In this document: one piece after another, positions 1-64,000 of the stretch
Position numbering within the stretch: the stretch's first letter is position 1
How the letters are laid out: every line of letters begins with the position of its first letter
From: a virus
Taxonomy: Duplodnaviria > Caudoviricetes
Length of the DNA stretch: 64,000 nt
Strand: one strand, 5' to 3'
IMG/VR virus record: IMGVR_UViG_3300028805_000048
Notes under the pieces: model-generated
The model's input: only the letters and a program-made list of their open reading frames with translations
What the model was told of the DNA's origin: nothing
Database searches by the model: none
Made by a program: the position numbers and the translations under genes

Positions 1-104
1 GACAATTAGTGATGAACTAGTTTGTCAAAAAGAGCTGCTTTTGTGGGAACAATACACTGAGATTACATCATACGGTCCATGTTCCCTTCTCTTTTTTTTT
101 TATT

Positions 105-178
105 TAGGGTGTCTTCTAAGGGTCGGAAAGTGGAATTTGACTCCATTAATCGAGGTTCGAATCCTTGCACCCTAGCCA
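105..178 (+). tRNA. tRNA-Gln(UUG)
   Basis: Acceptor tagggtg/cacccta, anticodon arm gtgga-atTTGac-tccat, GTTCGAAT T-loop, encoded CCA. Confidence 0.9.
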
Positions 179-377
179 CAGTTCAAAAATTGTCAGAAAT
201 GGAGATTTTTTTGCTATTTTACAAGCATGTAAGTTAATTCAAAGATAAATATATTTTGAAGGTTAGTTTTACAATAACTTAGCTATGTGAAAAATTAAAT
301 TAGTAATAAAATAAGTTGAATTTATGAATTATCTATACTTTAATAATTGGAACTAGATTATTACTAGGAGTAATATA

Positions 378-1169
378 ATGACTGTAAACAAATATAAAGA
401 TATCATTATCAATAAATATACAGAATATGATGAAGATACTCGTTTGGTTAGTGATAGAGGACATAATTTAGAATATTTAACCACTATGCGTTATATTCAA
501 AAATTCCTAAAACCAGGTGCTAAAATATTAGAAATCGGTGCAGCAACTGGACGTTATTCTATTACTTTGGCTGAGATGGGGTATGATGTTACTGCTGTTG
601 ACCTTACTCCTAAAAATATTGAAGTAATGAAATCTAAAAGTAAAAGATTAAAGAATTTTAATTGTATGATTGGCGATGCTTTGGATTTGAGCATGTTTGA
701 TGATAAAACTTTTGATATGGTTTTAAATTTAGGACCTATGTATCATTTATTTAACAAAAAAGATAAAAACAAAGCAGTAAGTGAAACTTTACGTGTTGCT
801 AAAAGAAAAGCGATATGTATGTTTGCGTATCTTCCTTGTGCTTCATTAATGACTAGTTATGGTTTACGACACCAAGCAGTTTCTCATTTAGACGAGTTAA
901 TGGATAATGTCGGACGTTTTAAGGATACACCTGAAGAAATATTTAATACTTTTCATATTGAAGATTTTAAGAAGCTATTTAATAAAACAAATACAAAATA
1001 TATTACTAATGTAGCTACTGATGGTATAGCATATGCTATGAAAGAATGGGTAGAACAATTATCTAAAAAAGATTATGATGCTTTTATAAAATGGCATTTT
1101 TTAACTTGTGAGCGTATTGATCAACAAGGATATAGTGCGCATTTGTTATATATTTGTAAGAAAAAGTAG
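378..1169 (+). CDS. Class I SAM-dependent methyltransferase
   Basis: ILEIGAATG motif I, VDL, GDALDL, FDMVL..GPMYHL; SD aggag upstream. Confidence 0.85.
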   Translation: MTVNKYKDIIINKYTEYDEDTRLVSDRGHNLEYLTTMRYIQKFLKPGAKILEIGAATGRYSITLAEMGYDVTAVDLTPKNIEVMKSKSKRLKNFNCMIGDALDLSMFDDKTFDMVLNLGPMYHLFNKKDKNKAVSETLRVAKRKAICMFAYLPCASLMTSYGLRHQAVSHLDELMDNVGRFKDTPEEIFNTFHIEDFKKLFNKTNTKYITNVATDGIAYAMKEWVEQLSKKDYDAFIKWHFLTCERIDQQGYSAHLLYICKKK

Positions 1170-1343
1170 TTTATTTATCTTGAGAATTATAAGCTCACTT
1201 TAGCTAATTTATGTAAAGAATTGTCCCAGTAATCCTATGACATCTTAGTAATGTTATGATCTGTTCTATGCAATAACATAGAGTTTTAAAAATTCCTAGG
1301 TTCTATTTTTAAAATGGACAAATGATATTTTTAATTATTTTAT

Positions 1344-1447
1344 GGGAAGCGTATATAGCTATGGAGACTATGGCAAGGACTAGTACCCTTGTCCTCGTAA
1401 GTACTAGTTAAAGAGACGGATGGTTCGATTCCACAAACTTCCCACCA
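1344..1447 (+). tRNA. Atypical type II tRNA-like RNA with 8-nt anticodon loop
   Basis: gggaag/cttccc acceptor + ACCA, GGTTCGATTCC T-arm, stem gcaagg/ccttgt closing an 8-nt loop actagtac, long variable arm. Confidence 0.6.
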
Positions 1448-1457
1448 TATTTACTAA

Positions 1458-1549
1458 GGAACAGTGGCTGAGTGGTTTAAAGCAGCGATCTACTAAATCG
1501 TCGAGGGCAGAAATGTCTTCCAATCGTTCGAATCGATTCTGTTCCGCCA
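1458..1549 (+). tRNA. tRNA-Ser(ACU)
   Basis: Acceptor ggaacag/ctgttcc, G73+CCA, long variable arm, anticodon arm gcgat-ctACTaa-atcgt. Confidence 0.85.
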
Positions 1550-1580
1550 ATTTTAAAAATGTTGTTTCCTATAAAAAAAT

Positions 1581-1612
1581 GACTTTACAAAATAAAAAAT
1601 TTGTTTTATATA
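1581..1612 (+). promoter_or_regulatory. Sigma70-type promoter for leader peptide and tRNA array
   Basis: gacTTTACA-17 nt-TATATA, a variant of the recurrent GGCTTTAC promoter. Confidence 0.6.
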
Positions 1613-1645
1613 TAAAAATATAAAATGAGAAAGGTTCTAATAAAT

Positions 1646-1723
1646 ATGATGAATAGATTAGTTAAAAAATGTTGGCACATGTTTGGATTCGCAGGTAAAA
1701 CTGACGGAGGTGTTAACTATTAA
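1646..1723 (+). CDS. Attenuator leader peptide, 25 aa (MMNRLVKKCWHMFGFAGKTDGGVNY); not in ORF track
   Basis: SD gaaagg at ~1629; the 3' end carries CGGAGGT, complementary to the terminator 5' arm; residues 7-18 match the downstream tRNA set. Confidence 0.8.
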   Translation: MMNRLVKKCWHMFGFAGKTDGGVNY

Positions 1724-1752
1724 CTAAAATCTTTTCTAAAGTTAATTTAAAT

Positions 1753-1790
1753 AAAAACCTCCGAAAAAGTAAAAAGTTTCGGAGGTTTTT
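1753..1790 (+). terminator. Attenuator terminator upstream of tRNA array
   Basis: aaaaacctccgaaa...tttcggaggttttt hairpin plus U tract; competing antiterminator 1705-1711/1757-1763 and 1719-1725/1740-1746. Confidence 0.85.
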
Positions 1791-1819
1791 CTTATTTTTA
1801 TGTATATATTATGAAGATT

Positions 1820-1898
1820 GGGGAATGGGACTGCTTGGGGTGGTCATCTCGTTTGCACCGAGAAATTCAGGTGAGTTCAAAACTCACATTCTCCACCA
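1820..1898 (+). tRNA. tRNA-Ala(UGC)
   Basis: G3:U70 pair, tctcg-ttTGCac-cgaga, CCA. Confidence 0.9.
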
Positions 1899-1900
1899 AT

Positions 1901-1976
1901 GGATATCTGGTATAGCTGGTGCGTACGTCTGTCTGAAGAACAGAAGGACCGAGTTCGATTCTTGGGGTATCCACCA
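1901..1976 (+). tRNA. tRNA-Phe(GAA)
   Basis: tctgt-ctGAAga-acaga, cloverleaf, CCA. Confidence 0.9.
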
Positions 1977-1980
1977 TTAC

Positions 1981-2056
1981 GGAGCTATAGTATAAATGGT
2001 TATTACTTGCGACTTTTAATCGTAAAATCAAGATTCGAGTTCTTGTGGCTCCACCA
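1981..2056 (+). tRNA. tRNA-Lys(UUU)
   Basis: tgcga-ctTTTaa-tcgta, CCA. Confidence 0.9.
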
Positions 2057-2059
2057 AAT

Positions 2060-2135
2060 GGCAACATATTTCAATCGGTAGAAAGCATCTCTCATAAGGA
2101 TGTAGTTACTTGTTCAAGTCAAGTTGTTGCCACCA
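2060..2135 (+). tRNA. tRNA(CAU), elongator Met (Ile2 not excluded)
   Basis: catct-ctCATaa-ggatg, paired 1-72, CCA. Confidence 0.85.
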
Positions 2136-2138
2136 TGT

Positions 2139-2212
2139 GGACCGTTGACAGAGCGTTTATGTGTTCGGCTGCAACCCGAATTAGATGGGTTAGACTCCCT
2201 TACGGTTCTCCA
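2139..2212 (+). tRNA. tRNA-Cys(GCA)
   Basis: ttcgg-ctGCAac-ccgaa, U73 discriminator, CCA. Confidence 0.9.
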
Positions 2213-2214
2213 AT

Positions 2215-2289
2215 GCGATTCTCGTATAATGGTTATTATGTTAGTCTTCCAAACTAAAGATATGAGTTCAATTCTCATGAATCGCTCCA
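2215..2289 (+). tRNA. tRNA-Gly(UCC)
   Basis: gcgattc/gaatcgc acceptor, ttagt-ctTCCaa-actaa, U73+CCA. Confidence 0.9.
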
Positions 2290-2291
2290 AA

Positions 2292-2365
2292 GGAGGTTTA
2301 GTTCAAAGGTAGAACACTGGTCTCCAAAACCAAAAATGATTGTTCGAGTCAGTCAACCTCTGCCA
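2292..2365 (+). tRNA. tRNA-Trp(CCA)
   Basis: tggt-ctCCAaa-acca, G73+CCA. Confidence 0.9.
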
Positions 2366-2415
2366 TTTCAAAATTTTACGCATAGAAGTATATATCAGTG
2401 ACTTGGTTTATACTT

Positions 2416-2492
2416 GTGTGCGTAGCATAAATGGATAATGCACTGGTTTGTGGTACCAGATCATGTGGGATCATACCCCACCGTACACCCCA
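2416..2492 (+). tRNA. tRNA-His(GUG)
   Basis: ctggt-ttGTGgt-accag, C73+CCA; T-loop non-canonical; position -1 is T. Confidence 0.85.
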
Positions 2493-2628
2493 ATAAAATT
2501 TTTATTTATGGCTTTACTTTTACAAAACATTATTTTATTTTAAATTTGTTTGTTAAATATATACAAACGTTGTATTAACCGTGGAATTTTTCAGAAACCA
2601 CATTAAATAAACTGAAGAGGATAATGAA

Positions 2629-2850
2629 ATGTCAAAAAGTCAAATGATAGATAGACGTATAAATAAAATAGATGATAATTTTGTATATGTTGAATATACT
2701 TATTTATATGTCGATGAAAAAGAAAATATAGAAAAACAAAAAGGTGATTTTAAAGGTTTTCATCCAATTGGTAAAACTATCCATAAAAATATTAAGATGC
2801 ATGGAAAATATACTGGTTGGGTATGGGGACAAATGTATCAAAAAAATTAG
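2629..2850 (+). CDS. Hypothetical protein
   Basis: ORF with SD gagga; GGCTTTAC promoter at 2510. Confidence 0.6.
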   Translation: MSKSQMIDRRINKIDDNFVYVEYTYLYVDEKENIEKQKGDFKGFHPIGKTIHKNIKMHGKYTGWVWGQMYQKN

Positions 2851-2875
2851 AAATATTTTTAAATAAAATAGTTCT

Positions 2876-3175
2876 AACATCAATGTCGTTTGAGCCGCGA
2901 CTTTAAAATAATGACGGATGAAAAATTCCAAGCTCAATTGGAGTGCTGTATCCATAGTCAAAAAATTAACAGCTATAGTAGTAAACTACTGGTGTTTGAA
3001 TATTTAACCTATAGAAATAATATTCAGTTCTGCAACTTAAGATTTATCTTATCTATAAAGTTGTTCGGTTTAAGAGTAATCGATTGAATACGTATGGAGT
3101 ATAGTGCACGAAACATACGATACGATAAAGACTTAATCAAACTCTTCGTTATCTATTGACAGATTGTTGTTGACT
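2876..3175 (+). ncRNA. Candidate ~300 nt structured ncRNA
   Basis: Follows AGTTCTA at 2870; imperfect closing stem, several hairpins, loop-loop complement TTGAGC/GCTCAA; no convincing ORF. Confidence 0.55.
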
Positions 3176-3199
3176 ACGTTAATGTCAACTTTTATTTAT

Positions 3200-3275
3200 A
3201 GCAGGGTAGAGCAGTAGTAGCTTACTTGGCTCATAACCAAGAGGTCGTGGTGTGCAATTCCCACCCCTGCAACCA
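3200..3275 (+). tRNA. Initiator tRNA-fMet(CAU)
   Basis: Unpaired 1:72 (A/A), gcaggg/ccctgc, cttgg-ctCATaa-ccaag, ACCA. Confidence 0.85.
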
Positions 3276-3278
3276 ATC

Positions 3279-3579
3279 AAATTTGGTTTTACTCGAATAA
3301 TTAGTTGATGGCTAATAAGAGTACATATATAAATACTGAAAAGTTTTATGTGTGGTTGGATGTAACAAGAAGCATAAAGTTGAATTAGCATAGGTTGGCC
3401 AACCTATAGTGACGTAAGAAATGGACAAATCGTGTTGAACAATACTGACATCTGTATCCATTTGGAGGTAAACAATCCTCTCATCTATTAAACAAAAGAT
3501 TAGCTACCTTTTGTAGATGTGACTGAATAATGTGCTTGTTAATAACTTGGAGGTAGTCAGGAGTCCTTCAACCAAATTT
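3279..3579 (+). ncRNA. Candidate ~300 nt structured ncRNA directly after tRNA-fMet
   Basis: Perfect 10-bp closing stem aaatttggtt/aaccaaattt, nested helices, 18-nt palindrome at 3390-3407. Confidence 0.6.
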
Positions 3580-3603
3580 TTAATTAAGTAAAAGGAATAG
3601 AAT

Positions 3604-3777
3604 ATGAAAAAGAAAAAACGAATAAAAACAGGTGAAGAAAGAATAATTCTATTTAATCTTTATCACAATAAAATATATCGACACAAGGTAATAAAAAATA
3701 AAAAAAGAGAACAAAAGAAGTTCAATATAAATAAAGAGATTGGTTATTATTCAAGTTGTTATCTATTAACTGTTTAA
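3604..3777 (+). CDS. Small basic protein, ArfA-like ribosome rescue factor candidate (57 aa; not in ORF track)
   Basis: SD aaagga; LYHNKIYRHKVIKNKK resembles the ArfA core LHDPLFRQRVEKNKK; long hairpin 3739-3789 spans the stop codon. Confidence 0.5.
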   Translation: MKKKKRIKTGEERIILFNLYHNKIYRHKVIKNKKREQKKFNINKEIGYYSSCYLLTV

Positions 3778-3839
3778 ATAATAACCAATTTTCTTTTATT
3801 AAATTTGTTTTTTTTTGATTATTATATGGTGTTAAAATA

Positions 3840-4214
3840 ATGATTTATAAACATTTTCTAGATTTCACAAAAAATTCTCCTTTTGATAAATTATCAGGTG
3901 ATCAAAAAAGAGCTGTAGAAACACAAGCTAACATAGATTTAGAAGCACATAAACTGTCAAGATATTATAAAAAAGCTATAAAAGATGAAGAAATAGAGAA
4001 TGAATTGTTTAAAGCTTTATGCAAACAATATGCAAAAAAATCTGAAAATGAGTTAAAGAAAATGGTAATATTAGATTCAAAAGCTTTATACTATTATCCA
4101 TTAACAAAAGATAGAATTGAATATTACGAAAAATTAGCAAAAGAAAAAGCTGATGCCATGGATAGAAATATATATGCTCAAACAAAATTACATTTTAAAA
4201 ACTTCGATAGATAA
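3840..4214 (+). CDS. Hypothetical protein
   Basis: 124-aa ORF. Confidence 0.6.
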   Translation: MIYKHFLDFTKNSPFDKLSGDQKRAVETQANIDLEAHKLSRYYKKAIKDEEIENELFKALCKQYAKKSENELKKMVILDSKALYYYPLTKDRIEYYEKLAKEKADAMDRNIYAQTKLHFKNFDR

Positions 4215-4285
4215 AAAGGTTTTACAAAAATAATAATTTGAAATATATAAAAAATGTAATAAAAATAATTCTCGGAGATATTAAT

Positions 4286-4579
4286 ATGAAAAAAATTTTA
4301 TGTTTGTTTAGTGTTTTGTTTTTATTTGCTTGTACATCTACACCGGAAGTAACAGAAAATAAAAATGTAACTTTACGAAATTCTAATGAGATGAAGTATA
4401 ACTCTTATAGTAAAACAGAATGTAATACTTGTACATCATCATATACAGTTCGTAAACCAGTTGAAGTTATCTATGAAAATACTACATACACAACAGTTTA
4501 TGAACCAAAAGTATACACAACAATAACACATGAAAGAAAACCTTATAATAGATGTGAAAATTCTGATTTGTGTTATTAG
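4286..4579 (+). CDS. Lipoprotein
   Basis: MKKILCLFSVLFLFA-C signal II lipobox; SD ggag; start revised from 4238. Confidence 0.75.
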   Translation: MKKILCLFSVLFLFACTSTPEVTENKNVTLRNSNEMKYNSYSKTECNTCTSSYTVRKPVEVIYENTTYTTVYEPKVYTTITHERKPYNRCENSDLCY

Positions 4580-4593
4580 TTTTTAGAGTTTTT

Positions 4594-4630
4594 AAAAAAA
4601 GAGATGCTTTTAAACATCTCTTTTTTTTAT
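4594..4630 (+). terminator. Intrinsic terminator
   Basis: aaaagagatg...catctctttttttt. Confidence 0.7.
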
Positions 4631-4684
4631 TTATGGCTTTACTTTTCATTTTGTATAGTTTATAATTAAATTATAAATTTTTAT

Positions 4685-4774
4685 GGGAAGGTGACTGAGA
4701 TAAACAAAGGTGATATAGAATAACTATATTGTCAAGAAATTGACTGTTCAGGTGAGATTCCTGACCTTCCCCCA
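4685..4774 (+). tRNA. Degenerate type II (Tyr-like) tRNA-like RNA, nominal anticodon AUA
   Basis: gggaagg/ccttccc acceptor, tcagg/cctga T-stem, gtcaa/ttgac variable arm, non-canonical loops; own promoter at 4635. Confidence 0.55.
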
Positions 4775-4805
4775 CGTTTATAAATCTAATTTATGAAAGA
4801 ACAAA

Positions 4806-5750
4806 ATGTCTTATAAAAACTACTATAGTATACTTGAACTAGGATATGATTGTACACAAGATGATATAGAAAGAGCATATCATTATTATGCTAGAATATA
4901 TCATCCAGAAATAAATCCAAAAGGTGGTAATTTATATAGAGAAATAGTTAATGCTTATAATATCTTAAAAGATCCTATAAAGCGTGAAAAATATGATTTG
5001 CAACATAAAATACACTCTAGAGCTATATTAGAAGATTTAAAAGAAAAAGCAAAATTTACAGTACAGATTAGAGATGATATTGGAGAAAGAATAGAACAAT
5101 TATATGATAAATATAAGAATAAATATTCTAATGATGAAATAATTGAAAAAATATCTAATAGAGTAGCATTAGTATGTGAAGAAATAATACCATCTATAAA
5201 GCAATTTGTTTTTTATAGAAAAAAAGAAGATGAATTTATAAAAAATGATAAAATTGATAGATCTATAGATTTTCCATTTGATTGGTATGAAGATAATCAA
5301 TATTTTGCTATAATAGATAAACAACCGATATTTGATATTTTATACAATATAAACGATTATAGATTTGAAAATGTATGTTCTGGAATTTATAATAGAAGTA
5401 TAATTTCTATAATTTTTTCTTGTTTGATTTATATTTTAGCTTTACCTGTTATACTTATTTCTAAAATAATTAGAAAATTTAATATTGATTTTGAAAAAAT
5501 AGATGATAAAAATACACCAAAGTGGATAAAATATTACATATACATGATATATAAAAATAATTTTTGTGAAGTTTTAGGAAGTGTTATTTTTTTACTTGGA
5601 TTTATAGTTATAAAAACATTAGATAAAATTTTATATTCTTTATACTGGATTTTCGATAGAATATTAAAAGTCTTTATTTTACCTTTTGCATATGTGTTTA
5701 AATGGATAATATTAGGTTTTACAATTTTATGGATATTATCTATACTATAG
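4806..5750 (+). CDS. J-domain (DnaJ-like) membrane protein
   Basis: NYYSILEL...YHPE...INxAYxILKDPxKRxxYD J-domain; hydrophobic C-terminal helices. Confidence 0.8.
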   Translation: MSYKNYYSILELGYDCTQDDIERAYHYYARIYHPEINPKGGNLYREIVNAYNILKDPIKREKYDLQHKIHSRAILEDLKEKAKFTVQIRDDIGERIEQLYDKYKNKYSNDEIIEKISNRVALVCEEIIPSIKQFVFYRKKEDEFIKNDKIDRSIDFPFDWYEDNQYFAIIDKQPIFDILYNINDYRFENVCSGIYNRSIISIIFSCLIYILALPVILISKIIRKFNIDFEKIDDKNTPKWIKYYIYMIYKNNFCEVLGSVIFLLGFIVIKTLDKILYSLYWIFDRILKVFILPFAYVFKWIILGFTILWILSIL

Positions 5751-5753
5751 GAT

Positions 5754-6086
5754 ATGGATAAATCGATGAATGAAGATTGGGAAAATTTTGAAACGACATG
5801 TAAATTGTTTGGCTATACTACAACTAATAAATCTAAGGCACATAATACATTAACTGCTTTAGATTTTTATTTAACAAAAATAATAAAATGCAAAACCAAG
5901 TGTTATAATAATTATCATATACACTATTTAGATTATATATTAAATCAAGAACATATATTAACAATAACACATGAAAAAAGTAAGTATAACAGAAACATAA
6001 TAGTGAGATTTATTGATAAATATAATCATTCAATACCATCAAAAATACATGTTTTAAAATATTTAAAAGAAAATGATTTGTTATAA
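5754..6086 (+). CDS. Hypothetical protein
   Basis: ORF coupled to upstream gene. Confidence 0.55.
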   Translation: MDKSMNEDWENFETTCKLFGYTTTNKSKAHNTLTALDFYLTKIIKCKTKCYNNYHIHYLDYILNQEHILTITHEKSKYNRNIIVRFIDKYNHSIPSKIHVLKYLKENDLL

Positions 6087-6146
6087 ATGGCTTTACAAAA
6101 TAAAAAAATATTATATATTAATGTTGTTAATTTAACTGTACATATT

Positions 6147-6417
6147 ATGTAGATAATCGTGGCGGAAGTATAGACGCTAGATGGAATATAGAGAGACATT
6201 ATAAGACCGGATATTATCAATGTCGTAAATTTAATGAAAAGGGTATGATAATTTTTTACAAATTTATTATACTTAAACGGAGATCATAGTGGAATGCGAA
6301 CTGTCCATTAGTTTGATAGGCCATCAAATACGATATGATCCAAAACAAAGACTATATGTCCTGTGGGATAGATTTAAGATTAAGAGTTTTGTCTTGGCCA
6401 TAGGCGATTATCTACAT
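6147..6417 (+). ncRNA. Candidate ~270 nt ncRNA with tRNA-like D-arm
   Basis: Perfect 13-bp closing stem atgtagataatcg/cgattatctacat, gtggcggaagtatagacgc D-arm-like motif, cctgtgg/ccatagg stem; promoter at 6089. Confidence 0.6.
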
Positions 6418-6439
6418 TTTATCTTGAAAGTTCATAAGA

Positions 6440-6808
6440 ATGAAAATAGATCCACATCCATATCGTAAATTAGAAAAAAGAATTTTAATTTATTGTATTA
6501 ATCAAACATCAAATGATATACATAAAAAAATATTAAAAAATTCTATAAAAACTAGTAAAAGGTTAAAAGGTGGATTTACTGAAATAAGTATGCCTGCTAA
6601 AATGAATTATAAATTATTCATTGAATATACAGAAAATTTTATAAAAACAAATTTTAATGATATAATAAAATGTGAATATATATCATTAGTTGATAAAAAT
6701 ACACGTCATGCTTATGATGCATATAATAAAATAAGATTATCAATTAATTATTCTAAAGCAAATTCAGAAGATATAGAAACATATCTAAGGATATTACTGC
6801 ATGAATAA
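6440..6808 (+). CDS. Hypothetical protein, C-terminal helix family
   Basis: Ends IETYLRILLHE. Confidence 0.55.
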   Translation: MKIDPHPYRKLEKRILIYCINQTSNDIHKKILKNSIKTSKRLKGGFTEISMPAKMNYKLFIEYTENFIKTNFNDIIKCEYISLVDKNTRHAYDAYNKIRLSINYSKANSEDIETYLRILLHE

Positions 6809-7154
6809 TATTGTAGAATCTTTATTAAAAATAATATTTAATTTAATAAATTGTAGAATAATATCTATAAACGTCATTAATAAAAATGAAAATAATAATA
6901 CAGAGATAGATTTCTTGATAGCTCTTCATGATAATAATTTAAAATATATTCCTCTTATGTTGGACTTGTGTAAAGAATTAGACGTCTCAATAAAAATTCA
7001 ACACGATTTTAAAAACAATTTTAATAGTTTAGAAATAGAGTTTAATCAAAATATTCTAAATACCAACGTCTCTAAATTAAATGAATTTGAAACAGTATTA
7101 AGATTACAAGGATTATATAATCCAGAAGCAAAAATATTTGTATGTGATCTTTAG
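6801..7154 (+). CDS. Hypothetical protein, C-terminal helix family
   Basis: FETVLRLQG near C-terminus. Confidence 0.6.
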   Translation: MNNIVESLLKIIFNLINCRIISINVINKNENNNTEIDFLIALHDNNLKYIPLMLDLCKELDVSIKIQHDFKNNFNSLEIEFNQNILNTNVSKLNEFETVLRLQGLYNPEAKIFVCDL

Positions 7155-7159
7155 AAAAA

Positions 7160-7850
7160 AGAATAAAAAAATAAGATTAGTAATATAAAGCGACACGACT
7201 AATAAATAGACTTTTGTCGCTAGATAAAAAAGAAGCGGAATAGGAATAGAACAGGAAGGAAGAAAACGAGAACAAGATAAGGAATGATCAAGACTTTTAT
7301 ATGATCTAAACAGATCGAATAAAGGTCTGTTAAAGGTTAGTTAGTATGAAATCAATCAAGACGGTTGAATCCGACCTACTGAAATTAGAATATTGTCTAC
7401 TTTGTTATACGTAAACGGCGTGGGGCCGGCGGCGTGGTGGGCGGCCACGTCGTAAAAAATCACTTTGTTTTTTATAAATATGTACGTTGTATTTTTTATA
7501 TATTATTATAAAAACATAAAATAAATAAAATAAAACATATATAAAATTTATATTTATTTATTTTAATTCAAAAAATCAAAATAAAATATATAAAAAACAA
7601 CTTTGCAAATTTTATTATAAAAAATCAAATTTAACTTTGCAAAAATAAAATATCTACTTTGTTTTTAAAATATTTATAATAAAATTATAAATTAAATAAT
7701 AAAATATATATAAAATTTATATATTTAATTTATCAAAAATAATAAAATAAAAAATATATTATATAAGCTTTATATTAAAATAAATAAAGTTTTTATAATA
7801 TATTATTATACTCAACTTTAACATTAACTTTAACGTCATGAAAGGAGTAA
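7160..7850. other. Large non-coding region: candidate replication origin or genome terminus
   Basis: Purine-skewed tract, 37-bp GC island at 7416-7452, then ~380 bp almost pure A/T with repeated ACTTTG boxes. Confidence 0.45.
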
Positions 7851-7854
7851 AGCC

Positions 7855-8226
7855 ATGACAACACGTAAATCTGTAAAATCAATCGAAACATCTGCAACTG
7901 AAGCTAAAGGCTTCGACTTATCTGCGGCTTTAGCTGCTGCAGCTGAAGCTCCTAAGTCTTCGCGTACTCGTACCAGCTCTGGCGAAAGCGATAGACTCAA
8001 TGTCATCACTCAAATACTCGATGCAGCTGGTCCTTCTGGTTTAGCTATGCCACAAATAAAAGCTGCATACTTTGCTGGTAAAGGTATTGTGCCTACAAAG
8101 AAAGAAGAAAAGCAGGTATATGAGACTGTATTCCAACACAGCGACGCTTGCCACAATAAAACGTGGAAAGAAAGTAAAGTAGTCTTTACACGTGATGAGA
8201 GCGGGGCTTACAGCTTAAAGAAGTAA
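7855..8226 (+). CDS. Hypothetical early protein, possibly winged-helix-like
   Basis: Strong SD tgaaaggag; Ala-rich; higher GC than neighbours. Confidence 0.7.
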   Translation: MTTRKSVKSIETSATEAKGFDLSAALAAAAEAPKSSRTRTSSGESDRLNVITQILDAAGPSGLAMPQIKAAYFAGKGIVPTKKEEKQVYETVFQHSDACHNKTWKESKVVFTRDESGAYSLKK

Positions 8227-8247
8227 GCGGCCCAGCCTACCCCCGGC

Positions 8248-8299
8248 CTAAGCACTGAAGATTGCCCTGCTATCGAGCAGGGCTTTCTTGAATGCTTAG
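8248..8299 (+). repeat. Intergenic stem-loop repeat copy 1 (RNase III site-like)
   Basis: ctaagcactgaagatt...tttcttgaatgctta flanks, identical to copy 2. Confidence 0.7.
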
Positions 8300-8352
8300 C
8301 TTTGTGAGCGGCGTTCAGTTTGATAATCAATATTTTTAAAGGAGTAAAGCAA

Positions 8353-8505
8353 ATGATTATTGTAAAAAATGAAAACGGCACTTATACGTTACGTGATAAA
8401 GATTTTAATATGGATATTGCAAACGGCACTCTTATGCAAATGAAGCAATTAAAAGCACAAATCGATGCTTGTGGTCGTGAGCAGAACTTAACATTAGCGG
8501 CATAA
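8353..8505 (+). CDS. Small hypothetical early protein
   Basis: SD aaaggag; start revised from 8320. Confidence 0.65.
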   Translation: MIIVKNENGTYTLRDKDFNMDIANGTLMQMKQLKAQIDACGREQNLTLAA

Positions 8506-8523
8506 CAGTTCGAGCCCCGCTTT

Positions 8524-8579
8524 CTAAGCACTGAAGATTCTATCGAGCGTCGTTTGCTCGGTAGTTTCTTGAATGCTTA
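8524..8579 (+). repeat. Intergenic stem-loop repeat copy 2
   Basis: Same flanks as copy 1 with a different inner hairpin. Confidence 0.7.
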
Positions 8580-8704
8580 TGAAATTTTTTGAAAGGAGGC
8601 ATATTATGAAAAAAGTTTTATAAAATTTCTGTGTTTTTAAAAATATAAATATTTGAAATCACTAATTTTAATTTGTTTTTTAATATGTAACTGAAAGGAG
8701 TAAT

Positions 8705-9076
8705 ATGGAAGCAGCAAATGTTCAACCGTTGACAGCTGAAGAAATCGAACAAAGACGAAAAGAAAACATTAAACGTGTATGTAATTTCGTCGGCGTTAAA
8801 CAATCAGTTGTTCAAACAACAAGTGTAAACAATTCTGTGTCTACAAACAATGGACAGACTGCTGCAAGAAGCTGTAGTCTTAAAGAATTTGATACACAAA
8901 TAATCGATATCTTAAATGCATCAGATGGACCGCAGAGTCCTAAACAGATACATGCTATTCTGGAAAACAATGGTGTAACAAGATATACAACAAAAAATGT
9001 ATGTGATAAGTGCTGGAATCTTAAAAAGAAAGGTCTTATCGCAAAAGCTGGCAAAGGTCAGTATTCAAAATTATAA
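8705..9076 (+). CDS. Winged-helix DNA-binding protein
   Basis: IIDILN..GPQSPKQI..IL...V...CWNLKKKGLI.K.GKGQY pattern. Confidence 0.6.
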   Translation: MEAANVQPLTAEEIEQRRKENIKRVCNFVGVKQSVVQTTSVNNSVSTNNGQTAARSCSLKEFDTQIIDILNASDGPQSPKQIHAILENNGVTRYTTKNVCDKCWNLKKKGLIAKAGKGQYSKL

Positions 9077-9082
9077 AAAAAA

Positions 9083-9156
9083 TGACCGTAGAATGCTAAT
9101 AATTAGAAAAAACGATAAACTAATCATGAAATTATAAAAAGTGCATTCTACGGTCA
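9083..9156. repeat. Spaced inverted repeat ACCGTAGAAT element, copy 1
   Basis: 14-bp perfect IR tgaccgtagaatgc/gcattctacggtca with a 46-nt spacer. Confidence 0.7.
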
Positions 9157-9498
9157 AAAAAAGTATGTTAAAATCGATTCATTTAGTTTTGAAAGGATAA
9201 AGTCATGTTTATTTATATCATAAAATCTGAAGTTAATGAGTATGGTGAACGTCATATTGATAAAGTCGTAAAAGATGTTGCTATTCATCATAAAAGTGGT
9301 ATTTATGTAACAGAAAAGAATGGATTTGTAAAAGATAGAGATGTAATGCTTGCTTATACAGCTGAAAAATTGAAAGAATTAGTATTGTCAAATGCTTGGA
9401 ATGGCTATTTCAGTAAAGATTTGTGTCATCAATATAAAGCACAAACTTTAGTTGAACAAACCTTGCTAAGAAATGCAAAAGCTAGACAAGTCGCATAA

Positions 9499-9624
9499 AA
9501 TAGACAAGAAATTATTATTGTGTCTATTTTTTGTCTAAAAGTTAAGTCATTGATTTTAAACAATTTAGACAAAATTTCCCGAAGGAAAAAATAAAAAGTT
9601 TGTTGATTAAAAATAGACAAAAAT
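9499..9624. repeat. ~125 bp IHF-site/TAGACA-box element, copy 1
   Basis: TAAGTCATTGATT (IHF consensus) flanked by AATAGACA/TGTCTA boxes; second copy at 30793. Confidence 0.8.
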
Positions 9625-12600
9625 TTTATGGAAGGAAGGTATAACATGAAACAAAAATTGATTAAGATTGTTAAAGTTAGTTGTTTAACAATCATGTTAA
9701 TGTTATTATTACTTGTTGTTGCATTTTTAATATCATCCATCGCATATTTTTTATCAAGTGATTATATAGGAATAATATTCTTTTTCTGTTGTGTATTTGC
9801 ATTTCTTTTTTGGTTGATTTGGAATGATATTTTATCCAATCCATCAAATGATAAAGAATCAAAGTAATATGGAACATGTTATTCTTATAGCACTTTTTTG
9901 TATGATTGGTTATCTTGTATCTGAGATATCTAGATTACATAAGAAGTTTGATCTTGCTGTTCATGGATTAATTGAAGGTATAGGCAACAATGATAGAATG
10001 ATTTATGAAAAACTTAATGATATTGAAAGGGAGATTTATGATGAAAAAGCAAACAGAAACTAATGAAACAGAATTACATTTTGTAAATACACTTACGCAT
10101 GACAAACATAATCCATTAACTTGTGGATTTTGTTTGAGTTATTCTGGTGCTGGAAATGTAAAGCTTGTTCAACACAATGGATTCGATAATATAACTGATG
10201 AAGACATTGAAAAATTTGAGCAAGTCGTTGCTATGCTGAAACTTATGAAATTCGCCAAAGAAAAGGAGCTAAAGAAATGAGTAAATCAACACTTGATAAA
10301 TTAGCAAAGTTAATATCACACTATTGTGAAATACATAATATTATATCAGATGAAAAATTTAAAAACGATATAGAAAAACTTAGCCTTGGTGAAGAAAATT
10401 TACAGGCTTTAGACATTGGAGCTGATGCTGCAATAACGTTAATAACACAAATAAGGAGTAAATGTTATGACAAAGATATTACCTGAAGTTGCTATTGCCT
10501 TGGTTGTAGTTAAACCAGGCAGTGCAAACAGTCAAATGATTTTAGTCGATAACACTGAAGGGTAGGTGTAATTATGTATATAGTAGAAGTAATTGAACAT
10601 GATATGCTATTGACTAATGACTCCAATGTTGTACAAACATATGATGGAGTTCATTTGGTTGAAAGTAGTACTAATGTAGAAAGACGTAAAGTTGTTGGTG
10701 TATTTCACGATAAAGATAAAGCGGAAAAATGTCGTCGTCTTCAACCAGAATTTAAAGAAGATAACGAATATCAAGATTGGGAACCTAAAGTTGTTATACG
10801 TGAAATAGATTCAGATATATAGGAGGTATGAAATGATTAAAGAGTTATAATTTGATAGTCTAATTTAATTGTTTACTTTTTAGAATTTATAGTTTATATT
10901 TTGGATTAACTAACTGATAGGAGTGGTCATGTAAGAAAGACATATTACGTCTGTTTATTATTAAGTATTTGTTTTAATTTAACTTTTTGAAAGGAGATAA
11001 ACAATGAAATATTATTTATTTGCTATGCTACCTAATATTAAAACACTATTTGAAGTTATAATAGCGTTTTTATTTGTGTTTGCTGTGATTGGTTTTATCG
11101 CAACCGCTGAAGATGAAAATACGTTAATTAAAGAAAAAGATAAAGAGTCAGATTTTAGAGCAATTAAATTATCTTTTGTTCTTGGTTGTATATTTTCTTT
11201 AATTATAACATTTATTCCTAATCAAAAGCAGTTAGCTTTTATTATAGCTGCACCATATATCGTAGAGAACCAACAGCTGCAAGAAGCTGGTAAGAACTCT
11301 GCAGAGATTATAAAACTTGGTACAGAATATCTTAAACAAAGTTTGTCAAATGAAATAAAGGAAGGAGGTATGAAATGACAATAATATGGAAACTCAAATG
11401 TTTATTAAGTCGTTTAAACTTTATAAACAAAGTAACTGTAGTTAAATTTCCATATGTATGTTTGTATGGTAAAAATAAAAGCAATCTATTATTTACTGTT
11501 CATTATTTTGAAGGCTTTAATCCATTAAGTTGCTATTTGGATATAGAAATTTCACAACAAGGATCAACTAATACATATAATATTTATGCTGGAGGTATAG
11601 AAGGTGATGAAGATTATTATAAAAAGGTAATGGATAACAATACATATTCTAGCGTATTGAATGCATTAATGAAACAATTTAATTTAAACTTAATTAAGTT
11701 TGATAAAACTGCTTATAAAGAAACAGTAGTTAAAAGTTGGCGAACTACTTGGGAAAGCAAATATAAAATAGGTACTATCGATAAGGTCGAAGTACAGAAA
11801 CTTATAACCCGTTTGAAAAATAAAGAATTTCCTTGTTTAATAAGTTGATAAAAGAAAGGAGTAAAGCTATGACTAGATCACACATAACAGCAAATGAGCT
11901 TAAGAAAGCTGCAGACCATATAGCTGAGACTAAAGGAAAAAGTGGTTATTATCATTGGAAAATACCTAATAAATACCATAAAGACATATCTATTGTTCTT
12001 GACTGGGTAAGTATTTTTGACTGGGAAAATGGTTATGATAGGAATGGTTCTTTTAAAGATAAATATCATGATGGTATCCGGAGACTTGCTTTTAAAGTTG
12101 GTTATCAACCAGACGATACAAGTGAATATTATGATTATCATATAGACTTAGATCATGAGTATTGGCAGTATGGTATATATGAAACAACAGACTTTAAAGC
12201 GTTAGCTAAAATGATTAACCAGCATGTTGATGAGAAAATTGAACATTGGAAATTGGTAAGCAGCGAGTAATATTAAATATTTTAACCTAATGTTTTAAGG
12301 AGAATAAGTGATGAAACAAAAGATTATAGAAAAGTTTGTAGAAGGTGTTGCAGAGGCAAGTGGAATTGTATTCACAATCCTTATTGTAGCAGCTGTTGTA
12401 AAATTATTTCAGTGAGGTAAATAATAATAAATAAGAATTATTTTGTTTACTTTTTAGAAAATATAGTTTATATTTCTAATTTGATATGAAAGGAGTAAAG
12501 CGATGATTAAAATTGTAAGAAATCTTGGAAAGATATATGCTTATTGCTACAAAAATAGTAATAAGCACATGATTGCACATAAATTATCTTATAGACGTAG

Positions 12601-15172
12601 AGCAATAATTGATAAAGACGAAGTTGTTCTTGAATGTGAAGTCATAGGAATATATTATGATCGTGGGAATAGTTTTGTTGGACTAGAATATGAAAAAGTT
12701 TTAGAAATGCTTAACATAAAACCTGAAAAACCAGAATATGCAAATGTAGCATTAGAATATATTAAATGCCCATATGATTCACAGCATCCATATGGAATGG
12801 AAACAATAACTATTGATGGTATTACATATGATAAATATGCATTGGTTATTACTGGTAAAGAACTTGAAAGATCTGAAAAAGATTTTGAGCAGCTTAAAAA
12901 ACTTGTAGATAAAGATGCTGAACATAAATTGAATAAAGTATTTGTTGAACAATCAGTGAATACTGTATTGTCTAAATATGGTATGAAATTTAATGCTTTA
13001 GAACATGAGGTTAGTTGGGATCAAAGTAAATTAAGTGATTTGATTATTGATTATCTTAATAATACCATGATTAAAGAGCTTAAAGAAATTGGTATTGATG
13101 CAGAATTGAATACAAATATTCTTGGTCAATACAGTGGTCATCCACTACTGAATGTACCAATCTATAAACGTAAATTTAAAATCAACCTTAAATCTGAAGG
13201 AGAATGAACATGACTACTAAATATATTTTGATATATACTGACTTTGGCGATACTTGTGATGGTCTTGCTAGAGAAGCTGGTGTATTCAATTCACAAGATG
13301 AAGCGTATGAGGAAATGCGTGCTGATGTTGAGCTGTATCTTCAAGAAAATCACAATAATCCAAATGCAGAAGTAACTGAAGAAAATGATGAATATATCTT
13401 GGTTGGTGATAATCAAGATGGTTGTCAATGGCAAATCTTAGAAGTGGAGGTGTAATATGCTGAAAACATTAAATAATGTTGAAATAATTATAATAGAAGA
13501 TAAAGTTTATTATAATTATAATGGTACACTATATACCAAAGAACAATTTGAAGATACATATTTTCAGCATACAGATACGTCTTCAAAACAACAGAAAGAG
13601 ATTGAAGATTTGTTTGATGATGATGGTAATATCCGTATTAAACTACAAGCAAATGATTATGTCAAATTCAGTTTTTATAACGAATATGATGAACATGTTT
13701 GGGATGAAGGTATAATTGTATATGCTGAATATGATGACAATGATAGAATGAGAGATTTTTATAAAGTTAAAACGCGTGATAATTCTAATGAAGTTATTAG
13801 CATCTATGGTCGTGACATTGATGAAGCATGGAGGTAAGTAATGTGGTTTATAATGTTTTTGATACTCATAAGTGATTTAGATGATAGGATAATACTTGCT
13901 TGTTTTATATGTTGTTGCTTAACACAGGCTTATATAAATCATCTAGATCATAAAAGGCAGTCAGTTTTAGATACTGTTATAGTAAGAGCATCTGAAACTA
14001 ACGATAAATTAATTCAACGTTTACAAGAAAGGATAAACAGTGATGACTAATTATGAATTATATATAGACACGCTGAAATCTTTAGCATCTAGTCAAGGAT
14101 GTTATGCTAGAGCTTTAGATGAGTTTAATAAAATGTCTGATGAAGAAAAAGAACGCCTTGAAAAAGAACTAAACCAATTGCATCAAATGAAAGATCAAGC
14201 TGAAATGTGTATGTTTCTTGAAGATGGGTTATCTTCTGAAGATGATGAAACTGAAAAGAAATATGGTAAAGATGTTTTAGCTTGGACTTCATATGATATT
14301 AATGGTGACATATACGAATGCTATGTTTTAGATGATGGAGATTATTATAACATTCATGTAATAAGTCCAGATTATAGAGATGATGAAACGAATACTTTAA
14401 GACTTCAAGAACCTAAAGATGTAGCTAATCTTGAAACACTTAAAAGTAAAGCTTATATGTTATCTAGAATATTTGAGTTTGCTTTATGGCATGAATGTTA
14501 TGGTGATAATGGTAAACATTATGACTTTAACATAACTTATGAAGAGACTGATTTATAAAAATATTTTTTGTGTATAAGATTATTTGTTAACTATTTATTA
14601 ATAATTATAGGATATAAACAAACCGTTGTTAATTTAATTTTTTAACCGGGAGGTGTAAACATGAGCAGAAAGAAGTATAAAGATTATACTATTGAAGAGA
14701 TTAAAGCTGAACTTGCTGAATTCGATAAGACATATGATCGTCAGCATGGTCGTGCTGGTATTGAGCTAGACGATCCTGAAGCTGAAAAGAGACGTCTATG
14801 GAATAATCTCGTATCAAGACGTTCAAGAAAAGCTCGTAAAGAAGCTCATCAGCGTCATGATAAAGCAGTGAGAGAAGCTCTTCATCTTCATGATGGTGAA
14901 GATGAATGGGGAATAGCTCCTGTAGATGAAAGACGTTATAGAAGCAAATTCAAGTCTGGATATATTGGAGCACCTGTTAAAGTTGAATACATTCGTAGAA
15001 TGACAGGACTTAAGTTATTTCAAATGTATCAACTTCAAGAAAGAACAGGTCTTATTCCTACACCAAGAATTACCAAAGAACAAGCGGATGCAGATTATCA
15101 AAGATGCATAAGAACAGGAGATATATACTAAGTATTATTCTAAAGAACACGTTTCCTTCCGTGGTTAGAGGG

Positions 15173-15201
15173 ATGTCCTGAATATGACATTAAACTATTC
15201 A
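15173..15201 (+). other. Compact H-type pseudoknot
   Basis: atgtc/gacat stem 1, tgaata/tattca stem 2. Confidence 0.55.
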
Positions 15202-16961
15202 ATTTGTAGAAAGGTAAGTGATTGATTTGATTTATGCTTTACTCCCATTTCAATCACTTATCTGCTTCTAAATGTATAACACCTAAATATGAAAGGAAGG
15301 TCAATTATGACAAATGAAGTAAGAGAACTAACAGAAGACGAAATCAAAGCATTGGCAGCTGCACAATCAGATTACAAAGCTGCTGAAGTAAGATTTAAGC
15401 TTCTTAAAGATACATTAACTGCTAACATTACAATTGGTAAGCATATCGGTAAATCAGGTATTGTTACCAAAGCAATGGTTAAAAGACAAGTAATAGATTA
15501 TAAGAAATTACTTGCTGATCATCCAGAGATTGATGTATCTGAATATACCACGGATACTGAATATCCTATGGTTACTGTTACACCTCTCGTCGAAGAAAGC
15601 AAAAAGTTTTCTTTGTTCAAATAAACCTGTAACCAAGGAGAATGGAGGCTGGTTGTCTTAGTCTAGATAATCAGCCTCTAAATGTATTAACTCAAGTTAT
15701 TGAAAGGAAACGAAAATGTTCGATAAATTTAAAGAATATTGGGATACGTTAAACATAAAACAAAAGAATGCATTATACGCTAGATATGGAGGTTCATCTT
15801 TTATCTATAAAAAAGATTCATACGATCGCTATGAAGAACCCGAATTAAGATTTCCAACAGCATTTGCTACATTGGATCCAGAAAAGTATAAAGAAGAAAT
15901 AGCTGCTGTTGAATTAGCTCATAGCGATGATCGATATGCTGATGCAATGAACTTTGATAAAATAATGTATATTACAAATTTTATGTGTAAGAATACAAAT
16001 TTTATATCAAAAGAACAATATGAAGCTGAACTAAATAATTATCTTGAGAAAGGCTGTGGTGAATTAAACTTCAATAGATATTCTAAAATATTTACTGAAG
16101 AGCAATTCATGACGTTCTTGAAAGCATTTTTTGTAGAACACGCTAATGATCTTAGTTCTATGGCATCTATTCAGTTTTCTTTATTAATGTCTGATGATCC
16201 CAAAAGCTTTGATTATACACAGATTGGAGATTGTAATTGGAAATACTTATTTTATACTAAAGATCAGTTAAAAGCCGATGTCATTAAAGATCCAGATAAT
16301 CTTAGAAAGATTGAAGATGTTTTCTGTAGAGGTGGAAATACTGAACTTGATCAGATGTATACAAATATGTATAATAATATCACAGAAGGAAGTTTCAATT
16401 ATAAAGATGAAACAGAAAAAGCCTTACGTGATGCACTCATTATACAAAAATATAAGTATGCACCATTACATGACTTCATACAAGACATATTAACTATAGA
16501 TATCCAGTTTGGTAGGTTACTTGTACCTTTATTAAAAGCAGCTAATCGTACTGAATATCATATTAAAACATCAGTTAATGATGTAGTTAATAGTAAGAAA
16601 TGCATTCGTGATTGGATCAGCATATCTGGTATTGATGATAAAGAGATATCAGAAGAAACATATCTTGGTCGTGAACTAACAGATATAGAGAAAAACGAAT
16701 ATAGATATAGTAAGACAATACGTCAAATGTGTTATCTTGCTAGGTGCTGTATGCTAAGACGTATACCAACATCAAAAATGTCTTTTGTTGGTAATGGTTT
16801 AGCTATCGTACAATTGTTCGATTATGATTGGGATAAAATATGGGATTCGATGTACGGACATCTTACAAATGAAGATGTCTAAAAAATAGCTTTACAAATT
16901 AGAATTATTATGTTATTTTGTTTTTTAATCTAACCACATTTTCTATGAAAGGAAAAATATC

Positions 16962-18179
16962 ATGTCTAAAAACGAATTCAAAATGCCAACTTTTTCTATT
17001 GACACTATCAAAAAAGATGGTCACGAAATTCCAGGTATTAAAAGAATGTATGACATTGCTCTTGCAGTGAAAGATTCTATTATGCAATGGGGTGGTCCTG
17101 GTATTGGTAAATCTCAAGCCGTTCAACAGTGGAATGCTGAAAAGGTTGCTGAACTTAATAAGCGTATTGCAGCTGGTGAAAAGGTTAAACCTTGGGATCC
17201 AACAGTATGTGATATCCGTTTAAGTATGAAGGAGCCAGTTGATATGGTTGGTGTTCCTATGCCTTCTAAGGATGAACATGGTAACGTAGTTACTGTTTGG
17301 GCTACACCATCTGTATGGCCAAAAGGTGATAAGTTTTCTGGTGGTACAATCCACTTGGATGAAATGAACCAAGGTCAAGCAGCTATTCTTAATGCAGCTT
17401 TCCAGCTGATTCAAGATAGACAGCTTGGTGAATACAAAGTACCTGAAGGGTATTTGATTATTGCATCATCTAACCCTCCAGCTTTCAATAACACAGTAAC
17501 AGAATTATCTATTCCGTTATCAAACAGATTCAGTCACTTCAACATCGCTCCAGATTTTGATTCTTGGTTGAATTACAGAATGAATAACGGTGGTAATCTT
17601 GATGTTATGACATTCTTAAAGACTCAAGGGTCACAGATGTTATACGACAATGATACCATGAAACAAAGAATTGGTTCTGAAGCTGATGCTTTGTATACAG
17701 ATATTGCTGTTACACCAAGATCTTGGGAAGTAGTTGAAAAGGTATTAGCTTTGCCTGATGGATCTAAAGAAACAGGTGGATTCAGTATCGATGAAAAACA
17801 AAGATATTGTACAGGTCGTTTAGGTCTTATATTGACAGCTAAAGTCTTTAACTATATTAAAGAGAAAGCTAAATATCAAGATTGGCGTGAAATCTTGGTT
17901 GAAGGTAAAGACTTCAAATCTGAGGATATGAATGTATTCTGGGCTGTTCAGATGGCTTGTATGTCAGCAATGATTAACGAAAAGGATAATGATAAATGTC
18001 GTCAATATATCTTGAACTTCATTAAGGCTACAAGAAATCTTAAGTCTGATGCAAACAAGGTAATTAATGTATCAAGCTTAGCTAGAGCTGATAGAATTAC
18101 TTCAACTCCAGGTTTATTCGCTCCTCTTAAGGATTGCTTAGACTTGATTCAATTAGCTACAAAGGCTATTAAATCATAA
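16962..18179 (+). CDS. MoxR-like AAA+ ATPase
   Basis: Walker A GGPGIGKS, Walker B IHLDE, ASSN sensor, LSNRF arginine finger, TPRSW. Confidence 0.9.
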   Translation: MSKNEFKMPTFSIDTIKKDGHEIPGIKRMYDIALAVKDSIMQWGGPGIGKSQAVQQWNAEKVAELNKRIAAGEKVKPWDPTVCDIRLSMKEPVDMVGVPMPSKDEHGNVVTVWATPSVWPKGDKFSGGTIHLDEMNQGQAAILNAAFQLIQDRQLGEYKVPEGYLIIASSNPPAFNNTVTELSIPLSNRFSHFNIAPDFDSWLNYRMNNGGNLDVMTFLKTQGSQMLYDNDTMKQRIGSEADALYTDIAVTPRSWEVVEKVLALPDGSKETGGFSIDEKQRYCTGRLGLILTAKVFNYIKEKAKYQDWREILVEGKDFKSEDMNVFWAVQMACMSAMINEKDNDKCRQYILNFIKATRNLKSDANKVINVSSLARADRITSTPGLFAPLKDCLDLIQLATKAIKS

Positions 18180-18276
18180 TCAATAAATAAGTCTTTATGT
18201 TAAAACGTGAAGAGATTGGATACATCGTCTAATCTCTTCACATACTTTCTAACCACAAAACGAAAGGAACAAAATC

Positions 18277-18699
18277 ATGTATATGGATGTTAATCAAGAT
18301 GAATATGTTGTAAGACAGAATGATCATCTTCTAATCTTTCAGTGCTATATAAATGACATGACACTGGAGGAGAATACATTTACGCGACCATGTGCATCTA
18401 TTTATAAAGCAACTAAGTTTAGTTCTGTTGAAGAAGCTAAAAACGAAATAAACAAAGTAAAAGCACAAGATTTATCTGATATTGAAGTTGTGCAGATAAA
18501 AGATATTGTTGCTGAACAAAAAGCTAAAGCTGATAAAGAGTCAGATGAAATGATTAAGAATGCTTGGCGAAATACTTCTAGAGCTAAACAAGAAGAAATG
18601 CTTGAAAACCTTAGAAATAATAAAGGTGAAGAAGCAGTTCAAGAATGGCTTGATAAATATGGTCCATTAAATGAAATCGATGATTCAGAAACAGTATAA
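18277..18699 (+). CDS. Hypothetical protein between AAA and VWA genes
   Basis: ORF with SD gaaagga. Confidence 0.65.
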   Translation: MYMDVNQDEYVVRQNDHLLIFQCYINDMTLEENTFTRPCASIYKATKFSSVEEAKNEINKVKAQDLSDIEVVQIKDIVAEQKAKADKESDEMIKNAWRNTSRAKQEEMLENLRNNKGEEAVQEWLDKYGPLNEIDDSETV

Positions 18700-18713
18700 G
18701 AAAGGAGGTTACA

Positions 18714-20141
18714 ATGAGTGGTAATGTATCTAAACTCGTTAATGATGCTATGATTGAAATGATTGTATTGTTTCCAACATTAGCATATACAATGTCAAGA
18801 ATAGGTATTAACGTTGTAAACAAACCAGAAATAAATGCTTGTGCTTATACTGATGGTACAGGAATTTATATCAATGAGTATGCTATTGAAAAGATGAATG
18901 AAATGGGAACTGAAGTTGGTAATAACGGTAAAACATATAATGTTACTATCAACAAAGGTAATGTCATCTTCATATTAGCTCATGAATTGATGCACTTGTT
19001 GAATAATACTTGGTCAAGAGGTGAAGCAATTGGTGTTTATTCAGATGACTTTAGTGCTAAAGGTAAAGCTAGAAATGAATTATGGAATATAGCTACAGAC
19101 TATGAAATTAATTCATTGCTTTATCATAATCAATCTACTGATAGTTTAGGTAGAAGTTCGAGTAAACCTGTTGGTAATAAACCAGAATGGTGTTTGTATG
19201 ATGATAAATATAGAGATGTTCCTGCTGAAAAGATTTTTGCTGAACTTCTTAATAACATGCAAACTAACAGTAATGGTTCAATGTCATTAGAATCTGGTGG
19301 GATGTCATTTACGTTTGATGATGATCAGAACAATGGTCAAGGTCAATCTAACAGTCAATCTGGTCAAGGTCAAAATAATAACGGTCAACAAGGTAATGGT
19401 AAAAAGCAATCTAATGGTTTAACATATGGTCTTGATAAGCACATGCCTTACGTTGATGAACAGACTAAAGCTGAAGTTGCTGCTAAGATTGGTGATGCTT
19501 TAGCTCAATCTGGAAATGGTCAAGGAACAGGTATGTCTGCTTTTGATAGAGCATTAGAGATTCTGTTTAAACCACAACCATTCAATTGGAGACGTGCTCT
19601 TACAAGATATATGAAGTCTTTTGTTAAAGATAATTATACTTGGAATAAACCTTCAAGAGCTGGTATTGCTAATAACCTTATCTTGCCTTCATCTTCAAAG
19701 ATGCCTAAATTACATGTTGCGATAGCAGTTGATACTTCTGGTTCAATTGGTAATCCTGAATTAACATTGTTGTTAAATCATGTATTTACAATCTTAAATC
19801 AATTCAAAGCATTTCAAGTAGATGTATGGTGTTGTAGTACACAGGTTCATGAAGAAACCTTTACAACATATACATCTGCTAACAAGAATGAATTAAGGAA
19901 TTTCAAGATGGCATCAGATGGTGGTACAGATATGTCTGCAAATCTTCCGTTCATTAAGAAGAAATATTCTGGACAAATGCCTGATGTTGTAATGATATTT
20001 ACGGATGGGTTCGATGATTTATCTGGTGATACAACTACTAGAACAAATTATCCAATCTTATGGTTGATTGTTGATAACAAAAACTTCAAGAAACCAGCAT
20101 TGATTCCAGGTGCTGTTTATGAATTCAACACCGATGCTTAG
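18714..20141 (+). CDS. Metallopeptidase-like (HExxH) + VWA domain protein, MoxR partner
   Basis: AYTDG, HELMH, WNIATD; N/Q/G linker; MIDAS VDTSGS, GGTD, FTDG. Confidence 0.88.
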   Translation: MSGNVSKLVNDAMIEMIVLFPTLAYTMSRIGINVVNKPEINACAYTDGTGIYINEYAIEKMNEMGTEVGNNGKTYNVTINKGNVIFILAHELMHLLNNTWSRGEAIGVYSDDFSAKGKARNELWNIATDYEINSLLYHNQSTDSLGRSSSKPVGNKPEWCLYDDKYRDVPAEKIFAELLNNMQTNSNGSMSLESGGMSFTFDDDQNNGQGQSNSQSGQGQNNNGQQGNGKKQSNGLTYGLDKHMPYVDEQTKAEVAAKIGDALAQSGNGQGTGMSAFDRALEILFKPQPFNWRRALTRYMKSFVKDNYTWNKPSRAGIANNLILPSSSKMPKLHVAIAVDTSGSIGNPELTLLLNHVFTILNQFKAFQVDVWCCSTQVHEETFTTYTSANKNELRNFKMASDGGTDMSANLPFIKKKYSGQMPDVVMIFTDGFDDLSGDTTTRTNYPILWLIVDNKNFKKPALIPGAVYEFNTDA

Positions 20142-20149
20142 GATAAACA

Positions 20150-20183
20150 AGAAGGTATCAGGTTTAATGCTTGATACCTTCTA
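20150..20183 (+). terminator. Intrinsic terminator-like hairpin
   Basis: agaaggtatca...tgataccttct. Confidence 0.55.
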
Positions 20184-21865
20184 ACTTTAAACTGAAGGAG
20201 AATGGTTATGACGTCAGAAGTTAAAGAAGTAGTTTTAAGTACATGGAAAAGAATATATGAAGCTTGGAAAAACCATAATCTTAAATCATTAGATGAATAT
20301 GATTTAAGATATCGTATTATTGCTTTTCATACTTTCCATGAGATAGTAGATTCTTATGCTGATTGGATAGCACACAATGGTAAGAAAATAGATTGTGCTC
20401 CAGATACTCAGAAGATATATAAAGATTGTTATGAATGTACATATCGTACTCTCAAAATAGAGAAAGAAGAAAAGATGCGTCAAGTTATCTGTCAGTACAA
20501 TAATTCCATGGATGAAGTCCTTGAAGAATTTGGTATAGGTCGTATTACTTATGGTAATAACATATCTTATAGAGTAACAAATCTAAATAAGTTTTTCTTA
20601 AAAGTATGGGATGAGTATTTAGACAAACGTATCCAAGAACTTGGTATCAAAGGTCTTAAACTTAAAGATAGAAAGAAAGTAACTTGTAATTCACACGAGT
20701 TATTTGATTTCAAAGATGCTGAATTTGGTGTAACTGAAACTAAGGAGGAATGACTATGGAAAATAATTCCGATATAGAAAAGCTTAAAAATTATCTTGAA
20801 AAAAGAATTAACAATGAACTTCGTGACCTTCATGCTAGTTATTTTGTTAAAATTGAAAAAAATTTATATAATAAGTTTTGGCGTATTAAAGTATATCCTG
20901 TAATAAATGAAAGACAAAATGTTGAATTTGGTTATTGTGCATTAGAAGATATATTAAGTGAAAACAATGTGACTAAAATGTTAGGTGAGTTTACTGTTGA
21001 TGAATTGAATAACTATATAACTCTATTAAAAATGAAAGGAGAAATTTAATAATTAGAAATTAATGGCTTTACTTTATCTAATAAGTAGTTTATTTTAATA
21101 ATCATTGAAAGGAGAAAACATATGGCTTTAAGCGATGAAATAGAAGCAAAGCAAAGAGCTAAAGATCTTTTTAATAGTCTTTGGGATAAAGCTTCTGAAG
21201 ATGAACGTAGATATTTAATACAGCATACTCTAGATACAGAAGGTCCTGATGCTGTTAAAGAATTATTTAGTCCAGCGTTTGTAGGAATAGTTGAAAGTAT
21301 GATTACTGCTGTTCCAGCTAAAGAAGAAGTAAAAGAAAATGAACCTAAAATATCATTGAATGGGATACCTGTAACTCTTGATCAATTGAAAGAAATATTA
21401 CCTTCTCATGAATGTGATGAAGATGGTAATGAAATCTATGTCAAAGAAGAATATCTTAAAGTAGATGATTCTGTTGACAAAGACAATACTTATGTTGTTC
21501 TTGGTTGGATGGATTGGCCAGGTGGTGAATCATTCATTAAAGATATAGATTTAAATAATCTTAAAGCTCAAATTGACAATGGAATTCGTGATTCAGAAGT
21601 TTTAATAGCTAACATTGAATTAACTGATGAAGCTTCTGATGGAGGTTTCTTACAAGCTAAACATTTTACAAAAAATGAAGCAGAAGATATTGTCAATCTT
21701 TTGAATAGTGTAACATGTACTGACACAGCAAATCCAATAATGCTTGGTGAAAATGATAACGCTGCTATTAGTATAGCAGATTATCTTAAAGAAGCCAATA
21801 GTATTTAGATATTGTTTATTATTATGTTTTTGTTTTAATTTAATTTTATTGAAAGGAAATATATC

Positions 21866-22276
21866 ATGTTTAATGTAATTCGTAAAAATGGTTCTCAAAT
21901 CAAAGCTTCTTTTAAAACAGAAGATGAAGCTAAACAGTTTTTAGCTGATATGGGAATGCAGCGTAACTTCTTTAAAGTCGAAGAAGTAAAAGAACCTGTA
22001 TCCACAAAGAAAAAGATTTCAGTATCTTCTATAAGCGATGATGTATTCACAGATGCTGTAGAGATTACAAGAGCTAACGTTAAATACTTTTATAAGAAAG
22101 AAGGTCTTATTCGCGTTGTAAATCAGAATGGTAAAGTACTACATACTGGTAAGACAACTAATATGGGTAAGGTCTTTAGTAACTACGTAAATTGTGCAAG
22201 ATATAATCAATCATATGATTTTAATCTTGAAGGTGGAGACAGATTATTCTTTAAAGAAATGTCTCTTGAATCATAA
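21866..22276 (+). CDS. Protein with degenerate GIY-YIG-like C-terminal segment
   Basis: GLIRVVNQNGKVLHTGKTTNM resembles GVYxxxDxxGxVLYVGKAxNL but lacks the catalytic Tyr/Arg. Confidence 0.35.
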   Translation: MFNVIRKNGSQIKASFKTEDEAKQFLADMGMQRNFFKVEEVKEPVSTKKKISVSSISDDVFTDAVEITRANVKYFYKKEGLIRVVNQNGKVLHTGKTTNMGKVFSNYVNCARYNQSYDFNLEGGDRLFFKEMSLES

Positions 22277-22295
22277 TTTAAGATAATAAAATTTA

Positions 22296-22364
22296 ACCGT
22301 AGAATAGTCAAGTTTGGTTTTATGTAGGTTTTAACATGGAAATCAAATAAGATTATTCTACGGT
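22296..22364. repeat. Spaced inverted repeat ACCGTAGAAT element, copy 2
   Basis: accgtagaatagtc/gattattctacggt with a 41-nt spacer. Confidence 0.65.
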
Positions 22365-25300
22365 AAAAAAAAATCTAATTCTTAGAAAGGAGTTTATCAT
22401 GGCACTTTTAGATACATATAAACCAATGCAAGAATACATTACAAATTATCTTAATTCAAAGACTGGTTTTAATTTTAAGATTGTTGTTTTTAGTAAACTT
22501 AATCGAATTGCGATATGTATTGATTGTTATGATTCTAACAAGCCTTTTAACTATTTTATAGAGAAACTTCAAGAATTAAAAATAGACTTTGTAATTGAAC
22601 CAAACAATGGTTTTGAAGATGAGTATATTACATTAACAGAAGATGAATATCTTAAACTATATACTTCATGTAGTTTACAAAATAAACTTTAAAAAAGAGA
22701 GGTGATGATCATGTGGCTTACATATACTACTGGTTTACGTGAAGAAGATAGATTATGTAGATCTGCTAATCAATTATTCTTTAATGTTACAAATATGCCA
22801 ACAGATGTTTTTAGACGTGGTACAAGATATACTGATTGTATTAGTAATCCAAATATGTTTGTGATCATACCTGGTTATTGTAGTACAGAAACAATGAAAA
22901 TCTGTGCTGTTCAGCAATTAAGAAGCAGAATATATAATGAGTGTGGAATGCTTCTTGGAGGAAGTGAAACAGCTTTTCTTGAATGTACAAAAGAACAGCT
23001 TGAAGAAATATTAACTGTCTTTAAAATGAAAGGATACTGATATGGATGACAAAGATTATGTTATAAAGAAATGGTATCTTAATAATGATGGTATTTCTTT
23101 AACAATATATTTTAGAAGAAACGATATATTTTATGGATTTAATTGGTCAATGAAATTAGGCTTTGATTACTTATCAGGTAATATTATATTTCCTGCATCT
23201 AATTTTGGTTGTGTTTCTTCTGAAGCTGGAACATATAGAAAACATCACACTAAAGAAGAAACTGAAAATTTCTATAAAGAATTATTAAATCATATGGATA
23301 TTACCGAATACGAATATCATGATGGAGATAAACCTTATTGTATTATAAGTACAGATGTTTATAAAAATCTTTTAACTATCTGGAAAATGAAAGGAAGGTG
23401 TTGATATGACTGGTAAAGAATTTGAAGCTTGTGTTTTGTTAGAAAATGTTTTTCATCAAACACTGCGCACTATATGTCCCGATATTTCTCAACATCATTA
23501 TGATATACTTACAGACGATTGTGATGAATACATAAAATTTAAACTTTATGTTAGTGGAGGATTTAAACAAGTATGGTATTCACGAAAATTAATTCAATAT
23601 TTAAATAAAGAATTAAGTGGTATACATATGGATTATGATAAAGATAATTATCTCAAAGGATTTCTCATTAAAAGAAAAGATATTTATAATGTTGTAACAT
23701 ATTACAGAATGCGAGATGTAATATGAATATATATAAATTTAAAATGAGTATTAATAAAACCATTTGTGCTGTTGTAAGCCATCGCATATTATCTTTTTAT
23801 ATACAAAAGAGCTTTGATGATATTGGATATTTAACTTGGGATAATAATATTCGAGGTTTTAAATTATATTATCAAAACGAAGATAATAAAATGGATTTGT
23901 TAGCTTTTTTAGAAACAATTTGTGGTATACAAACTAAATATGATTCATACAACGTATGGATTACTTACGAAGATTATTTAAATCTTTTAACATTTCTTAA
24001 ATTGAAAGGAGAATAGAGATGGCTATTTGGATTGTAAATGGAAGTGAAAAGAAAAGATTAATTCAATGTAAGCGTAATGATATTGTTAATCGCAGTGATT
24101 CCAATATCGGAACTAGATTATGTTATTCTATATCAAGTATTTATGACAATGGGATATCTTATGGATCTGCTTATTTTAAAGATGACGCGTCAGAAGATGA
24201 AATGACTTATGGAAAATATGATTTTTTCGAATGTCAACAAATTGAATTAAAATTTAGTGATGAAGAATATTATAAGATTGGTACTAGTCAAAATGGATTA
24301 GGTGAATATGCTAATGTGCTAAATTATATATCGAAATCTGTTGGTAAAGATTTACTTTGTATTTATACAGAAAATACATTTGGGATGTTTATAGGTTTTT
24401 ATAGAGAACATGGTTTGAAAAGAAAACATAGGATTTTCGGTATCATTAAGGATTCTGTTAAATTTATACCCAATAAAAATAACAATGTTCCTGTAATAAC
24501 AAAAACACATAACCATAAGACATTTAAAGAATTCATTGCTCCAACCCTTTTAAATGATTTAAATTTGTTTAATGTGATTAATCACTCAGATGTTTCTAGA
24601 TTTAAATTTGAAAATGAGAATTTTATAAAAATTTATGTTGGAGGTAATAATGTTTGGCCACATGAAATACAAAAAGCTATCATTGAATGTTTACCAATGA
24701 TTAAAGAAAAATTATTTGCTGGTAAATTTAAGAAATTCTGTGAAGATTATAACGTCACTGATATTTCTTTATTAAAGAATATCATTGGCGAAGATAGAGA
24801 TCTAGAATTTGATATTTCAAATCTTGGAAAGGAGGAAGAAAATGAATCATGATGTTTTAATGTTTGTTGAATTAAATCAAAGAATTAACTTTAATAATGA
24901 TTCATATAAACCTGGTATCATTTTAGATAAAGGTATATATGAAGTTATGGAATGGTCGCATCATAACCAAACACACGGTGAATATAAATATGATTATGTA
25001 GATCTTATTAAGGTTGATACTCGTGAACGTATTCACTTCATGTTATATCATCCAGAAAACTATAGTAATCTATTTACAGTTCATACAGAGTTTGTACCTG
25101 TATGTAGTTAAATGCTTGATATTATTATGTTTTTTTTAATTCTAACCACGTTTGAGAGGAGAAACACTATGGGACAAAGAACACAACTCGTTGTAAAAGT
25201 TACTGAATGTATCGTATCTTATAACAATCCTAAACCAGAATTTAAAACACATACTGCATCATATCATAATCAATGGGGATTAGCTAAGATGCAACTTAAA

Positions 25301-28300
25301 GATATCATTAATCTCTTAAATAGTTATATAGATTACAATGAGTATAAATTTCCTGATAAATTACATAAAGGATGGAAGTTAGATGAAGATGAGAAATGTA
25401 CTGATCTTACTCCAGAAGGTGTAGCAGAATATCTATCTCATCAAGATAATAATGATGGAGGAGCTTTCTTAGAAATAAATGTTAAACAAGGTGAAATTGT
25501 AAACGGTAATCTTATCTTATATTCAGATCCAGAATCTGAAAGAAGTTGTAAAATATATGGAGATAATATAGTACCTTATGTATCTCTTAAAAATTATATT
25601 AAGTTTCATCCTCATTATTATGATAAAGGATTTTATATGATGTTTCTTACAACATTAAAATATCATAACATCAAAATCATTACAAAACCTATTGACGAAG
25701 GAGAATAGACATGAGTTATGAAATCTATAAATCAGTAAAGCAATTAGTAGATGGTACTTTTGAAGTTGTATCTTCTTCTAGCAATGTGTATCCAAAAGAT
25801 TTTAGACAATGGAATATGAATTATTTCAACAAAGAATTTCCAACAGTTACTAATGAAGAGAAAAGAGCTCTTTGGATGCTTTTTTCAAGACATTGGGGTG
25901 ATAAGTTTTATCAATCTAATTGGAAGAATGATCAGAAACTTGCTAGTAAATTCTGTCAAGAAAAAGGATATGATACCTGGGAAGTAGCTCGTACAGATAA
26001 AGATCTATTTCTCAAATATGCTCAAGAGTTTATCGAATGGAAAAAAGATAAAGCTAAAATAAAGAAGCATGAATATGTTGTATCCATGATATTTGGCTTT
26101 TCTAGAGAATATGTTGGTAAGAAATCATCTAGACGTGTATGGCCTTCTTATAGCAAGAATGGTGCTAAAGTATTTAAAGCTGAAACATCTCAAGATGTTT
26201 TAAATCTTTTTTCTGGATATAGTTTATATGAACCACAAGTTGAGGAGATTTAATATGACAAACAATATATTTTCTGGATATGATGAGAAAAGAATCAAAT
26301 ATGCTTTGTATTTTCATCGTGAAGGTCTTCGTGGAATAAACCAAGATGATCAATCGTTATATCGTGCTTTAGCTTTACACGTTGCTAAATCCCTTAATAG
26401 TAATTCAATATATACTTCTTCTGCTAATCCTGATTATAGAAGTGGTGAAGACGGTTTTGTATTCGAAGCTGTTCGTCTTAATATAGATAGAGAATATACT
26501 AAAACTTTACTTAAGAGTAATTATATGTCAGATTTTAGATCTAATCTAAAAAGTGTGTTAGATGAAGCCAAAAAAATTAATCCTAATATCATAGCTGTTG
26601 TATTAAAAAGTGATTGCGATATTTGTGATCTAAATGATATAGAAAACAAAGTGATTTATAGTAAAAGACCTTCTATTGTTTATGGAATTCTTGATACACC
26701 AGCGAAGTATTTAGAATCAAATGATAAGAATATAAAACCTGCAATATCTACATTTTCTAATATAGAAATGTATAAATCTTTAGTTTTATCTTCATTAGTA
26801 AACGATTTAAATAAATACAATGTATTTAATGAAAATTCATTTCAGCTAAAAGATGAAGATCTTAAACCTGAAGATATAGATATTGGTCAAGATAAATATG
26901 GTAATTTATATTTTCCTTTAGCTATGTCTGAAGAAATGCACAATGCTATACGTAATTATCTTAAAGATCAATTAAATACATTTATACGTTTATATAAAGA
27001 AGGTGAACTTTGTAATATCTTAGATAGACAAGGAATAGATGTTGAAAGATTTATATCTGACATTAGTAATTGCTATATACACAACAGACACTGTTGCGTA
27101 TCTCTTTTTATAGATATAAATAAAGTAATCAATAACTAAGGCTTTACTTTATCCCAAGTATAGTTTATTATTAGTATATCAAAAGATATGATATAATCTC
27201 CAAACAATTATTATGTTATTGTTTTAATTTAATTTTTTAGAAAGGAAGGTATTAATATGAGAAGAAAACAATCAGCTAGAATGACATTTTTAAAAGCCAT
27301 GATTAAAGTTAAAGGCGGAAAATAATCATTCTTATTTTTTTCATTAATTTATTAAAAAAGGAGGATAAAATGTATTGGGTTGTAATGAATGGATATACTT
27401 TACCGACACCGTATTTAACAATGGATGATGCTGTAGCAGCAATGAATAAATTACGTGCTGAAAATGGTCCAAGTATTTTCGATATTATTCACGATTAATA
27501 AATGAAACGAAACTATAATTCTAGGGATAGATTACTTTCTGTCCCTAGAATGATTTTGAAAGGAGATTGAAATGCATAAAATAGTTGTTACAAATATAAA
27601 TACAAACGAAGAACATGTTTTTTATGATATATGTAACCCGAATGGTACAGTTAAAGAATCTGCTTTAGATCAAGCAAGAAAGAAATATAACGAATTAAGA
27701 CATAAGAATAAAGTAACCATTACTCATGTGTATCCTGATTATAAACACGGTTTAATTAAATCAGATCTTATAGAATGTAATGTGTGATCAAGGAGAATGA
27801 GATATGAAAACTAAAGATCAAATAGCTGAAATCTTTTTAAGAGAAGCAAAGAATGTAATAGATTCTAAGTTCGATGAACTATCTGCTTTATCAGATAAAA
27901 TTCTCAACAAAGACCAAGATGCTAGCGAAGAATATAAAAAGATTTTCAATGATCTATCTAAGATTTTACCTAGTAAAGGTATAACTGAAGAAGAAATGAA
28001 ATCCTTTTTACCATACATAAAAGAATATCAAAGTGAAATAGCTTTTTATATTATGTCAAAGATATTTAAACCTGGAGGTGATTAAAGTGTCTTTTATTAA
28101 TAGTGACGATGAAAATTATGTTGCTAATCTTATATCTGAAATGACTTCGTTAGAATGTCAAATTGGATATTGGAATAATTTATACTTTATAGCCATTCCT
28201 CATGTCATAGCATTTGATAAAGAAACAAATAAAGTGATTAATAATGTTCTTGATATGTTTCAAAAGTGTTGTATTCACAAAGAATTAATGAAGAATTATA

Positions 28301-29567
28301 AAACTACTAAAGTATTATTTACATTAACAGCATCTGAATTAGAAGCGTTTGTTTTATTTCATAAGATGAAAGGAGCTTAAAATGGAAACAGTACAAGATG
28401 TTTATGAGGTAGAAAAACGTTTAAGAAAATTTATTGAAAAATGTTTGAATATCCATCGTAGTCATAGAATAAAATGCTACGTAAATATAAATGATATTAA
28501 TAAAAAAAATAATACTTGTAAATGTCATGTAGAATTTTATTTTATAAATCCATATTCTTCAGAGAGTGTAGATCCATTTTACAAACAATTACTGTTTATA
28601 TTAACTAAAGCTGGAATAGAAATTTTATCTGAAAATTATAATGATTTTTATTTTAAACTTCCAGTTAAACAAAGTGATATAGAAAACTTATTTACAATAT
28701 TTAAAATACAAAATGATTTTCAATGAAAGGAGCTTGATTATGGATTACTTACAGAAAATAATGATTATGAGTAGAATTCCTAAAGAAATGTTTTGGGCAT
28801 ATGAATCAGTAAGACAATCTGGATTATATAATATGTGTTGTATTATTCCAGCTGTTGGAAGATATGCTGAAACTAGTTTTAACGAAATGCTAAAACTGAT
28901 GGATGACGTGTATATAAGATACTGTGTATATAACGAAGTAGATCTTGATGATGCTAATAACAAGGATATATACAAACATGTCACGTTATACCACGCTAGA
29001 TTAATTCAAGAATTATACTCAGACTTGCTTGAATTACATGGGATGCCACCTAAAGACGTCGTTAAAATTAAAAAAGAAATTAAAATCGATTTTTAAAAAT
29101 GGAAATTTAATAAGGTAGAATCTATATTTAATATTGGTTCTATAAATGCAACAAAAAACTATTTACAAATAAAATTAAATAGTTTATATAACTTTCGCTT
29201 TTGGAGAAAATATAAAATGAGTACCGTAAATATTAAAACTGCTAAACTTTCAACATTGATAGAAAACCTTCAGCAAATTCTCGATACAGAAGGTGATCTT
29301 CCAGTGGTTGCTTCCGTAGATGAAGAAGGTAATCACTTTAATACATTCGATCATACAGGATCTAATACATATGGAGTAGAAAACGGTTTACTTATTTTAT
29401 ATCCTTCTTCAGAACGAAATGATCTAGATGATATTGAAGGATTTCGTGATGAAGATGAAGATGATGAAGATGATAATCCTTTCAACGATGATTATGACGA
29501 AGATAATCCTTTTGATGATTATGATTTAGATAATGATTGCTATTAACATTAAACTCCATTTAAATAA

Positions 29568-29605
29568 AAAGGGTATGTAGTGAAAGGAAAAAAGCTACAT
29601 ACCCT
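29568..29605 (-). terminator. Terminator (U tract on minus strand)
   Basis: agggtatgtag/ctacataccct stem with an A-run on its left. Confidence 0.7.
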
Positions 29606-29670
29606 AAATTTTATAATAATATATACGTCAATTATTCAAATTTTTATTTATGACGTATTTTATAGAACTA

Positions 29671-30039
29671 TTAAAATTCATAACGTAAGTTACAAATTGC
29701 ATTAGCTGCACCATTATGCATGAAAGCTTTCATCTTACAAGATTTCATAGCAACAGGCTCTTCCAATGTAACATCACTGTGACCATTAATACCAGGAACA
29801 ACGAGTTCACCAGCCATTTCTTCGATCTCAGCAAATGTCCATGCATTAACAGGCATAGAATCAGCATTCATCTGTTTAACATATAAAGATACAATATACT
29901 TTTCAACAGCAGCAGATCCAGATTCTTCAATCATAGATCCTGATTCATTACCATCTGCATATACAGCAGCTACTTCTGCAGATACCAGCAAATCTTCAGT
30001 ATCTACAATTTTACCAGAAGCAATAATTTCACTTGACAT
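29671..30039 (-). CDS. Late virion-associated protein (possible head decoration)
   Basis: AGTTCTA upstream, near the MCP gene, Ala/Glu-rich; start probably ATG 30039. Confidence 0.55.
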   Translation of the reverse strand: MSSEIIASGKIVDTEDLLVSAEVAAVYADGNESGSMIEESGSAAVEKYIVSLYVKQMNADSMPVNAWTFAEIEEMAGELVVPGINGHSDVTLEEPVAMKSCKMKAFMHNGAANAICNLRYEF

Positions 30040-30199
30040 AGTAATCACCTTATTCTATTTATTAGACGCATTGTTAAGGATTATTCCAAATAAAGTTATT
30101 CGGCGTCTTTAAAATAACTTTACAATTTTATAGAACTATTAAAAAAAGCTTTACTTTTATAAAAACATGTAATACATTTAATAATGTTAAATTTTAAAT

Positions 30200-30428
30200 T
30201 ATAAAAGGCGACCACTCCTTTCGGGATATAAGCTATAAACAAATATCCTTGTCGGAAGACTAAATGCTATGATGCACTTTTATGGTTGGGGTGTTAACAT
30301 GATCTGAGGTCGCCAGTGTAGTTTTCTGCATGGACAGACGTGAATCATAGAATTGTTTATAAATTTTGTCATATGTAATATAGAAGATAGCTATCTCTTT
30401 TCCCTCTGTGATAGCTATCTTCTTTTTT
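30200..30428 (+). ncRNA. Candidate double-pseudoknot ncRNA
   Basis: Promoter at 30147, terminator 30382-30428, stem ggcgacc/ggtcgcc crossed by two long-range pairings. Confidence 0.6.
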
Positions 30429-30441
30429 AAGGAGTAGAGAA

Positions 30442-30792
30442 ATGATAGGATCTTCATTCTTCAAACAATACATAGAACAGCAATACTTTATTTGGATGTT
30501 ATTTAAAGCATATAGTGGTTGGTCTAAATCTCTTGACAAAAACAATCTTCCTATGTATACAGACACAAAAGAAGGATACATAAGATATCACATATGTGCT
30601 AATAAGAATTGGGATTGTGCAAATCTCATAGACTTACTAAACTTCTACGATGATTTACTGAATAAATTAAACATACCACATGAATTAAAAACGTTTGCTA
30701 TAGTATTTCATATACCAAGATCAATCGATCTAGAAGATAGAATAACAGCGTTAAAACTCCTAGGTATTGACGAAGGAGAACCAGATGATTAG
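30442..30792 (+). CDS. Hypothetical protein, C-terminal helix family
   Basis: RITALKLLG; SD aaggag. Confidence 0.6.
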   Translation: MIGSSFFKQYIEQQYFIWMLFKAYSGWSKSLDKNNLPMYTDTKEGYIRYHICANKNWDCANLIDLLNFYDDLLNKLNIPHELKTFAIVFHIPRSIDLEDRITALKLLGIDEGEPDD

Positions 30793-30920
30793 AAATAGAC
30801 AAAAAAGTCATCATTGTGTCTATTTTGTCTAAAAAATTAAGTCATTGATTTTAAACAATTGTGTCTCGATTTTCCCAAAGGAGAAATAAAAAATTTTCAA
30901 TTAAAAAATAGACAAAAAAT
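30793..30920. repeat. ~125 bp IHF-site/TAGACA-box element, copy 2
   Basis: Direct-orientation homolog of 9499-9624. Confidence 0.8.
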
Positions 30921-31308
30921 AAATTTAAAAAATAGGCTTTACATTTAAAATTTTCATGATATAAATATATATGTTTTAAATCCTTTGTAAATCAATTAAG
31001 AAGCTTAGGTAATTTTATCCTAAGCTTTTTTATTCATCAGAAAGTCTAATAATTAGATTAAAAAGCGATAAATTGATTCTAGCATATCTTTTTTGACCAA
31101 AGAAATATCATGAAGCTTTTTAACGACTAACTTATCAAGAAAACTAAATAAGCATGCTAGAAAATGATTCTATTTTCATTCATTTATTCCTTATTTATTA
31201 GAATTTATATTTCGTTATTACATTGACAGAACACAAATGTTCTGTAAACAATCGTTTTTCCATTTCTAATAAGTAGACTCTCATTAGATTTTAGTCTAAT
31301 TAGTAGAA

Positions 31309-31341
31309 TAAAAAAGACCCCAGATTTCTCTGAGGTCTTTC
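31309..31341 (-). terminator. Terminator of major capsid gene
   Basis: aaagacc.cag...ctg.ggtcttt with minus-strand U tract. Confidence 0.7.
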
Positions 31342-31366
31342 TAAAGCCTTGAAAAGACTTAATTTA

Positions 31367-32914
31367 TTACGCAACGTTGAAGTTCGTAATAACACCTTTG
31401 CACAAATAATCTGCTTTGTTAACAAATAAATCGTAGAAAGACAAAGCACCTTTGTGATTTCTCAAGTTCGGAGCTTGGAATGTAGGAGTGAAATATAATG
31501 ATACCCACTCAGCCAGAACTATCGCGGAATCACCAAGCTGGAATCCTTTGAAACCGAAGATTACGTGATCTTCCGGTAAAGTCTTGGTGTAAGGAACAGC
31601 AATAACAGCAATTGTACCTTCACGCAATGTACCAGCTAAGTACGGACCAATTGGTTTCTTAGATTCAGGGGCAGCTTTGAAGCCTTCGATTTGTTCGATA
31701 ACAGGCAAACCAACGCGAGCAGAACAAATAATGAATTCTACTGTACCACGACCAGCAACTTCTTGGATATAACCACGAGCGCTTGAAATAGTCGTTGTAT
31801 AAGAAGAATATCTTTGTTGTAATGTCAAGTTAGTACCGTTAGCAGCACAGTCAAATGTCAAATCCGGAACAAGAATTGAAGCAGCATCAACAGTCTGAAT
31901 CAATGTCAAGTCACGTTCCCAACGAATTGTACCAGCAATCTGATTAGAAATTAACTCATCTGTGTCAATAGCCAAGTGAGCATTCATAACCAAACCAGCA
32001 GCTACAGAATATGTAGACATCAAAGGATGTTCTTTAGCAGAAACTGGTTGATTCGGAATATCGAATTGAATCTTACGAATCAAATCAACGTCTGTTTCTG
32101 TATCGAAAGCAGCTTCGAAAGACAACATAGCACCAGCTGTGATAGCTTCAGCAAACATTTCAGCGTCAAACTTCAATTCAGCTTTACCAGTCTGAGCATC
32201 TAATGTACCAGATACACCACGACCAATTACGTTATACTTACCGTTGTTAACACCATTCATCTTAGCAGAACCGTTACCATAATCACGAGCAACTTCCTTA
32301 CCAGCTAAGCGAACAATGAATGAACCAGCACGAATCTTAACAGATGCATCATCTAATGCAGTAGAAGGTTCAGCTTCAACTTCAGCAGCGATCTTTACAG
32401 AAGCATAACCAACATATTCAGATGAATAAGTACCATCAGTCGGTTCTTCGAAAACGATATCACCAGCTTCAACACCAGCAGCAGATTGGCTGTAACGAGT
32501 TTTGATGGTGAAAATCTGACCAGTCTGACGGTCAAGTGCTTGAATATCCGCAATATAATTTGCTACCATCATAGGATAGAAGATATTGACGATATCAATA
32601 ACTTGAGGAGTTAAAGTAGCAACTCCAGGATTTAACAGAGATACGGCAGATGTGCTTGCGTCTTCGTTCAGTACGTCGCGGCCTGTTTGGGCTTGGATGT
32701 ATGCGGCTGTGTTCTCGAGGATTTGAGTCAAGGTAGCAGCTTGGTATTTAGCTTCCTTAGATTCGCTCTCGATTCCTTTTACCAAGTTCGGGCAGCGGGT
32801 ACCTAATGTGGATTCATGAAGAACTTGAGCAGCGTGTGCAATACCCTTGTTCATTTTAGCAGCTCTTGCTTTAGATGCAAGATTTGCGTCAGAGACTTTA
32901 TTTAATATAGACAT
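31367..32914 (-). CDS. Major capsid protein, T4 gp23-like (HK97 fold)
   Basis: Propeptide with QILEN and LNE cleavage-like site, P.MVA..I.D.Q.L....GQIF pattern, late-gene codon usage; SD gaagga favours ATG 32914 over 32926. Confidence 0.88.
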   Translation of the reverse strand: MSILNKVSDANLASKARAAKMNKGIAHAAQVLHESTLGTRCPNLVKGIESESKEAKYQAATLTQILENTAAYIQAQTGRDVLNEDASTSAVSLLNPGVATLTPQVIDIVNIFYPMMVANYIADIQALDRQTGQIFTIKTRYSQSAAGVEAGDIVFEEPTDGTYSSEYVGYASVKIAAEVEAEPSTALDDASVKIRAGSFIVRLAGKEVARDYGNGSAKMNGVNNGKYNVIGRGVSGTLDAQTGKAELKFDAEMFAEAITAGAMLSFEAAFDTETDVDLIRKIQFDIPNQPVSAKEHPLMSTYSVAAGLVMNAHLAIDTDELISNQIAGTIRWERDLTLIQTVDAASILVPDLTFDCAANGTNLTLQQRYSSYTTTISSARGYIQEVAGRGTVEFIICSARVGLPVIEQIEGFKAAPESKKPIGPYLAGTLREGTIAVIAVPYTKTLPEDHVIFGFKGFQLGDSAIVLAEWVSLYFTPTFQAPNLRNHKGALSFYDLFVNKADYLCKGVITNFNVA

Positions 32915-33184
32915 AGTAGTTATCATTCCTTCTATATGTTTTAATTTTGTTTCTTAATGTCTTCCATGTATTTAATCTACATATTGGAAGGGGGTTCTTT
33001 ATATTTACTTTATTTAGAGACGTGTTTGTTTGCCGTCTGTTATGTGGTAGAATGTTTCTATACGCATGTGTATATGACCTGTCTTATATATACTTTATTC
33101 TACTATTAATCACTATGTCCAGAATAGATTGTTCTTTTTTTAGTCTTAATTTAAAGACGTATTTTTTTATTTTATGTATTTTAT

Positions 33185-33191
33185 TAGAACT
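33185..33191 (-). promoter_or_regulatory. Putative late promoter AGTTCTA (MCP)
   Basis: One of 13 intergenic copies upstream of virion/late genes. Confidence 0.65.
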
Positions 33192-33403
33192 GTTTGTTTT
33201 ATATAGGTTATAGTTTATTTTTAGTATTCTATAAAAAAGTTTAATTTAATGACGTGTTGAGAAATCTTAATTGCTAAAAAAGATATTTTGTTCTTTACTC
33301 ATCGATTGTATTTATTTAATTTATGATTTAAAACATATTCAATTTTTTTATAATAAGTTCTAAAAATAGAAGTTAACTTTATTTTTTTAGGATTGAAATA
33401 AAA

Positions 33404-33745
33404 ATGAATGAATATATTAAGTCTTTTAAAGAAGCTGTAGAAAAATTAGAAGAAGATTATGATTTGTCTTATGGAAGATATTTAGGATCTTTAGTGAGAA
33501 ACAATGATGATTATCAATTTTATAAATATCCAAATGATTATATTGAAATAGTTCACGCTGATTATAATAAAGATAAACATAATATATATCCAAAAAATTT
33601 AAATACTAAAGGAAAAGCAATCGAAATGATATTTAGATTACTTGGAAATGGATATAGCTATTCAAATGATGCAGGTGCATTAGGTTACGATGACCAAGGT
33701 AGAGCTGAATGGTATGAACATAATCATCCAATAGAAAATAAGTAA
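33404..33745 (+). CDS. Late protein with leader family A (putative internal head protein)
   Basis: MNEYIKSFKEAVEKLEE; AGTTCTA at 33356. Confidence 0.7.
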   Translation: MNEYIKSFKEAVEKLEEDYDLSYGRYLGSLVRNNDDYQFYKYPNDYIEIVHADYNKDKHNIYPKNLNTKGKAIEMIFRLLGNGYSYSNDAGALGYDDQGRAEWYEHNHPIENK

Positions 33746-33774
33746 AAAAATTACGATATTAAGATTTTTCATTA

Positions 33775-33809
33775 AAAAAGCTCCTTTCTTTAATTAGATT
33801 GGAGCTTTT
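33775..33809. terminator. Bidirectional terminator, paralog of 40303-40340
   Basis: aaaagctcc...ggagctttt between convergent genes. Confidence 0.7.
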
Positions 33810-33848
33810 GTTTTAACACTTTTAAAAGTTTATTTATATTATATATTG

Positions 33849-34637
33849 TTAATTGATTCTTAATATTATTTCGTGCCACTGATCAAATCTAAAATTACAT
33901 TTAGGTCGATATTTTTCATATTGTTTAATGAAAGATAACATATATTCGTCATTAACTTTTGCTGGATTATATCCAATTTCAATATCATAATTCCATTCAT
34001 CTCTCACTGCTGTCACTACTACTAAATCTTGTTTAATTAATTTTTCTAATTTTTGTACTATGTTATCTCTGACACTATACGCTTTGTATTTAGAATTATG
34101 TAATCCTCTTCCCATATATTCATCTGTTTTTTCGGTATCTAATATTTCTATTTTAGCATTAGGAAGATATGTTTTAATAGTATTAGTTATTTGTTCAAAA
34201 TCATCGTTTTCACAAAATTTTTTATTTATCATAAATCCAACGATATAATTTTTTATATTATATATAACATGAGGATTATCATCTGAAGTCATTTGTTCAT
34301 ACGCTTCATTATCTTCATCTTTTTTACCTGTCAAATATAAAGGCTTTCTTCCTTTTCCTACAACATTTACTTCATGATAAGCACCTTGTAATCTTGTAAC
34401 TTTATAATTTTCAGATAATTTATCTCCATCTACTACTAATTGTACAGGATAGTTAGCAAAAAATTCCATTTTATTTGAACTAAAAGCTATACCTCTATCT
34501 TGATATGCTATCATTTTATTTGATTTTAGTATTTTTTCTAACGCATATACAGTTGTACAATGATAAAGTAAACCAACTTGTTTGGCTTCATCTAATTTTT
34601 TTACATCTTTTCTAAATTTTTCAATATATTTATTCAT
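33849..34637 (-). CDS. Putative packaged ADP-ribosyltransferase-like protein (leader A)
   Basis: MNKYIEKFRKDVKKLDE|AKQVGLLYHCT...GIAFSS...HEVNV. Confidence 0.5.
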   Translation of the reverse strand: MNKYIEKFRKDVKKLDEAKQVGLLYHCTTVYALEKILKSNKMIAYQDRGIAFSSNKMEFFANYPVQLVVDGDKLSENYKVTRLQGAYHEVNVVGKGRKPLYLTGKKDEDNEAYEQMTSDDNPHVIYNIKNYIVGFMINKKFCENDDFEQITNTIKTYLPNAKIEILDTEKTDEYMGRGLHNSKYKAYSVRDNIVQKLEKLIKQDLVVVTAVRDEWNYDIEIGYNPAKVNDEYMLSFIKQYEKYRPKCNFRFDQWHEIILRIN

Positions 34638-34643
34638 CGTTTT

Positions 34644-35291
34644 TTAACCTTTATATCCATTGGCAAACATAGCTTTTCTTTGAGCATCTGCTTCTTTCTT
34701 AGTCTTGAAGGTACCGTGTGTACCTTCTTTTCCTTTATTAGTCCAAGAATTACCTTGTTTAACTGTATCTTCTTCTAAATCCCAATCTTGATGATTTAAT
34801 AATTTATTTATTTTATCTTTACTAAATATTTTTAAGCATTGTTTATTATTTAACATAATATTTTTTGTTAAATTGATATCTTTTATATAATAATTATTCT
34901 TATATTGTGTATATCCGGCTTCTAAATTTTTATCATTTAAATATATAAAATCTGCTACATATATATTGTTAGGAATATTTATGATATTTTTTAGAGCGTC
35001 TAACATATCTGTATGTATTCCAAAATGTGCATCCCATACATATATATCGTTATTAATAGCTAAACCACGTAATTCTTTATCGATTGATTTGTTTAACAAA
35101 ATATCTATTTCAGTTTTAGTAGGATTTTTATATACTTGTATATATTTCATATAATTCATACTTGAATCATGATTAATATTATCTAAATCTATTTTAACTA
35201 CTTTAGCTTCTTTTATTAGCTGATAATCTTTTTCAGCATCTTCATCGAGTTTTGCTATAGATTCTCTAAGTCTCTGTATGTATTTATTCAT
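34644..35291 (-). CDS. Putative internal head protein (leader A), paralog of 36192
   Basis: MNKYIQRLRESIAKLDE; LRG...YVWDAxxGxH; second DLEE site before a C-terminal basic module. Confidence 0.65.
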   Translation of the reverse strand: MNKYIQRLRESIAKLDEDAEKDYQLIKEAKVVKIDLDNINHDSSMNYMKYIQVYKNPTKTEIDILLNKSIDKELRGLAINNDIYVWDAHFGIHTDMLDALKNIINIPNNIYVADFIYLNDKNLEAGYTQYKNNYYIKDINLTKNIMLNNKQCLKIFSKDKINKLLNHQDWDLEEDTVKQGNSWTNKGKEGTHGTFKTKKEADAQRKAMFANGYKG

Positions 35292-35315
35292 TGTTAAATT
35301 CCTTAATTTTTTTTG

Positions 35316-36191
35316 CTATAATCTACGAGATGGATAATTAATAGTTTTAATTTCTGGTAATTCATTTATTTGATTGTTTTTTAATAAAGCTTTATGTCCT
35401 TTTTCATCTCGCAAATATACCGGTAAATTAGGATACATACCTTTAAACATTTTTATATTTCCATTTATTTCTTTAACAATATCATTTAATTTATTTTTAT
35501 CATAATGTGTCTCAACTTCTGATGGATATCTGATTATTAAACCAATTAAATATTTATTCAAATTATTTATAGACAATGGTTCAACTAAATCGTTAGAATA
35601 TTCATCATTCCATATAAAAATCTTATCAACTAAATTTTTAAATTTATTAAATTCAGCCAAATGATCTAAACTTGATGAATCGAAATGCTTTTTAAAAAAT
35701 TGTTTACGAGCTTTATCCATTTCATTACTCATATTTTCATAAGGAATTTTTAGTTCACCTGTTTCATTATCTGTATAACTATATGTTTGTTGTGAATTTA
35801 TATATTCATATAGTTCTTCTTTGGATATTTTAAATTTTTCTAATATTTTTTTTAATTCTTTTTCAAAAGTACGCTTTTCTTGATGAGGCGGTATAACTTT
35901 AAATTCACCAGCACTTTGTCTAGATTGATATATTTTATAATTATCTGATAGTTTATCACCATCAAATATTAATGTATAATAACTAAAACGATGCCAACCG
36001 CGATCGTTAAACCAACCCTCATTCTTATCAAAAGATATACCACTGCTAGTTTTAGCCTTTAATGAATCATTTTTAAGTATTTCTACTAAGTTTGGGGTAT
36101 TATGATATAATAATCCAACTTGTTTGGCCTCATCTAAAATAATATTGTTTTCTTGCAATATATTTTCTACGATTTTTTCCCATTGTGACAT
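35316..36191 (-). CDS. Putative packaged ADP-ribosyltransferase-like protein (leader B)
   Basis: MSQWEKIVENILQENNIILDE|AKQVGLLYHNT...GISF...DGDKLSDNYK...GEF. Confidence 0.5.
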   Translation of the reverse strand: MSQWEKIVENILQENNIILDEAKQVGLLYHNTPNLVEILKNDSLKAKTSSGISFDKNEGWFNDRGWHRFSYYTLIFDGDKLSDNYKIYQSRQSAGEFKVIPPHQEKRTFEKELKKILEKFKISKEELYEYINSQQTYSYTDNETGELKIPYENMSNEMDKARKQFFKKHFDSSSLDHLAEFNKFKNLVDKIFIWNDEYSNDLVEPLSINNLNKYLIGLIIRYPSEVETHYDKNKLNDIVKEINGNIKMFKGMYPNLPVYLRDEKGHKALLKNNQINELPEIKTINYPSRRL

Positions 36192-36746
36192 TTATCTATC
36201 GCCTGTTATTATTTTACCATTTAAACGTAAATCCCAATTGTCATTATTAAATGTATCTGAATCTAATATCCATTTATATAATTGTTTTGCTTCTTCCTCA
36301 GAATTCAGTGTTATTTTACCATTTTTAGATATTTCAGTAAAAGCTTTTTCGACAGTATTTGCTATTTTAAATTCTTCAGGTCTATCGACAAACAATTGTG
36401 TAAATTTTGGATCATCTGAATATCCTTCAAGTTCTAAAGTATTTTCAAAATCTTCCCATTGTACGAACATTAATATATTTATACCAGCTTCATATAAATA
36501 CTTACCTATTTGATAATGAGTTCCATAATCAGCATCCCAAACATAGGTATTACCATCATCACCGTAAATACCACGAACAGAATTATATTTAGTATTTTTC
36601 TTAAAATTTTTATAATCATTATAATTAAGATTTTTTAATATACGTATTAATTCATTATTTTTACCATATACCTTTATAATACTTTCTATTAAAGTAATAT
36701 CATTTTCTTTCAATATATTTTCTACTATTCTTTCCCATTCAGACAT
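36192..36746 (-). CDS. Putative internal head protein (leader B)
   Basis: MSEWERIVENILKENDITLIE; VRG...YVWDADYGTH; AGTTCTA at 36780. Confidence 0.65.
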   Translation of the reverse strand: MSEWERIVENILKENDITLIESIIKVYGKNNELIRILKNLNYNDYKNFKKNTKYNSVRGIYGDDGNTYVWDADYGTHYQIGKYLYEAGINILMFVQWEDFENTLELEGYSDDPKFTQLFVDRPEEFKIANTVEKAFTEISKNGKITLNSEEEAKQLYKWILDSDTFNNDNWDLRLNGKIITGDR

Positions 36747-36933
36747 GTTTTCTTTATTTCCTTAAATAATGATATGATATAGAACTTTATAATTAACAAA
36801 TTAATTTAATATATAAACATATTTTAATGGCTTTACTTTATGATTCATATAGTTTATTATATAATTATATTAATTAATGAAAAGATTTTATAATGCAATT
36901 AAGTTATTTAAGAAAAAGAGGGATTGACGAATA

Positions 36934-39900
36934 ATGAAAATTCAACACGAAAAAGCAAACGGATTTTGTCTTGCTATATTAAAAGAATGCACATTATTAG
37001 ATGAACTTGGTAAAGTAAGATATGATTGTAAAAAGCCAGGCATAATATTTTATACAGCAACTTCTGGTTATAGTAATAATACTCTTTATAGACATATAAA
37101 ATTTGGACTTGGAGGTAAGAATGTTTTAGATTATTTTGATATAAAACTCTATAAAACATCTATACATGTTAATCTCAAAAAAGAATATATAAATCATATA
37201 GATGATCTAGAAATATTATTAGAATTACAGAATTTTTGGAGTTGATAATATGATTTCATGGAATGTATCAGAAGATTTACAATGGAAGCATGAGCTAGCT
37301 AATCATTTTTGTTTAAGATTTTTAAGTAAATTTATTAATTGGGCATCCTTCGATGATGTTAAATATAATAACCTTGTTCCTGGGGTTATAATCATATGTG
37401 ATAATACTGGATTCAATTATATAGATGTAGTTAATAATACTCTAAAACATTATAACATTAATTCTTATTTTAATGTGAAAGAATATAAGTATTCAATACA
37501 AATTAATCTTAAAAAAGAATATATCAATAAAATAGATGAATTAAAAACTTTACTTAAAATTAGAAATATATTATAATGGCTTTACTTTATCATTTGTATA
37601 GCTTATAATATAATTATAGTTTAAATGAGGAATATATGATATTACGAAATTTTGATATACACGTTAAAAATTTATTAAAAAGTGAATTTCCTAAATGTGA
37701 ATTCGTTGTACACATTTATACACATAAAGATTCTGGATTTGTAACTAGAGGTTATCATATAGTAACTAAAAATACTAATATCTATGAAATTAGAAATTTT
37801 GCAAGAAAATATCCATATTTCGATGGTGTAGTAGGAAATCCATTTCTAAATTATTCTCAACATGATCTCGAAGAATCAATTGTTGTACCTGATTATATTA
37901 TGCTTAAAAAAGAATATAACAATCATGAAAGTATATGTAATTTAGTTACTTTATGGAAGATGAAAGGACTTTTGTAATGTTTGCTCAAATTAACGATTTA
38001 GATTATATAAAGTATTTAGATGGTGTACGTAAAGAATTTAAATTAACATCATCTAATTATATACTTGATATTGAAGAATGGGAAAATAAAGAATTCACAT
38101 TATATGTTTGGGATAGAAAAGGAAATGATAGTAGATATGCTAAAAGTATAATTCAAAAGACTGGAAGTAAACTTGTTGAAAAATTAGAATTTCTTAAAGA
38201 TAGACAATGTGATGCTCATTGGGTAATTCCGAAAGATTTATATAATTATTTTCTTAATAAAGGTGAAATTACAAAAGCTGGTTTAAGAAGTCTTATAGAA
38301 AGGTATTTAGAATCAGAAATTAGAGAAAATCTTAATTTAAAATCATTTGCAACATATGATATGATATGGATAGATGAAATGTTTTATTATAAAAACTATA
38401 ATGAATTTAAAAATGATTATCTTTGTATGAATCTTCAATACACAAGTGAGAATAAAATTAAACGGATAATAGATTTTTTAAAAACTAATTACAATATAGA
38501 ATACATAAAAACTGAAAAAGAAAAATCTTGGTTTAAAATAAACGATATTGATATGGTTTATACATTAATTAAATTAAAAAATGGATAAGGAATAAATAAT
38601 GTTTTCTGAAAAAGTATCAGAAGAAATATGTTTTAAGCATGAACAAGCAAATCATTTTTGTCTCGCTGTTTTAGAACAAGTACATTTAACACCATATATT
38701 TTGAATAATATAATTAATATTGATTACAATAATAATATTCCTGGTCTTATTATCGTTTTTAAAGAAGAAATAATAGATTTTATATATTATGAAATAAGAA
38801 AATTATACAGAGATAAAAATTTGATTAATTATTTTAATTGGAAAAGATTTAATAAATCGATACACATTGATTTGAAAAAAGAATACATAAATAAACTAGA
38901 AGAATTAGAGACACTTTTTAAAATGCAAAATATATTTTAATGGAGATAATATAAATGACATTTAAATATTTTAATCAAATGATTGAATTGCTGTATTTAA
39001 TCGTGGAAATAAATTTTAATAATAAAAATGGATTTATAACAAAATTAGGATTTTTATATACATATACAGAATATATTCGTGATAGAAAACATAATGGTGC
39101 GTGTGAAAATTGTAAACAACTATATAACAAATTTAATGAATATTTAAAAAATAAAGGATTTGATAAATACATTCGTGTTAGATATCCTTATATGAATTCA
39201 GAAAGAAAAATTGCAATAGATTTCAATGAAAAAATAGATATGAATGCTGAATTAGAATTTATAACACTTTGTAAACTATATAATATATGAAAGGAATATA
39301 TAATGCTTATAGTTGATAATACGAAAAAATTAAAAGACATCATAGAATTTAAAGACGGTACTTATTACAAGTTTGTATGTCTTTTAAGAACTAAAGATTA
39401 TAAAGATTCTGATGAAGAACCAATGCTTAAGTGCATGGAGAAGCAAGAAATTCTTGTTAAAGACTGGTTGATCGATAGTCAAGAAATGTTAGATAAAACT
39501 TTACCTGACATGCTTAAATTTACAGAAACATTTAAATGCAGACTGTATATGTGTACAGATAGAAAATCTGTTGTGAAGACTTTAAAGACTATGCGAGATA
39601 TAGTACAGAATTATCTTGATCCTTTTATTGGTAATTCTAATGTGAATTGTTCTGTGAGAGCAATTAAGAAAATTTGTTCTTCTGCCACAAATAAAAGTGA
39701 ATCATCTGATAGAGAAGGAAGAAAATGGTTATTTGATGTTGATTCAAAAGCAAATATTAATATATTAAATGATTTAGATAAAGTCTTGAAAGATAAACTT
39801 TTAGCTAAATTAGAAACAAAGAATGGTTATCATTATATCACGAAGAAAGATTTTGATGCTTATAAAGTTTTAGAAGATTTGTGTTATATTTATAATCGTG

Positions 39901-40303
39901 TTGGAGAAGATTTTCCTGTTGAATTAAAAGATAATGCTATGACTTTGATAGCAATGGGATAAAGACAATGGTGTATGATATGAGAGATGCTTTAAAATGC
40001 AATGACAAGATGTACTTAGTTTTAAACGATCTTTTAAAACAAGTTAATCGTTATTCGAATGATGGAAATACATATGATAATGTTATTCACTATCAATATC
40101 TTACATATTCACATTTACAAATATATAGTGAAATAGTAAGACAATGGTTTAATAAATATGAATTTTTAAAAGAATATTTTGAATTAGAAATTACTCCTTC
40201 TATTTATGATTTAAAAATATACATGAAGGAAGAATATTTTAACGAAGAAACGTTGGATAATATCATAACTGTCATGAGGATAAAAGGAATGATTGAAGAA
40301 TAA
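36934..40303 (+). other. Cluster of C-terminal-helix family genes (36934, 37250, 37636, 37977, 38599, 38955, 39968)
   Basis: All end in an (L/I)xTLxK(M/L/I)x(G/N)-like motif; 36934/37250/38599 are full-length paralogs (HExANxFCL...LKKEYIN). Confidence 0.7.
39303..39962 (+). CDS. AEP (primase-polymerase) superfamily-like protein
   Basis: WLFDVD (DxD) and ETKNGYH motifs. Confidence 0.45.
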   Translation: MLIVDNTKKLKDIIEFKDGTYYKFVCLLRTKDYKDSDEEPMLKCMEKQEILVKDWLIDSQEMLDKTLPDMLKFTETFKCRLYMCTDRKSVVKTLKTMRDIVQNYLDPFIGNSNVNCSVRAIKKICSSATNKSESSDREGRKWLFDVDSKANINILNDLDKVLKDKLLAKLETKNGYHYITKKDFDAYKVLEDLCYIYNRVGEDFPVELKDNAMTLIAMG

Positions 40304-40340
40304 AAAAACTCCAATCTAATTAAAGAAAGGAGCTAGTTTT
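40303..40340. terminator. Terminator, reverse-complement paralog of 33775-33809
   Basis: ctccaatctaattaaagaaaggag. Confidence 0.65.
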
Positions 40341-40364
40341 TATTTTTACAAATTTAAATATTAA

Positions 40365-41111
40365 TTATTTATTTAGATAATCATAATCAGCATTTTGGAA
40401 ATCATATTCTGGTTCAATATGATTATAATGTGATGTACTCACAAACTCATTTCTATCTAAATTTTTATTTCTTTCGCCAGACAAATACATATCAGCATCA
40501 TATAATAAATCTTTTACTTTTTTTAATTTTTTATTATCTTCATATTCACGATATAAGTCATATGCAATCACATAAACATCTTGAACCTTTCTCATAAGAT
40601 TCCAAAATCTATCATCGTGTTTCATTTGATCGTTATCCATATCATAATCTATAGCTTGTAATAAACCAGGATTACCATCATCCTCTTCTAATTTTTCTAC
40701 AGCTTCTCTAAAAGACTTAATATATTTGTTAGAAAATTTATCTTTATTATTGACACTTTCATATAAAGAATTAATCCAATAATTATAATATTCTGGTGTA
40801 AATTCTCCACCATCATTGCTAAGATCGAGATATTTTTTTATATCATTAATATCATAACCTGTTTTAACTACAAGTTTCGTACGAAGTAAGTATCTAGAAT
40901 ATTCATCTAAAGTTTTATAAAATTTTAAAAAAGCACGTAAATCACGGGTAGCAGAATAACCATCGCTATTATCGTAACCTAACTGATCAAGTCGACTTTG
41001 TTCACCTTCTATTTCACCCTTATCATTTTTAATAGGATGTAATTCGAAGATATTCTCTATTTTATGTATCGCTTTATTTATGTAACTTGTATCCAATTTC
41101 TTTTTTTCCAT
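40365..41111 (-). CDS. Late protein with an internal copy of leader A
   Basis: Internal NKYIKSFREAVEKLEE; AGTTCTA at 41158. Confidence 0.65.
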   Translation of the reverse strand: MEKKKLDTSYINKAIHKIENIFELHPIKNDKGEIEGEQSRLDQLGYDNSDGYSATRDLRAFLKFYKTLDEYSRYLLRTKLVVKTGYDINDIKKYLDLSNDGGEFTPEYYNYWINSLYESVNNKDKFSNKYIKSFREAVEKLEEDDGNPGLLQAIDYDMDNDQMKHDDRFWNLMRKVQDVYVIAYDLYREYEDNKKLKKVKDLLYDADMYLSGERNKNLDRNEFVSTSHYNHIEPEYDFQNADYDYLNK

Positions 41112-42280
41112 AATTTCTCTATTCCTTATAGACGTATAAAATATTAACTTTGATAATTAGAACTTACATAAAAGCTTTACTTTTTTGTTTTAATACTATA
41201 TATTTAATAAATATAAAGGAGTATTTATGAAAGGATACGATTGTGATTTATAAAGGAATTAGTATAGTTGATTTACTTTTTTATTTATTATATGATTTAT
41301 TTGAAATATATAAATATAAACATTTTTTATATATTGCTTGTGAAAATAAATCAATAAGTTTATGTGCAGATAAATATTTTAAGCAATTTAAAACAAATAT
41401 GAAAGATTTTAAAAACAATTTAATCGAATGTATTAATAAAAATGAATATGATAAATTGTTAATAATAAACTTTAACAATTTTGATGAAACACATGAGATT
41501 GTTTATGGAGATACATTATGTAATATATCATTAAATTTAGAGAATGAAAATAAAATTGATCAATTAATTACTTTATATAAAATAAAGGAATATTTATAAT
41601 ATGTTTGAATTTATATTAAACGGAATGTTTAAAGATTTTTCTTTAATAAAAGAAGGTATTGTTTCTATATATAATTCACCAAACGAAATTCGCATGATCG
41701 CACAAGAATGGATTAGTAGATATTATATTGAATATGAAGTAAATAATTATTTAGAAGAAAAAGGTTTTGAAAATTATATACATATGATATATCTTATTAA
41801 TACAGATTCTCATACTATATATAAATCTGGAGAAGTGATAGCTGAAATTAGATTGAGTCATGAAGGAATAAGTAAATGTCAAGAATTAGAAACCTTATTT
41901 AAGATGGAAGGACTTTGCTATGTATGATGGTAGAGAAATACGTTATAGCGATTTGCTTTTATGTATGTTAAAGGATTTTAAACCAAATGGAAATAATCAC
42001 TTTATATTTCTTAATACTTATGATGAATTAATAAGTATATGTGCAGATGCTTATTTTGATGATAAATATATTAAAATGACTATGAAAGTGTTTAAAAACG
42101 AATTAATGAAATATCTTCATCAAAATGGATATATGGAAGTATTAATAATACATTTTAACTTCGCTGATGAAAATCATAAAATTTTTGCAGCTGATATGCT
42201 TTGTGATATATCATTCAACGAAGAAAAGGAAGATGAAATTAATCAAATCGTTACTGTTTTGAGAATGAAAGGATTAATTA

Positions 42281-42514
42281 ATGCTTAAATTAAATTATAA
42301 TCAAAAAGTATCACTTAAATATCTTAGAAGATTAGTTAAACCATGTAAATGCTGTGGAAATACTAATCCTCGTTTTGATAATCTTAGAGGATGGACAAAT
42401 GTAACAATTGTTTGTAATAAATGTTGGAAACAAAAAGCCGTTAGATCAACTGTTGAAGAAGCAATAGAAGCTTGGAATAAATTAAATAGAGAAGATCAAT
42501 CATGTCATATGTAA
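42281..42514 (+). CDS. Lar-like zinc-ribbon protein
   Basis: KPCxxCG...CxxC...EEAIEAWN. Confidence 0.65.
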   Translation: MLKLNYNQKVSLKYLRRLVKPCKCCGNTNPRFDNLRGWTNVTIVCNKCWKQKAVRSTVEEAIEAWNKLNREDQSCHM

Positions 42515-43031
42515 ACGAATTGATAGAAAATAAAGATTATCAAGAGATAACAAAAGCTTTAAATATTTTACGTGACATTATTCAATTAAAAGGGTTAGAA
42601 ATTACGGATAGAGCAATTTCTATTTCTCAGTCATTTGAAGATTGTAATATAGAATTTTCTGTTTATGCTAAGAGTAGTTCTGATAATGTCAAAAGTGGTT
42701 TTACTGTTGTTGGTAGTTATGATTATTGCTTATCAAATAAATTATACAGACATATAAAAAAGTGTTTAAAAGAAACTGGATTAAACAAGTATTTAAGAAT
42801 TCATCCTAAAAGTTTTAGTTCAACAGCATCTTTAGAATGTATATTTTTTTATGTTTTAGAAATAAAAAGAACGTTAACGAAAACACAATTTTATGAATTA
42901 ATGACATATGGAAATCTTTATAAATAATAGAAAAATGGCTTTACTTAATCAAAGTAAAGCCATTATAATATAGATATAATTAAAATAAAAATATTATTGT
43001 ATTATTTCAACGTTAAAGAAAGGAAAATATC

Positions 43032-44177
43032 ATGAAAGAAATTGAAAATCTGACAAGAAATATAGAAACCTTGTCTTATAAAGAACTCAAAGAAGCTTTA
43101 AATAAATTAACAACTTATGATTCTAAAGAAATAACAAGATTGAAAGAGAATGCAGTTTTGAGAGCTGAATATATTAAAGAATTAGAAAGTAAAAGTAATA
43201 AAACTCAAGAAGATAAAAAACTTTTAGAAATAGCTAAAGATGAATATTTTAAAACATCATTGGTATTAAATCATTATAACTATATGATTCCTACAACATA
43301 TACTCAAGCTGATTGGTTGGTATATTATTGTCATATATCAATGCCAAAAGAGCAATTTGATACTTTAGTTACAAAAGCCAATGAGATGTTAACTGATTAT
43401 ATGACAATGCATAAAGACGTTATGTATAAAGAAAATAGAAAACTAAAATTAACAATGGAAGAATGTGTTGAAGGTGCATTAAATAATCCTATAAAAGAAA
43501 CATTACGTAAATATGGTAAAGAATTAGTAAAATTAAGTCTTGAAAGAAAAATAATTGAAGAAAGATATAAACCTGAAGATTTAAAAAGTATTATTGTACA
43601 AACAGAACGTAAACGTGCATTAATGAGTGTAAATAAAAAATTTATAACTTTATCTCAAGAAAGATTAAATCTTAAAAAAGATCATGATGAAACAATTATG
43701 TGTACAACAGCTTATTGGTTTGAGCAAGTAATTTATAAATATTGTCCACAAGATGAATCTAGTAAATTATTTACAGGTGCCAAACGCTATTATCATATTA
43801 ATATTGATAAAATGACTAAAAGAAAAATCATTTCCGAAACAATTAAAAAGAAAACTGATAATAAACAAACAATTAGTAAAAAAGAAACAAAACAAAAAGA
43901 AGTTGTTAAAGAAATAGTAGAAAAGAAAGTAGAAAAAGAAATAGAATGTCCTTTGAGTAAAACTACAGATGAATTGATTTCTTTATCTGAGAAATATAAA
44001 GACTTCTTAAAGCAGAAAGATGAATTAGAAAAACAAATCTTTTCAAAAGTAAAATTTGTTTATAACAAATTAGATTCAAACAAAGATGGCATGACTAAAG
44101 ACGATTTTATTGATTTTGTAGAAGACATTTTTGATATTCCATCTGGAACAATAAATAGAAAACTGAAAGGATTATAA
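43032..44177 (+). CDS. Hypothetical coiled-coil-rich protein
   Basis: 381-aa ORF with SD; promoter at 42937. Confidence 0.7.
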   Translation: MKEIENLTRNIETLSYKELKEALNKLTTYDSKEITRLKENAVLRAEYIKELESKSNKTQEDKKLLEIAKDEYFKTSLVLNHYNYMIPTTYTQADWLVYYCHISMPKEQFDTLVTKANEMLTDYMTMHKDVMYKENRKLKLTMEECVEGALNNPIKETLRKYGKELVKLSLERKIIEERYKPEDLKSIIVQTERKRALMSVNKKFITLSQERLNLKKDHDETIMCTTAYWFEQVIYKYCPQDESSKLFTGAKRYYHINIDKMTKRKIISETIKKKTDNKQTISKKETKQKEVVKEIVEKKVEKEIECPLSKTTDELISLSEKYKDFLKQKDELEKQIFSKVKFVYNKLDSNKDGMTKDDFIDFVEDIFDIPSGTINRKLKGL

Positions 44178-45628
44178 ATGAGTATTATTTATCAAATTTC
44201 ACAAAAAGATAGGTTTATAATTAAATTATTCAACAATATATTCAATAGTGTTTTTAATAAAATGAATTTTAGTTTTAGATATACAAAAATAGCGAATTAT
44301 CAAGAACCTTCATTAGGTATACATTTGAATAAATTTGATAAAGTATCAATTAAAGATTTTTATAAACTTCATCAAGAAATATTAAATTATTTAAATAAAA
44401 ATTTATTTGATAATCAAATTTATATAAGTAATATAAATACTAATTTTTATTTTAAACTTTATTTAAAACATGAATTGTCTGACAATTTGATTACGTTTTT
44501 TAAAATGAAAGGATTGTGATTATGAGTGAAGAGAAAGTTTTAGGTAGACCTTGTAGAATGGCTGGAATGAGCCATATTTATATTATTGATAGTTTATGGT
44601 ATACACATTCTTTATATCCAAGTATTTATGGATCAACTGGTGATTTTAATTTTGTTACAATCGGTGTTGTTAAAACATATGACACAATTACAAAGGAATA
44701 TAAAACATATATTGGTGTTGGTAAAGGCGACGATATGGAAATGGATGAAGATAGAATTGCTGGATGTGGAACAAGTTTTACTAATCCTGTAAGTTTCGAT
44801 GATATGAAAACTTGGTTAAAAATGAAAGAAAAATAAATAATGATTTTCTATACAGAGTTTAAAAATAGAATGAAACTAAGTGAGTTTTTATATGAAATTT
44901 TTTATAAAGAAAATTGTATTAGATATCAAATATCATTGATTTTACCTGGTTGTATAAAATTTAATTATTTACAGCAATACCAAATACATAGAATTGAAGA
45001 AATTTTAAAAAATGTTTATTTATATGATTATTTTGAAATCTATCAATCAAATGATCGTAAAAAAATGGTTGTTGAATTAAAAAATGAATATAACAATGAA
45101 GAAAAGGTAGAAAATATTATATTAATTCTCAAATTAAAAGGATTATTTTTATAAAACTCACGATTTCAAAAATTGCAAAGGGTAATAAATTAATGATTAA
45201 TTATAAAAAATATGATGAAATAGTTAGAATGTTGAACAATTTAGTGAATAAATATTTTCCTAAAGAAAATGATTCTATCGATTCACCTGTTTTTATTGTT
45301 CAAAACTGTTTAAAATATTCAGAAAAAACACTTGCTAGTGTACCTACATATATATGGTTTAAAGTTTATAATAACAATGACGTTTTTGCTTTTTATAATC
45401 CAAAGAATAGAAAAGAAACAGTGGAGTATTTCATAAATAATTGGAATTTTATATGTCAAGAAGAAAATTATACACGTAGAAAATATATTACCTTTAAAGT
45501 AAATGATGTTGATGAATTATATATGTCATTAAAATTATTAATTTCTTAAAAACAAAAGCTTTACTTTTTATATTTTTAACTATATTATATAAATAGTTAA
45601 AATACGAAAAGGTGTAAAGGTATAAATA

Positions 45629-46713
45629 ATGAAATTGCGTCAAGGAGATATAGTTTATATACAAAAAGAAGACAATAGTGATCCAGATAAGTGGCATAAA
45701 TCTAATGAAATTTATGTTATAAGAGATCAAAGTGAACAATCTGTACATTTAAAAGTAACACATAAAATAAGTGATGATGATTTTGTTGAATATAAAGAAT
45801 TAATATATGCTAAATTGAGTAAAATATTTTTATATTTTGCCGGTTATGGAAGAATGAAAGAATTAGATTATTTAGAATTAAATTTAATTTGCGCAGAATT
45901 AGAAATACCAAGTCAAGTCGTTGAAAAGTTTGTAAACGTCTGTAATGGTGAAAAGATTAATAAAAGCAAAATACATTATGTATACCTATAAAACTATTTA
46001 TGAGGAAATAAAAAGTGACAATGTTAGCTGATAAATACTTTCAAATAAGACCAGATTTCAGAATAGAATTGTTTGGTAATGATAACCAAGGTTGGGGTGA
46101 TGGTAGAATATTTTTAACTGGTACAAAAATATTAGATGATAGTCTACGCTTAGTAGAAAATCAATATACGTTTATATATGATATATATCAAAATAGTTAT
46201 AAACTGCGTTTATATAATAACATTGACAATAGTCAAGTATTAGATTATTTTCAAACATTAATTGAACTTAAAAAATTCAATATACCAGACGAAATCGGTA
46301 ATGAATTTTTAGAATTGTGCAATAAAGCTCGTTCTGATTTAATTATAGTTAAATGAGGCAATGCTTATTAAAGGTTATAAAAAATGACTATACGAATACT
46401 TGATACAGATATAATCTTTCACGATAAAAAAGAAAAAAATCGTTTATTGATGATTAGAAAAACATATATTAAATTATATGATACATACGTTATATATCTT
46501 ATGAGCTTATATAAGCATACTTGTTATGGATATAGACAAGAATTTGAAATAATGAAAAATAATGAAAATGCTTATTGTTTAAATTTTCCTAGTTTAGGAA
46601 GAATTTACACTTTTGATTATTTAGAAATATTGTTAAAATCACAGCAGATGAATATACCTGATAATGTGATGAATGAATTTATAAATATCTGTAACAAATA
46701 TCATAATAGATAG
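45629..46713 (+). other. Three genes of a second paralog family (45629, 46015, 46384)
   Basis: C-terminal DY(L/F)...IPxx(V/I)xxxFxxxCN motif. Confidence 0.65.
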
Positions 46714-46720
46714 TTATGAT

Positions 46721-47599
46721 TTATTGTTGCTTTTCATACCATTTCATAAATTCTTCAAGAGTCCAAAATTCTAGCCAGTTAAGATTATTCTTTTTAGCAG
46801 TTTCACGTTTTAATGGATCAGAAACAGTCCAGACGCATATCGCTACATCATAACTTTTATAACCTTCTTTGGCTTTTTGTTTCCATTTTCTTAACGTTTC
46901 TCTATGAATTTCATTATTTTCATCAAAAGGTCCAAGTGGTTTATTTAATATCCATCCATGGGTCCAATAACCTTGATATTCGATCCAAGTATCAACTTCT
47001 GGAATATAAAAATCACAAGCAAATGGATATTTTTCTGTATTGTATTGTCTTTTTGTAAACGGATAAATGACTTTTAATAATTCATATATGTAATCTTCAG
47101 TTTTAGATTTTTTAAATAAATTGTGTTTTTTCTTTGTTTCAAATGCCTTTTTCCAGATGTTTTTATTTTGCATATTGTGTTCGACGCCATATCGATTTAA
47201 ATTAGTTTGTTTTATTTTGTTTTTAACCTCATCTAATTGAAATACATTAATTATTTCATTATCATTCAAATACTTATCCATTTTTTCTTTATAATCTTTT
47301 GTTTTGAAATATATATCATCACCATATTTCTCTTTACAAGTATGTTTAATCTTTTTTAATGTTTCTGGAATACCTCCTGCATTCGTTGTACCATATTTTT
47401 CTAAACATATTTTTTCTGTATTTTTTACACGTAAAGAAATAGGTTTGCGTATATTCAATTCAGCTATTCGTTCTTTAAGTAAGGCTTCTGAAACTTCAAA
47501 ATATTTAGCTAATTCTTTTCTTGTTTTATTTTCAACTATGTAAAGTTGATATAATTCATCATAATGAATTTTATTACGTAAATTTTTCATGTTTTTCAT
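46721..47599 (-). CDS. Free-standing homing endonuclease-like protein (Vsr-like PD-(D/E)xK domain, KIKxTxxExYG repeats)
   Basis: N-terminal HTH-like region, three xT(C/N)LExYG-type repeats, SKTE...CDFYIP...IEYQGYWTHG. Confidence 0.7.
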   Translation of the reverse strand: MKNMKNLRNKIHYDELYQLYIVENKTRKELAKYFEVSEALLKERIAELNIRKPISLRVKNTEKICLEKYGTTNAGGIPETLKKIKHTCKEKYGDDIYFKTKDYKEKMDKYLNDNEIINVFQLDEVKNKIKQTNLNRYGVEHNMQNKNIWKKAFETKKKHNLFKKSKTEDYIYELLKVIYPFTKRQYNTEKYPFACDFYIPEVDTWIEYQGYWTHGWILNKPLGPFDENNEIHRETLRKWKQKAKEGYKSYDVAICVWTVSDPLKRETAKKNNLNWLEFWTLEEFMKWYEKQQ

Positions 47600-47713
47600 C
47601 TAAACAATATTTTAACCATTTATATAGAACTATAAAAAATGGTTAGATAACATAAGCTATCTAACCAAATCGGTTAAAATATCACGTAAAACATGACCTT
47701 ATATAGAACTATA

Positions 47714-48520
47714 TTATGCCCATAAACCTTGTTTTAAAACAGCATGATTTTTTAAAGAATCTGTTTCTTCTTTGAGTTTTTCAAGACGTTTTTGTAATGC
47801 ATCTGTAGAAATTTGAAAATCTGCATCAAACTTAACACCATCGCGCGCTTGTATAATTGATTCGATAAAACGGTATGATATAAATTTACAAACTATATCA
47901 ACATTATCAAATTCAACATATTCTGGAGTATCATAACCCCAATATGTTTGAAAAGACATTTGACCAATACCAAATGCAGGATGAAGATAAACGCGTTCTT
48001 CTTCCGTCGATATAGTATATTGTGGTTGACCGGCAGATAATTCATCTAAAGTGTTATTGTATAACAAACCTAATACATCTTTATTTGTCGCACTCACTGA
48101 GCCAACATTCGCAACTCCTAGCATGGCCATATCCCAAATTGATGGATTGGCTAAAAGGGTCCATGGAGCTCTTTCCATTTTACCTAAACCTAAGAAATAT
48201 GCATGATCTAAATCTTTACATGCTGGAACAGAATATTCTAATATTTCATCAAATGTAAAATATGTTGCGCCATTTTCCTGATGAGGAGGTTTTACGCCAT
48301 TCCATACAAATCCAATTGTAGAATCTGAACCACTTGTTGTGCTATATGTTGTGATATACATACTGCGTCTTGGATAATAACGGTAATAGTCCATTGTTCC
48401 AAGCATGATAGCTCTTTCACGCAACAAACTTTCTTTTTGTGATATTTCTAAGTTTGGATTTGCTAAATCTAGATCTAAAGCAGCGTTAACGACTTTCATT
48501 ACAGGATTTAATTTTGTCAT
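47714..48520 (-). CDS. Probable neck / head-completion protein (T4 gp13-like)
   Basis: L.NPNLEI...AI...DYYRYYP N-terminus, C-terminal helix; late minus-strand operon. Confidence 0.45.
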   Translation of the reverse strand: MTKLNPVMKVVNAALDLDLANPNLEISQKESLLRERAIMLGTMDYYRYYPRRSMYITTYSTTSGSDSTIGFVWNGVKPPHQENGATYFTFDEILEYSVPACKDLDHAYFLGLGKMERAPWTLLANPSIWDMAMLGVANVGSVSATNKDVLGLLYNNTLDELSAGQPQYTISTEEERVYLHPAFGIGQMSFQTYWGYDTPEYVEFDNVDIVCKFISYRFIESIIQARDGVKFDADFQISTDALQKRLEKLKEETDSLKNHAVLKQGLWA

Positions 48521-48538
48521 CTCATTATATCCTTTTTT

Positions 48539-48991
48539 TTAATAATCTGTAGTATGTAATTCAATTCTTCCTGAATTAATTAATTTCTGTGCTACTTGCT
48601 CTTTATAACCTTCTGGTAACATTTCTGTAATGTCAATCCAATTTGTTCTATCTTTAGCCCAATCTTCTAAATATATTTTAGAGACGGTTAATTCTTCATC
48701 ATATGGATAACCTTCAATTTCATATTCTATTTTACAGTCTAATTCACAAGTTGGAATAAGATTACCTTGTTCATCTTTAAGATCTTCATCTGAAAGAATG
48801 TTTGCGTTGATAATTGTTTGATATATCTGTTCATTTAATGGTAAATCTAATGTCCATATAATTTCATCATCACCTGTATGATCAAACGGATGTTGTGAAG
48901 CATATTTCAATTCACTTTCATCATCCCATTCTTTAAGATCTATATTATTTTCTTGTAAAACTTTGTGTACTAATTGTTCAAATTGATACAT
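48539..48991 (-). CDS. Putative internal head protein (leader B), acidic
   Basis: MYQFEQLVHKVLQENNIDLKE; AGTTCTA at 49036. Confidence 0.65.
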   Translation of the reverse strand: MYQFEQLVHKVLQENNIDLKEWDDESELKYASQHPFDHTGDDEIIWTLDLPLNEQIYQTIINANILSDEDLKDEQGNLIPTCELDCKIEYEIEGYPYDEELTVSKIYLEDWAKDRTNWIDITEMLPEGYKEQVAQKLINSGRIELHTTDY

Positions 48992-49049
48992 ATCTAAATA
49001 ACCTATATTTTTAATGAAGTTTAAACTTATATAATTAGAACTAGCATAT

Positions 49050-49315
49050 AAAACAACAGGTTCCTCTAGGTTAATTACTCCTATTGGAACCTGCTTTTTT
49101 CATGAAAAATACATAGAAGCCTTGACTTCGCTTATATTTCCCGGATTTGCACCGTACTACATATTTTTCTTAGCTATATCTACCTAATCAACTGGATACA
49201 TATATTGATCAAATACACTTACAGTCCGATACCGATATAAAGACAAGATACTGCCTTATCTTTGTTACCTGAAACATCTTTATGGCCACTCAATCAGGAC
49301 TCACCAAAGATATAT
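49050..49315 (-). ncRNA. Candidate ~265 nt structured ncRNA
   Basis: Minus-strand GGCTTTAC promoter 49342-49349, serial hairpins, CGGTGCAAATCCG T-loop-like hairpin, terminal caggttcc/ggaacctg hairpin; no ORF. Confidence 0.55.
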
Positions 49316-49395
49316 TTTATATATAATAAAGTGTTGGTTTTGTAAAGCCTTTTTATAAAGTTCTAAAAATTAAATATTTTTTAAGGATAATTATA

Positions 49396-49896
49396 ATGAT
49401 GACTTTAGAAGAAAGAATAGAAGATTTACGTCGTAAAGTTAATGAACTTTTAGGTGAAGATGTTTATCATTTTGATAAGTATCATACAGATAGAACAAAT
49501 ATAAACAATTTTATGAAAACATATAGTGGTATATTTATGCCACTCGATAAAAATAAAGATTATGAATATAAATCTCTTAAAAGCTTTGTGAAAAGAAATT
49601 TGAATAGAAATACATATTTCGCTAATAAAAATTTAAATAAAAATTATGTAGATTTAAATAATCAAAATGATGTAAACGAAATTACAAAAGCATTAAATGA
49701 TCTTAAAGAAGATACATATGCCTATGATGCTTTCAAAGATTTATCAAATAGATTAGGTTTGAGTGAAATAAATACTCTTTGTATTTTAATGAGTCTTTGT
49801 CATGGATTAGAATTAAGTAAAGTTGAAGAATATAAACTTAATACAGCTAATCAGTATGGATTAAGATACGGTCAAAAATCAACTAAAGTCGCATAA
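49396..49896 (+). CDS. Late hypothetical protein
   Basis: AGTTCTA at 49359; possible LLGE cleavage site. Confidence 0.6.
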   Translation: MMTLEERIEDLRRKVNELLGEDVYHFDKYHTDRTNINNFMKTYSGIFMPLDKNKDYEYKSLKSFVKRNLNRNTYFANKNLNKNYVDLNNQNDVNEITKALNDLKEDTYAYDAFKDLSNRLGLSEINTLCILMSLCHGLELSKVEEYKLNTANQYGLRYGQKSTKVA

Positions 49897-49951
49897 TTGG
49901 CTTTACTTTTAATTTGAAATAGTTTATTTGTTATTTTAAAGGAAATAACAA

Positions 49952-50518
49952 ATGCTAAAAGATTTTATTTTAAACTTAACAAAAGCTGAATATAAAATTA
50001 ACCTTTTAATGCTTGGAAAAAAAGAAGCTTTAAAAGATAATAAATATTGTCTTTTTTCATTAACTGGACAAGAATGGCGAAATTGTTCTATTTTATCATA
50101 TACTGATTCTAGACAATTTGTTTCTGAAAAAGAAATAGTAGAATTATTTGAAGATAAAATAGAAAAAATATATCCTTCTCTTTGTAAAGTTGGATATTAC
50201 GATTTTGATAAAACAGGAATCTGTGGTATATATGAAGATAAACTCAGTGACTTTGTAAAAGATATTGAATTACCAAAAGAATACGAATATTTGCTCATAA
50301 AAAGATTTTTACAAGGATATCTTACTTTAACTTTAAATTCTACAAATACACTCACGCCAACTTTCAAACTAAGAAAAGCTTGGACAGATATAAATGATAT
50401 AAAAAGAATAGAAAAAGAATATCTTCTAAAACTTGTTAAAGAAACAGAATATGATTATGAATTAAAGATTTGTGAACCAGATGGTCTTCTTGGATTATTA
50501 ATGATGAAAGAAGACTAA
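49952..50518 (+). CDS. Hypothetical protein
   Basis: GGCTTTAC promoter at 49899; SD aaagga. Confidence 0.6.
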   Translation: MLKDFILNLTKAEYKINLLMLGKKEALKDNKYCLFSLTGQEWRNCSILSYTDSRQFVSEKEIVELFEDKIEKIYPSLCKVGYYDFDKTGICGIYEDKLSDFVKDIELPKEYEYLLIKRFLQGYLTLTLNSTNTLTPTFKLRKAWTDINDIKRIEKEYLLKLVKETEYDYELKICEPDGLLGLLMMKED

Positions 50519-51117
50519 TCCTCTTTTACAGAATCATTTCCGTAAATATCCATCCCTCTTGCTTTTTGAGCAAAATATTCATCGCTATCGTATTGTAAAG
50601 ACTTTGGTGGATGTTTATATTCTTCATATGTCAATTCTGGATTAGCATACCAGTCGTTAAATTCGTCCATGTTAAATATCTCAACATATCGATAACCTAA
50701 CTCTTTAGCTATTTTACGCTTTAATGGCTCTAACTCTGTCCATGTATAAAGAACTTTCGCGTAATAATCACCTTTTTTAGACTTAAGCCATTCTACATCA
50801 GCTTGACAGCTTGGATCTTCTGGATCGTATGGACGTCTTCCATGACGCCAGTTTTTATTGATTTGAATCATCATCTTTTCAGATGGTACATAAGCATCTA
50901 CTTGCCACGGTCTATGATTAGAAGGATTGCGAAAATCATCAAAAGTCACAGATTTTTCTGCATCTGGCCATTTTTTCTTGATCAAATTCCAATAGTATTC
51001 TTCGTCTTCAGAGCTATTATATCCGCTATCTTTATCGAATATTTTTCCATCGCCTTCTTCGAGGTTATAACCGTAATTTTCTAATATGCTTTCTACAAGC
51101 TTTTCAAACTGAGACAT
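50515..51117 (-). CDS. Leader-B protein carrying a Vsr-like endonuclease domain homologous to 46721
   Basis: MSQFEKLVESILENYGYNLEE; VDAYVP...IQINKNWRHG...WT..EPLKR.IAK; AGTTCTA at 51151. Confidence 0.7.
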   Translation of the reverse strand: MSQFEKLVESILENYGYNLEEGDGKIFDKDSGYNSSEDEEYYWNLIKKKWPDAEKSVTFDDFRNPSNHRPWQVDAYVPSEKMMIQINKNWRHGRRPYDPEDPSCQADVEWLKSKKGDYYAKVLYTWTELEPLKRKIAKELGYRYVEIFNMDEFNDWYANPELTYEEYKHPPKSLQYDSDEYFAQKARGMDIYGNDSVKED

Positions 51118-51209
51118 ATCTTAATAAATCCTATATTTCATGATGTTATTTAGAACTTAATTTTTGTAAATTAAGACAATGATAAAAGGCTTTACATGAT
51201 AAATGCAAT

Positions 51210-53428
51210 ATGATATTATTTATTATATTTGATGTAAAGGAATTTGTCATGGGTCGATACACATTAAAAACTGCTAAAAATAAACATAAAAAAGAATTTT
51301 CTTGTGTTGAAAAATGGGATGGTGAAAGTGGTGATGTATTTTCAATAGAAATAATTGGTAATAATTTAAAAGATACATATATTTCGTATGACGTGTATCA
51401 TGATTTTATCATATCTATCAATAAAGATAAATCGTTACGTTATGAGCATTTCGATTTGTTAAAGCTGTTAGTATTTATAGAGATGTATGATATTCCTAAA
51501 AAAGTCGTAGAAAAATTTATTTCAAAAATAACAGCTATAAGACAAAAAATTAACTAAAGGTTTTACAATTTACTTCATGCATGGATAGTTAATATATAAA
51601 TTTAAAAAGAGATTAATCATGATAACAGATCATATATACAAATACAAATCAGGTAAAACTTATCACATCGGCTATATTCCAAATATATATTTATATATTG
51701 AAATACGTAACAATAAATTTGTTGAATATTTCATTGATTATGATGCTTTACACATTGATAAAAAAATACATTGTAGGAAATATGATGAAAGTGTATGCAG
51801 TTTTATAATAGATGGTGTATTTTGTTTTGATTTCATGTTGATTGTTTATAAATTGGCTAAATTAAATATTCCAAAAAGAGTATCAAACGCCTTTTTGAAA
51901 AAAGCGCAAGAATTAAATCAATGTTTAAAAGGGTAATTTGAATGCATAGAATTAATTTTAAACTTCATTATCCTCAATACGATATATCTGAAATATCAGA
52001 TTATATAGTATTTAAAAATTTGATTTTAGATAATAAAGATAAACCGATTATATACAAAAATGATGAAATATATATAAATGATGATTGTACACGTTTATCG
52101 ATTTCATATACTATTTACGGTATGGATATGATGGTGCAAGAGAGTATAGAAGAAGCTATTAATAGAATAAAATATTATATAGTATTAAATGGTTTAGATG
52201 AATACATTAGTGTAAAACAAGATTATGAAACAAATATCATTTTACAATTTTTTGTAAAAAATATAAATGAATTGAAAGTAGATTTTAAATTGAGAGGAAT
52301 AATATAATGAAAAAATTTACAAATGAACAAATATTTGAATTTCTTATGTTAATTTCTGAAGAATTAAAAGTGTTTATTCCATTTTCTAAAAGAATGGAAA
52401 TTTATCGTTTATATAAAGAAACATATTCTGAAAAGAGTACACCAAATATTAGATTACCTAAATATATATTAAAAGGAATAAAAGAATCTGATATAAAAGA
52501 TTTTGAAAACAAATATGGTTTAATGGTACTCAATAGCTATAATTATGATTTTATAATGTTTTTAGATTTTGATAATTTTTTCACATTTCTAAAATTGAAA
52601 GGTAAATAATGTTGACGAAAGATGACGAATACATAATGATTGTACACGGTACATTAGGTAGAAAATTTATTAGATGGCTATCTAAACGTTGTGATGTGTT
52701 TGAAGTCAATAAAGTCTGTGATCATGCCATTAGATATGGTGTATATAATGATACAAAAAGATATTCTGATAAAAAGGTTATCGAAAATTTAAAATATAGT
52801 AGACCATACGTTATTAGATTTGAGTTAAATGAAGATATGAAAACTGTACTTCTTTTAGCAGGAATTAATTTAGAGAAATATATCAACGATATGTGGTGTC
52901 CAATATATATAAGTCACAATGCACCATATGGACGAAAGAATATGCGTAAATATTATGGAGCTGCTAATCGTAAAGATTTATGTATAGCAATATTAGCGTA
53001 TTGGTCTCATTCACACCCTAGATGTTTTCCTCATGATATAATTTATTATCATGATAGAAAGAAAGGAGTAGAAAATGGAAACATGGATTGAAAACTTAGA
53101 TCATAAAATGCTTATGAATATAATGTTAAATAAGTATTTACTTGATAAAGTAAAAGAAGCTTTAGAAGTAGTCGATGTTGGACATTCTTATAAAGAAGAT
53201 CAAACGTTTCAACTTTGGATAGAATTACGCAAATTACCTAGTAAATCTGATTTACGTGTTAAAGCTATAATCAGAAATATAGGATTAGATAGATATATGA
53301 AAGTAAATTTTAACATAGATAAAAACTATTTATATATTGTATTTAATCTAGATCCAAATTTGACAAAAGAAGACATGGAATCTATATCCGGTATTCTACT
53401 TTTGCTAGGATATGGAAATAATATATAA
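51210..53428 (+). other. Hypothetical genes: 51210 and 51619 (IP-motif family); 51942, 52307, 52609, 53075 (C-terminal helix family or related)
   Basis: Shared motifs; promoters at 51188 and 51559. Confidence 0.65.
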
Positions 53429-53476
53429 TGGCTTTACATTATTTTCTAGTTTTGTATAAATTAATTATATAAAATA

Positions 53477-53908
53477 ATGAAAGGTTATAATATGGCTTAT
53501 CGTTACGTTAAATTTAAAAAATGTTCTGGATATGATGGTATGTTGTGGGATATAGATTATATTGGATATTCTTCAAAATTAACATATGAAACAAAAGTAA
53601 CTGGAATTAAAACTGGAGAAGATTATTCTACGTATATTTTAAACATTGATAAAGGTTATATGGATATCTTAGATAAAAATGGTAGAATAATTTATGATAA
53701 CGACATAATAAAAACTGAAAAGAATGAACTTTTTATAGTTAAGAGAAAAAGAAATAGAAAAACACCAATTTTTATAAATATAAACGATTCGAAAATAAAA
53801 CATAGTATATTATATTTTGAAAATGTATCTTGGGAATTAGTGAGTAATGCTTATGTTTGTTTAGATACAATGTTTGATAAATCTTTAATTAAACAAACAC
53901 AAAATTAA
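53477..53908 (+). CDS. YopX-like protein
   Basis: ILDKNGRIIYDNDII...ELVSN motif. Confidence 0.5.
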   Translation: MKGYNMAYRYVKFKKCSGYDGMLWDIDYIGYSSKLTYETKVTGIKTGEDYSTYILNIDKGYMDILDKNGRIIYDNDIIKTEKNELFIVKRKRNRKTPIFININDSKIKHSILYFENVSWELVSNAYVCLDTMFDKSLIKQTQN

Positions 53909-53999
53909 CTATAAATTAGAAATAATAAATGGCTTTACAAAACACATTATTTTTGTCTATAATGTGTTTACAATAGTGAAAAATTGAAAGGAACTAATT

Positions 54000-54608
54000 A
54001 TGAAAAATTTTCCATCTGAATATTTATTTGTAGATGAAAACGCTAATACTTTTTATAAACGTTATGAAGAGAAAAAAGAAGCTTGTAATATAAATCCATA
54101 TACATTAGCATCTACACCAGTTGTTTTTTCAAACAAAGCAACTGTAAGAACATTGTTTGAATTAGTAAATAAAAATGAATATCTTAAACCTTTTTTATTT
54201 CATTTCAACGATTTTTTTAACGAATTAGATAATAAGAAAGAGCAAAATATTAATGGTTCGATTAGATTTAGTTGGTCTGAAATTGATTTAAGTGAGAATT
54301 ACTTCAATGTGAGTTTTCCAAAAATGGAAGTAGATGGTATCGATGAAAACAATGATATTTTTGGAATAGACTTTTTACCATGTAATGAAATCGCTGATTT
54401 ACCATTATTGTTTGATAATAATGTGATTGTTTTAGATCAAGATGGAAAAGAAATTAAGAAAATATATACACATCCTACTTTATTTCAAGTACTCTATGGT
54501 TTATTTTGGGAATTGAGTTTTTACGGAGATCCGCATACTAGAGATGAAAAAGGTAAAGAGTTACTCAATGAATTATATAAAAATAAGGAGAATAAATCCA
54601 ATGCGTGA
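54000..54608 (+). CDS. Conserved-looking phage hypothetical protein
   Basis: GIDF.P..E+.DLP...TLFQVL.GLFWELSFYG.P..RDE. Confidence 0.6.
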   Translation: MKNFPSEYLFVDENANTFYKRYEEKKEACNINPYTLASTPVVFSNKATVRTLFELVNKNEYLKPFLFHFNDFFNELDNKKEQNINGSIRFSWSEIDLSENYFNVSFPKMEVDGIDENNDIFGIDFLPCNEIADLPLLFDNNVIVLDQDGKEIKKIYTHPTLFQVLYGLFWELSFYGDPHTRDEKGKELLNELYKNKENKSNA

Positions 54609-54974
54609 AATAAAAAAATTTAAAACAGTTGGTGAATTAAAAGCTGTTTTAGAAAAATACGATTCTGATACTTCTTTACGAATTTTAAATGGTTTTAATT
54701 TATATGCTATAAGTATTATCGTTCCACAAAATAAAAATATGATTATTTTAACTCCGAACAAGAAATCTACAAGATGTGTGAAAGTAAGAAAATCTTAAAA
54801 ATTAAATATATAATTAACAACACAGAATTTGTAAAAGAAATTGAAGTTCCTAATATCGATCAAGCTTCTGATGTTGAAACACAGATTATTCTTTTAGTAG
54901 ATAAATTTGTGTCAGATTATAATGAAGCCGCTGGTTTTAATATAATCAAATCGATAAATTGGGAATTAGTATAA

Positions 54975-55337
54975 ATGAATGATAAAATAATTATTCATCT
55001 CGAAGATGAGATAGGTCCAAAAATGTTTTTTAGACATTTCTTTACAAAAAGAGGTTATACAGTATTAGATTTTTCAGATGCAAGTGAAGCAAATGATGCT
55101 AATCAATATCAAAATGCTAAAGTTATAATATCTGATTTTGATATGCCTGGTGAAAATGCTTTATCTATGTTAAGATTTTTACAAGACAACAATATTTCTA
55201 CTCCAGTAATAATGCATTCTGGAAATAAGTCTAATTATGATTTGATTAAATCTAAAGGTTTAGATAAAAATGTTATAATGTGGGCTGATAAAGATGAATC
55301 TTTAAAAAATATTTTAGAAAAAATAGAAAGTTTATAA
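54975..55337 (+). CDS. Single-domain response regulator (CheY-like receiver)
   Basis: HLEDE acidic pair, IISD(phosphoacceptor)FDMPG, PVIMHS, conserved Lys in ADK. Confidence 0.8.
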   Translation: MNDKIIIHLEDEIGPKMFFRHFFTKRGYTVLDFSDASEANDANQYQNAKVIISDFDMPGENALSMLRFLQDNNISTPVIMHSGNKSNYDLIKSKGLDKNVIMWADKDESLKNILEKIESL

Positions 55338-55428
55338 AAATGGTTTTACTTTTTATTTTTGATAGTATATAAAAGTTTTTGTTAAAAGCAAACATTTTTT
55401 AAACATAATTTAGAAAGGAAACTTAATC

Positions 55429-56040
55429 ATGGCTCGTGCTAGAATTTTAGTTAGTGTTGATGGCGGTAAATTACGTAATGTTATGGATACTGCTGAAAAA
55501 TATAATGTGAAAGCTAATAGTTTATATATGGCTTTACACAATAATCAGAAATATTTTTTTGATTATCGAATTAACAAAATAGATAAATATACATACGATT
55601 TGATCACAAGTAAAGCTTCTTCAAAAGAAAGGAATTTATCTAAAAGAGCAGTCGGTGTCAAATGTGTAGATACAAATACTATTTATCCAAGCATTAGTGC
55701 TGCTGCTAAAGCTTGTGGTGAACACATGTGGACAATGTCTGTCAAAATGGAAGAAACAGGTAAATTTATCGATAAAGAAGGTAAAGAATATATTCGTTTA
55801 ACTCCAATGAATAAATTGACTGATCGTACATATGGTATTAAAGCATCTGCTATAACAAGAGATATTAAACCGTATAAAAAATCTACACAAAGTGTTGAAA
55901 ACGTTGAAACTCATGTTATTTCAGCAAAAGATAATATTATTCAATCTTTAATTAAATCAACAAATTTATTAATGGATAATAAAAATTATTCACAAGCTGC
56001 TCAAGTTTTAGCAATTTTAAATGAAATTGATAAGCAGTAA
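55429..56040 (+). CDS. NUMOD1-like DNA-binding protein
   Basis: VKCVDTNTIYPSISAAAKACG. Confidence 0.5.
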   Translation: MARARILVSVDGGKLRNVMDTAEKYNVKANSLYMALHNNQKYFFDYRINKIDKYTYDLITSKASSKERNLSKRAVGVKCVDTNTIYPSISAAAKACGEHMWTMSVKMEETGKFIDKEGKEYIRLTPMNKLTDRTYGIKASAITRDIKPYKKSTQSVENVETHVISAKDNIIQSLIKSTNLLMDNKNYSQAAQVLAILNEIDKQ

Positions 56041-56060
56041 ATAAAGTTTATTGTTGAACG

Positions 56061-56093
56061 AAAAGGCTATACATACAAAGTATAGCCTTTTTT
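56061..56093 (+). terminator. Intrinsic terminator
   Basis: aaaaggctatac...gtatagccttttt. Confidence 0.75.
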
Positions 56094-56726
56094 ATGGCTT
56101 TACTTCATATAAAGTTTATAATATAATTATATTATAAATGAAAGGCTTAACATGGAATTTCCAAAAATTTTATATATTAGAAATCAATATGATCACTTCG
56201 CAAGTAAAACAATTGGCGTTTGTAAAAAAGCTAGAGTTAAAATAGAATTTGTAAAAACGATAAAAACACTAGACGATTTAAATGAAATAGAGACCTTAGC
56301 CAAAATGTCAGGACAAAAAATAGAAAAAGAAGGTAATACTTTTAGTACTCATAAAATAGGTCAATATGTTATATTACATTCTGTAGAAAAATCTACAATG
56401 CTTTATTTGACAGAATTAAATTCAGCCAGATTTCATTGGTGGGAATCATATCATGATTATGATTGTGAATATGCATTATATGTAGTAACTGAAAAAGATA
56501 TACCTAATCCAAAAAGAAAGGATATAGATATGAAAATAGCAAATACAAAAAACATAAAAAATGATGTAATTAAAAATAGTAAATATATTAGTTATTTAAC
56601 AAAAGACTATGTTTATTTAAAGAAAAGTCAATTGATGAAATTGATAGAGAATGAATTAAAAAAGCAAGGTTTTGAGTTAAATAATAAAATTAATATTTAT
56701 ATAGAAAACAACGAATAGGAAAAGAA

Positions 56727-56957
56727 ATGAAATTAAAAAAAGTAAATTTTGATGAAAGAGGAGCTGCACCTTGTAAATTTTGTAGCAAAAAGAATTTACA
56801 AGTTTATCCAGTTATTAAAGAAATCGATGAAATGTTTTATGCTCAATGTCCAAAGTGTAATAAACATAATCCTTATGAATTTTTAGGAATAACTGAGAAA
56901 AGAGCGATAGATCGTTGGAACAATTGTCAATGCTCTAGAGGTGACGATTTGTATTAA
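56727..56957 (+). CDS. Lar-like zinc-ribbon protein
   Basis: PCKFC...CPKC...AIDRWN. Confidence 0.55.
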   Translation: MKLKKVNFDERGAAPCKFCSKKNLQVYPVIKEIDEMFYAQCPKCNKHNPYEFLGITEKRAIDRWNNCQCSRGDDLY

Positions 56958-57265
56958 GTGAAAGGTTTTACAATGTATCGTAAACAGTATATATACTATT
57001 GGAAAAGAGAAGAAGATAATAACAATGGATATATAATTCTATCATCTAACAAACCAGATGAAGTTGCTAAAGCGATGATTATATATGATTGTGATAATAA
57101 TATATATTATTATTCACAAGATAAAGAAGACTTAAATGCTCCAAGTAATCTAAAAAATGAACTTGAAGTAATTGAGATTTATAAAAATAAGTTTATTTAT
57201 CGAGAAAAAATAATAAATGAATTTTTTAATAACGTTAAAAAATATTTAGAAAAGGAAGAAATGTC

Positions 57266-59224
57266 ATGCGAAAAGATATTATATCCATATTAGAAAAATG
57301 TAATGAAACTTATTCTAAAGGCGAAGTATATTTTCTCAAAGATAATGAATATTCCATTATAGAACAAGAATTTAATATCACTTTGCCATATTTAGATGTA
57401 GATGATTCTTTATATGACATTATTTATTTTTGTGCTAAAGAAAAATGGCCAGATGATCCATTTTTTAACAAATTGACTTCAGAAAACGTTGGCTATGGAC
57501 AAGACATTATTCATGAAATACCAATGGGTAGCATGGAAGAATTAAAAGAAGGTGATTTGGAGAAGTGGATTGGAAATCACAAAGATTTTGTATTCTCGGA
57601 TAAATTAGATGGTTGTTCAGTTATCCTCACATATATTGATGGAAAATTGAACATGGCTGCTACTCGTGGTCATGGTACAAAAGGAAAAGATATCATGCGT
57701 CACATTAAACAAGTTCATAACGTACCAAAGAAAATAGATTATAAAGATAAACTAATAGTCCGTGGTGAATTAATTTTTAAAAAGAATATGATCAAATCAA
57801 TACTCGATAATATAGAATTGAAAACTGGTAAAAAGCAGAAAAACGGTCGTAATACAATAGCTGGCGCCTTAAATAGAAAAGAAACAGATAAAGACATCTT
57901 TAATAATTGTAAATTTGTTGCTTATTGGACTTCTAATAACCAAGGAACACTAGATGCATTTAAACAATTAGAATACTTAGGTTTTACAGTACCTTATTAT
58001 CAGGAATGTTCTAATGAAGTTTTGACAGATGAAAACTGTTTAGAAATAGTAAAAACTCGTTTGAAGTTTTCTGATTATGAATTGGATGGTATAATCATTA
58101 CTCAAAATGATTATAGTGATACAGGATTTGTAGGTGGAACAATAAATCCTAAATGCAGTCGTAAATTTAAAATGGGTATTCATGATAATGTTGCTGAATC
58201 TACAGTTACCAATATAAATTGGCAAATTAGTAGATGGGGTATTTTTACTCCAGTATTAGAAATCGAACCAGTTGAAGTAGCTGGAGCTTTGATTACTAAT
58301 ATCACGGCACATAATTATGAAAATGTAATTAAGTCAAGATGCGGTATTGGTGCTAAAATTAAATTTAAACGTGCTGGTTTAGTTATTCCTAAATTAGAAG
58401 AAGTATTGATACCATCTGAAAATTATAATTTACCAAAATGTAAAACTGAAATACAAGGTGTCGATTTAGTATATGTTTGGTCTAATGATACTCCACAATA
58501 TGCTAAAGAAATGGGAATTAGGCGTTTAGAATATTTTGGAAAAGTATTAGATATTGAACAGCTAGGTTATGGTAATTGTGCTAAAATATATGATAGATAT
58601 ATAAAAGATAATAAATTGAATCTTTATGATAATCCATATCGTATTTATGAACTTCCAGAAGGTGAAATTACAAAACTGATAGGTGAGAATGGGAAAAAGA
58701 TAGAAGCTAGTCTGAAAGCTAAAAAAAGTACTTTTACAGAAACACAATTTGCTGCGGCTTGTGGTAGTTTTGGTCCAGATATCGGTGAACGCGTTTTACA
58801 ATTAGTTTGGGATAAATACGGTACTTTAGAAAATATGACTGAAGATATGTTAAAAAATATAGACGGTTTTGGACAAGCTCGTATTGAACAATATATTGAA
58901 TATCAACATTTGTGGTATATGACTAAAATCCATATGCAATTTTATGGTTATTGTATAGAATTTGTTGATGCTAAAAAGAAAATAGAATCTGACAAATTTA
59001 AAGACTATATTGTTTGTTTTACTGGCGTTAGAGATAAAGCTTTAGCTCAATATATCACAGACAACGGTGGACAAGCTGGAGATAATTGGACAAAAAATAC
59101 AAATTGTTTAATTGTTAAAGATAAAAACAGTACTTCAACTAAAATGAAAAAGGCTTTACAATTAGGAATCAAAATTTTATCTTTAAATGAAGCTTATGGG
59201 GAGTTTAATTTTGAAAGGAAATAA
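57266..59224 (+). CDS. ligA: NAD-dependent DNA ligase
   Basis: KLDG, ATRG.G..G, VRGE, RN..AG, ELDGII, OB fold, C-terminal BRCT (CFTG...KMKKA..LGIKI). Confidence 0.93.
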   Translation: MRKDIISILEKCNETYSKGEVYFLKDNEYSIIEQEFNITLPYLDVDDSLYDIIYFCAKEKWPDDPFFNKLTSENVGYGQDIIHEIPMGSMEELKEGDLEKWIGNHKDFVFSDKLDGCSVILTYIDGKLNMAATRGHGTKGKDIMRHIKQVHNVPKKIDYKDKLIVRGELIFKKNMIKSILDNIELKTGKKQKNGRNTIAGALNRKETDKDIFNNCKFVAYWTSNNQGTLDAFKQLEYLGFTVPYYQECSNEVLTDENCLEIVKTRLKFSDYELDGIIITQNDYSDTGFVGGTINPKCSRKFKMGIHDNVAESTVTNINWQISRWGIFTPVLEIEPVEVAGALITNITAHNYENVIKSRCGIGAKIKFKRAGLVIPKLEEVLIPSENYNLPKCKTEIQGVDLVYVWSNDTPQYAKEMGIRRLEYFGKVLDIEQLGYGNCAKIYDRYIKDNKLNLYDNPYRIYELPEGEITKLIGENGKKIEASLKAKKSTFTETQFAAACGSFGPDIGERVLQLVWDKYGTLENMTEDMLKNIDGFGQARIEQYIEYQHLWYMTKIHMQFYGYCIEFVDAKKKIESDKFKDYIVCFTGVRDKALAQYITDNGGQAGDNWTKNTNCLIVKDKNSTSTKMKKALQLGIKILSLNEAYGEFNFERK

Positions 59225-60171
59225 TAATGCATCCAGATAAACTTATTCCAGGTTCAATGTTTAATTTTGATGGTATAAATTATACTGTTGGAAATGAAAA
59301 TGAGTTGCTCAAATTGATAGAGTTAGATACTTCTAGTTTATATCCATCGATTTTTTCAACTTCGAATGAAGAAAGTAGACTTCCTTTTGATAACGCTTGT
59401 TTATATCGCAATATATTTTTAAATCTTTGTGACGAAAATGAAGATAAAAAAGCAGATTATGAAACATTATTGATATTGAATGATAATGATTACCGACGCA
59501 CAGTTTTGCAAATCGAATACGAAAGAGGATCAGCGATCAATACAAACAATGTTTCAGATTTATAGGAATTTATCATAATGAATAATGTGTTTAAACAATG
59601 TACTAAATTAACTACTCTCGATTGGATAAACATGAAAAAAAATATATCAATTGAAGCTTGTTATCGTGTATTATTTGATAAACTTTGTGAAAGATTTCCA
59701 CAATATGTTGATGATTTCGTGACAATTAAAAGACTATATAATGAAACAAATCAATTAGAAAATGAAAACGTAGTAATTCAAATAATAGCTTTTTTGATTA
59801 AGGAAGGAAAACTTTAATGGTAACATCTAATAAAGTGTTTATATCTGCAACATCATCTTCTTCACCTTTAGCACAAACAGTAACGCTTAACAATAATCAA
59901 ACTGTTAATGGTTATAAAACATCTATAAGCACTACTACTTTTACTAATCAACTTTATCTTCAAAATCACGATAAAATGGAAATGATTTTGAGTGAAGGAA
60001 ATATAAACAAAATAGAAGAAAATAATCGTGCTAAAATAATGTATGATTTAATATCTGTTTGCTTAACGAACGAAGAAAAACAAGATATAGAAACAGTTTT
60101 AAAATTGAACAATGATAATTATAAAGCTATTTTACGTTCTGTATTAAAGTTATTATTACAAGATGAAATAT

Positions 60172-61155
60172 CTACCATTGACGGTAAGTAATATTTTTAC
60201 TTTCTCCAAGACGGAAAGGCTGTTGAATTGTGAAGTCTGTTACTGCTGTGCCGTCACCTGCAAAGTTTATTAATGGTGTGTACCAAGTTTGTGCTAAAGT
60301 GTTTGCTGTTATAACAGCATTTTGATTTTTTATATAACAACCAACACCGCCTGTTACATCAACATCTTCAATAGTGTTGTATTCCCTATATCTTCCATTA
60401 GATATAATTCCGTTACTAAATAATCTTACATACCAATCTTTAGATGTTCCAGTTCCACCTAGTTCAACTATTTGTAAACTATTTGTAATTGTTTGTCTTG
60501 ATTTCAAATTTCCATTCGTATTGTATCTATCAGAAACAAGTGCTTTAATCCCAGGATATACGAAAGCATGATGCCCGATGAATCCTGCACCATTAAATAT
60601 CATGTCACGCCCATTAGAGTCTTTGGCAAAACTTGCTACACCATCTACGACATCAATTACACATAACGGTGCACAATATCGCCCACCTGCTTCACCTGTA
60701 CCTGAATAATTTATAATCGTTTGTGCACTTGTATCAAATGCAAAACCGCCACTTGCTGTTGCTCCAGAACCACTAACACAACTTAAAATGTTTCTTGCAA
60801 ATAAAGAAGAACCAGCAAAACTCATACAAACTACAAATTTGGCAGTATTTGTCGGCAAATCTAAAGTTAAATCACTCGAATTGCTTACTTCTGAGTATGT
60901 ATTGCCATTCGGGTACCAACAAGAACTTCCAGCCTTCAAGGTCAGCACATTATTTTCTACTATGGCATTAATTTTTTGCGGAATTTCTAAAATACAATTA
61001 GATATAGTGCCATTTTGAGTAGCAAATACATTACTTATGTCTTTAATCTCATAAAGTTGCGTATTATCATAAGTATTTGTATCTATAACATCTTCATATT
61101 TATCATAAGACAATTTATTAATTATTAAGTCTGAAATAGGGGTATCTGTACTCAT
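60172..61155 (-). CDS. Tail fibre / virion appendage-like protein
   Basis: NCILEIPQ...LTLKAGS...PNG and IFNGAGFIG motifs; Gly/Thr-rich; AGTTCTA at 61194. Confidence 0.5.
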   Translation of the reverse strand: MSTDTPISDLIINKLSYDKYEDVIDTNTYDNTQLYEIKDISNVFATQNGTISNCILEIPQKINAIVENNVLTLKAGSSCWYPNGNTYSEVSNSSDLTLDLPTNTAKFVVCMSFAGSSLFARNILSCVSGSGATASGGFAFDTSAQTIINYSGTGEAGGRYCAPLCVIDVVDGVASFAKDSNGRDMIFNGAGFIGHHAFVYPGIKALVSDRYNTNGNLKSRQTITNSLQIVELGGTGTSKDWYVRLFSNGIISNGRYREYNTIEDVDVTGGVGCYIKNQNAVITANTLAQTWYTPLINFAGDGTAVTDFTIQQPFRLGESKNITYRQW

Positions 61156-61308
61156 TATATATAAACCTGTAAAATTTTAACAATATTTATTTATAGAACT
61201 AATTTGTTGTTATAATCACATTGTTTTCATTCAATGGCTTTACTTTTTGTATGATAATAGCTATATTTACAATATAATAAATTACATATTAAAAATTTTC
61301 AAAGGAGA

Positions 61309-61767
61309 GTGTTTATGACCATCAAAACTATAAAAGATAAAGCTGCTTTACGTAAAAGTAAGCAAAAAACAATAAAATTAGGAAGAAGAAGTATAAATGA
61401 TATAATAAAAAGTAAAAGTTTATCATTTCCTGAAAAAATCGATTATATTCGTCATCATTACACATACTATGAAGGAAATGCTAATCTATTTGATAACCAA
61501 TATGAATACAGACGTTCTTGGTTAAATAAGTTAATAGAAGGTGTAATAAATAGAAAATACCAACCTTGTGTTTTGAAAAGTTTTAATAGAATCATAATGA
61601 AATGGCGTAAAAATCCAAATTATAAACCAAAACGAAGTGAAATATATATAGAAAAGCGATATGCTGATTTATGTAATTCTATAGATTTTTTTGATTTAAT
61701 TGAGTTGCAAAATTATATATCAAATGATAATAAGGAGAATTTGCAAGAAAATGTTATTGCCTTATAA
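61309..61767 (+). CDS. Hypothetical protein
   Basis: YIRHHYTYYE motif; promoter at 61236. Confidence 0.6.
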   Translation: MFMTIKTIKDKAALRKSKQKTIKLGRRSINDIIKSKSLSFPEKIDYIRHHYTYYEGNANLFDNQYEYRRSWLNKLIEGVINRKYQPCVLKSFNRIIMKWRKNPNYKPKRSEIYIEKRYADLCNSIDFFDLIELQNYISNDNKENLQENVIAL

Positions 61768-62284
61768 TTCTAATAAATTATATTTTTTCATGACACGTGG
61801 TATTCCTGGTTGTGGTAAAAGTACTTTTGTAAAAGAATATATGTCTAAGATATCAAAAGTTGTAGAATCAGATGTAATACGTGAAGCTATAAATGGAAGA
61901 TGCTTAGAAAACGGTCGTGAATTTATAAATCAAAACAACGGAGCAGCTGTTTGGGTTATTGTTGATAAAGAAATTGAAATGACTTTACAAAACAATCAAT
62001 CAGTTACGCTAGATGCAACAAATATTAATTTTTGGCAGCTTGATAAATATAAAAAGATAGCTGAAAAGTATAAAGCTGAATATATTGTTATAGATTTTTC
62101 AAATGTTTCGTTAGAAGAAGCATTAATGAGAAATTCTTTAAGATTACCGGAATATAAAAGAGTTCCAGATAAAGTAATAGAACGGATGTATAGAGATATC
62201 ATTAAAGAAAATGATAAATTAATCACATTTAAGGCTTTACATAATAAAAATGAAGTTTTAGATTGGTTATCGAATGTAATTTAG
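61751..62284 (+). CDS. Polynucleotide kinase-like P-loop protein (PseT kinase / AAA_33)
   Basis: RGIPGCGKST, SDVIR, LDATN, RNxxR...VPxxVIxRM. Confidence 0.8.
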   Translation: MLLPYNSNKLYFFMTRGIPGCGKSTFVKEYMSKISKVVESDVIREAINGRCLENGREFINQNNGAAVWVIVDKEIEMTLQNNQSVTLDATNINFWQLDKYKKIAEKYKAEYIVIDFSNVSLEEALMRNSLRLPEYKRVPDKVIERMYRDIIKENDKLITFKALHNKNEVLDWLSNVI

Positions 62285-62478
62285 GATACTTAATATAAAT
62301 GAATACAAGTGAAAGCAATGATCAAGAAGACGTAAAAGATGATGATCTTGTTGAATATTCGGATGCTGAAAAAGAAGAAAAGATAAAACTCATATCTAAG
62401 CGTAAAAAAGAGTATATTTCTTCTAAGTTGTTATTTGAATTAACTTGTAGAGGTGCACACGATTAAGAAAGGAAAAAC

Positions 62479-63069
62479 ATGACCTGTTGTATAGCTTATA
62501 AGATTGAAAATAAAGGTGTAGTATTAGCAGCTGACACGGCTGGAACTGATAATTGTGATAATCAACTTACTAGAGTTGATCCAAAACTTTTTAGTCGTGA
62601 TGACTTCATGTTTGCTGTTGCTGGATCTTTTAGATTACGTGATGTTTTAATGTATGATTTCGATATTCCTAAAAAACCAAAAAATGTATCAATTGATAAA
62701 TATATGAGAACCAAATTTATCAATGCTCTTCGTAACACATGCATTGATAAAGGTTTAATTAAAAAGAATGACGATACAAATGAAGAAGAATTGATTGGTG
62801 AATTTTTAATTTGCTATAAAGATAAGATTTATAAAATAGAAAGTGATCTTCAGGTCGGTGAATCTGTAGATAATTTTTATATTGTTGGTAGTGGTGAACA
62901 ATTAGCAATCGGAGCTTTAGCTATTCTTGAAAAAAGAACACCTCAAGCCTTTAATATTAAAAACATTAAAAATACTTTATTTGATGTATTGTCTACAGTT
63001 TCTAAATATAAATCGTCTGTGAGAGGTCCTTATATAACAATAAATAATCTTGGAGAAGAAAATGAATAA
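62479..63069 (+). CDS. HslV / proteasome-beta-like Ntn hydrolase
   Basis: N-terminal Thr (MTCCIA), LAAD, K..., AG, GSG...A.GAL. Confidence 0.75.
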   Translation: MTCCIAYKIENKGVVLAADTAGTDNCDNQLTRVDPKLFSRDDFMFAVAGSFRLRDVLMYDFDIPKKPKNVSIDKYMRTKFINALRNTCIDKGLIKKNDDTNEEELIGEFLICYKDKIYKIESDLQVGESVDNFYIVGSGEQLAIGALAILEKRTPQAFNIKNIKNTLFDVLSTVSKYKSSVRGPYITINNLGEENE

Positions 63070-64000
63070 TTGGCAACCACTTTTAGATATCTTAAAACAA
63101 GATGATTGGCAACAACAACTTGAAAGTGAACCAAGATATATAAGTATAAAAAGATGTCCTTATAAAGATATTGCTGGTAATTTACTTTATCCAGAATTAT
63201 ATATGCTATCATACGGTGAAGAATCTGATTTTAATGATCCTGTTGTTAGATGTTGCCGAGGTAGCATTGTTTCATTCGATGATAAAATTAATCCAAAAGT
63301 AGTATGCCAAACATTTCTTAAATTCGGTAATTATGGACAAGATTTTTGTCCAGAGATAGATTGGTCATCAGCAACGGTTCAAGATAAAAGAGATGGTTGT
63401 TTGATTAAGCTCTTCAATTACAAAAATGCTTGGTTTTGGGTAACTAATAATGGTTGGAACATTGATCTTGCTGCAAAAGAAATAACAATGTTACCATCAA
63501 AGTTTGAAGAACCAGAAACTGATAGTTGTGTAACATTTATGAATCTAATAAATTATTCAATGAATAAAGTTGGTTTTGACTATACGAAATTAGAAAAAAC
63601 ATATACGTATATGTTTGAATTATGCTCACCAAAATTACGTATTTTAGTAGATAATCCTAAAACAGAACTTGTTTATTTAGGTTCAAGAAATAACGTCACT
63701 ACACTCGAACTGAATCTTGAAGAAGCGTATCTTGTAAATCCAGAATTACAGAAACTTAAAACTGTAGAATATTTTGATTTACATAATATAACTGATACTT
63801 TAAAATTGTGTGATTCTTATGACGATGATACAAAAGAAGGTGTAGTTATCTGTGATAAATACTTTAATCGTGTTAAAATCAAATGTAAGCATTATGTAGA
63901 GTTGAAATATATTAGAAACAGTACAGCGACAAAAGAAGATAAAATCTTCGATATGGTTGTTATGAATACCGTTGATGATTTGTTCAGTGTTTTTCCTGAA
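63062..64000 (+). CDS. T4 Rnl1-like RNA ligase (runs off window; not in ORF track)
   Basis: CRG, KFGN, KRDG adenylation motif, TYMFEL.SP..RI, EGVVI...RVKIK. Confidence 0.85.
   Translation, partial: MNNWQPLLDILKQDDWQQQLESEPRYISIKRCPYKDIAGNLLYPELYMLSYGEESDFNDPVVRCCRGSIVSFDDKINPKVVCQTFLKFGNYGQDFCPEIDWSSATVQDKRDGCLIKLFNYKNAWFWVTNNGWNIDLAAKEITMLPSKFEEPETDSCVTFMNLINYSMNKVGFDYTKLEKTYTYMFELCSPKLRILVDNPKTELVYLGSRNNVTTLELNLEEAYLVNPELQKLKTVEYFDLHNITDTLKLCDSYDDDTKEGVVICDKYFNRVKIKCKHYVELKYIRNSTATKEDKIFDMVVMNTVDDLFSVFPE

Follow-up and report, generated by a model that had tools for sequence, protein, structure and literature searches.

A candidate leader-peptide attenuator in front of an eight-gene tRNA array in an uncultured jumbo phage

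Described attenuators and the phage locus

Leader-peptide attenuators are known that respond to more than one amino acid: the leaders of ilvGMEDA and ilvBN carry Ile, Leu and Val codons, and the thr leader carries Thr and Ile codons. In all of the leader-peptide attenuators known to us, the regulated genes encode enzymes of amino-acid biosynthesis or an aminoacyl-tRNA synthetase; in the phage locus presented here the genes behind the putative attenuator are tRNA genes. The purpose of tRNA genes in phages has been debated for fifty years, the proposals being codon compensation, replacement of degraded host tRNAs and escape from anticodon nucleases, and to our knowledge the regulation of these genes is largely unknown.

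The locus lies within a stretch of 64,000 nucleotides (“the window”) and has in common with the ilv and thr leaders a promoter, a short ORF whose codons specify several different amino acids, an antiterminator where the ORF ends and an intrinsic terminator ahead of the regulated genes. In those leaders, stalling at any one of the regulatory codons lets transcription read through, and the same would hold here. It differs from them in being phage-borne, in its apparent control of tRNA genes rather than biosynthetic enzymes, and in that the codon list corresponds to the operon's own products. The lists are also longer, with eight amino acids in leaders like that of the window (A-type), nine to 12 and four in two further types (B and C), mostly present once or twice each, whereas the ilv and thr leaders have runs of two or three. 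With trpL of Escherichia coli the locus shares the logic of segment 2:3 versus segment 3:4 pairing and a stop codon beside segment 2, but it has another target and no tandem identical codons, and a possible 1:2 hairpin is predicted in only three of the A-type copies (the window, L005 and L006). The attenuator of E. coli pheST, with its pheM leader, also governs a component of the translation apparatus by the decoding of its own amino acid; there, however, a single amino acid and a protein-coding target (Phe-tRNA synthetase) are involved. Given that the products here are the tRNAs themselves, the phage feedback loop would close directly on the decoded molecule. T-box elements of Firmicutes likewise attenuate transcription of translation-related genes in response to the state of a tRNA, but a T-box binds one uncharged tRNA without translation, whereas the phage leaders show conservation of the coding type. 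In full-text literature searches we came upon no account of tRNA genes under the control of a leader peptide. The Rfam leader families gave no match at E up to 1 in positions 1-4000 of the window or at E up to 0.5 in contigs L015, L008, L012 and L010, and there was no Rfam match to the T-box in any of these sequences.

Anatomy and relatives of the locus

The window is part of a 157-kb record (genome G000) of an uncultured jumbo phage of the sheep or cattle gut. The record encodes a major head protein, an NAD-dependent ligase and an HNH endonuclease and is entered in IMG/VR as a virus; its capsid is at most 37% identical to that of any cultured phage. No nucleotide match to positions 1560-1830 was found by blastn among 50,697 phage records, the related-locus search gave no relatives of the methyltransferase neighbouring the leader locus, and the pattern of the A-type core is absent from 185,579 prokaryote genomes, which hence give no clue to a prophage or a host. 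Homologues of the leader were drawn from IMG/VR and JGI contigs. In one sheep-gut metatranscriptome run, contigs identical to the phage cover positions 1300-1624 and 2522-2700, with the leader, the terminator and most of the array uncovered; as assembled contigs cannot show ends, they are uninformative on the leader either way.

The features of the locus, and of the B- and C-type leaders, are given in Table 1. The motif of the promoter-like site precedes all seven A-type leaders and is found before other units of the genome too; a promoter scan did not list the site because it demands T at position 6 of the -10 hexamer. The first-pass annotation had placed a promoter at 1581, and while a promoter-like site is indeed present, its hexamers are at the positions tabulated and not at 1581. 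The other elements that it had reported, namely the 25-codon ORF, the strong intrinsic terminator with arms at 1753-1790, and eight tRNA genes, were recovered at the same coordinates, the tRNAs in the same order and with the same anticodons (ARAGORN, eight of eight; Rfam tRNA model, seven of eight). The terminator hairpin (-15.9 kcal/mol) is part of the minimum free energy (MFE) fold of 1620-1800 (z = -4.1); it was missed by a simple terminator scan, as the loop limit of the scan is 8 nt and the loop has 10. The gene that the Rfam model did not confirm, tRNA-Ala, is unusual in its D arm, yet it does carry a G3:U70 pair. The suggestion that the leader senses “every tRNA” is true for the array behind the terminator at 1753-1799, but not for the genome, which has at least 10 further tRNA genes upstream of the A-type array.

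Table 1. Coordinates of the features of the A-type locus and of the related leaders (window positions unless another sequence is named)
Feature	Position	Strand	Remarks
Promoter-like site	1574-1602	+	-35 TTTACA 1574-1579, 17-nt spacer, -10 TATATA 1597-1602; A-rich tract before
5' UTR	1629-1645	+	purine-rich SD-like GAAAGG 1629-1634 overlapping conserved GTTCTA 1634-1639
Leader ORF	1646-1723	+	25 codons + TAA; stop codon 1721-1723
Putative sensor core, codons 7-18	1664-1699	+	Lys, Cys, Trp, His, Met, Phe, Gly, Ala only, all eight
Predicted antiterminator hairpin	1704-1766	+	5' strand 1705-1725 spanning the stop; 3' strand 1740-1763
Possible anti-antiterminator (segment 1:2)	1651-1735	+	leader-internal hairpin, untranslated RNA; MFE of 1620-1800 and truncated transcript
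Intrinsic terminator	1753-1799	+	14-bp stem 1753-1766 / 1777-1790, 10-nt loop, T-rich tract to 1799
tRNA array, eight genes, putatively regulated	1820-2492	+	ARAGORN
tRNA Ala(tgc)	1820-1898	+	ARAGORN
tRNA Phe(gaa)	1901-1976	+	ARAGORN, Rfam tRNA model
tRNA Lys(ttt)	1981-2056	+	ARAGORN, Rfam tRNA model
tRNA Met(cat)	2060-2135	+	ARAGORN, Rfam tRNA model
tRNA Cys(gca)	2139-2212	+	ARAGORN, Rfam tRNA model
tRNA Gly(tcc)	2215-2289	+	ARAGORN, Rfam tRNA model
tRNA Trp(cca)	2292-2365	+	ARAGORN, Rfam tRNA model
tRNA His(gtg)	2416-2492	+	ARAGORN, Rfam tRNA model
B-type leader	G000 92448-92510		before other tRNA arrays of the same genome, just upstream of the window; covered by L015:1400-1700
B-type leader	L134:2923-2976		
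B-type leader	L135:8416-8484	-	
B-type leader	L008:11903-11983	-	
B-type leader	L012:9708-9770	-	
C-type leader	L080:6074-6133		more distant phage

The SD-like element stands 11 nt from the start codon, which is a long spacing, and is absent in the G000 B-type leader and in L080. The overlapping GTTCTA ends 6 nt before a double ATG, and the columns of both motifs are invariant in the A-type alignment. GTTCTA with a start codon 6-7 nt on is common to the A-, B- and C-type leaders; as a general translation-start motif of the phage it was rejected, since none of its 19 occurrences before an ATG begins a long ORF. A scan with the 5' UTR motif gave some 118 matches, mostly random, which after filtering came down to the known loci and L080, and a tightened motif added nothing real to these.

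The A-type leader ORF is kept in six other distinct contigs, making seven loci in all (the window, L005, L006, L007, L008, L009 and L013). Across codons 6-18 of these loci all variation is synonymous and at the third base, and it occurs at Lys7, His11, Gly14 and Ala16 only; the tRNA genes diverge strongly among the same loci, for example Ala and Phe between L006 and the window. The terminator stem shows a compensatory change from C-G to T-A in L007 and L013. The array of L007 lacks Ala at its head, and an Ala gene is found 650 nt past His. Several of these agreements count as single evolutionary events, because the homologues are few and closely related.

Leader composition and array content

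Leader codons 7-18 had been described as specifying exactly the eight amino acids of the array and no others. This proved correct, all eight being covered within this 12-codon run; the flanks of the ORF additionally hold Asn, Arg, Leu, Val, Thr, Asp and Tyr. Among the 980 short ORFs of the 157-kb record (15-40 codons, six frames), the leader ORF alone contains an uninterrupted run with all eight amino acids, and the runner-up covers five; random peptides of the same composition reached such a run once in 2,000,000 trials. The match between leader and array is real and far beyond chance.

The match is one of amino acids. Under strict wobble, 141 of 173 leader codons can be read by array anticodons, as compared with 134 expected from synonymous usage, and examples of poor fits are the pairs GCC/Ala(tgc), GGC/Gly(tcc) (L007) and ATT/Ile(tat) (G000). 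At Gly14, five of six loci do have a codon that follows the anticodon of their tRNA-Gly, though these are non-independent events. The view that the leader codons are tuned to the array anticodons in general was therefore dropped, their fit being no better than the codon usage of the phage predicts; the earlier statement that the codons are read by these anticodons stands at the amino-acid level and not at that of codon choice.

It had also been proposed that leader composition might track array content in related loci, and across the A, B and C types it does so, imperfectly. The B-type leaders, from the same phages as the A-type leaders, list the amino acids of the remaining tRNA arrays. In G000 a 13-residue run covers all nine (Ser, Thr, Asn, Asp, Glu, Ile, Pro, Tyr and Gln); Leu, for which this leader also has a codon, was left out of the set, the tRNA-like element at 93690-93780 being no more than a possible Leu tRNA. 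The cover of the downstream array is 11 of 12 in G001 and 12 of 13 in both L008 and L012. The score for G002 was 5 of 10, on a set that did not include Tyr; Val was absent and Asp uncovered: this leader has no Asp codon, and it has a Val codon though no Val tRNA was found. Arg codons are present in the B-type leaders of G002, L008 and L012, all of which have Arg tRNAs, and absent from that of G000, for which no Arg tRNA was found. The lack of Arg in the G001 leader, by contrast, counts against the tracking. The C-type leader of L080 contains a 10-residue run made up solely of Tyr, Gln, Ser and Pro, and the tRNAs that follow are exactly Ser, Pro, Tyr and Gln (Tyr from an anticodon loop read by eye). 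When leaders and arrays were exchanged in a swap matrix the three types separated cleanly, the B-type leaders being roughly interchangeable on their overlapping sets.

Given this correspondence, we asked what a translation-dependent switch would report. We consider it unlikely that it gauges general translation capacity or amino-acid charging instead of the abundance of these particular tRNAs; on this explanation, tRNA transcription would rise whenever ribosomes slowed down or transcription and translation became uncoupled, as in attenuation of the pyrBI type. Leader attenuation of the trp and his kind senses charged tRNA, not tRNA itself, codon choice is untuned to the array anticodons beyond codon usage, and the flanks of the leaders include codons for amino acids of other arrays, where a stall would free the antiterminator as well. 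In a general sensor, however, there would be no call for three leader types with cores that divide up the amino acids in exactly the same way as the arrays, nor for the retention of rare Cys, Trp, His and Met codons while synonymous sites drift.

Alternative folds and the proposed switch

The first-pass annotation had noted that the end of the leader is complementary to the 5' side of the terminator (1705-1711 with 1757-1763 and 1719-1725 with 1740-1746), and both stretches of complementarity are present. The 3' strand of the predicted antiterminator (-14.2 kcal/mol, z = -4.3) is the 5' arm of the terminator, so that the two hairpins are alternatives. Counterparts of -12 to -22 kcal/mol are predicted in all 13 leader copies, and all 13 have a terminator. 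In the window the duplex of the stop-codon region with the terminator 5' arm has -13.3 kcal/mol, as against -3.8 +/- 1.9 for shuffles, none of 500 of which was as good. More generally, the 45 nt round the stop pair with the 5' arm of their own terminator in 12 of the 13 copies (-11 to -16 kcal/mol, compared with about -4 to -6 for shuffles), and a near-copy of the own terminator 3' arm is found at the stop codon in the same proportion of copies, across five unrelated terminator sequences. These stop-codon regions did not pair with arms from other terminator families. The pairings were tested sequence by sequence and not by column covariation, as indels between the stop and the terminator make the spacer alignment unreliable. 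The A-type leader of L008 has a four-codon extension, and its antiterminator 5' segment lies 25 nt upstream of the stop.

Nascent-transcript folding with the ribosome footprint masked is consistent with such an alternation. With a ribosome on the core, the antiterminator holds the terminator 5' arm with a probability of 0.6-0.7 in the window (0.3-1.0 over all copies, lowest in L005); with a ribosome near or at the stop, the arm is held at 0.3-0.4 in the window and 0.2-0.7 across copies. In these folds the antiterminator would already be masked by a ribosome stalled at Gly17 or Lys18; all eight amino acids are present within the first ten codons of the core. For the window, L005, L006, the G000 B-type leader and L080 the folds predict a 1:2 hairpin, and with no ribosome on the RNA their arm is engaged at only 0.1-0.5. 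No such hairpin is predicted for L007, L008, L009 and L013 or for the B-type leaders of G001, G002, L008 and L012, whose arm is engaged at 0.7-0.94 under these conditions. Being absent from the predictions for four of seven A-type copies, the 1:2 element is uncertain.

We therefore propose, at a probability of roughly 0.78, that the locus is a ribosome-mediated leader-peptide transcription attenuator of the trp/ilv type gating an eight-gene tRNA operon. The earlier idea of a trp/his-type attenuator that lists its own tRNAs gains support from the synonymous-only variation of the core, the match of B- and C-type leaders to their arrays and the own-arm pairing in 12 of 13 copies. Translation of the ORF, stalling, read-through and the physiological trigger are inferred. 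A host-type RNA polymerase would start at the promoter-like site (1574-1602) and transcribe the leader, and a ribosome would translate the 25-codon ORF. Were decoding fast, the ribosome at the stop would cover 1705-1725, the terminator (1753-1790) would form and the RNA would end before the tRNAs. Were a matching charged tRNA scarce, a slow core codon would hold the ribosome upstream, the antiterminator would form in place of the terminator and the array would be transcribed. The outcome would be demand-driven feedback on tRNA supply with eight inputs, and the leader at G000 92448-92510, of the same build, would do likewise for the other tRNA arrays of the genome.

A quite improbable explanation is that the short ORFs are ordinary micropeptide genes with a promoter and terminator of their own, the tRNAs being transcribed from separate promoters and no regulatory link existing. 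The amino acids of the core are conserved, which is what one would expect of a functional peptide, and B-type loci have a good, consensus-like promoter site between the terminator and the tRNAs, so that whatever an attenuator contributes there can only come on top of basal transcription. At A-type loci the terminator is followed by a conserved AT-rich element that resembles a -10 hexamer and could act as a weak promoter; the gap from the terminator to tRNA-Ala is only some 20-30 nt, however, and the promoter scan of the window listed no promoter-like site in it. Micropeptide genes would also leave unexplained why three unrelated peptide types each cover the set of their own array and why a near-copy of each terminator's 3' arm lies near the stop, and the B-type peptides vary freely, apart from the positions at which RNA pairing or the content of the array would set limits.

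Hardly credible is an untranslated RNA element that binds tRNAs directly through codon-like triplets, as a T-box with several specifiers might. The core can be read as a string of triplets complementary to the array anticodons, and the SD is weak or missing in some copies, but neither the T-box nor any other Rfam model matches, the synonymous third-position changes alter the anticodon-pairing triplet while sparing the amino acid, and every copy retains a start codon, an uninterrupted reading frame and, at the antiterminator, a stop. That an AT-rich spacer, of a kind in which short ORFs are common, happens to hold one before a terminator is refuted by the rarity of the eight-amino-acid run in the ORF survey and in random peptides, by its conservation in the other contigs, and by the same property in the independent B and C types with stop regions that pair with their own terminator arm.

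If the locus is a leader-peptide attenuator, the phage gauges the decoding of exactly the codons of its array and supplies tRNAs on demand, tRNA genes join amino-acid and synthetase genes as targets of classical attenuation, and the question becomes which shortage opens the switch. It would also be a natural multi-input sensor of tRNA availability, and possibly a reporter for tRNA-targeting defence systems. Together the A- and B-type leaders of the phage cover 17 of the 20 amino acids. It is possible, but doubtful, that the attenuator is a counter-defence switch, in which the loss of any one tRNA species, whether to a host anticodon nuclease or because the phage itself shuts off host tRNAs, stalls the ribosome on the matching leader codon and turns on the replacement array, and that attenuators with such rosters are a widespread and so far unrecognised means of regulating tRNA genes in large phages; the anticodon nuclease as the trigger is speculation on our part. 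Were this true, damage to the decoding capacity of the host could induce almost all of the viral tRNAs.

A possibly comparable arrangement, judged by ORF composition and terminator position, occurs in the Caulobacter phage phiCbK (JX100813), which is unrelated in sequence, GC-rich and has an alphaproteobacterial host. Between 100 and 150 kb its genome has scattered tRNAs only. Three tRNA blocks of the genome are directly preceded by annotated rho-independent terminators. About 25 nt before one of these terminators (L137 4466-4503) a short ORF stops, one part of which is enriched in Gln, Phe, Val and Ile; the tRNAs behind this terminator are Phe, Val, Ile, Ile, Val, Gln and Gln.

Composition of leaders and arrays

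Transcription of each tRNA array is probably coupled, through a predicted ribosome-mediated attenuator, to the decoding of codons for its own amino acids; judging from sequence, we place the probability of this reading at roughly 0.78. Its core, the leader-peptide attenuator ahead of tRNA genes proposed in the first-pass annotation, is supported by covariation and by the predicted pairing of leaders with their own terminators.

Promoter-like site, leader ORF, terminator and tRNA genes were all found on re-reading where that annotation had placed them, and codons 7-18 of this "A" leader (the core) encode all eight array amino acids and no others. Among 980 ORFs of 15-40 codons, taken from six frames of the whole record, the A leader is the only one with an uninterrupted run covering all eight; the runner-up covers five, and full cover arose once per two million random peptides matched in composition. 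An SD-like element lies 11 nt from the start of the A leader. The D arm of the tRNA-Ala(tgc) gene is enlarged and atypical, and the Rfam tRNA model did not detect this gene at E up to 1; the G3:U70 identity pair is retained, and a canonical Ala gene occupies the equivalent place in three related loci (L006, L009, L013).

Coordinates of the cassettes and neighbouring features (G000, full record; L015, its locus upstream of the window; other L numbers, loci from related contigs; no prefix, window)
Feature	Position	Detail
A promoter-like site	-35 1574-1579; -10 1597-1602	
A leader ORF	1646-1723	25 codons
A terminator stem	1753-1766/1777-1790	14 bp, T tract to 1799; -15.9 kcal/mol
tRNA genes Ala, Phe, Lys, Met, Cys, Gly, Trp, His	1820-2492	eight genes, seven confirmed by Rfam
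tRNA-Ala(tgc)	1820-1898	
B leader	G000 92448-92510	about 1.3 kb before window start
B leader cassette	G000 92448-92600	same as L015 1449-1600
Methyltransferase gene	378-1169	inside tRNA region
tRNA-like element	1344-1448	about 105 nt
tRNA-Ser(ACT)	1458-1549	outside both attenuated arrays
GTTCTA, then 7-codon ORF	2871-2906	about 300 nt upstream of CAT tRNA
CAT-anticodon tRNA	3200-3272	Rfam only, 46.6 bits; A1-A72 mismatch, initiator-like
manA RNA motif match	3391-3574	weak, 16.4 bits, below gathering score
Stretch clearly similar to 3391-3574	L080 4960-5150	adjoins tRNA genes
Conserved stretch	G000 92765-92998	about 230 nt; between tRNA-Ser(tga) and next tRNA
Conserved tRNA-like element	G000 93690-93780	80 nt, just before window; also in L008
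Insert between Cys and Gly	L013 2009-2794	780 nt
HNH-type endonuclease ORF	L080 6630-7135	interrupts tRNA array
Insertion in tRNA array	L008 10088-10882	

Other arrays are preceded by a second leader type, B, which shares the 5' UTR motif and double ATG of A. The core of the G000 B leader is a run of 13 residues made up of Ser, Thr, Asn, Asp, Glu, Ile, Pro, Tyr and Gln. The tRNA genes lying between the B and A leaders serve exactly these nine amino acids, and this leader is likewise unique among the 980 short ORFs. B leaders elsewhere cover 11/12 of their own set in the related phage G001, where Arg is missing, 12/13 in both L008 and L012, and 5/10 in a second related phage, G002, as scored with Tyr excluded from the set; a Tyr tRNA was identified there by eye after scoring, and adding it lengthens the in-set run. 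The G002 leader lacks Asp, and contains Val though no Val tRNA was found. The third type, C, comes from a more distant phage (L080), whose leader has a run of ten residues drawn solely from Tyr, Gln, Ser and Pro; beyond it come a terminator and tRNA genes for precisely these four amino acids (Ser, Pro, Tyr, Gln; Tyr assigned by visual inspection of its anticodon loop). The SD-like element is missing from L080 and from the G000 B leader.

Scoring every leader against every array gave a clean separation of types A, B and C: the A leader scores 8/8 on its own set versus 2/9 on the G000 B set, the G000 B leader scores 2/8 on the A set, and B leaders score about equally on each other's overlapping sets. 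Covariation of leader composition with array content, named beforehand as the decisive comparison, thus came out in favour of the attenuator, with the exceptions noted.

A search for relatives of the A leader, using a degenerate pattern built on its peptide core, gave three IMG/VR and seven JGI metagenome contigs, and with the window these represent seven distinct versions; the homologues, small in number, are related to one another. All versions keep the promoter, the GTTCTA-bearing 5' UTR, both ATGs, the core and positions 1705-1711, codons 6-18 differ solely by third-base synonymous changes (at Lys7, His11, Gly14 and Ala16), and flanking codons and spacer vary freely. The tRNA genes themselves diverge strongly between loci and retain amino-acid identity and order, except in L007, which has no Ala at the array head. 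Such a pattern would be expected of a translated sequence in which amino-acid, and hence tRNA, identity is important.

The first-pass annotation had also matched leader codons to array anticodons. Amino-acid identity proved specific, but the fit at codon level was not above expectation: under strict wobble, 141/173 codons are read, where synonymous usage in the phage predicts 134, and the count rises to 163 if U34 is allowed to read entire four-codon boxes. The specific signal of the leaders is amino-acid identity.

The predicted switch

An antiterminator hairpin is predicted in 13/13 leader copies at -12 to -22 kcal/mol, comparable with the terminator hairpins (-11 to -16 kcal/mol) or more stable; its 5' strand begins no earlier than 25 nt ahead of the stop codon and no later than 5 nt past it. 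The complementarity already remarked between the 3' end of the A leader and the terminator 5' arm, scored over the sequence around the stop codon, goes far beyond shuffled sequences (-13.3 versus -3.8 +/- 1.9 kcal/mol; 0/500 as good), and in the G000 B leader a 12-bp match to the 5' arm of that cassette's terminator begins at the stop codon. The terminators belong to five unrelated sequence families, and in 12/13 copies the sequence around the stop codon can pair with the arm of its own terminator and not with those of other families; this predicted pairing is covariation at the level of the whole helix. A compensatory change was seen in the terminators of L007 and L013.

The nascent transcript, ending at the terminator loop, was folded while a segment the size of a ribosome was kept single-stranded. 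The probability that the antiterminator holds the terminator 5' arm, an equilibrium value with an assumed footprint and qualitative only, was 0.6-0.7 in the window with the ribosome on core codons (0.3-1.0 across the 13 copies, lowest in L005) and 0.3-0.4 with it on the last codons or stop (0.2-0.7). The drop in the window sets in at codon 17, so that the productive zone would be codons 7-16, a stretch in which all eight amino acids already occur. Some copies, the window among them, have a predicted 1:2 hairpin like that of trp; others do not.

A conserved, AT-rich stretch resembling a -10 element, with no -35, lies downstream of the A terminator, and the promoter scan listed no promoter between terminator and array. 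B-type loci carry a consensus-like promoter after the terminator, seen as a promoter-like site in the G000 cassette, so that an attenuator there can only add to a basal level.

Known systems and the possible trigger

The phage leaders share their logic with trpL and with the multivalent ilv and thr leader-peptide attenuators, and the pheST leader is the nearest case within the translation apparatus. Three features set them apart from these: the regulated genes encode tRNAs, the leader lists many amino acids and its list matches what the operon produces, and the location is a phage. Rfam leader and T-box models gave no match to the cassettes, and a full-text literature search found no description of such a system. 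In the Caulobacter phage phiCbK, terminators are annotated directly before three tRNA blocks, and those same amino acids are abundant in part of the short ORF ahead of the Phe-Val-Ile-Ile-Val-Gln-Gln block, offering a cultured system open to experiment.

As to what the leaders respond to, demand-driven homeostasis of tRNA supply is a more economical reading than a trigger by anticodon nucleases, which is speculation.

Phage source and neighbouring RNA elements

The 157-kb IMG/VR record, estimated to be 66% complete and with a G+C content of about 27%, encodes a major head protein, an NAD-dependent ligase and HNH endonucleases; its source is an uncultured jumbo phage, the closest cultured capsid showing only 32-37% identity. 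In the single RNA library with the phage, sheep-gut metatranscriptome contigs are identical to the window at 1300-1624 and 2522-2700, that is, in the flanks of the cassette only, which places the phage, or a strain almost identical to it, in that sample.

In phages of this group, 20-30 tRNA genes are spread over several arrays. Insertions break the arrays of L013, L080 and L008 and leave the leaders unchanged, which suggests remodelling by homing elements. A tRNA methyltransferase family is among the weak PHROG matches of the methyltransferase gene. A tRNA-Ser with an ACT anticodon (A34) is unusual in bacteria and phages; the one found here would decode AGT, which occurs among the codons of the G000 B leader. 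The adjacent tRNA-like element, uncalled by ARAGORN and Rfam, has a good acceptor stem, T loop and encoded CCA, with an apparently 8-nt anticodon loop and a long extra arm. Upstream of the window, the conserved stretch of about 230 nt is apparently structured, gave no match in an Rfam search and has equivalents in L012 and L008, and the 80-nt tRNA-like element has a GGGGC/GCCCC acceptor, an encoded CCA, no recognisable anticodon loop and the spacing of an array member.

Follow-up and report, generated by a model that had tools for sequence, protein, structure and literature searches.

A lineage-restricted family of fast-diverging small phage proteins that probably share one fold ending in a conserved C-terminal helix

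About 25 genes of the phage studied here, or about 12% of its genes, encode small proteins that can hardly be aligned with one another except for a short amphipathic element near the C-terminus, a massive expansion that an earlier note on this DNA had already pointed out. The reading that we favor, with a probability of about 60%, is that these proteins form one lineage-restricted, fast-diverging paralog family of ~110 residues in which the element (called the tail below) is the last structural unit of the domain, and that they would act as binders in host takeover or counter-defence. The window referred to below is the whole 64,000-nucleotide stretch that was analysed; genes are named by the first nucleotide of their open reading frames and all lie on the + strand.

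Enrichment of the C-terminal motif

All 22 of the C-terminal strings quoted in the earlier note are present, and the coordinates listed with them are open reading frame starts. We defined a strict motif, T-[LIVFWYMC]-x-[KR]-[LIM]-x-[GNDE], and scored it in the last 14 aa of each called gene. Of the 215 genes called in the 157,473-bp genome, 18 have it there, against the ~0.5 that its internal background (13 per 44,681 positions) would predict, and all 18 matches fall inside the window, between 20750 and 52609. This region has 51 small + strand genes, with 18 tail matches and 3 internal ones (p = 3e-17), and when the last 40 aa of each protein were shuffled the number of tail matches averaged 0.31 and reached a maximum of 3, so that the proposed enrichment beyond chance withstands the shuffled control. 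The same tails are present in two relatives, G001 (13 vs. 2.4 expected) and G002 (9 vs. 2.0 expected).

Family members and their common body

The tagged proteins are of one size, as had been claimed (most at 95–125 aa): 21 of the 22 are 97–122 aa long, with a standard deviation of 6.9 compared with 50 for other small genes (P < 1e-5). Do they have more than size and tail in common? A full-length HMM unites nine members, and recognition without the tail was measured by a leave-one-cluster-out procedure in which only residues −52 to −7 were used and members were ranked among 1208 entries. In this tail-removed test 14 of 35 members fall in the top 5% (1.75 expected, p = 5e-10; median rank 82), and in a version that uses the whole body 11 of 33 do so. 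This recognition comes through the α2-β3-β4 region upstream of the tail, and at least 90% of the sequences in one alignment (A1) have a Tyr in mid-protein. Tail-masked hhalign comparisons between ortholog groups, which have little power, gave no match. The N-terminal halves have drifted so far that sequence no longer reveals them as related, and ~8–10 members (6801, 20750, 22702, 30442, 37636, 44516, 52307 and some from relatives) are recognisable by the tail alone. The proteins are thus not the independent variable modules that the earlier note had pictured behind a tag, since these otherwise divergent sequences have one domain size and, in most members, the α2-β3-β4 region in common.

The leftmost member, 6801..7154 (117 aa), has 12 more residues after its tail FETVLRLQG; it belongs to the HMM seed (E 1.4e-12), and its body is not recognised without the tail. 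The next, 20750..21049 (99 aa, YITLLKMKG), is followed by an 81-nt gap and no coupled gene. Four members then stand in a row: 22702..23040 (112 aa, ILTVFKMKG; KG codons 7 nt before the next start, 30% identity to its G001 ortholog), 23042..23404 (120 aa, LLTIWKMKG; E 0.0034 outside the seed, with a β-rich-looking N-terminal half and a C-terminal half that matches the family), 23406..23726 (106 aa, VVTYYRMRD; E 0.0015, not in the seed) and 23723..24016 (97 aa, LLTFLKLKG). Farther along, 28078..28380 (100 aa, FVLFHKMKG, with Leu for Thr) and 28382..28726 (114 aa, LFTIFKIQN) rank 20 and 29 of 1208 in the tail-removed test, and 30442..30792 (116 aa, RITALKLLG) ends in an acidic extension. The tail of 36934..37245 (103 aa) is degenerate, LEILLELQN, and this protein is a paralog of 37250 and 38599 according to BLAST clustering and the full-length HMM. 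Beyond it lie 37250..37576 (108 aa, LKTLLKIRN; a promoter-like site downstream and no Shine-Dalgarno (SD) overlap), 37636..37977 (113 aa, LVTLWKMKG; KG 8 nt before the ATG at 37977) and 37977..38588 (203 aa, VYTLIKLKN), whose C-terminal ~90 aa are an α2-β3-β4-tail module (tail-removed rank 6 of 1208).

Next on the right come 38599..38940 (113 aa, LETLFKMQN) and 38955..39290 (111 aa, FITLCKLYN; ranks 1 for the whole body and 4 for residues −52 to −7), followed by 39968..40303 (111 aa, IITVMRIKG), the last gene of its operon, with a dN/dS of 0.16 against its ortholog in relative L001. L001 has no counterpart of 41243..41599 (118 aa, LITLYKIKE), a gene that also holds 9 of the 19 differences between the window and genome G000. 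Its neighbours are 41601..41927 (108 aa, LETLFKMEG; whole-body rank 1, dN/dS 0.10) and 41920..42288 (122 aa, IVTVLRMKG; dN/dS 0.20). The earlier list lacked 42502..42927 (141 aa), whose tail has degenerated to YELMTYGNLYK; it enters the family HMM from outside the seed (E 3.9e-13), and its body alone ranks first (E 4.6e-5). Next come 44178..44519 (113 aa, LITFFKMKG), 44522..44836 (104 aa, MKTWLKMKE; open reading frame from a GTG at 44516), whose body is predicted to be mostly β and shows no similarity to the family (tail-removed rank 635 of 1208), and 44840..45154 (104 aa, IILILKLKG; rank 3). A probable member, 51942..52307 (121 aa, LKVDFKLRG; full-length HMM E 0.0053, not in the seed), precedes 52307..52609 (100 aa, FFTFLKLKG), a member by its tail with an unrecognisable body, and 53075..53428 (117 aa) has a degenerate tail, ISGILLLLG, with ranks 13 (whole body) and 4 (−52 to −7). 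The two internal versions that had been reported are also there: 56152..56718 (188 aa) has a β4-α3 module in residues 12–55 (IETLAKMSG, at residue 48; domain E 0.0067, HMM positions 76–113) and then an unrelated C-terminal part, and 59817..60191 (124 aa) has a weak copy, IETVLKLNN, at residue 93 (E 0.089).

Predicted structure of the domain

The sole member modelled confidently is 38599, with an AF2 pLDDT of 91.6 and pTM of 0.81. The model is a compact αββαββα domain made of helices 8–27 and 32–37, strands 38–43 and 49–54, helix 59–72, strands 79–83 and 87–92, and helices 94–97 and 100–109; the motif is the last of these helices, coming directly after strand 87–92 with a pLDDT of ~90 in the stretch. 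The G or N that ends the motif sits where the helix C-cap is expected, and either residue suits the αL C-cap position of a Schellman motif. Together with the common size and the region upstream of the tail, this model makes the evidence lean towards a core helix of a single fold. The earlier interpretation is partly supported: the tail is real and conserved, but the modelled domain ends in it, and it looks more like a part of the common fold than a detachable tag. The model of 44516 is of low confidence (pLDDT 51.7) and has a β-rich pattern unlike αββαββα, so that this one body may be different. None of the other core elements in this fold comes near the tail in conservation, and a purely structural role would not readily account for the difference.

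Foldseek searches of the 38599 model against PDB and BFVD found no fold relative, all E values being above 0.009. With VIA, whose noise gives a typical best Z of 7–8, the best match was 6d3v_A (Z 6.7, 3.6 Å over 92 residues), and ribosome recycling factor (RRF, 6vud_B, 5.6), EpsL (2w7v_B, 5.5) and ArgR-C (2zfz_A, 4.7) are likewise within noise. Permuted ferredoxin folds of the GspL/GspM/PilN/PilO type (2w7v_B, 6ghu_A, 5uvr_A, 1uv7_B) gave Z 4.0–5.5 over 67–74 residues, below the noise mark. The order of secondary structure is nonetheless that of two-layer αββ-αββ sandwiches such as the GspL/GspM/PilO periplasmic domains, RRF domain II, the ArgR C-domain and the trehalose-6-phosphate phosphatase cap, from which the phage family (4–15% sequence identity) is set apart by its extra C-terminal helix; no functional inference is justified from this likeness. 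LAGLIDADG homing-endonuclease domains, which are likewise αββαββα, are absent from the VIA top 50, I-DmoI chains are weak Foldseek matches (probability 0.12–0.20, TM 0.27–0.30), and inspection of the aligned members by eye found no LAGLIDADG-type motif in helix 1, which would end in an acidic catalytic residue.

Distribution, selection and genomic context

Among 1.84 billion representative sequences there are 15 matches, all of them the phage's own or near-relative proteins, and by these searches the family is restricted to one uncultured phage clade. Pfam gave nothing above cut-off for 10 members, PHROGs v4 only two marginal and mutually inconsistent matches, NCBIfam only 2 stray single-member matches for 47 members, and a PDB profile search a best, non-significant E of 0.73. 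Copy number differs among relatives, one slot is occupied by a different paralog in L001, and the tail is kept across phages whose capsid proteins are 77–89% identical. The dN/dS values of 0.10–0.29 indicate purifying selection, and these are therefore real genes, although their proteins change somewhat faster than those of neighbouring genes. The arrays lie on either side of a gp23-like capsid gene and are preceded by GGYTTTAC plus a TATAAT-like −10 element (34 vs. 3.6 expected); these σ70-type operons look early, and from such promoter-like motifs and by analogy we infer early expression.

In the family as we picture it, translationally coupled tandem arrays behind these early-looking promoters would produce ~25 versions of a compact α-ββ-α-ββ-α domain. 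Its terminal unit would run from strand β4 through an acidic or N-capping turn into a 10-residue amphipathic helix (Φ-x-x-Φ-x-T-Φ-Φ-K-Φ), with G or N at the C-cap and then a hydrophobic residue. This unit would be kept, α2-β3 before it, including a G-Φ-x-x-Y-Φ element, kept to a lesser degree, and the N-terminal half diverged beyond recognition and, in a few members, perhaps replaced. The conserved half would then hold the scaffold and the variable half would give specificity, as expected of diversified small binders for host takeover or anti-defence, a role suggested by analogy.

Alternative explanations of the conserved tail

Could the tail instead be a plug? The earlier note had proposed that a common helix docks variable modules on one phage or host hub, as an adaptor or anti-defence library. 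Candidate hubs would be a host protease, RNA polymerase, the ribosome or a phage protein, and the helix might also drive the formation of mixed oligomers; the β4-helix unit would then plug ~25 recognition surfaces into a single host or phage partner. We consider this unlikely, at perhaps a third of the weight of the single-family reading, but it deserves attention: across the related phages no other part of the fold is kept nearly as well as the tail, which leaves some weight to both hub docking and an anti-defence role, and there is a conserved polar stripe (Thr, K/R and the N/D/E before them) for which a hydrophobic core by itself would give no reason. The tail also occurs on the possibly different body of 44516 (by a low-confidence model), on the 203-aa protein 37977, on G001 proteins of up to 321 aa and internally in 56152. 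On the other hand, the helix belongs to the compact domain in the 38599 model, hydrophobic or capping residues occupy most of the conserved positions, α2-β3-β4 and one size are common to most members, and a co-occurrence screen, with 25 candidates left, identified no hub. With docking, if true, the phage would have a combinatorial set of early adaptors or counter-defence proteins, a counterpart of the ankyrin/F-box families of poxviruses.

A C-terminal sorting or turnover signal (a membrane helix in the style of MinD or FtsA, a degron, or an encapsulin-like peptide loading cargo into the HK97-fold capsid) is quite improbable. The tail is amphipathic, Lys-rich and near the C-terminus, the arrays flank the capsid gene, and its sequence superficially resembles encapsulin cargo peptides of the T-V-G-S-L-K-G type; but 0–12 residues of varied kind follow the G, which makes a free-end degron unlikely, the motif comes directly after a β-strand as a modelled packed helix, and the promoters look early, not late. 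An encapsulin-type peptide proper, which is extended and stands behind a Gly/Pro/Ala-rich linker, was rejected, as the sequences have no linker and the motif is modelled as a helix.

The least probable explanation, that the motif is a by-product of nucleotide constraint (an SD or coupling signal, or a DNA junction for cassette recombination), is largely refuted except for the K-G dipeptide. The K-G codons (AAA GGA) do lie 5–10 nt before the next start in ~11 genes, as had been suggested for MKG: 22702, 23042, 23723, 41243, 41601, 41920, 44516, 52307 and also 28078, with 37636 and 44178 added after start-codon correction. A purine-rich AGGA-like element is thus embedded at this spacing, and codon usage matches, the motif Gly being GGA in 9 of 10 cases compared with 34% genome-wide; tails ending in N have a separate SD after the stop codon (38599, 38955). 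However, once the last two positions, which overlap the SD, are masked, the remaining 5-mer T-Φ-x-[KR]-[LIM] still gives 19 tail matches vs. 1.68 expected (Fisher p = 1.4e-12), none of 343 rejected, non-coding-frame open reading frames carries the strict tail motif, and, as the earlier note had argued, the motif persists where no coupled gene follows (20750, with a promoter-like site in its gap; 37250, with a 68-nt gap; and the operon-terminal 39968). The Thr codons (ACT 9, ACA 7, ACC 1, ACG 1) and the Leu and Arg codons vary synonymously; selection therefore acts on the protein and the DNA is not conserved. Like other SDs embedded in the 3' end of an upstream gene, AAAGGA lies within the coding sequence with biased codons, but it accounts for just the final two of at least nine motif residues; K-G would have been co-opted as the next gene's SD, which would explain the GGA bias and not the rest of the motif.

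Comparison with known systems

Large DNA viruses have lineage-specific multigene families, and T4-like phages plastic early regions, that consist of tandem, small, fast-diverging paralogs with early or accessory roles. The present family resembles them in its tandem arrays, turnover of copies and slots, and purifying selection, and differs in its scale for a phage (~25 copies), in having no homolog outside one clade, and in the conservation of one short terminal element next to an unrecognisable remainder. The paradigm of variable bodies docking on a hub through a common C-terminal element is the poxvirus ankyrin/PRANC (F-box-like) family, in which ankyrin repeats are followed by PRANC, an independent domain that binds Skp1. 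The docking idea would share with it the outline of a large set of viral paralogs that keep a helical element at the C-terminus and vary elsewhere; however, no PRANC or F-box Pfam profile matched any of 10 members at E ≤ 1, and the phage helix is predicted to close a single domain of ~110 aa. The T4 internal proteins and Alt, which are expressed late, likewise have a short terminal peptide common to otherwise dissimilar proteins of a T4-like phage, but that capsid-targeting sequence is N-terminal and cleaved by the prohead protease, and the tail stands at the C-terminus, belongs to the predicted fold and is encoded behind early-type promoters. A T4-type leader with a prohead-protease site was rejected, the common element being C-terminal and the N-termini not conserved.

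Implications

In tightly packed operons, C-terminal "motifs" should be checked for SD overlap before they are called signals, and a K-G pair that both caps a helix and serves the following gene as ribosome-binding site neatly illustrates dual coding. The family also lends itself to the question of why a single structural element stays frozen as the remainder of the fold drifts. Its proteins are small and under selection, have one confident model, and combine a conserved with a hypervariable half, which makes them a good candidate scaffold in a search for new takeover or anti-defence activities. About one-eighth of the phage's genes belong to this one orphan family, and it is therefore likely to be central to the clade's dealings with its host.

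The C-terminal tail

The earlier note had pointed to about 25 small proteins that end in a TLxKMKG-like tail; every tail string quoted there was found, the quoted coordinates being ORF starts in the window (by which genes are named here), and the observation of a shared tail is confirmed. The pattern T-[LIVFWYMC]-x-[KR]-[LIM]-x-[GNDE] is present within the last 14 residues of 18 of the 215 genes that an approximate call gives for the full genome, all of them in window 20750-52609, while its internal rate (13 per 44,681 positions) predicts ~0.5 such tails, and it occurs in 0 of 343 ORFs in non-coding frames. The enrichment survives masking of the last two positions, which overlap Shine-Dalgarno (SD) sequences, with T-Φ-x-[KR]-[LIM] present in 19 tails versus 1.68 expected (p = 1.4e-12); the note had named loss of enrichment under this masking as a refuting outcome. 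Shuffled tails averaged 0.31 occurrences, with 3 as the maximum. In the 51 small + strand genes of this region the shorter pattern is found 18 times in tails and 3 times internally (p = 3e-17). Motif tails are also in excess in two related phage records, with 13 versus 2.4 expected in G001 and 9 versus 2.0 expected in G002; examples from relatives are LYTLLKLEG, FITLLRIEG and MITIFRIKG.

The note's suggestion that the Lys-Gly codons serve as the SD of the next gene proved correct for about eleven genes, where AAA GGA lies 5-10 nt upstream of the next start codon. The motif Gly is encoded by GGA in 9 of 10 cases, and GGA makes up 34% of Gly codons genome-wide (binomial p ~4e-4). Where Asn occupies the last motif position (38599 and 38955), an SD of its own comes after the stop codon, and the motif is retained in 20750, 39968 and 37250, which have no following gene; the overlap with the SD is genuine yet incomplete. 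Codons for the motif Thr are mixed (ACT 9, ACA 7, ACC 1 and ACG 1) and those for Leu and Arg also vary, so it is the protein sequence, rather than a DNA site, that is constrained. This variation removes two readings of the motif, as a recombination junction and as purely an SD sequence.

Relationship of the proteins outside the tail

Away from the tail the sequences have very little in common, and BLASTP links small subsets only. The bodies alone (proteins minus tail) of 33 members fall into 27 clusters, and full-length BLAST chains 25 members into one cluster via their tails. Tail-masked hhalign comparison of ortholog groups gave no signal (median probability 0.26 versus 0.19 for controls) at low power, given groups of 1-7 sequences and scoring without a secondary-structure term, and the contrast between tail and body pairwise identities is uninformative, since global alignment inflates body identity at this composition.

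Four results nonetheless point to a common architecture. First, lengths are tightly grouped, with 21 of 22 tagged proteins in the range 97-122 aa (standard deviation 6.9, versus 50 for other small genes; P<1e-5, resampling). Second, nine members are joined along their full length by an HMM, and 42502 (141 aa), which was neither in the earlier list nor in the seed, joins it at E 3.9e-13, or E 4.6e-5 with its body alone. Third, the alignment has a second element, a mid-protein helix followed by G/N-Φ-x-x-Y-Φ, whose Tyr is present in at least 90% of the sequences. Fourth, a test that excluded the tail (residues -52 to -7 relative to the motif Thr were used) and omitted one BLAST cluster at a time placed 14 of 35 members among the top 5% of 1208 proteins, where 1.75 would be expected (p = 5e-10), and gave members a median rank of 82 of 1208; a minority, 6801, 20750, 22702, 30442, 37636, 44516 and 52307, were not recognisable without the tail. 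The divergence that the note saw holds in that body similarity is very low, but these four results speak against unrelated bodies.

Predicted structure

The structure of 38599, predicted from a 47-sequence family alignment, has a mean pLDDT of 91.6 and a pTM of 0.81, and its elements are H8-27, H32-37, E38-43, E49-54, H59-72, E79-83, E87-92, H94-97 and H100-109. In this model the motif L-E-E-L-E-T-L-F-K-M is helix 100-109, which comes directly behind strand β4, and the Q-N after the helix sits where other members have K-G. In a Schellman motif G, N and D are favoured at the left-handed C-cap, and in the family the residue after this position is usually hydrophobic (KG-LL, KG-Y and QN-IF). From these capping rules and the model's secondary structure we read the G/N at the last motif position as a putative Schellman-type helix C-cap. 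The β4-helix module recurs in two longer proteins, C-terminally in 37977 (203 aa) and close to the N-terminus in 56152 (188 aa). The prediction for 44522-44833, chosen as the hardest case, is of low confidence (pLDDT 51.7), with a β-rich pattern and then a terminal helix, and the tail of this protein is conserved in orthologs at 94%, 69% and 42% identity; a few members may carry the tail on a rebuilt body.

Comparison of the 38599 fold with PDB and BFVD by Foldseek gave noise-level matches only (E >0.009). The best match in the VIA structure-comparison search, a trehalose-6-phosphate phosphatase cap (Z 6.7), is inside that tool's stated noise range, as are RRF domain II, EpsL/PilO-type domains and ArgR-C (Z 4-5.6). 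A LAGLIDADG reading, considered from topology, was dropped. The ESM Atlas held no usable match to 38599 and no structure of 38599 or 41920, and its ARM/HEAT look-alikes of 41920 (0.89, ~130 shared features) were disregarded as below the tool's reliability marks.

Homologs, selection and turnover

Searches of Pfam, PHROGs, NCBIfam and PDB sequences with the family returned nothing usable. A 27-member profile run against 1.84 billion representative proteins gave 15 hits, all the window's own proteins or near relatives, and word-based searches of 5.8 billion proteins found two close homologs each for two members. A literature search found no paper on this family or motif.

Relative to the related contig L001, dN/dS is 0.10-0.29 for family genes and 0.08-0.18 for non-family neighbours, indicating functional genes that evolve somewhat faster than their neighbours. 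Gene 41243 is absent from L001, and the L001 gene in the position of 38955 is instead a paralog resembling 37636 (61% versus 22% identity). Cassette turnover between these close relatives is seen at L001:17-349 and L001:1360-1851 versus window 38955-39290 and 40303-41601, and the minus-strand gene of the latter region encodes 105 aa in L001 versus 248 aa. Over 63.7 kb the window and the near-identical virus record G000 differ at 19 positions, all in 41152-41918 (~770 nt, within 41243, 41601 and the upstream spacer); 18 are transitions and 8 are nonsynonymous, and the tract is either one of local recombination or a diversification hotspot.

Genome setting, promoter-like sites and neighbours

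The window's counterpart, G000:C1:93805-157473, makes up the terminal 63.7 kb of a record that consists of one contig of 157,473 bp. G000 lacks the window's final 331 nt (63670-64000), which show no match to the beginning of that record either; the window therefore derives from an assembly of almost the same phage that is longer or was cut differently. GC content is 28%, and the window encodes a gp23-type major capsid protein (31367-32926, minus strand; PF07068, E 1.3e-23), an NAD-dependent ligase, a DnaJ-domain protein and ten tRNA genes. Identity to the best capsid matches from the phage collection reaches only 32-37%, IMG/VR relatives have capsid proteins 69-89% identical on contigs up to 237 kb, and DNA and protein searches of a phage database matched neither the region nor a family member. 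Judged from sequence comparison, accessory content is very fluid in this phage clade. No BLASTP match (E<=1e-5) in the related records G001, G002, G003 and G005 was found for 87 of the 215 called G000 genes.

Family arrays are headed by GGYTTTAC with a TATAAT-like hexamer ~17 nt downstream, which occurs 34 times on the + strand of the genome (3.6 expected), mostly in intergenic positions and mostly 20-100 nt upstream of the first gene in a + strand array (window 4635, 6089, 21065, 27140, 36829, 37578, 42937, 49899, 51188, 53430, 53931, 56096, 61236 and others). Judged by their motif, they probably act as early promoters of the σ70 type whose -35 is extended.

Nearly all neighbours of family genes are unannotated. 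A second small paralog family of 105-120 aa proteins (45629-45991, 46015-46356, 46384-46713, 51210-51557 and 51619-51936) has no Pfam family; it has its own C-terminal element, FDYL...(N)IPxxVxxxF, whose Asp, Ile-Pro and Phe are invariant in 5/5 copies (alignment A4). A stand-alone response-regulator receiver domain lacking an output domain is encoded at 54975-55337 (PF00072, E 5.9e-10, above cut-off). The small Cys-rich protein of 42281-42514 has a weak, below-cut-off match to Lar restriction alleviation (PF14354, E 0.0015), as does its L001 ortholog, and 56727-56957 appears by eye to share its small Cys-rich CxxC...CxxC layout, with no Pfam match. BLAST links further paralogs, mostly late-looking minus-strand genes: 33849-34637, 35316-36191 and 36192-36746 (minus); 46721-47599, which matches DUF7487 (E 1e-12), and 50515-51117 (minus); and 33404-33745 with 40365-41111.

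Interpretation

We favour, with a probability of about 0.6, one family of early paralogs that diverges fast and has a small αββαββα fold, in which the tail would be the C-terminal β-helix-cap unit, conserved as the family's signature, and the last two motif codons would double as the SD of the next gene. The earlier note had instead proposed variable modules that dock through a common helix on one hub, an interpretation that is partly supported overall. The C-terminal unit is conserved far more strongly than the remaining core, which a structural role alone does not readily explain, and this extra conservation leaves room for a docking or oligomerisation role, which we consider less likely; a search by co-occurrence for a hub gene, requiring presence in G000, G001 and G002 and absence from G005, gave 25 candidate partners. 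A signal-type tail, whether membrane helix, degron or capsid cargo peptide, is unlikely, since the residues that follow the cap differ between members, no linker precedes the motif, the helix is modelled as packed and the promoters look early.

This orphan family is new, and expanded, rapidly evolving viral accessory gene families are a kind already known; what sets the present one apart is the fraction of the genome that it takes up and its frozen, dual-coded tail. By analogy with expanded viral gene families, and from its genomic position, we propose that it may serve as a repertoire of small binding proteins for taking over the host or countering its defences.
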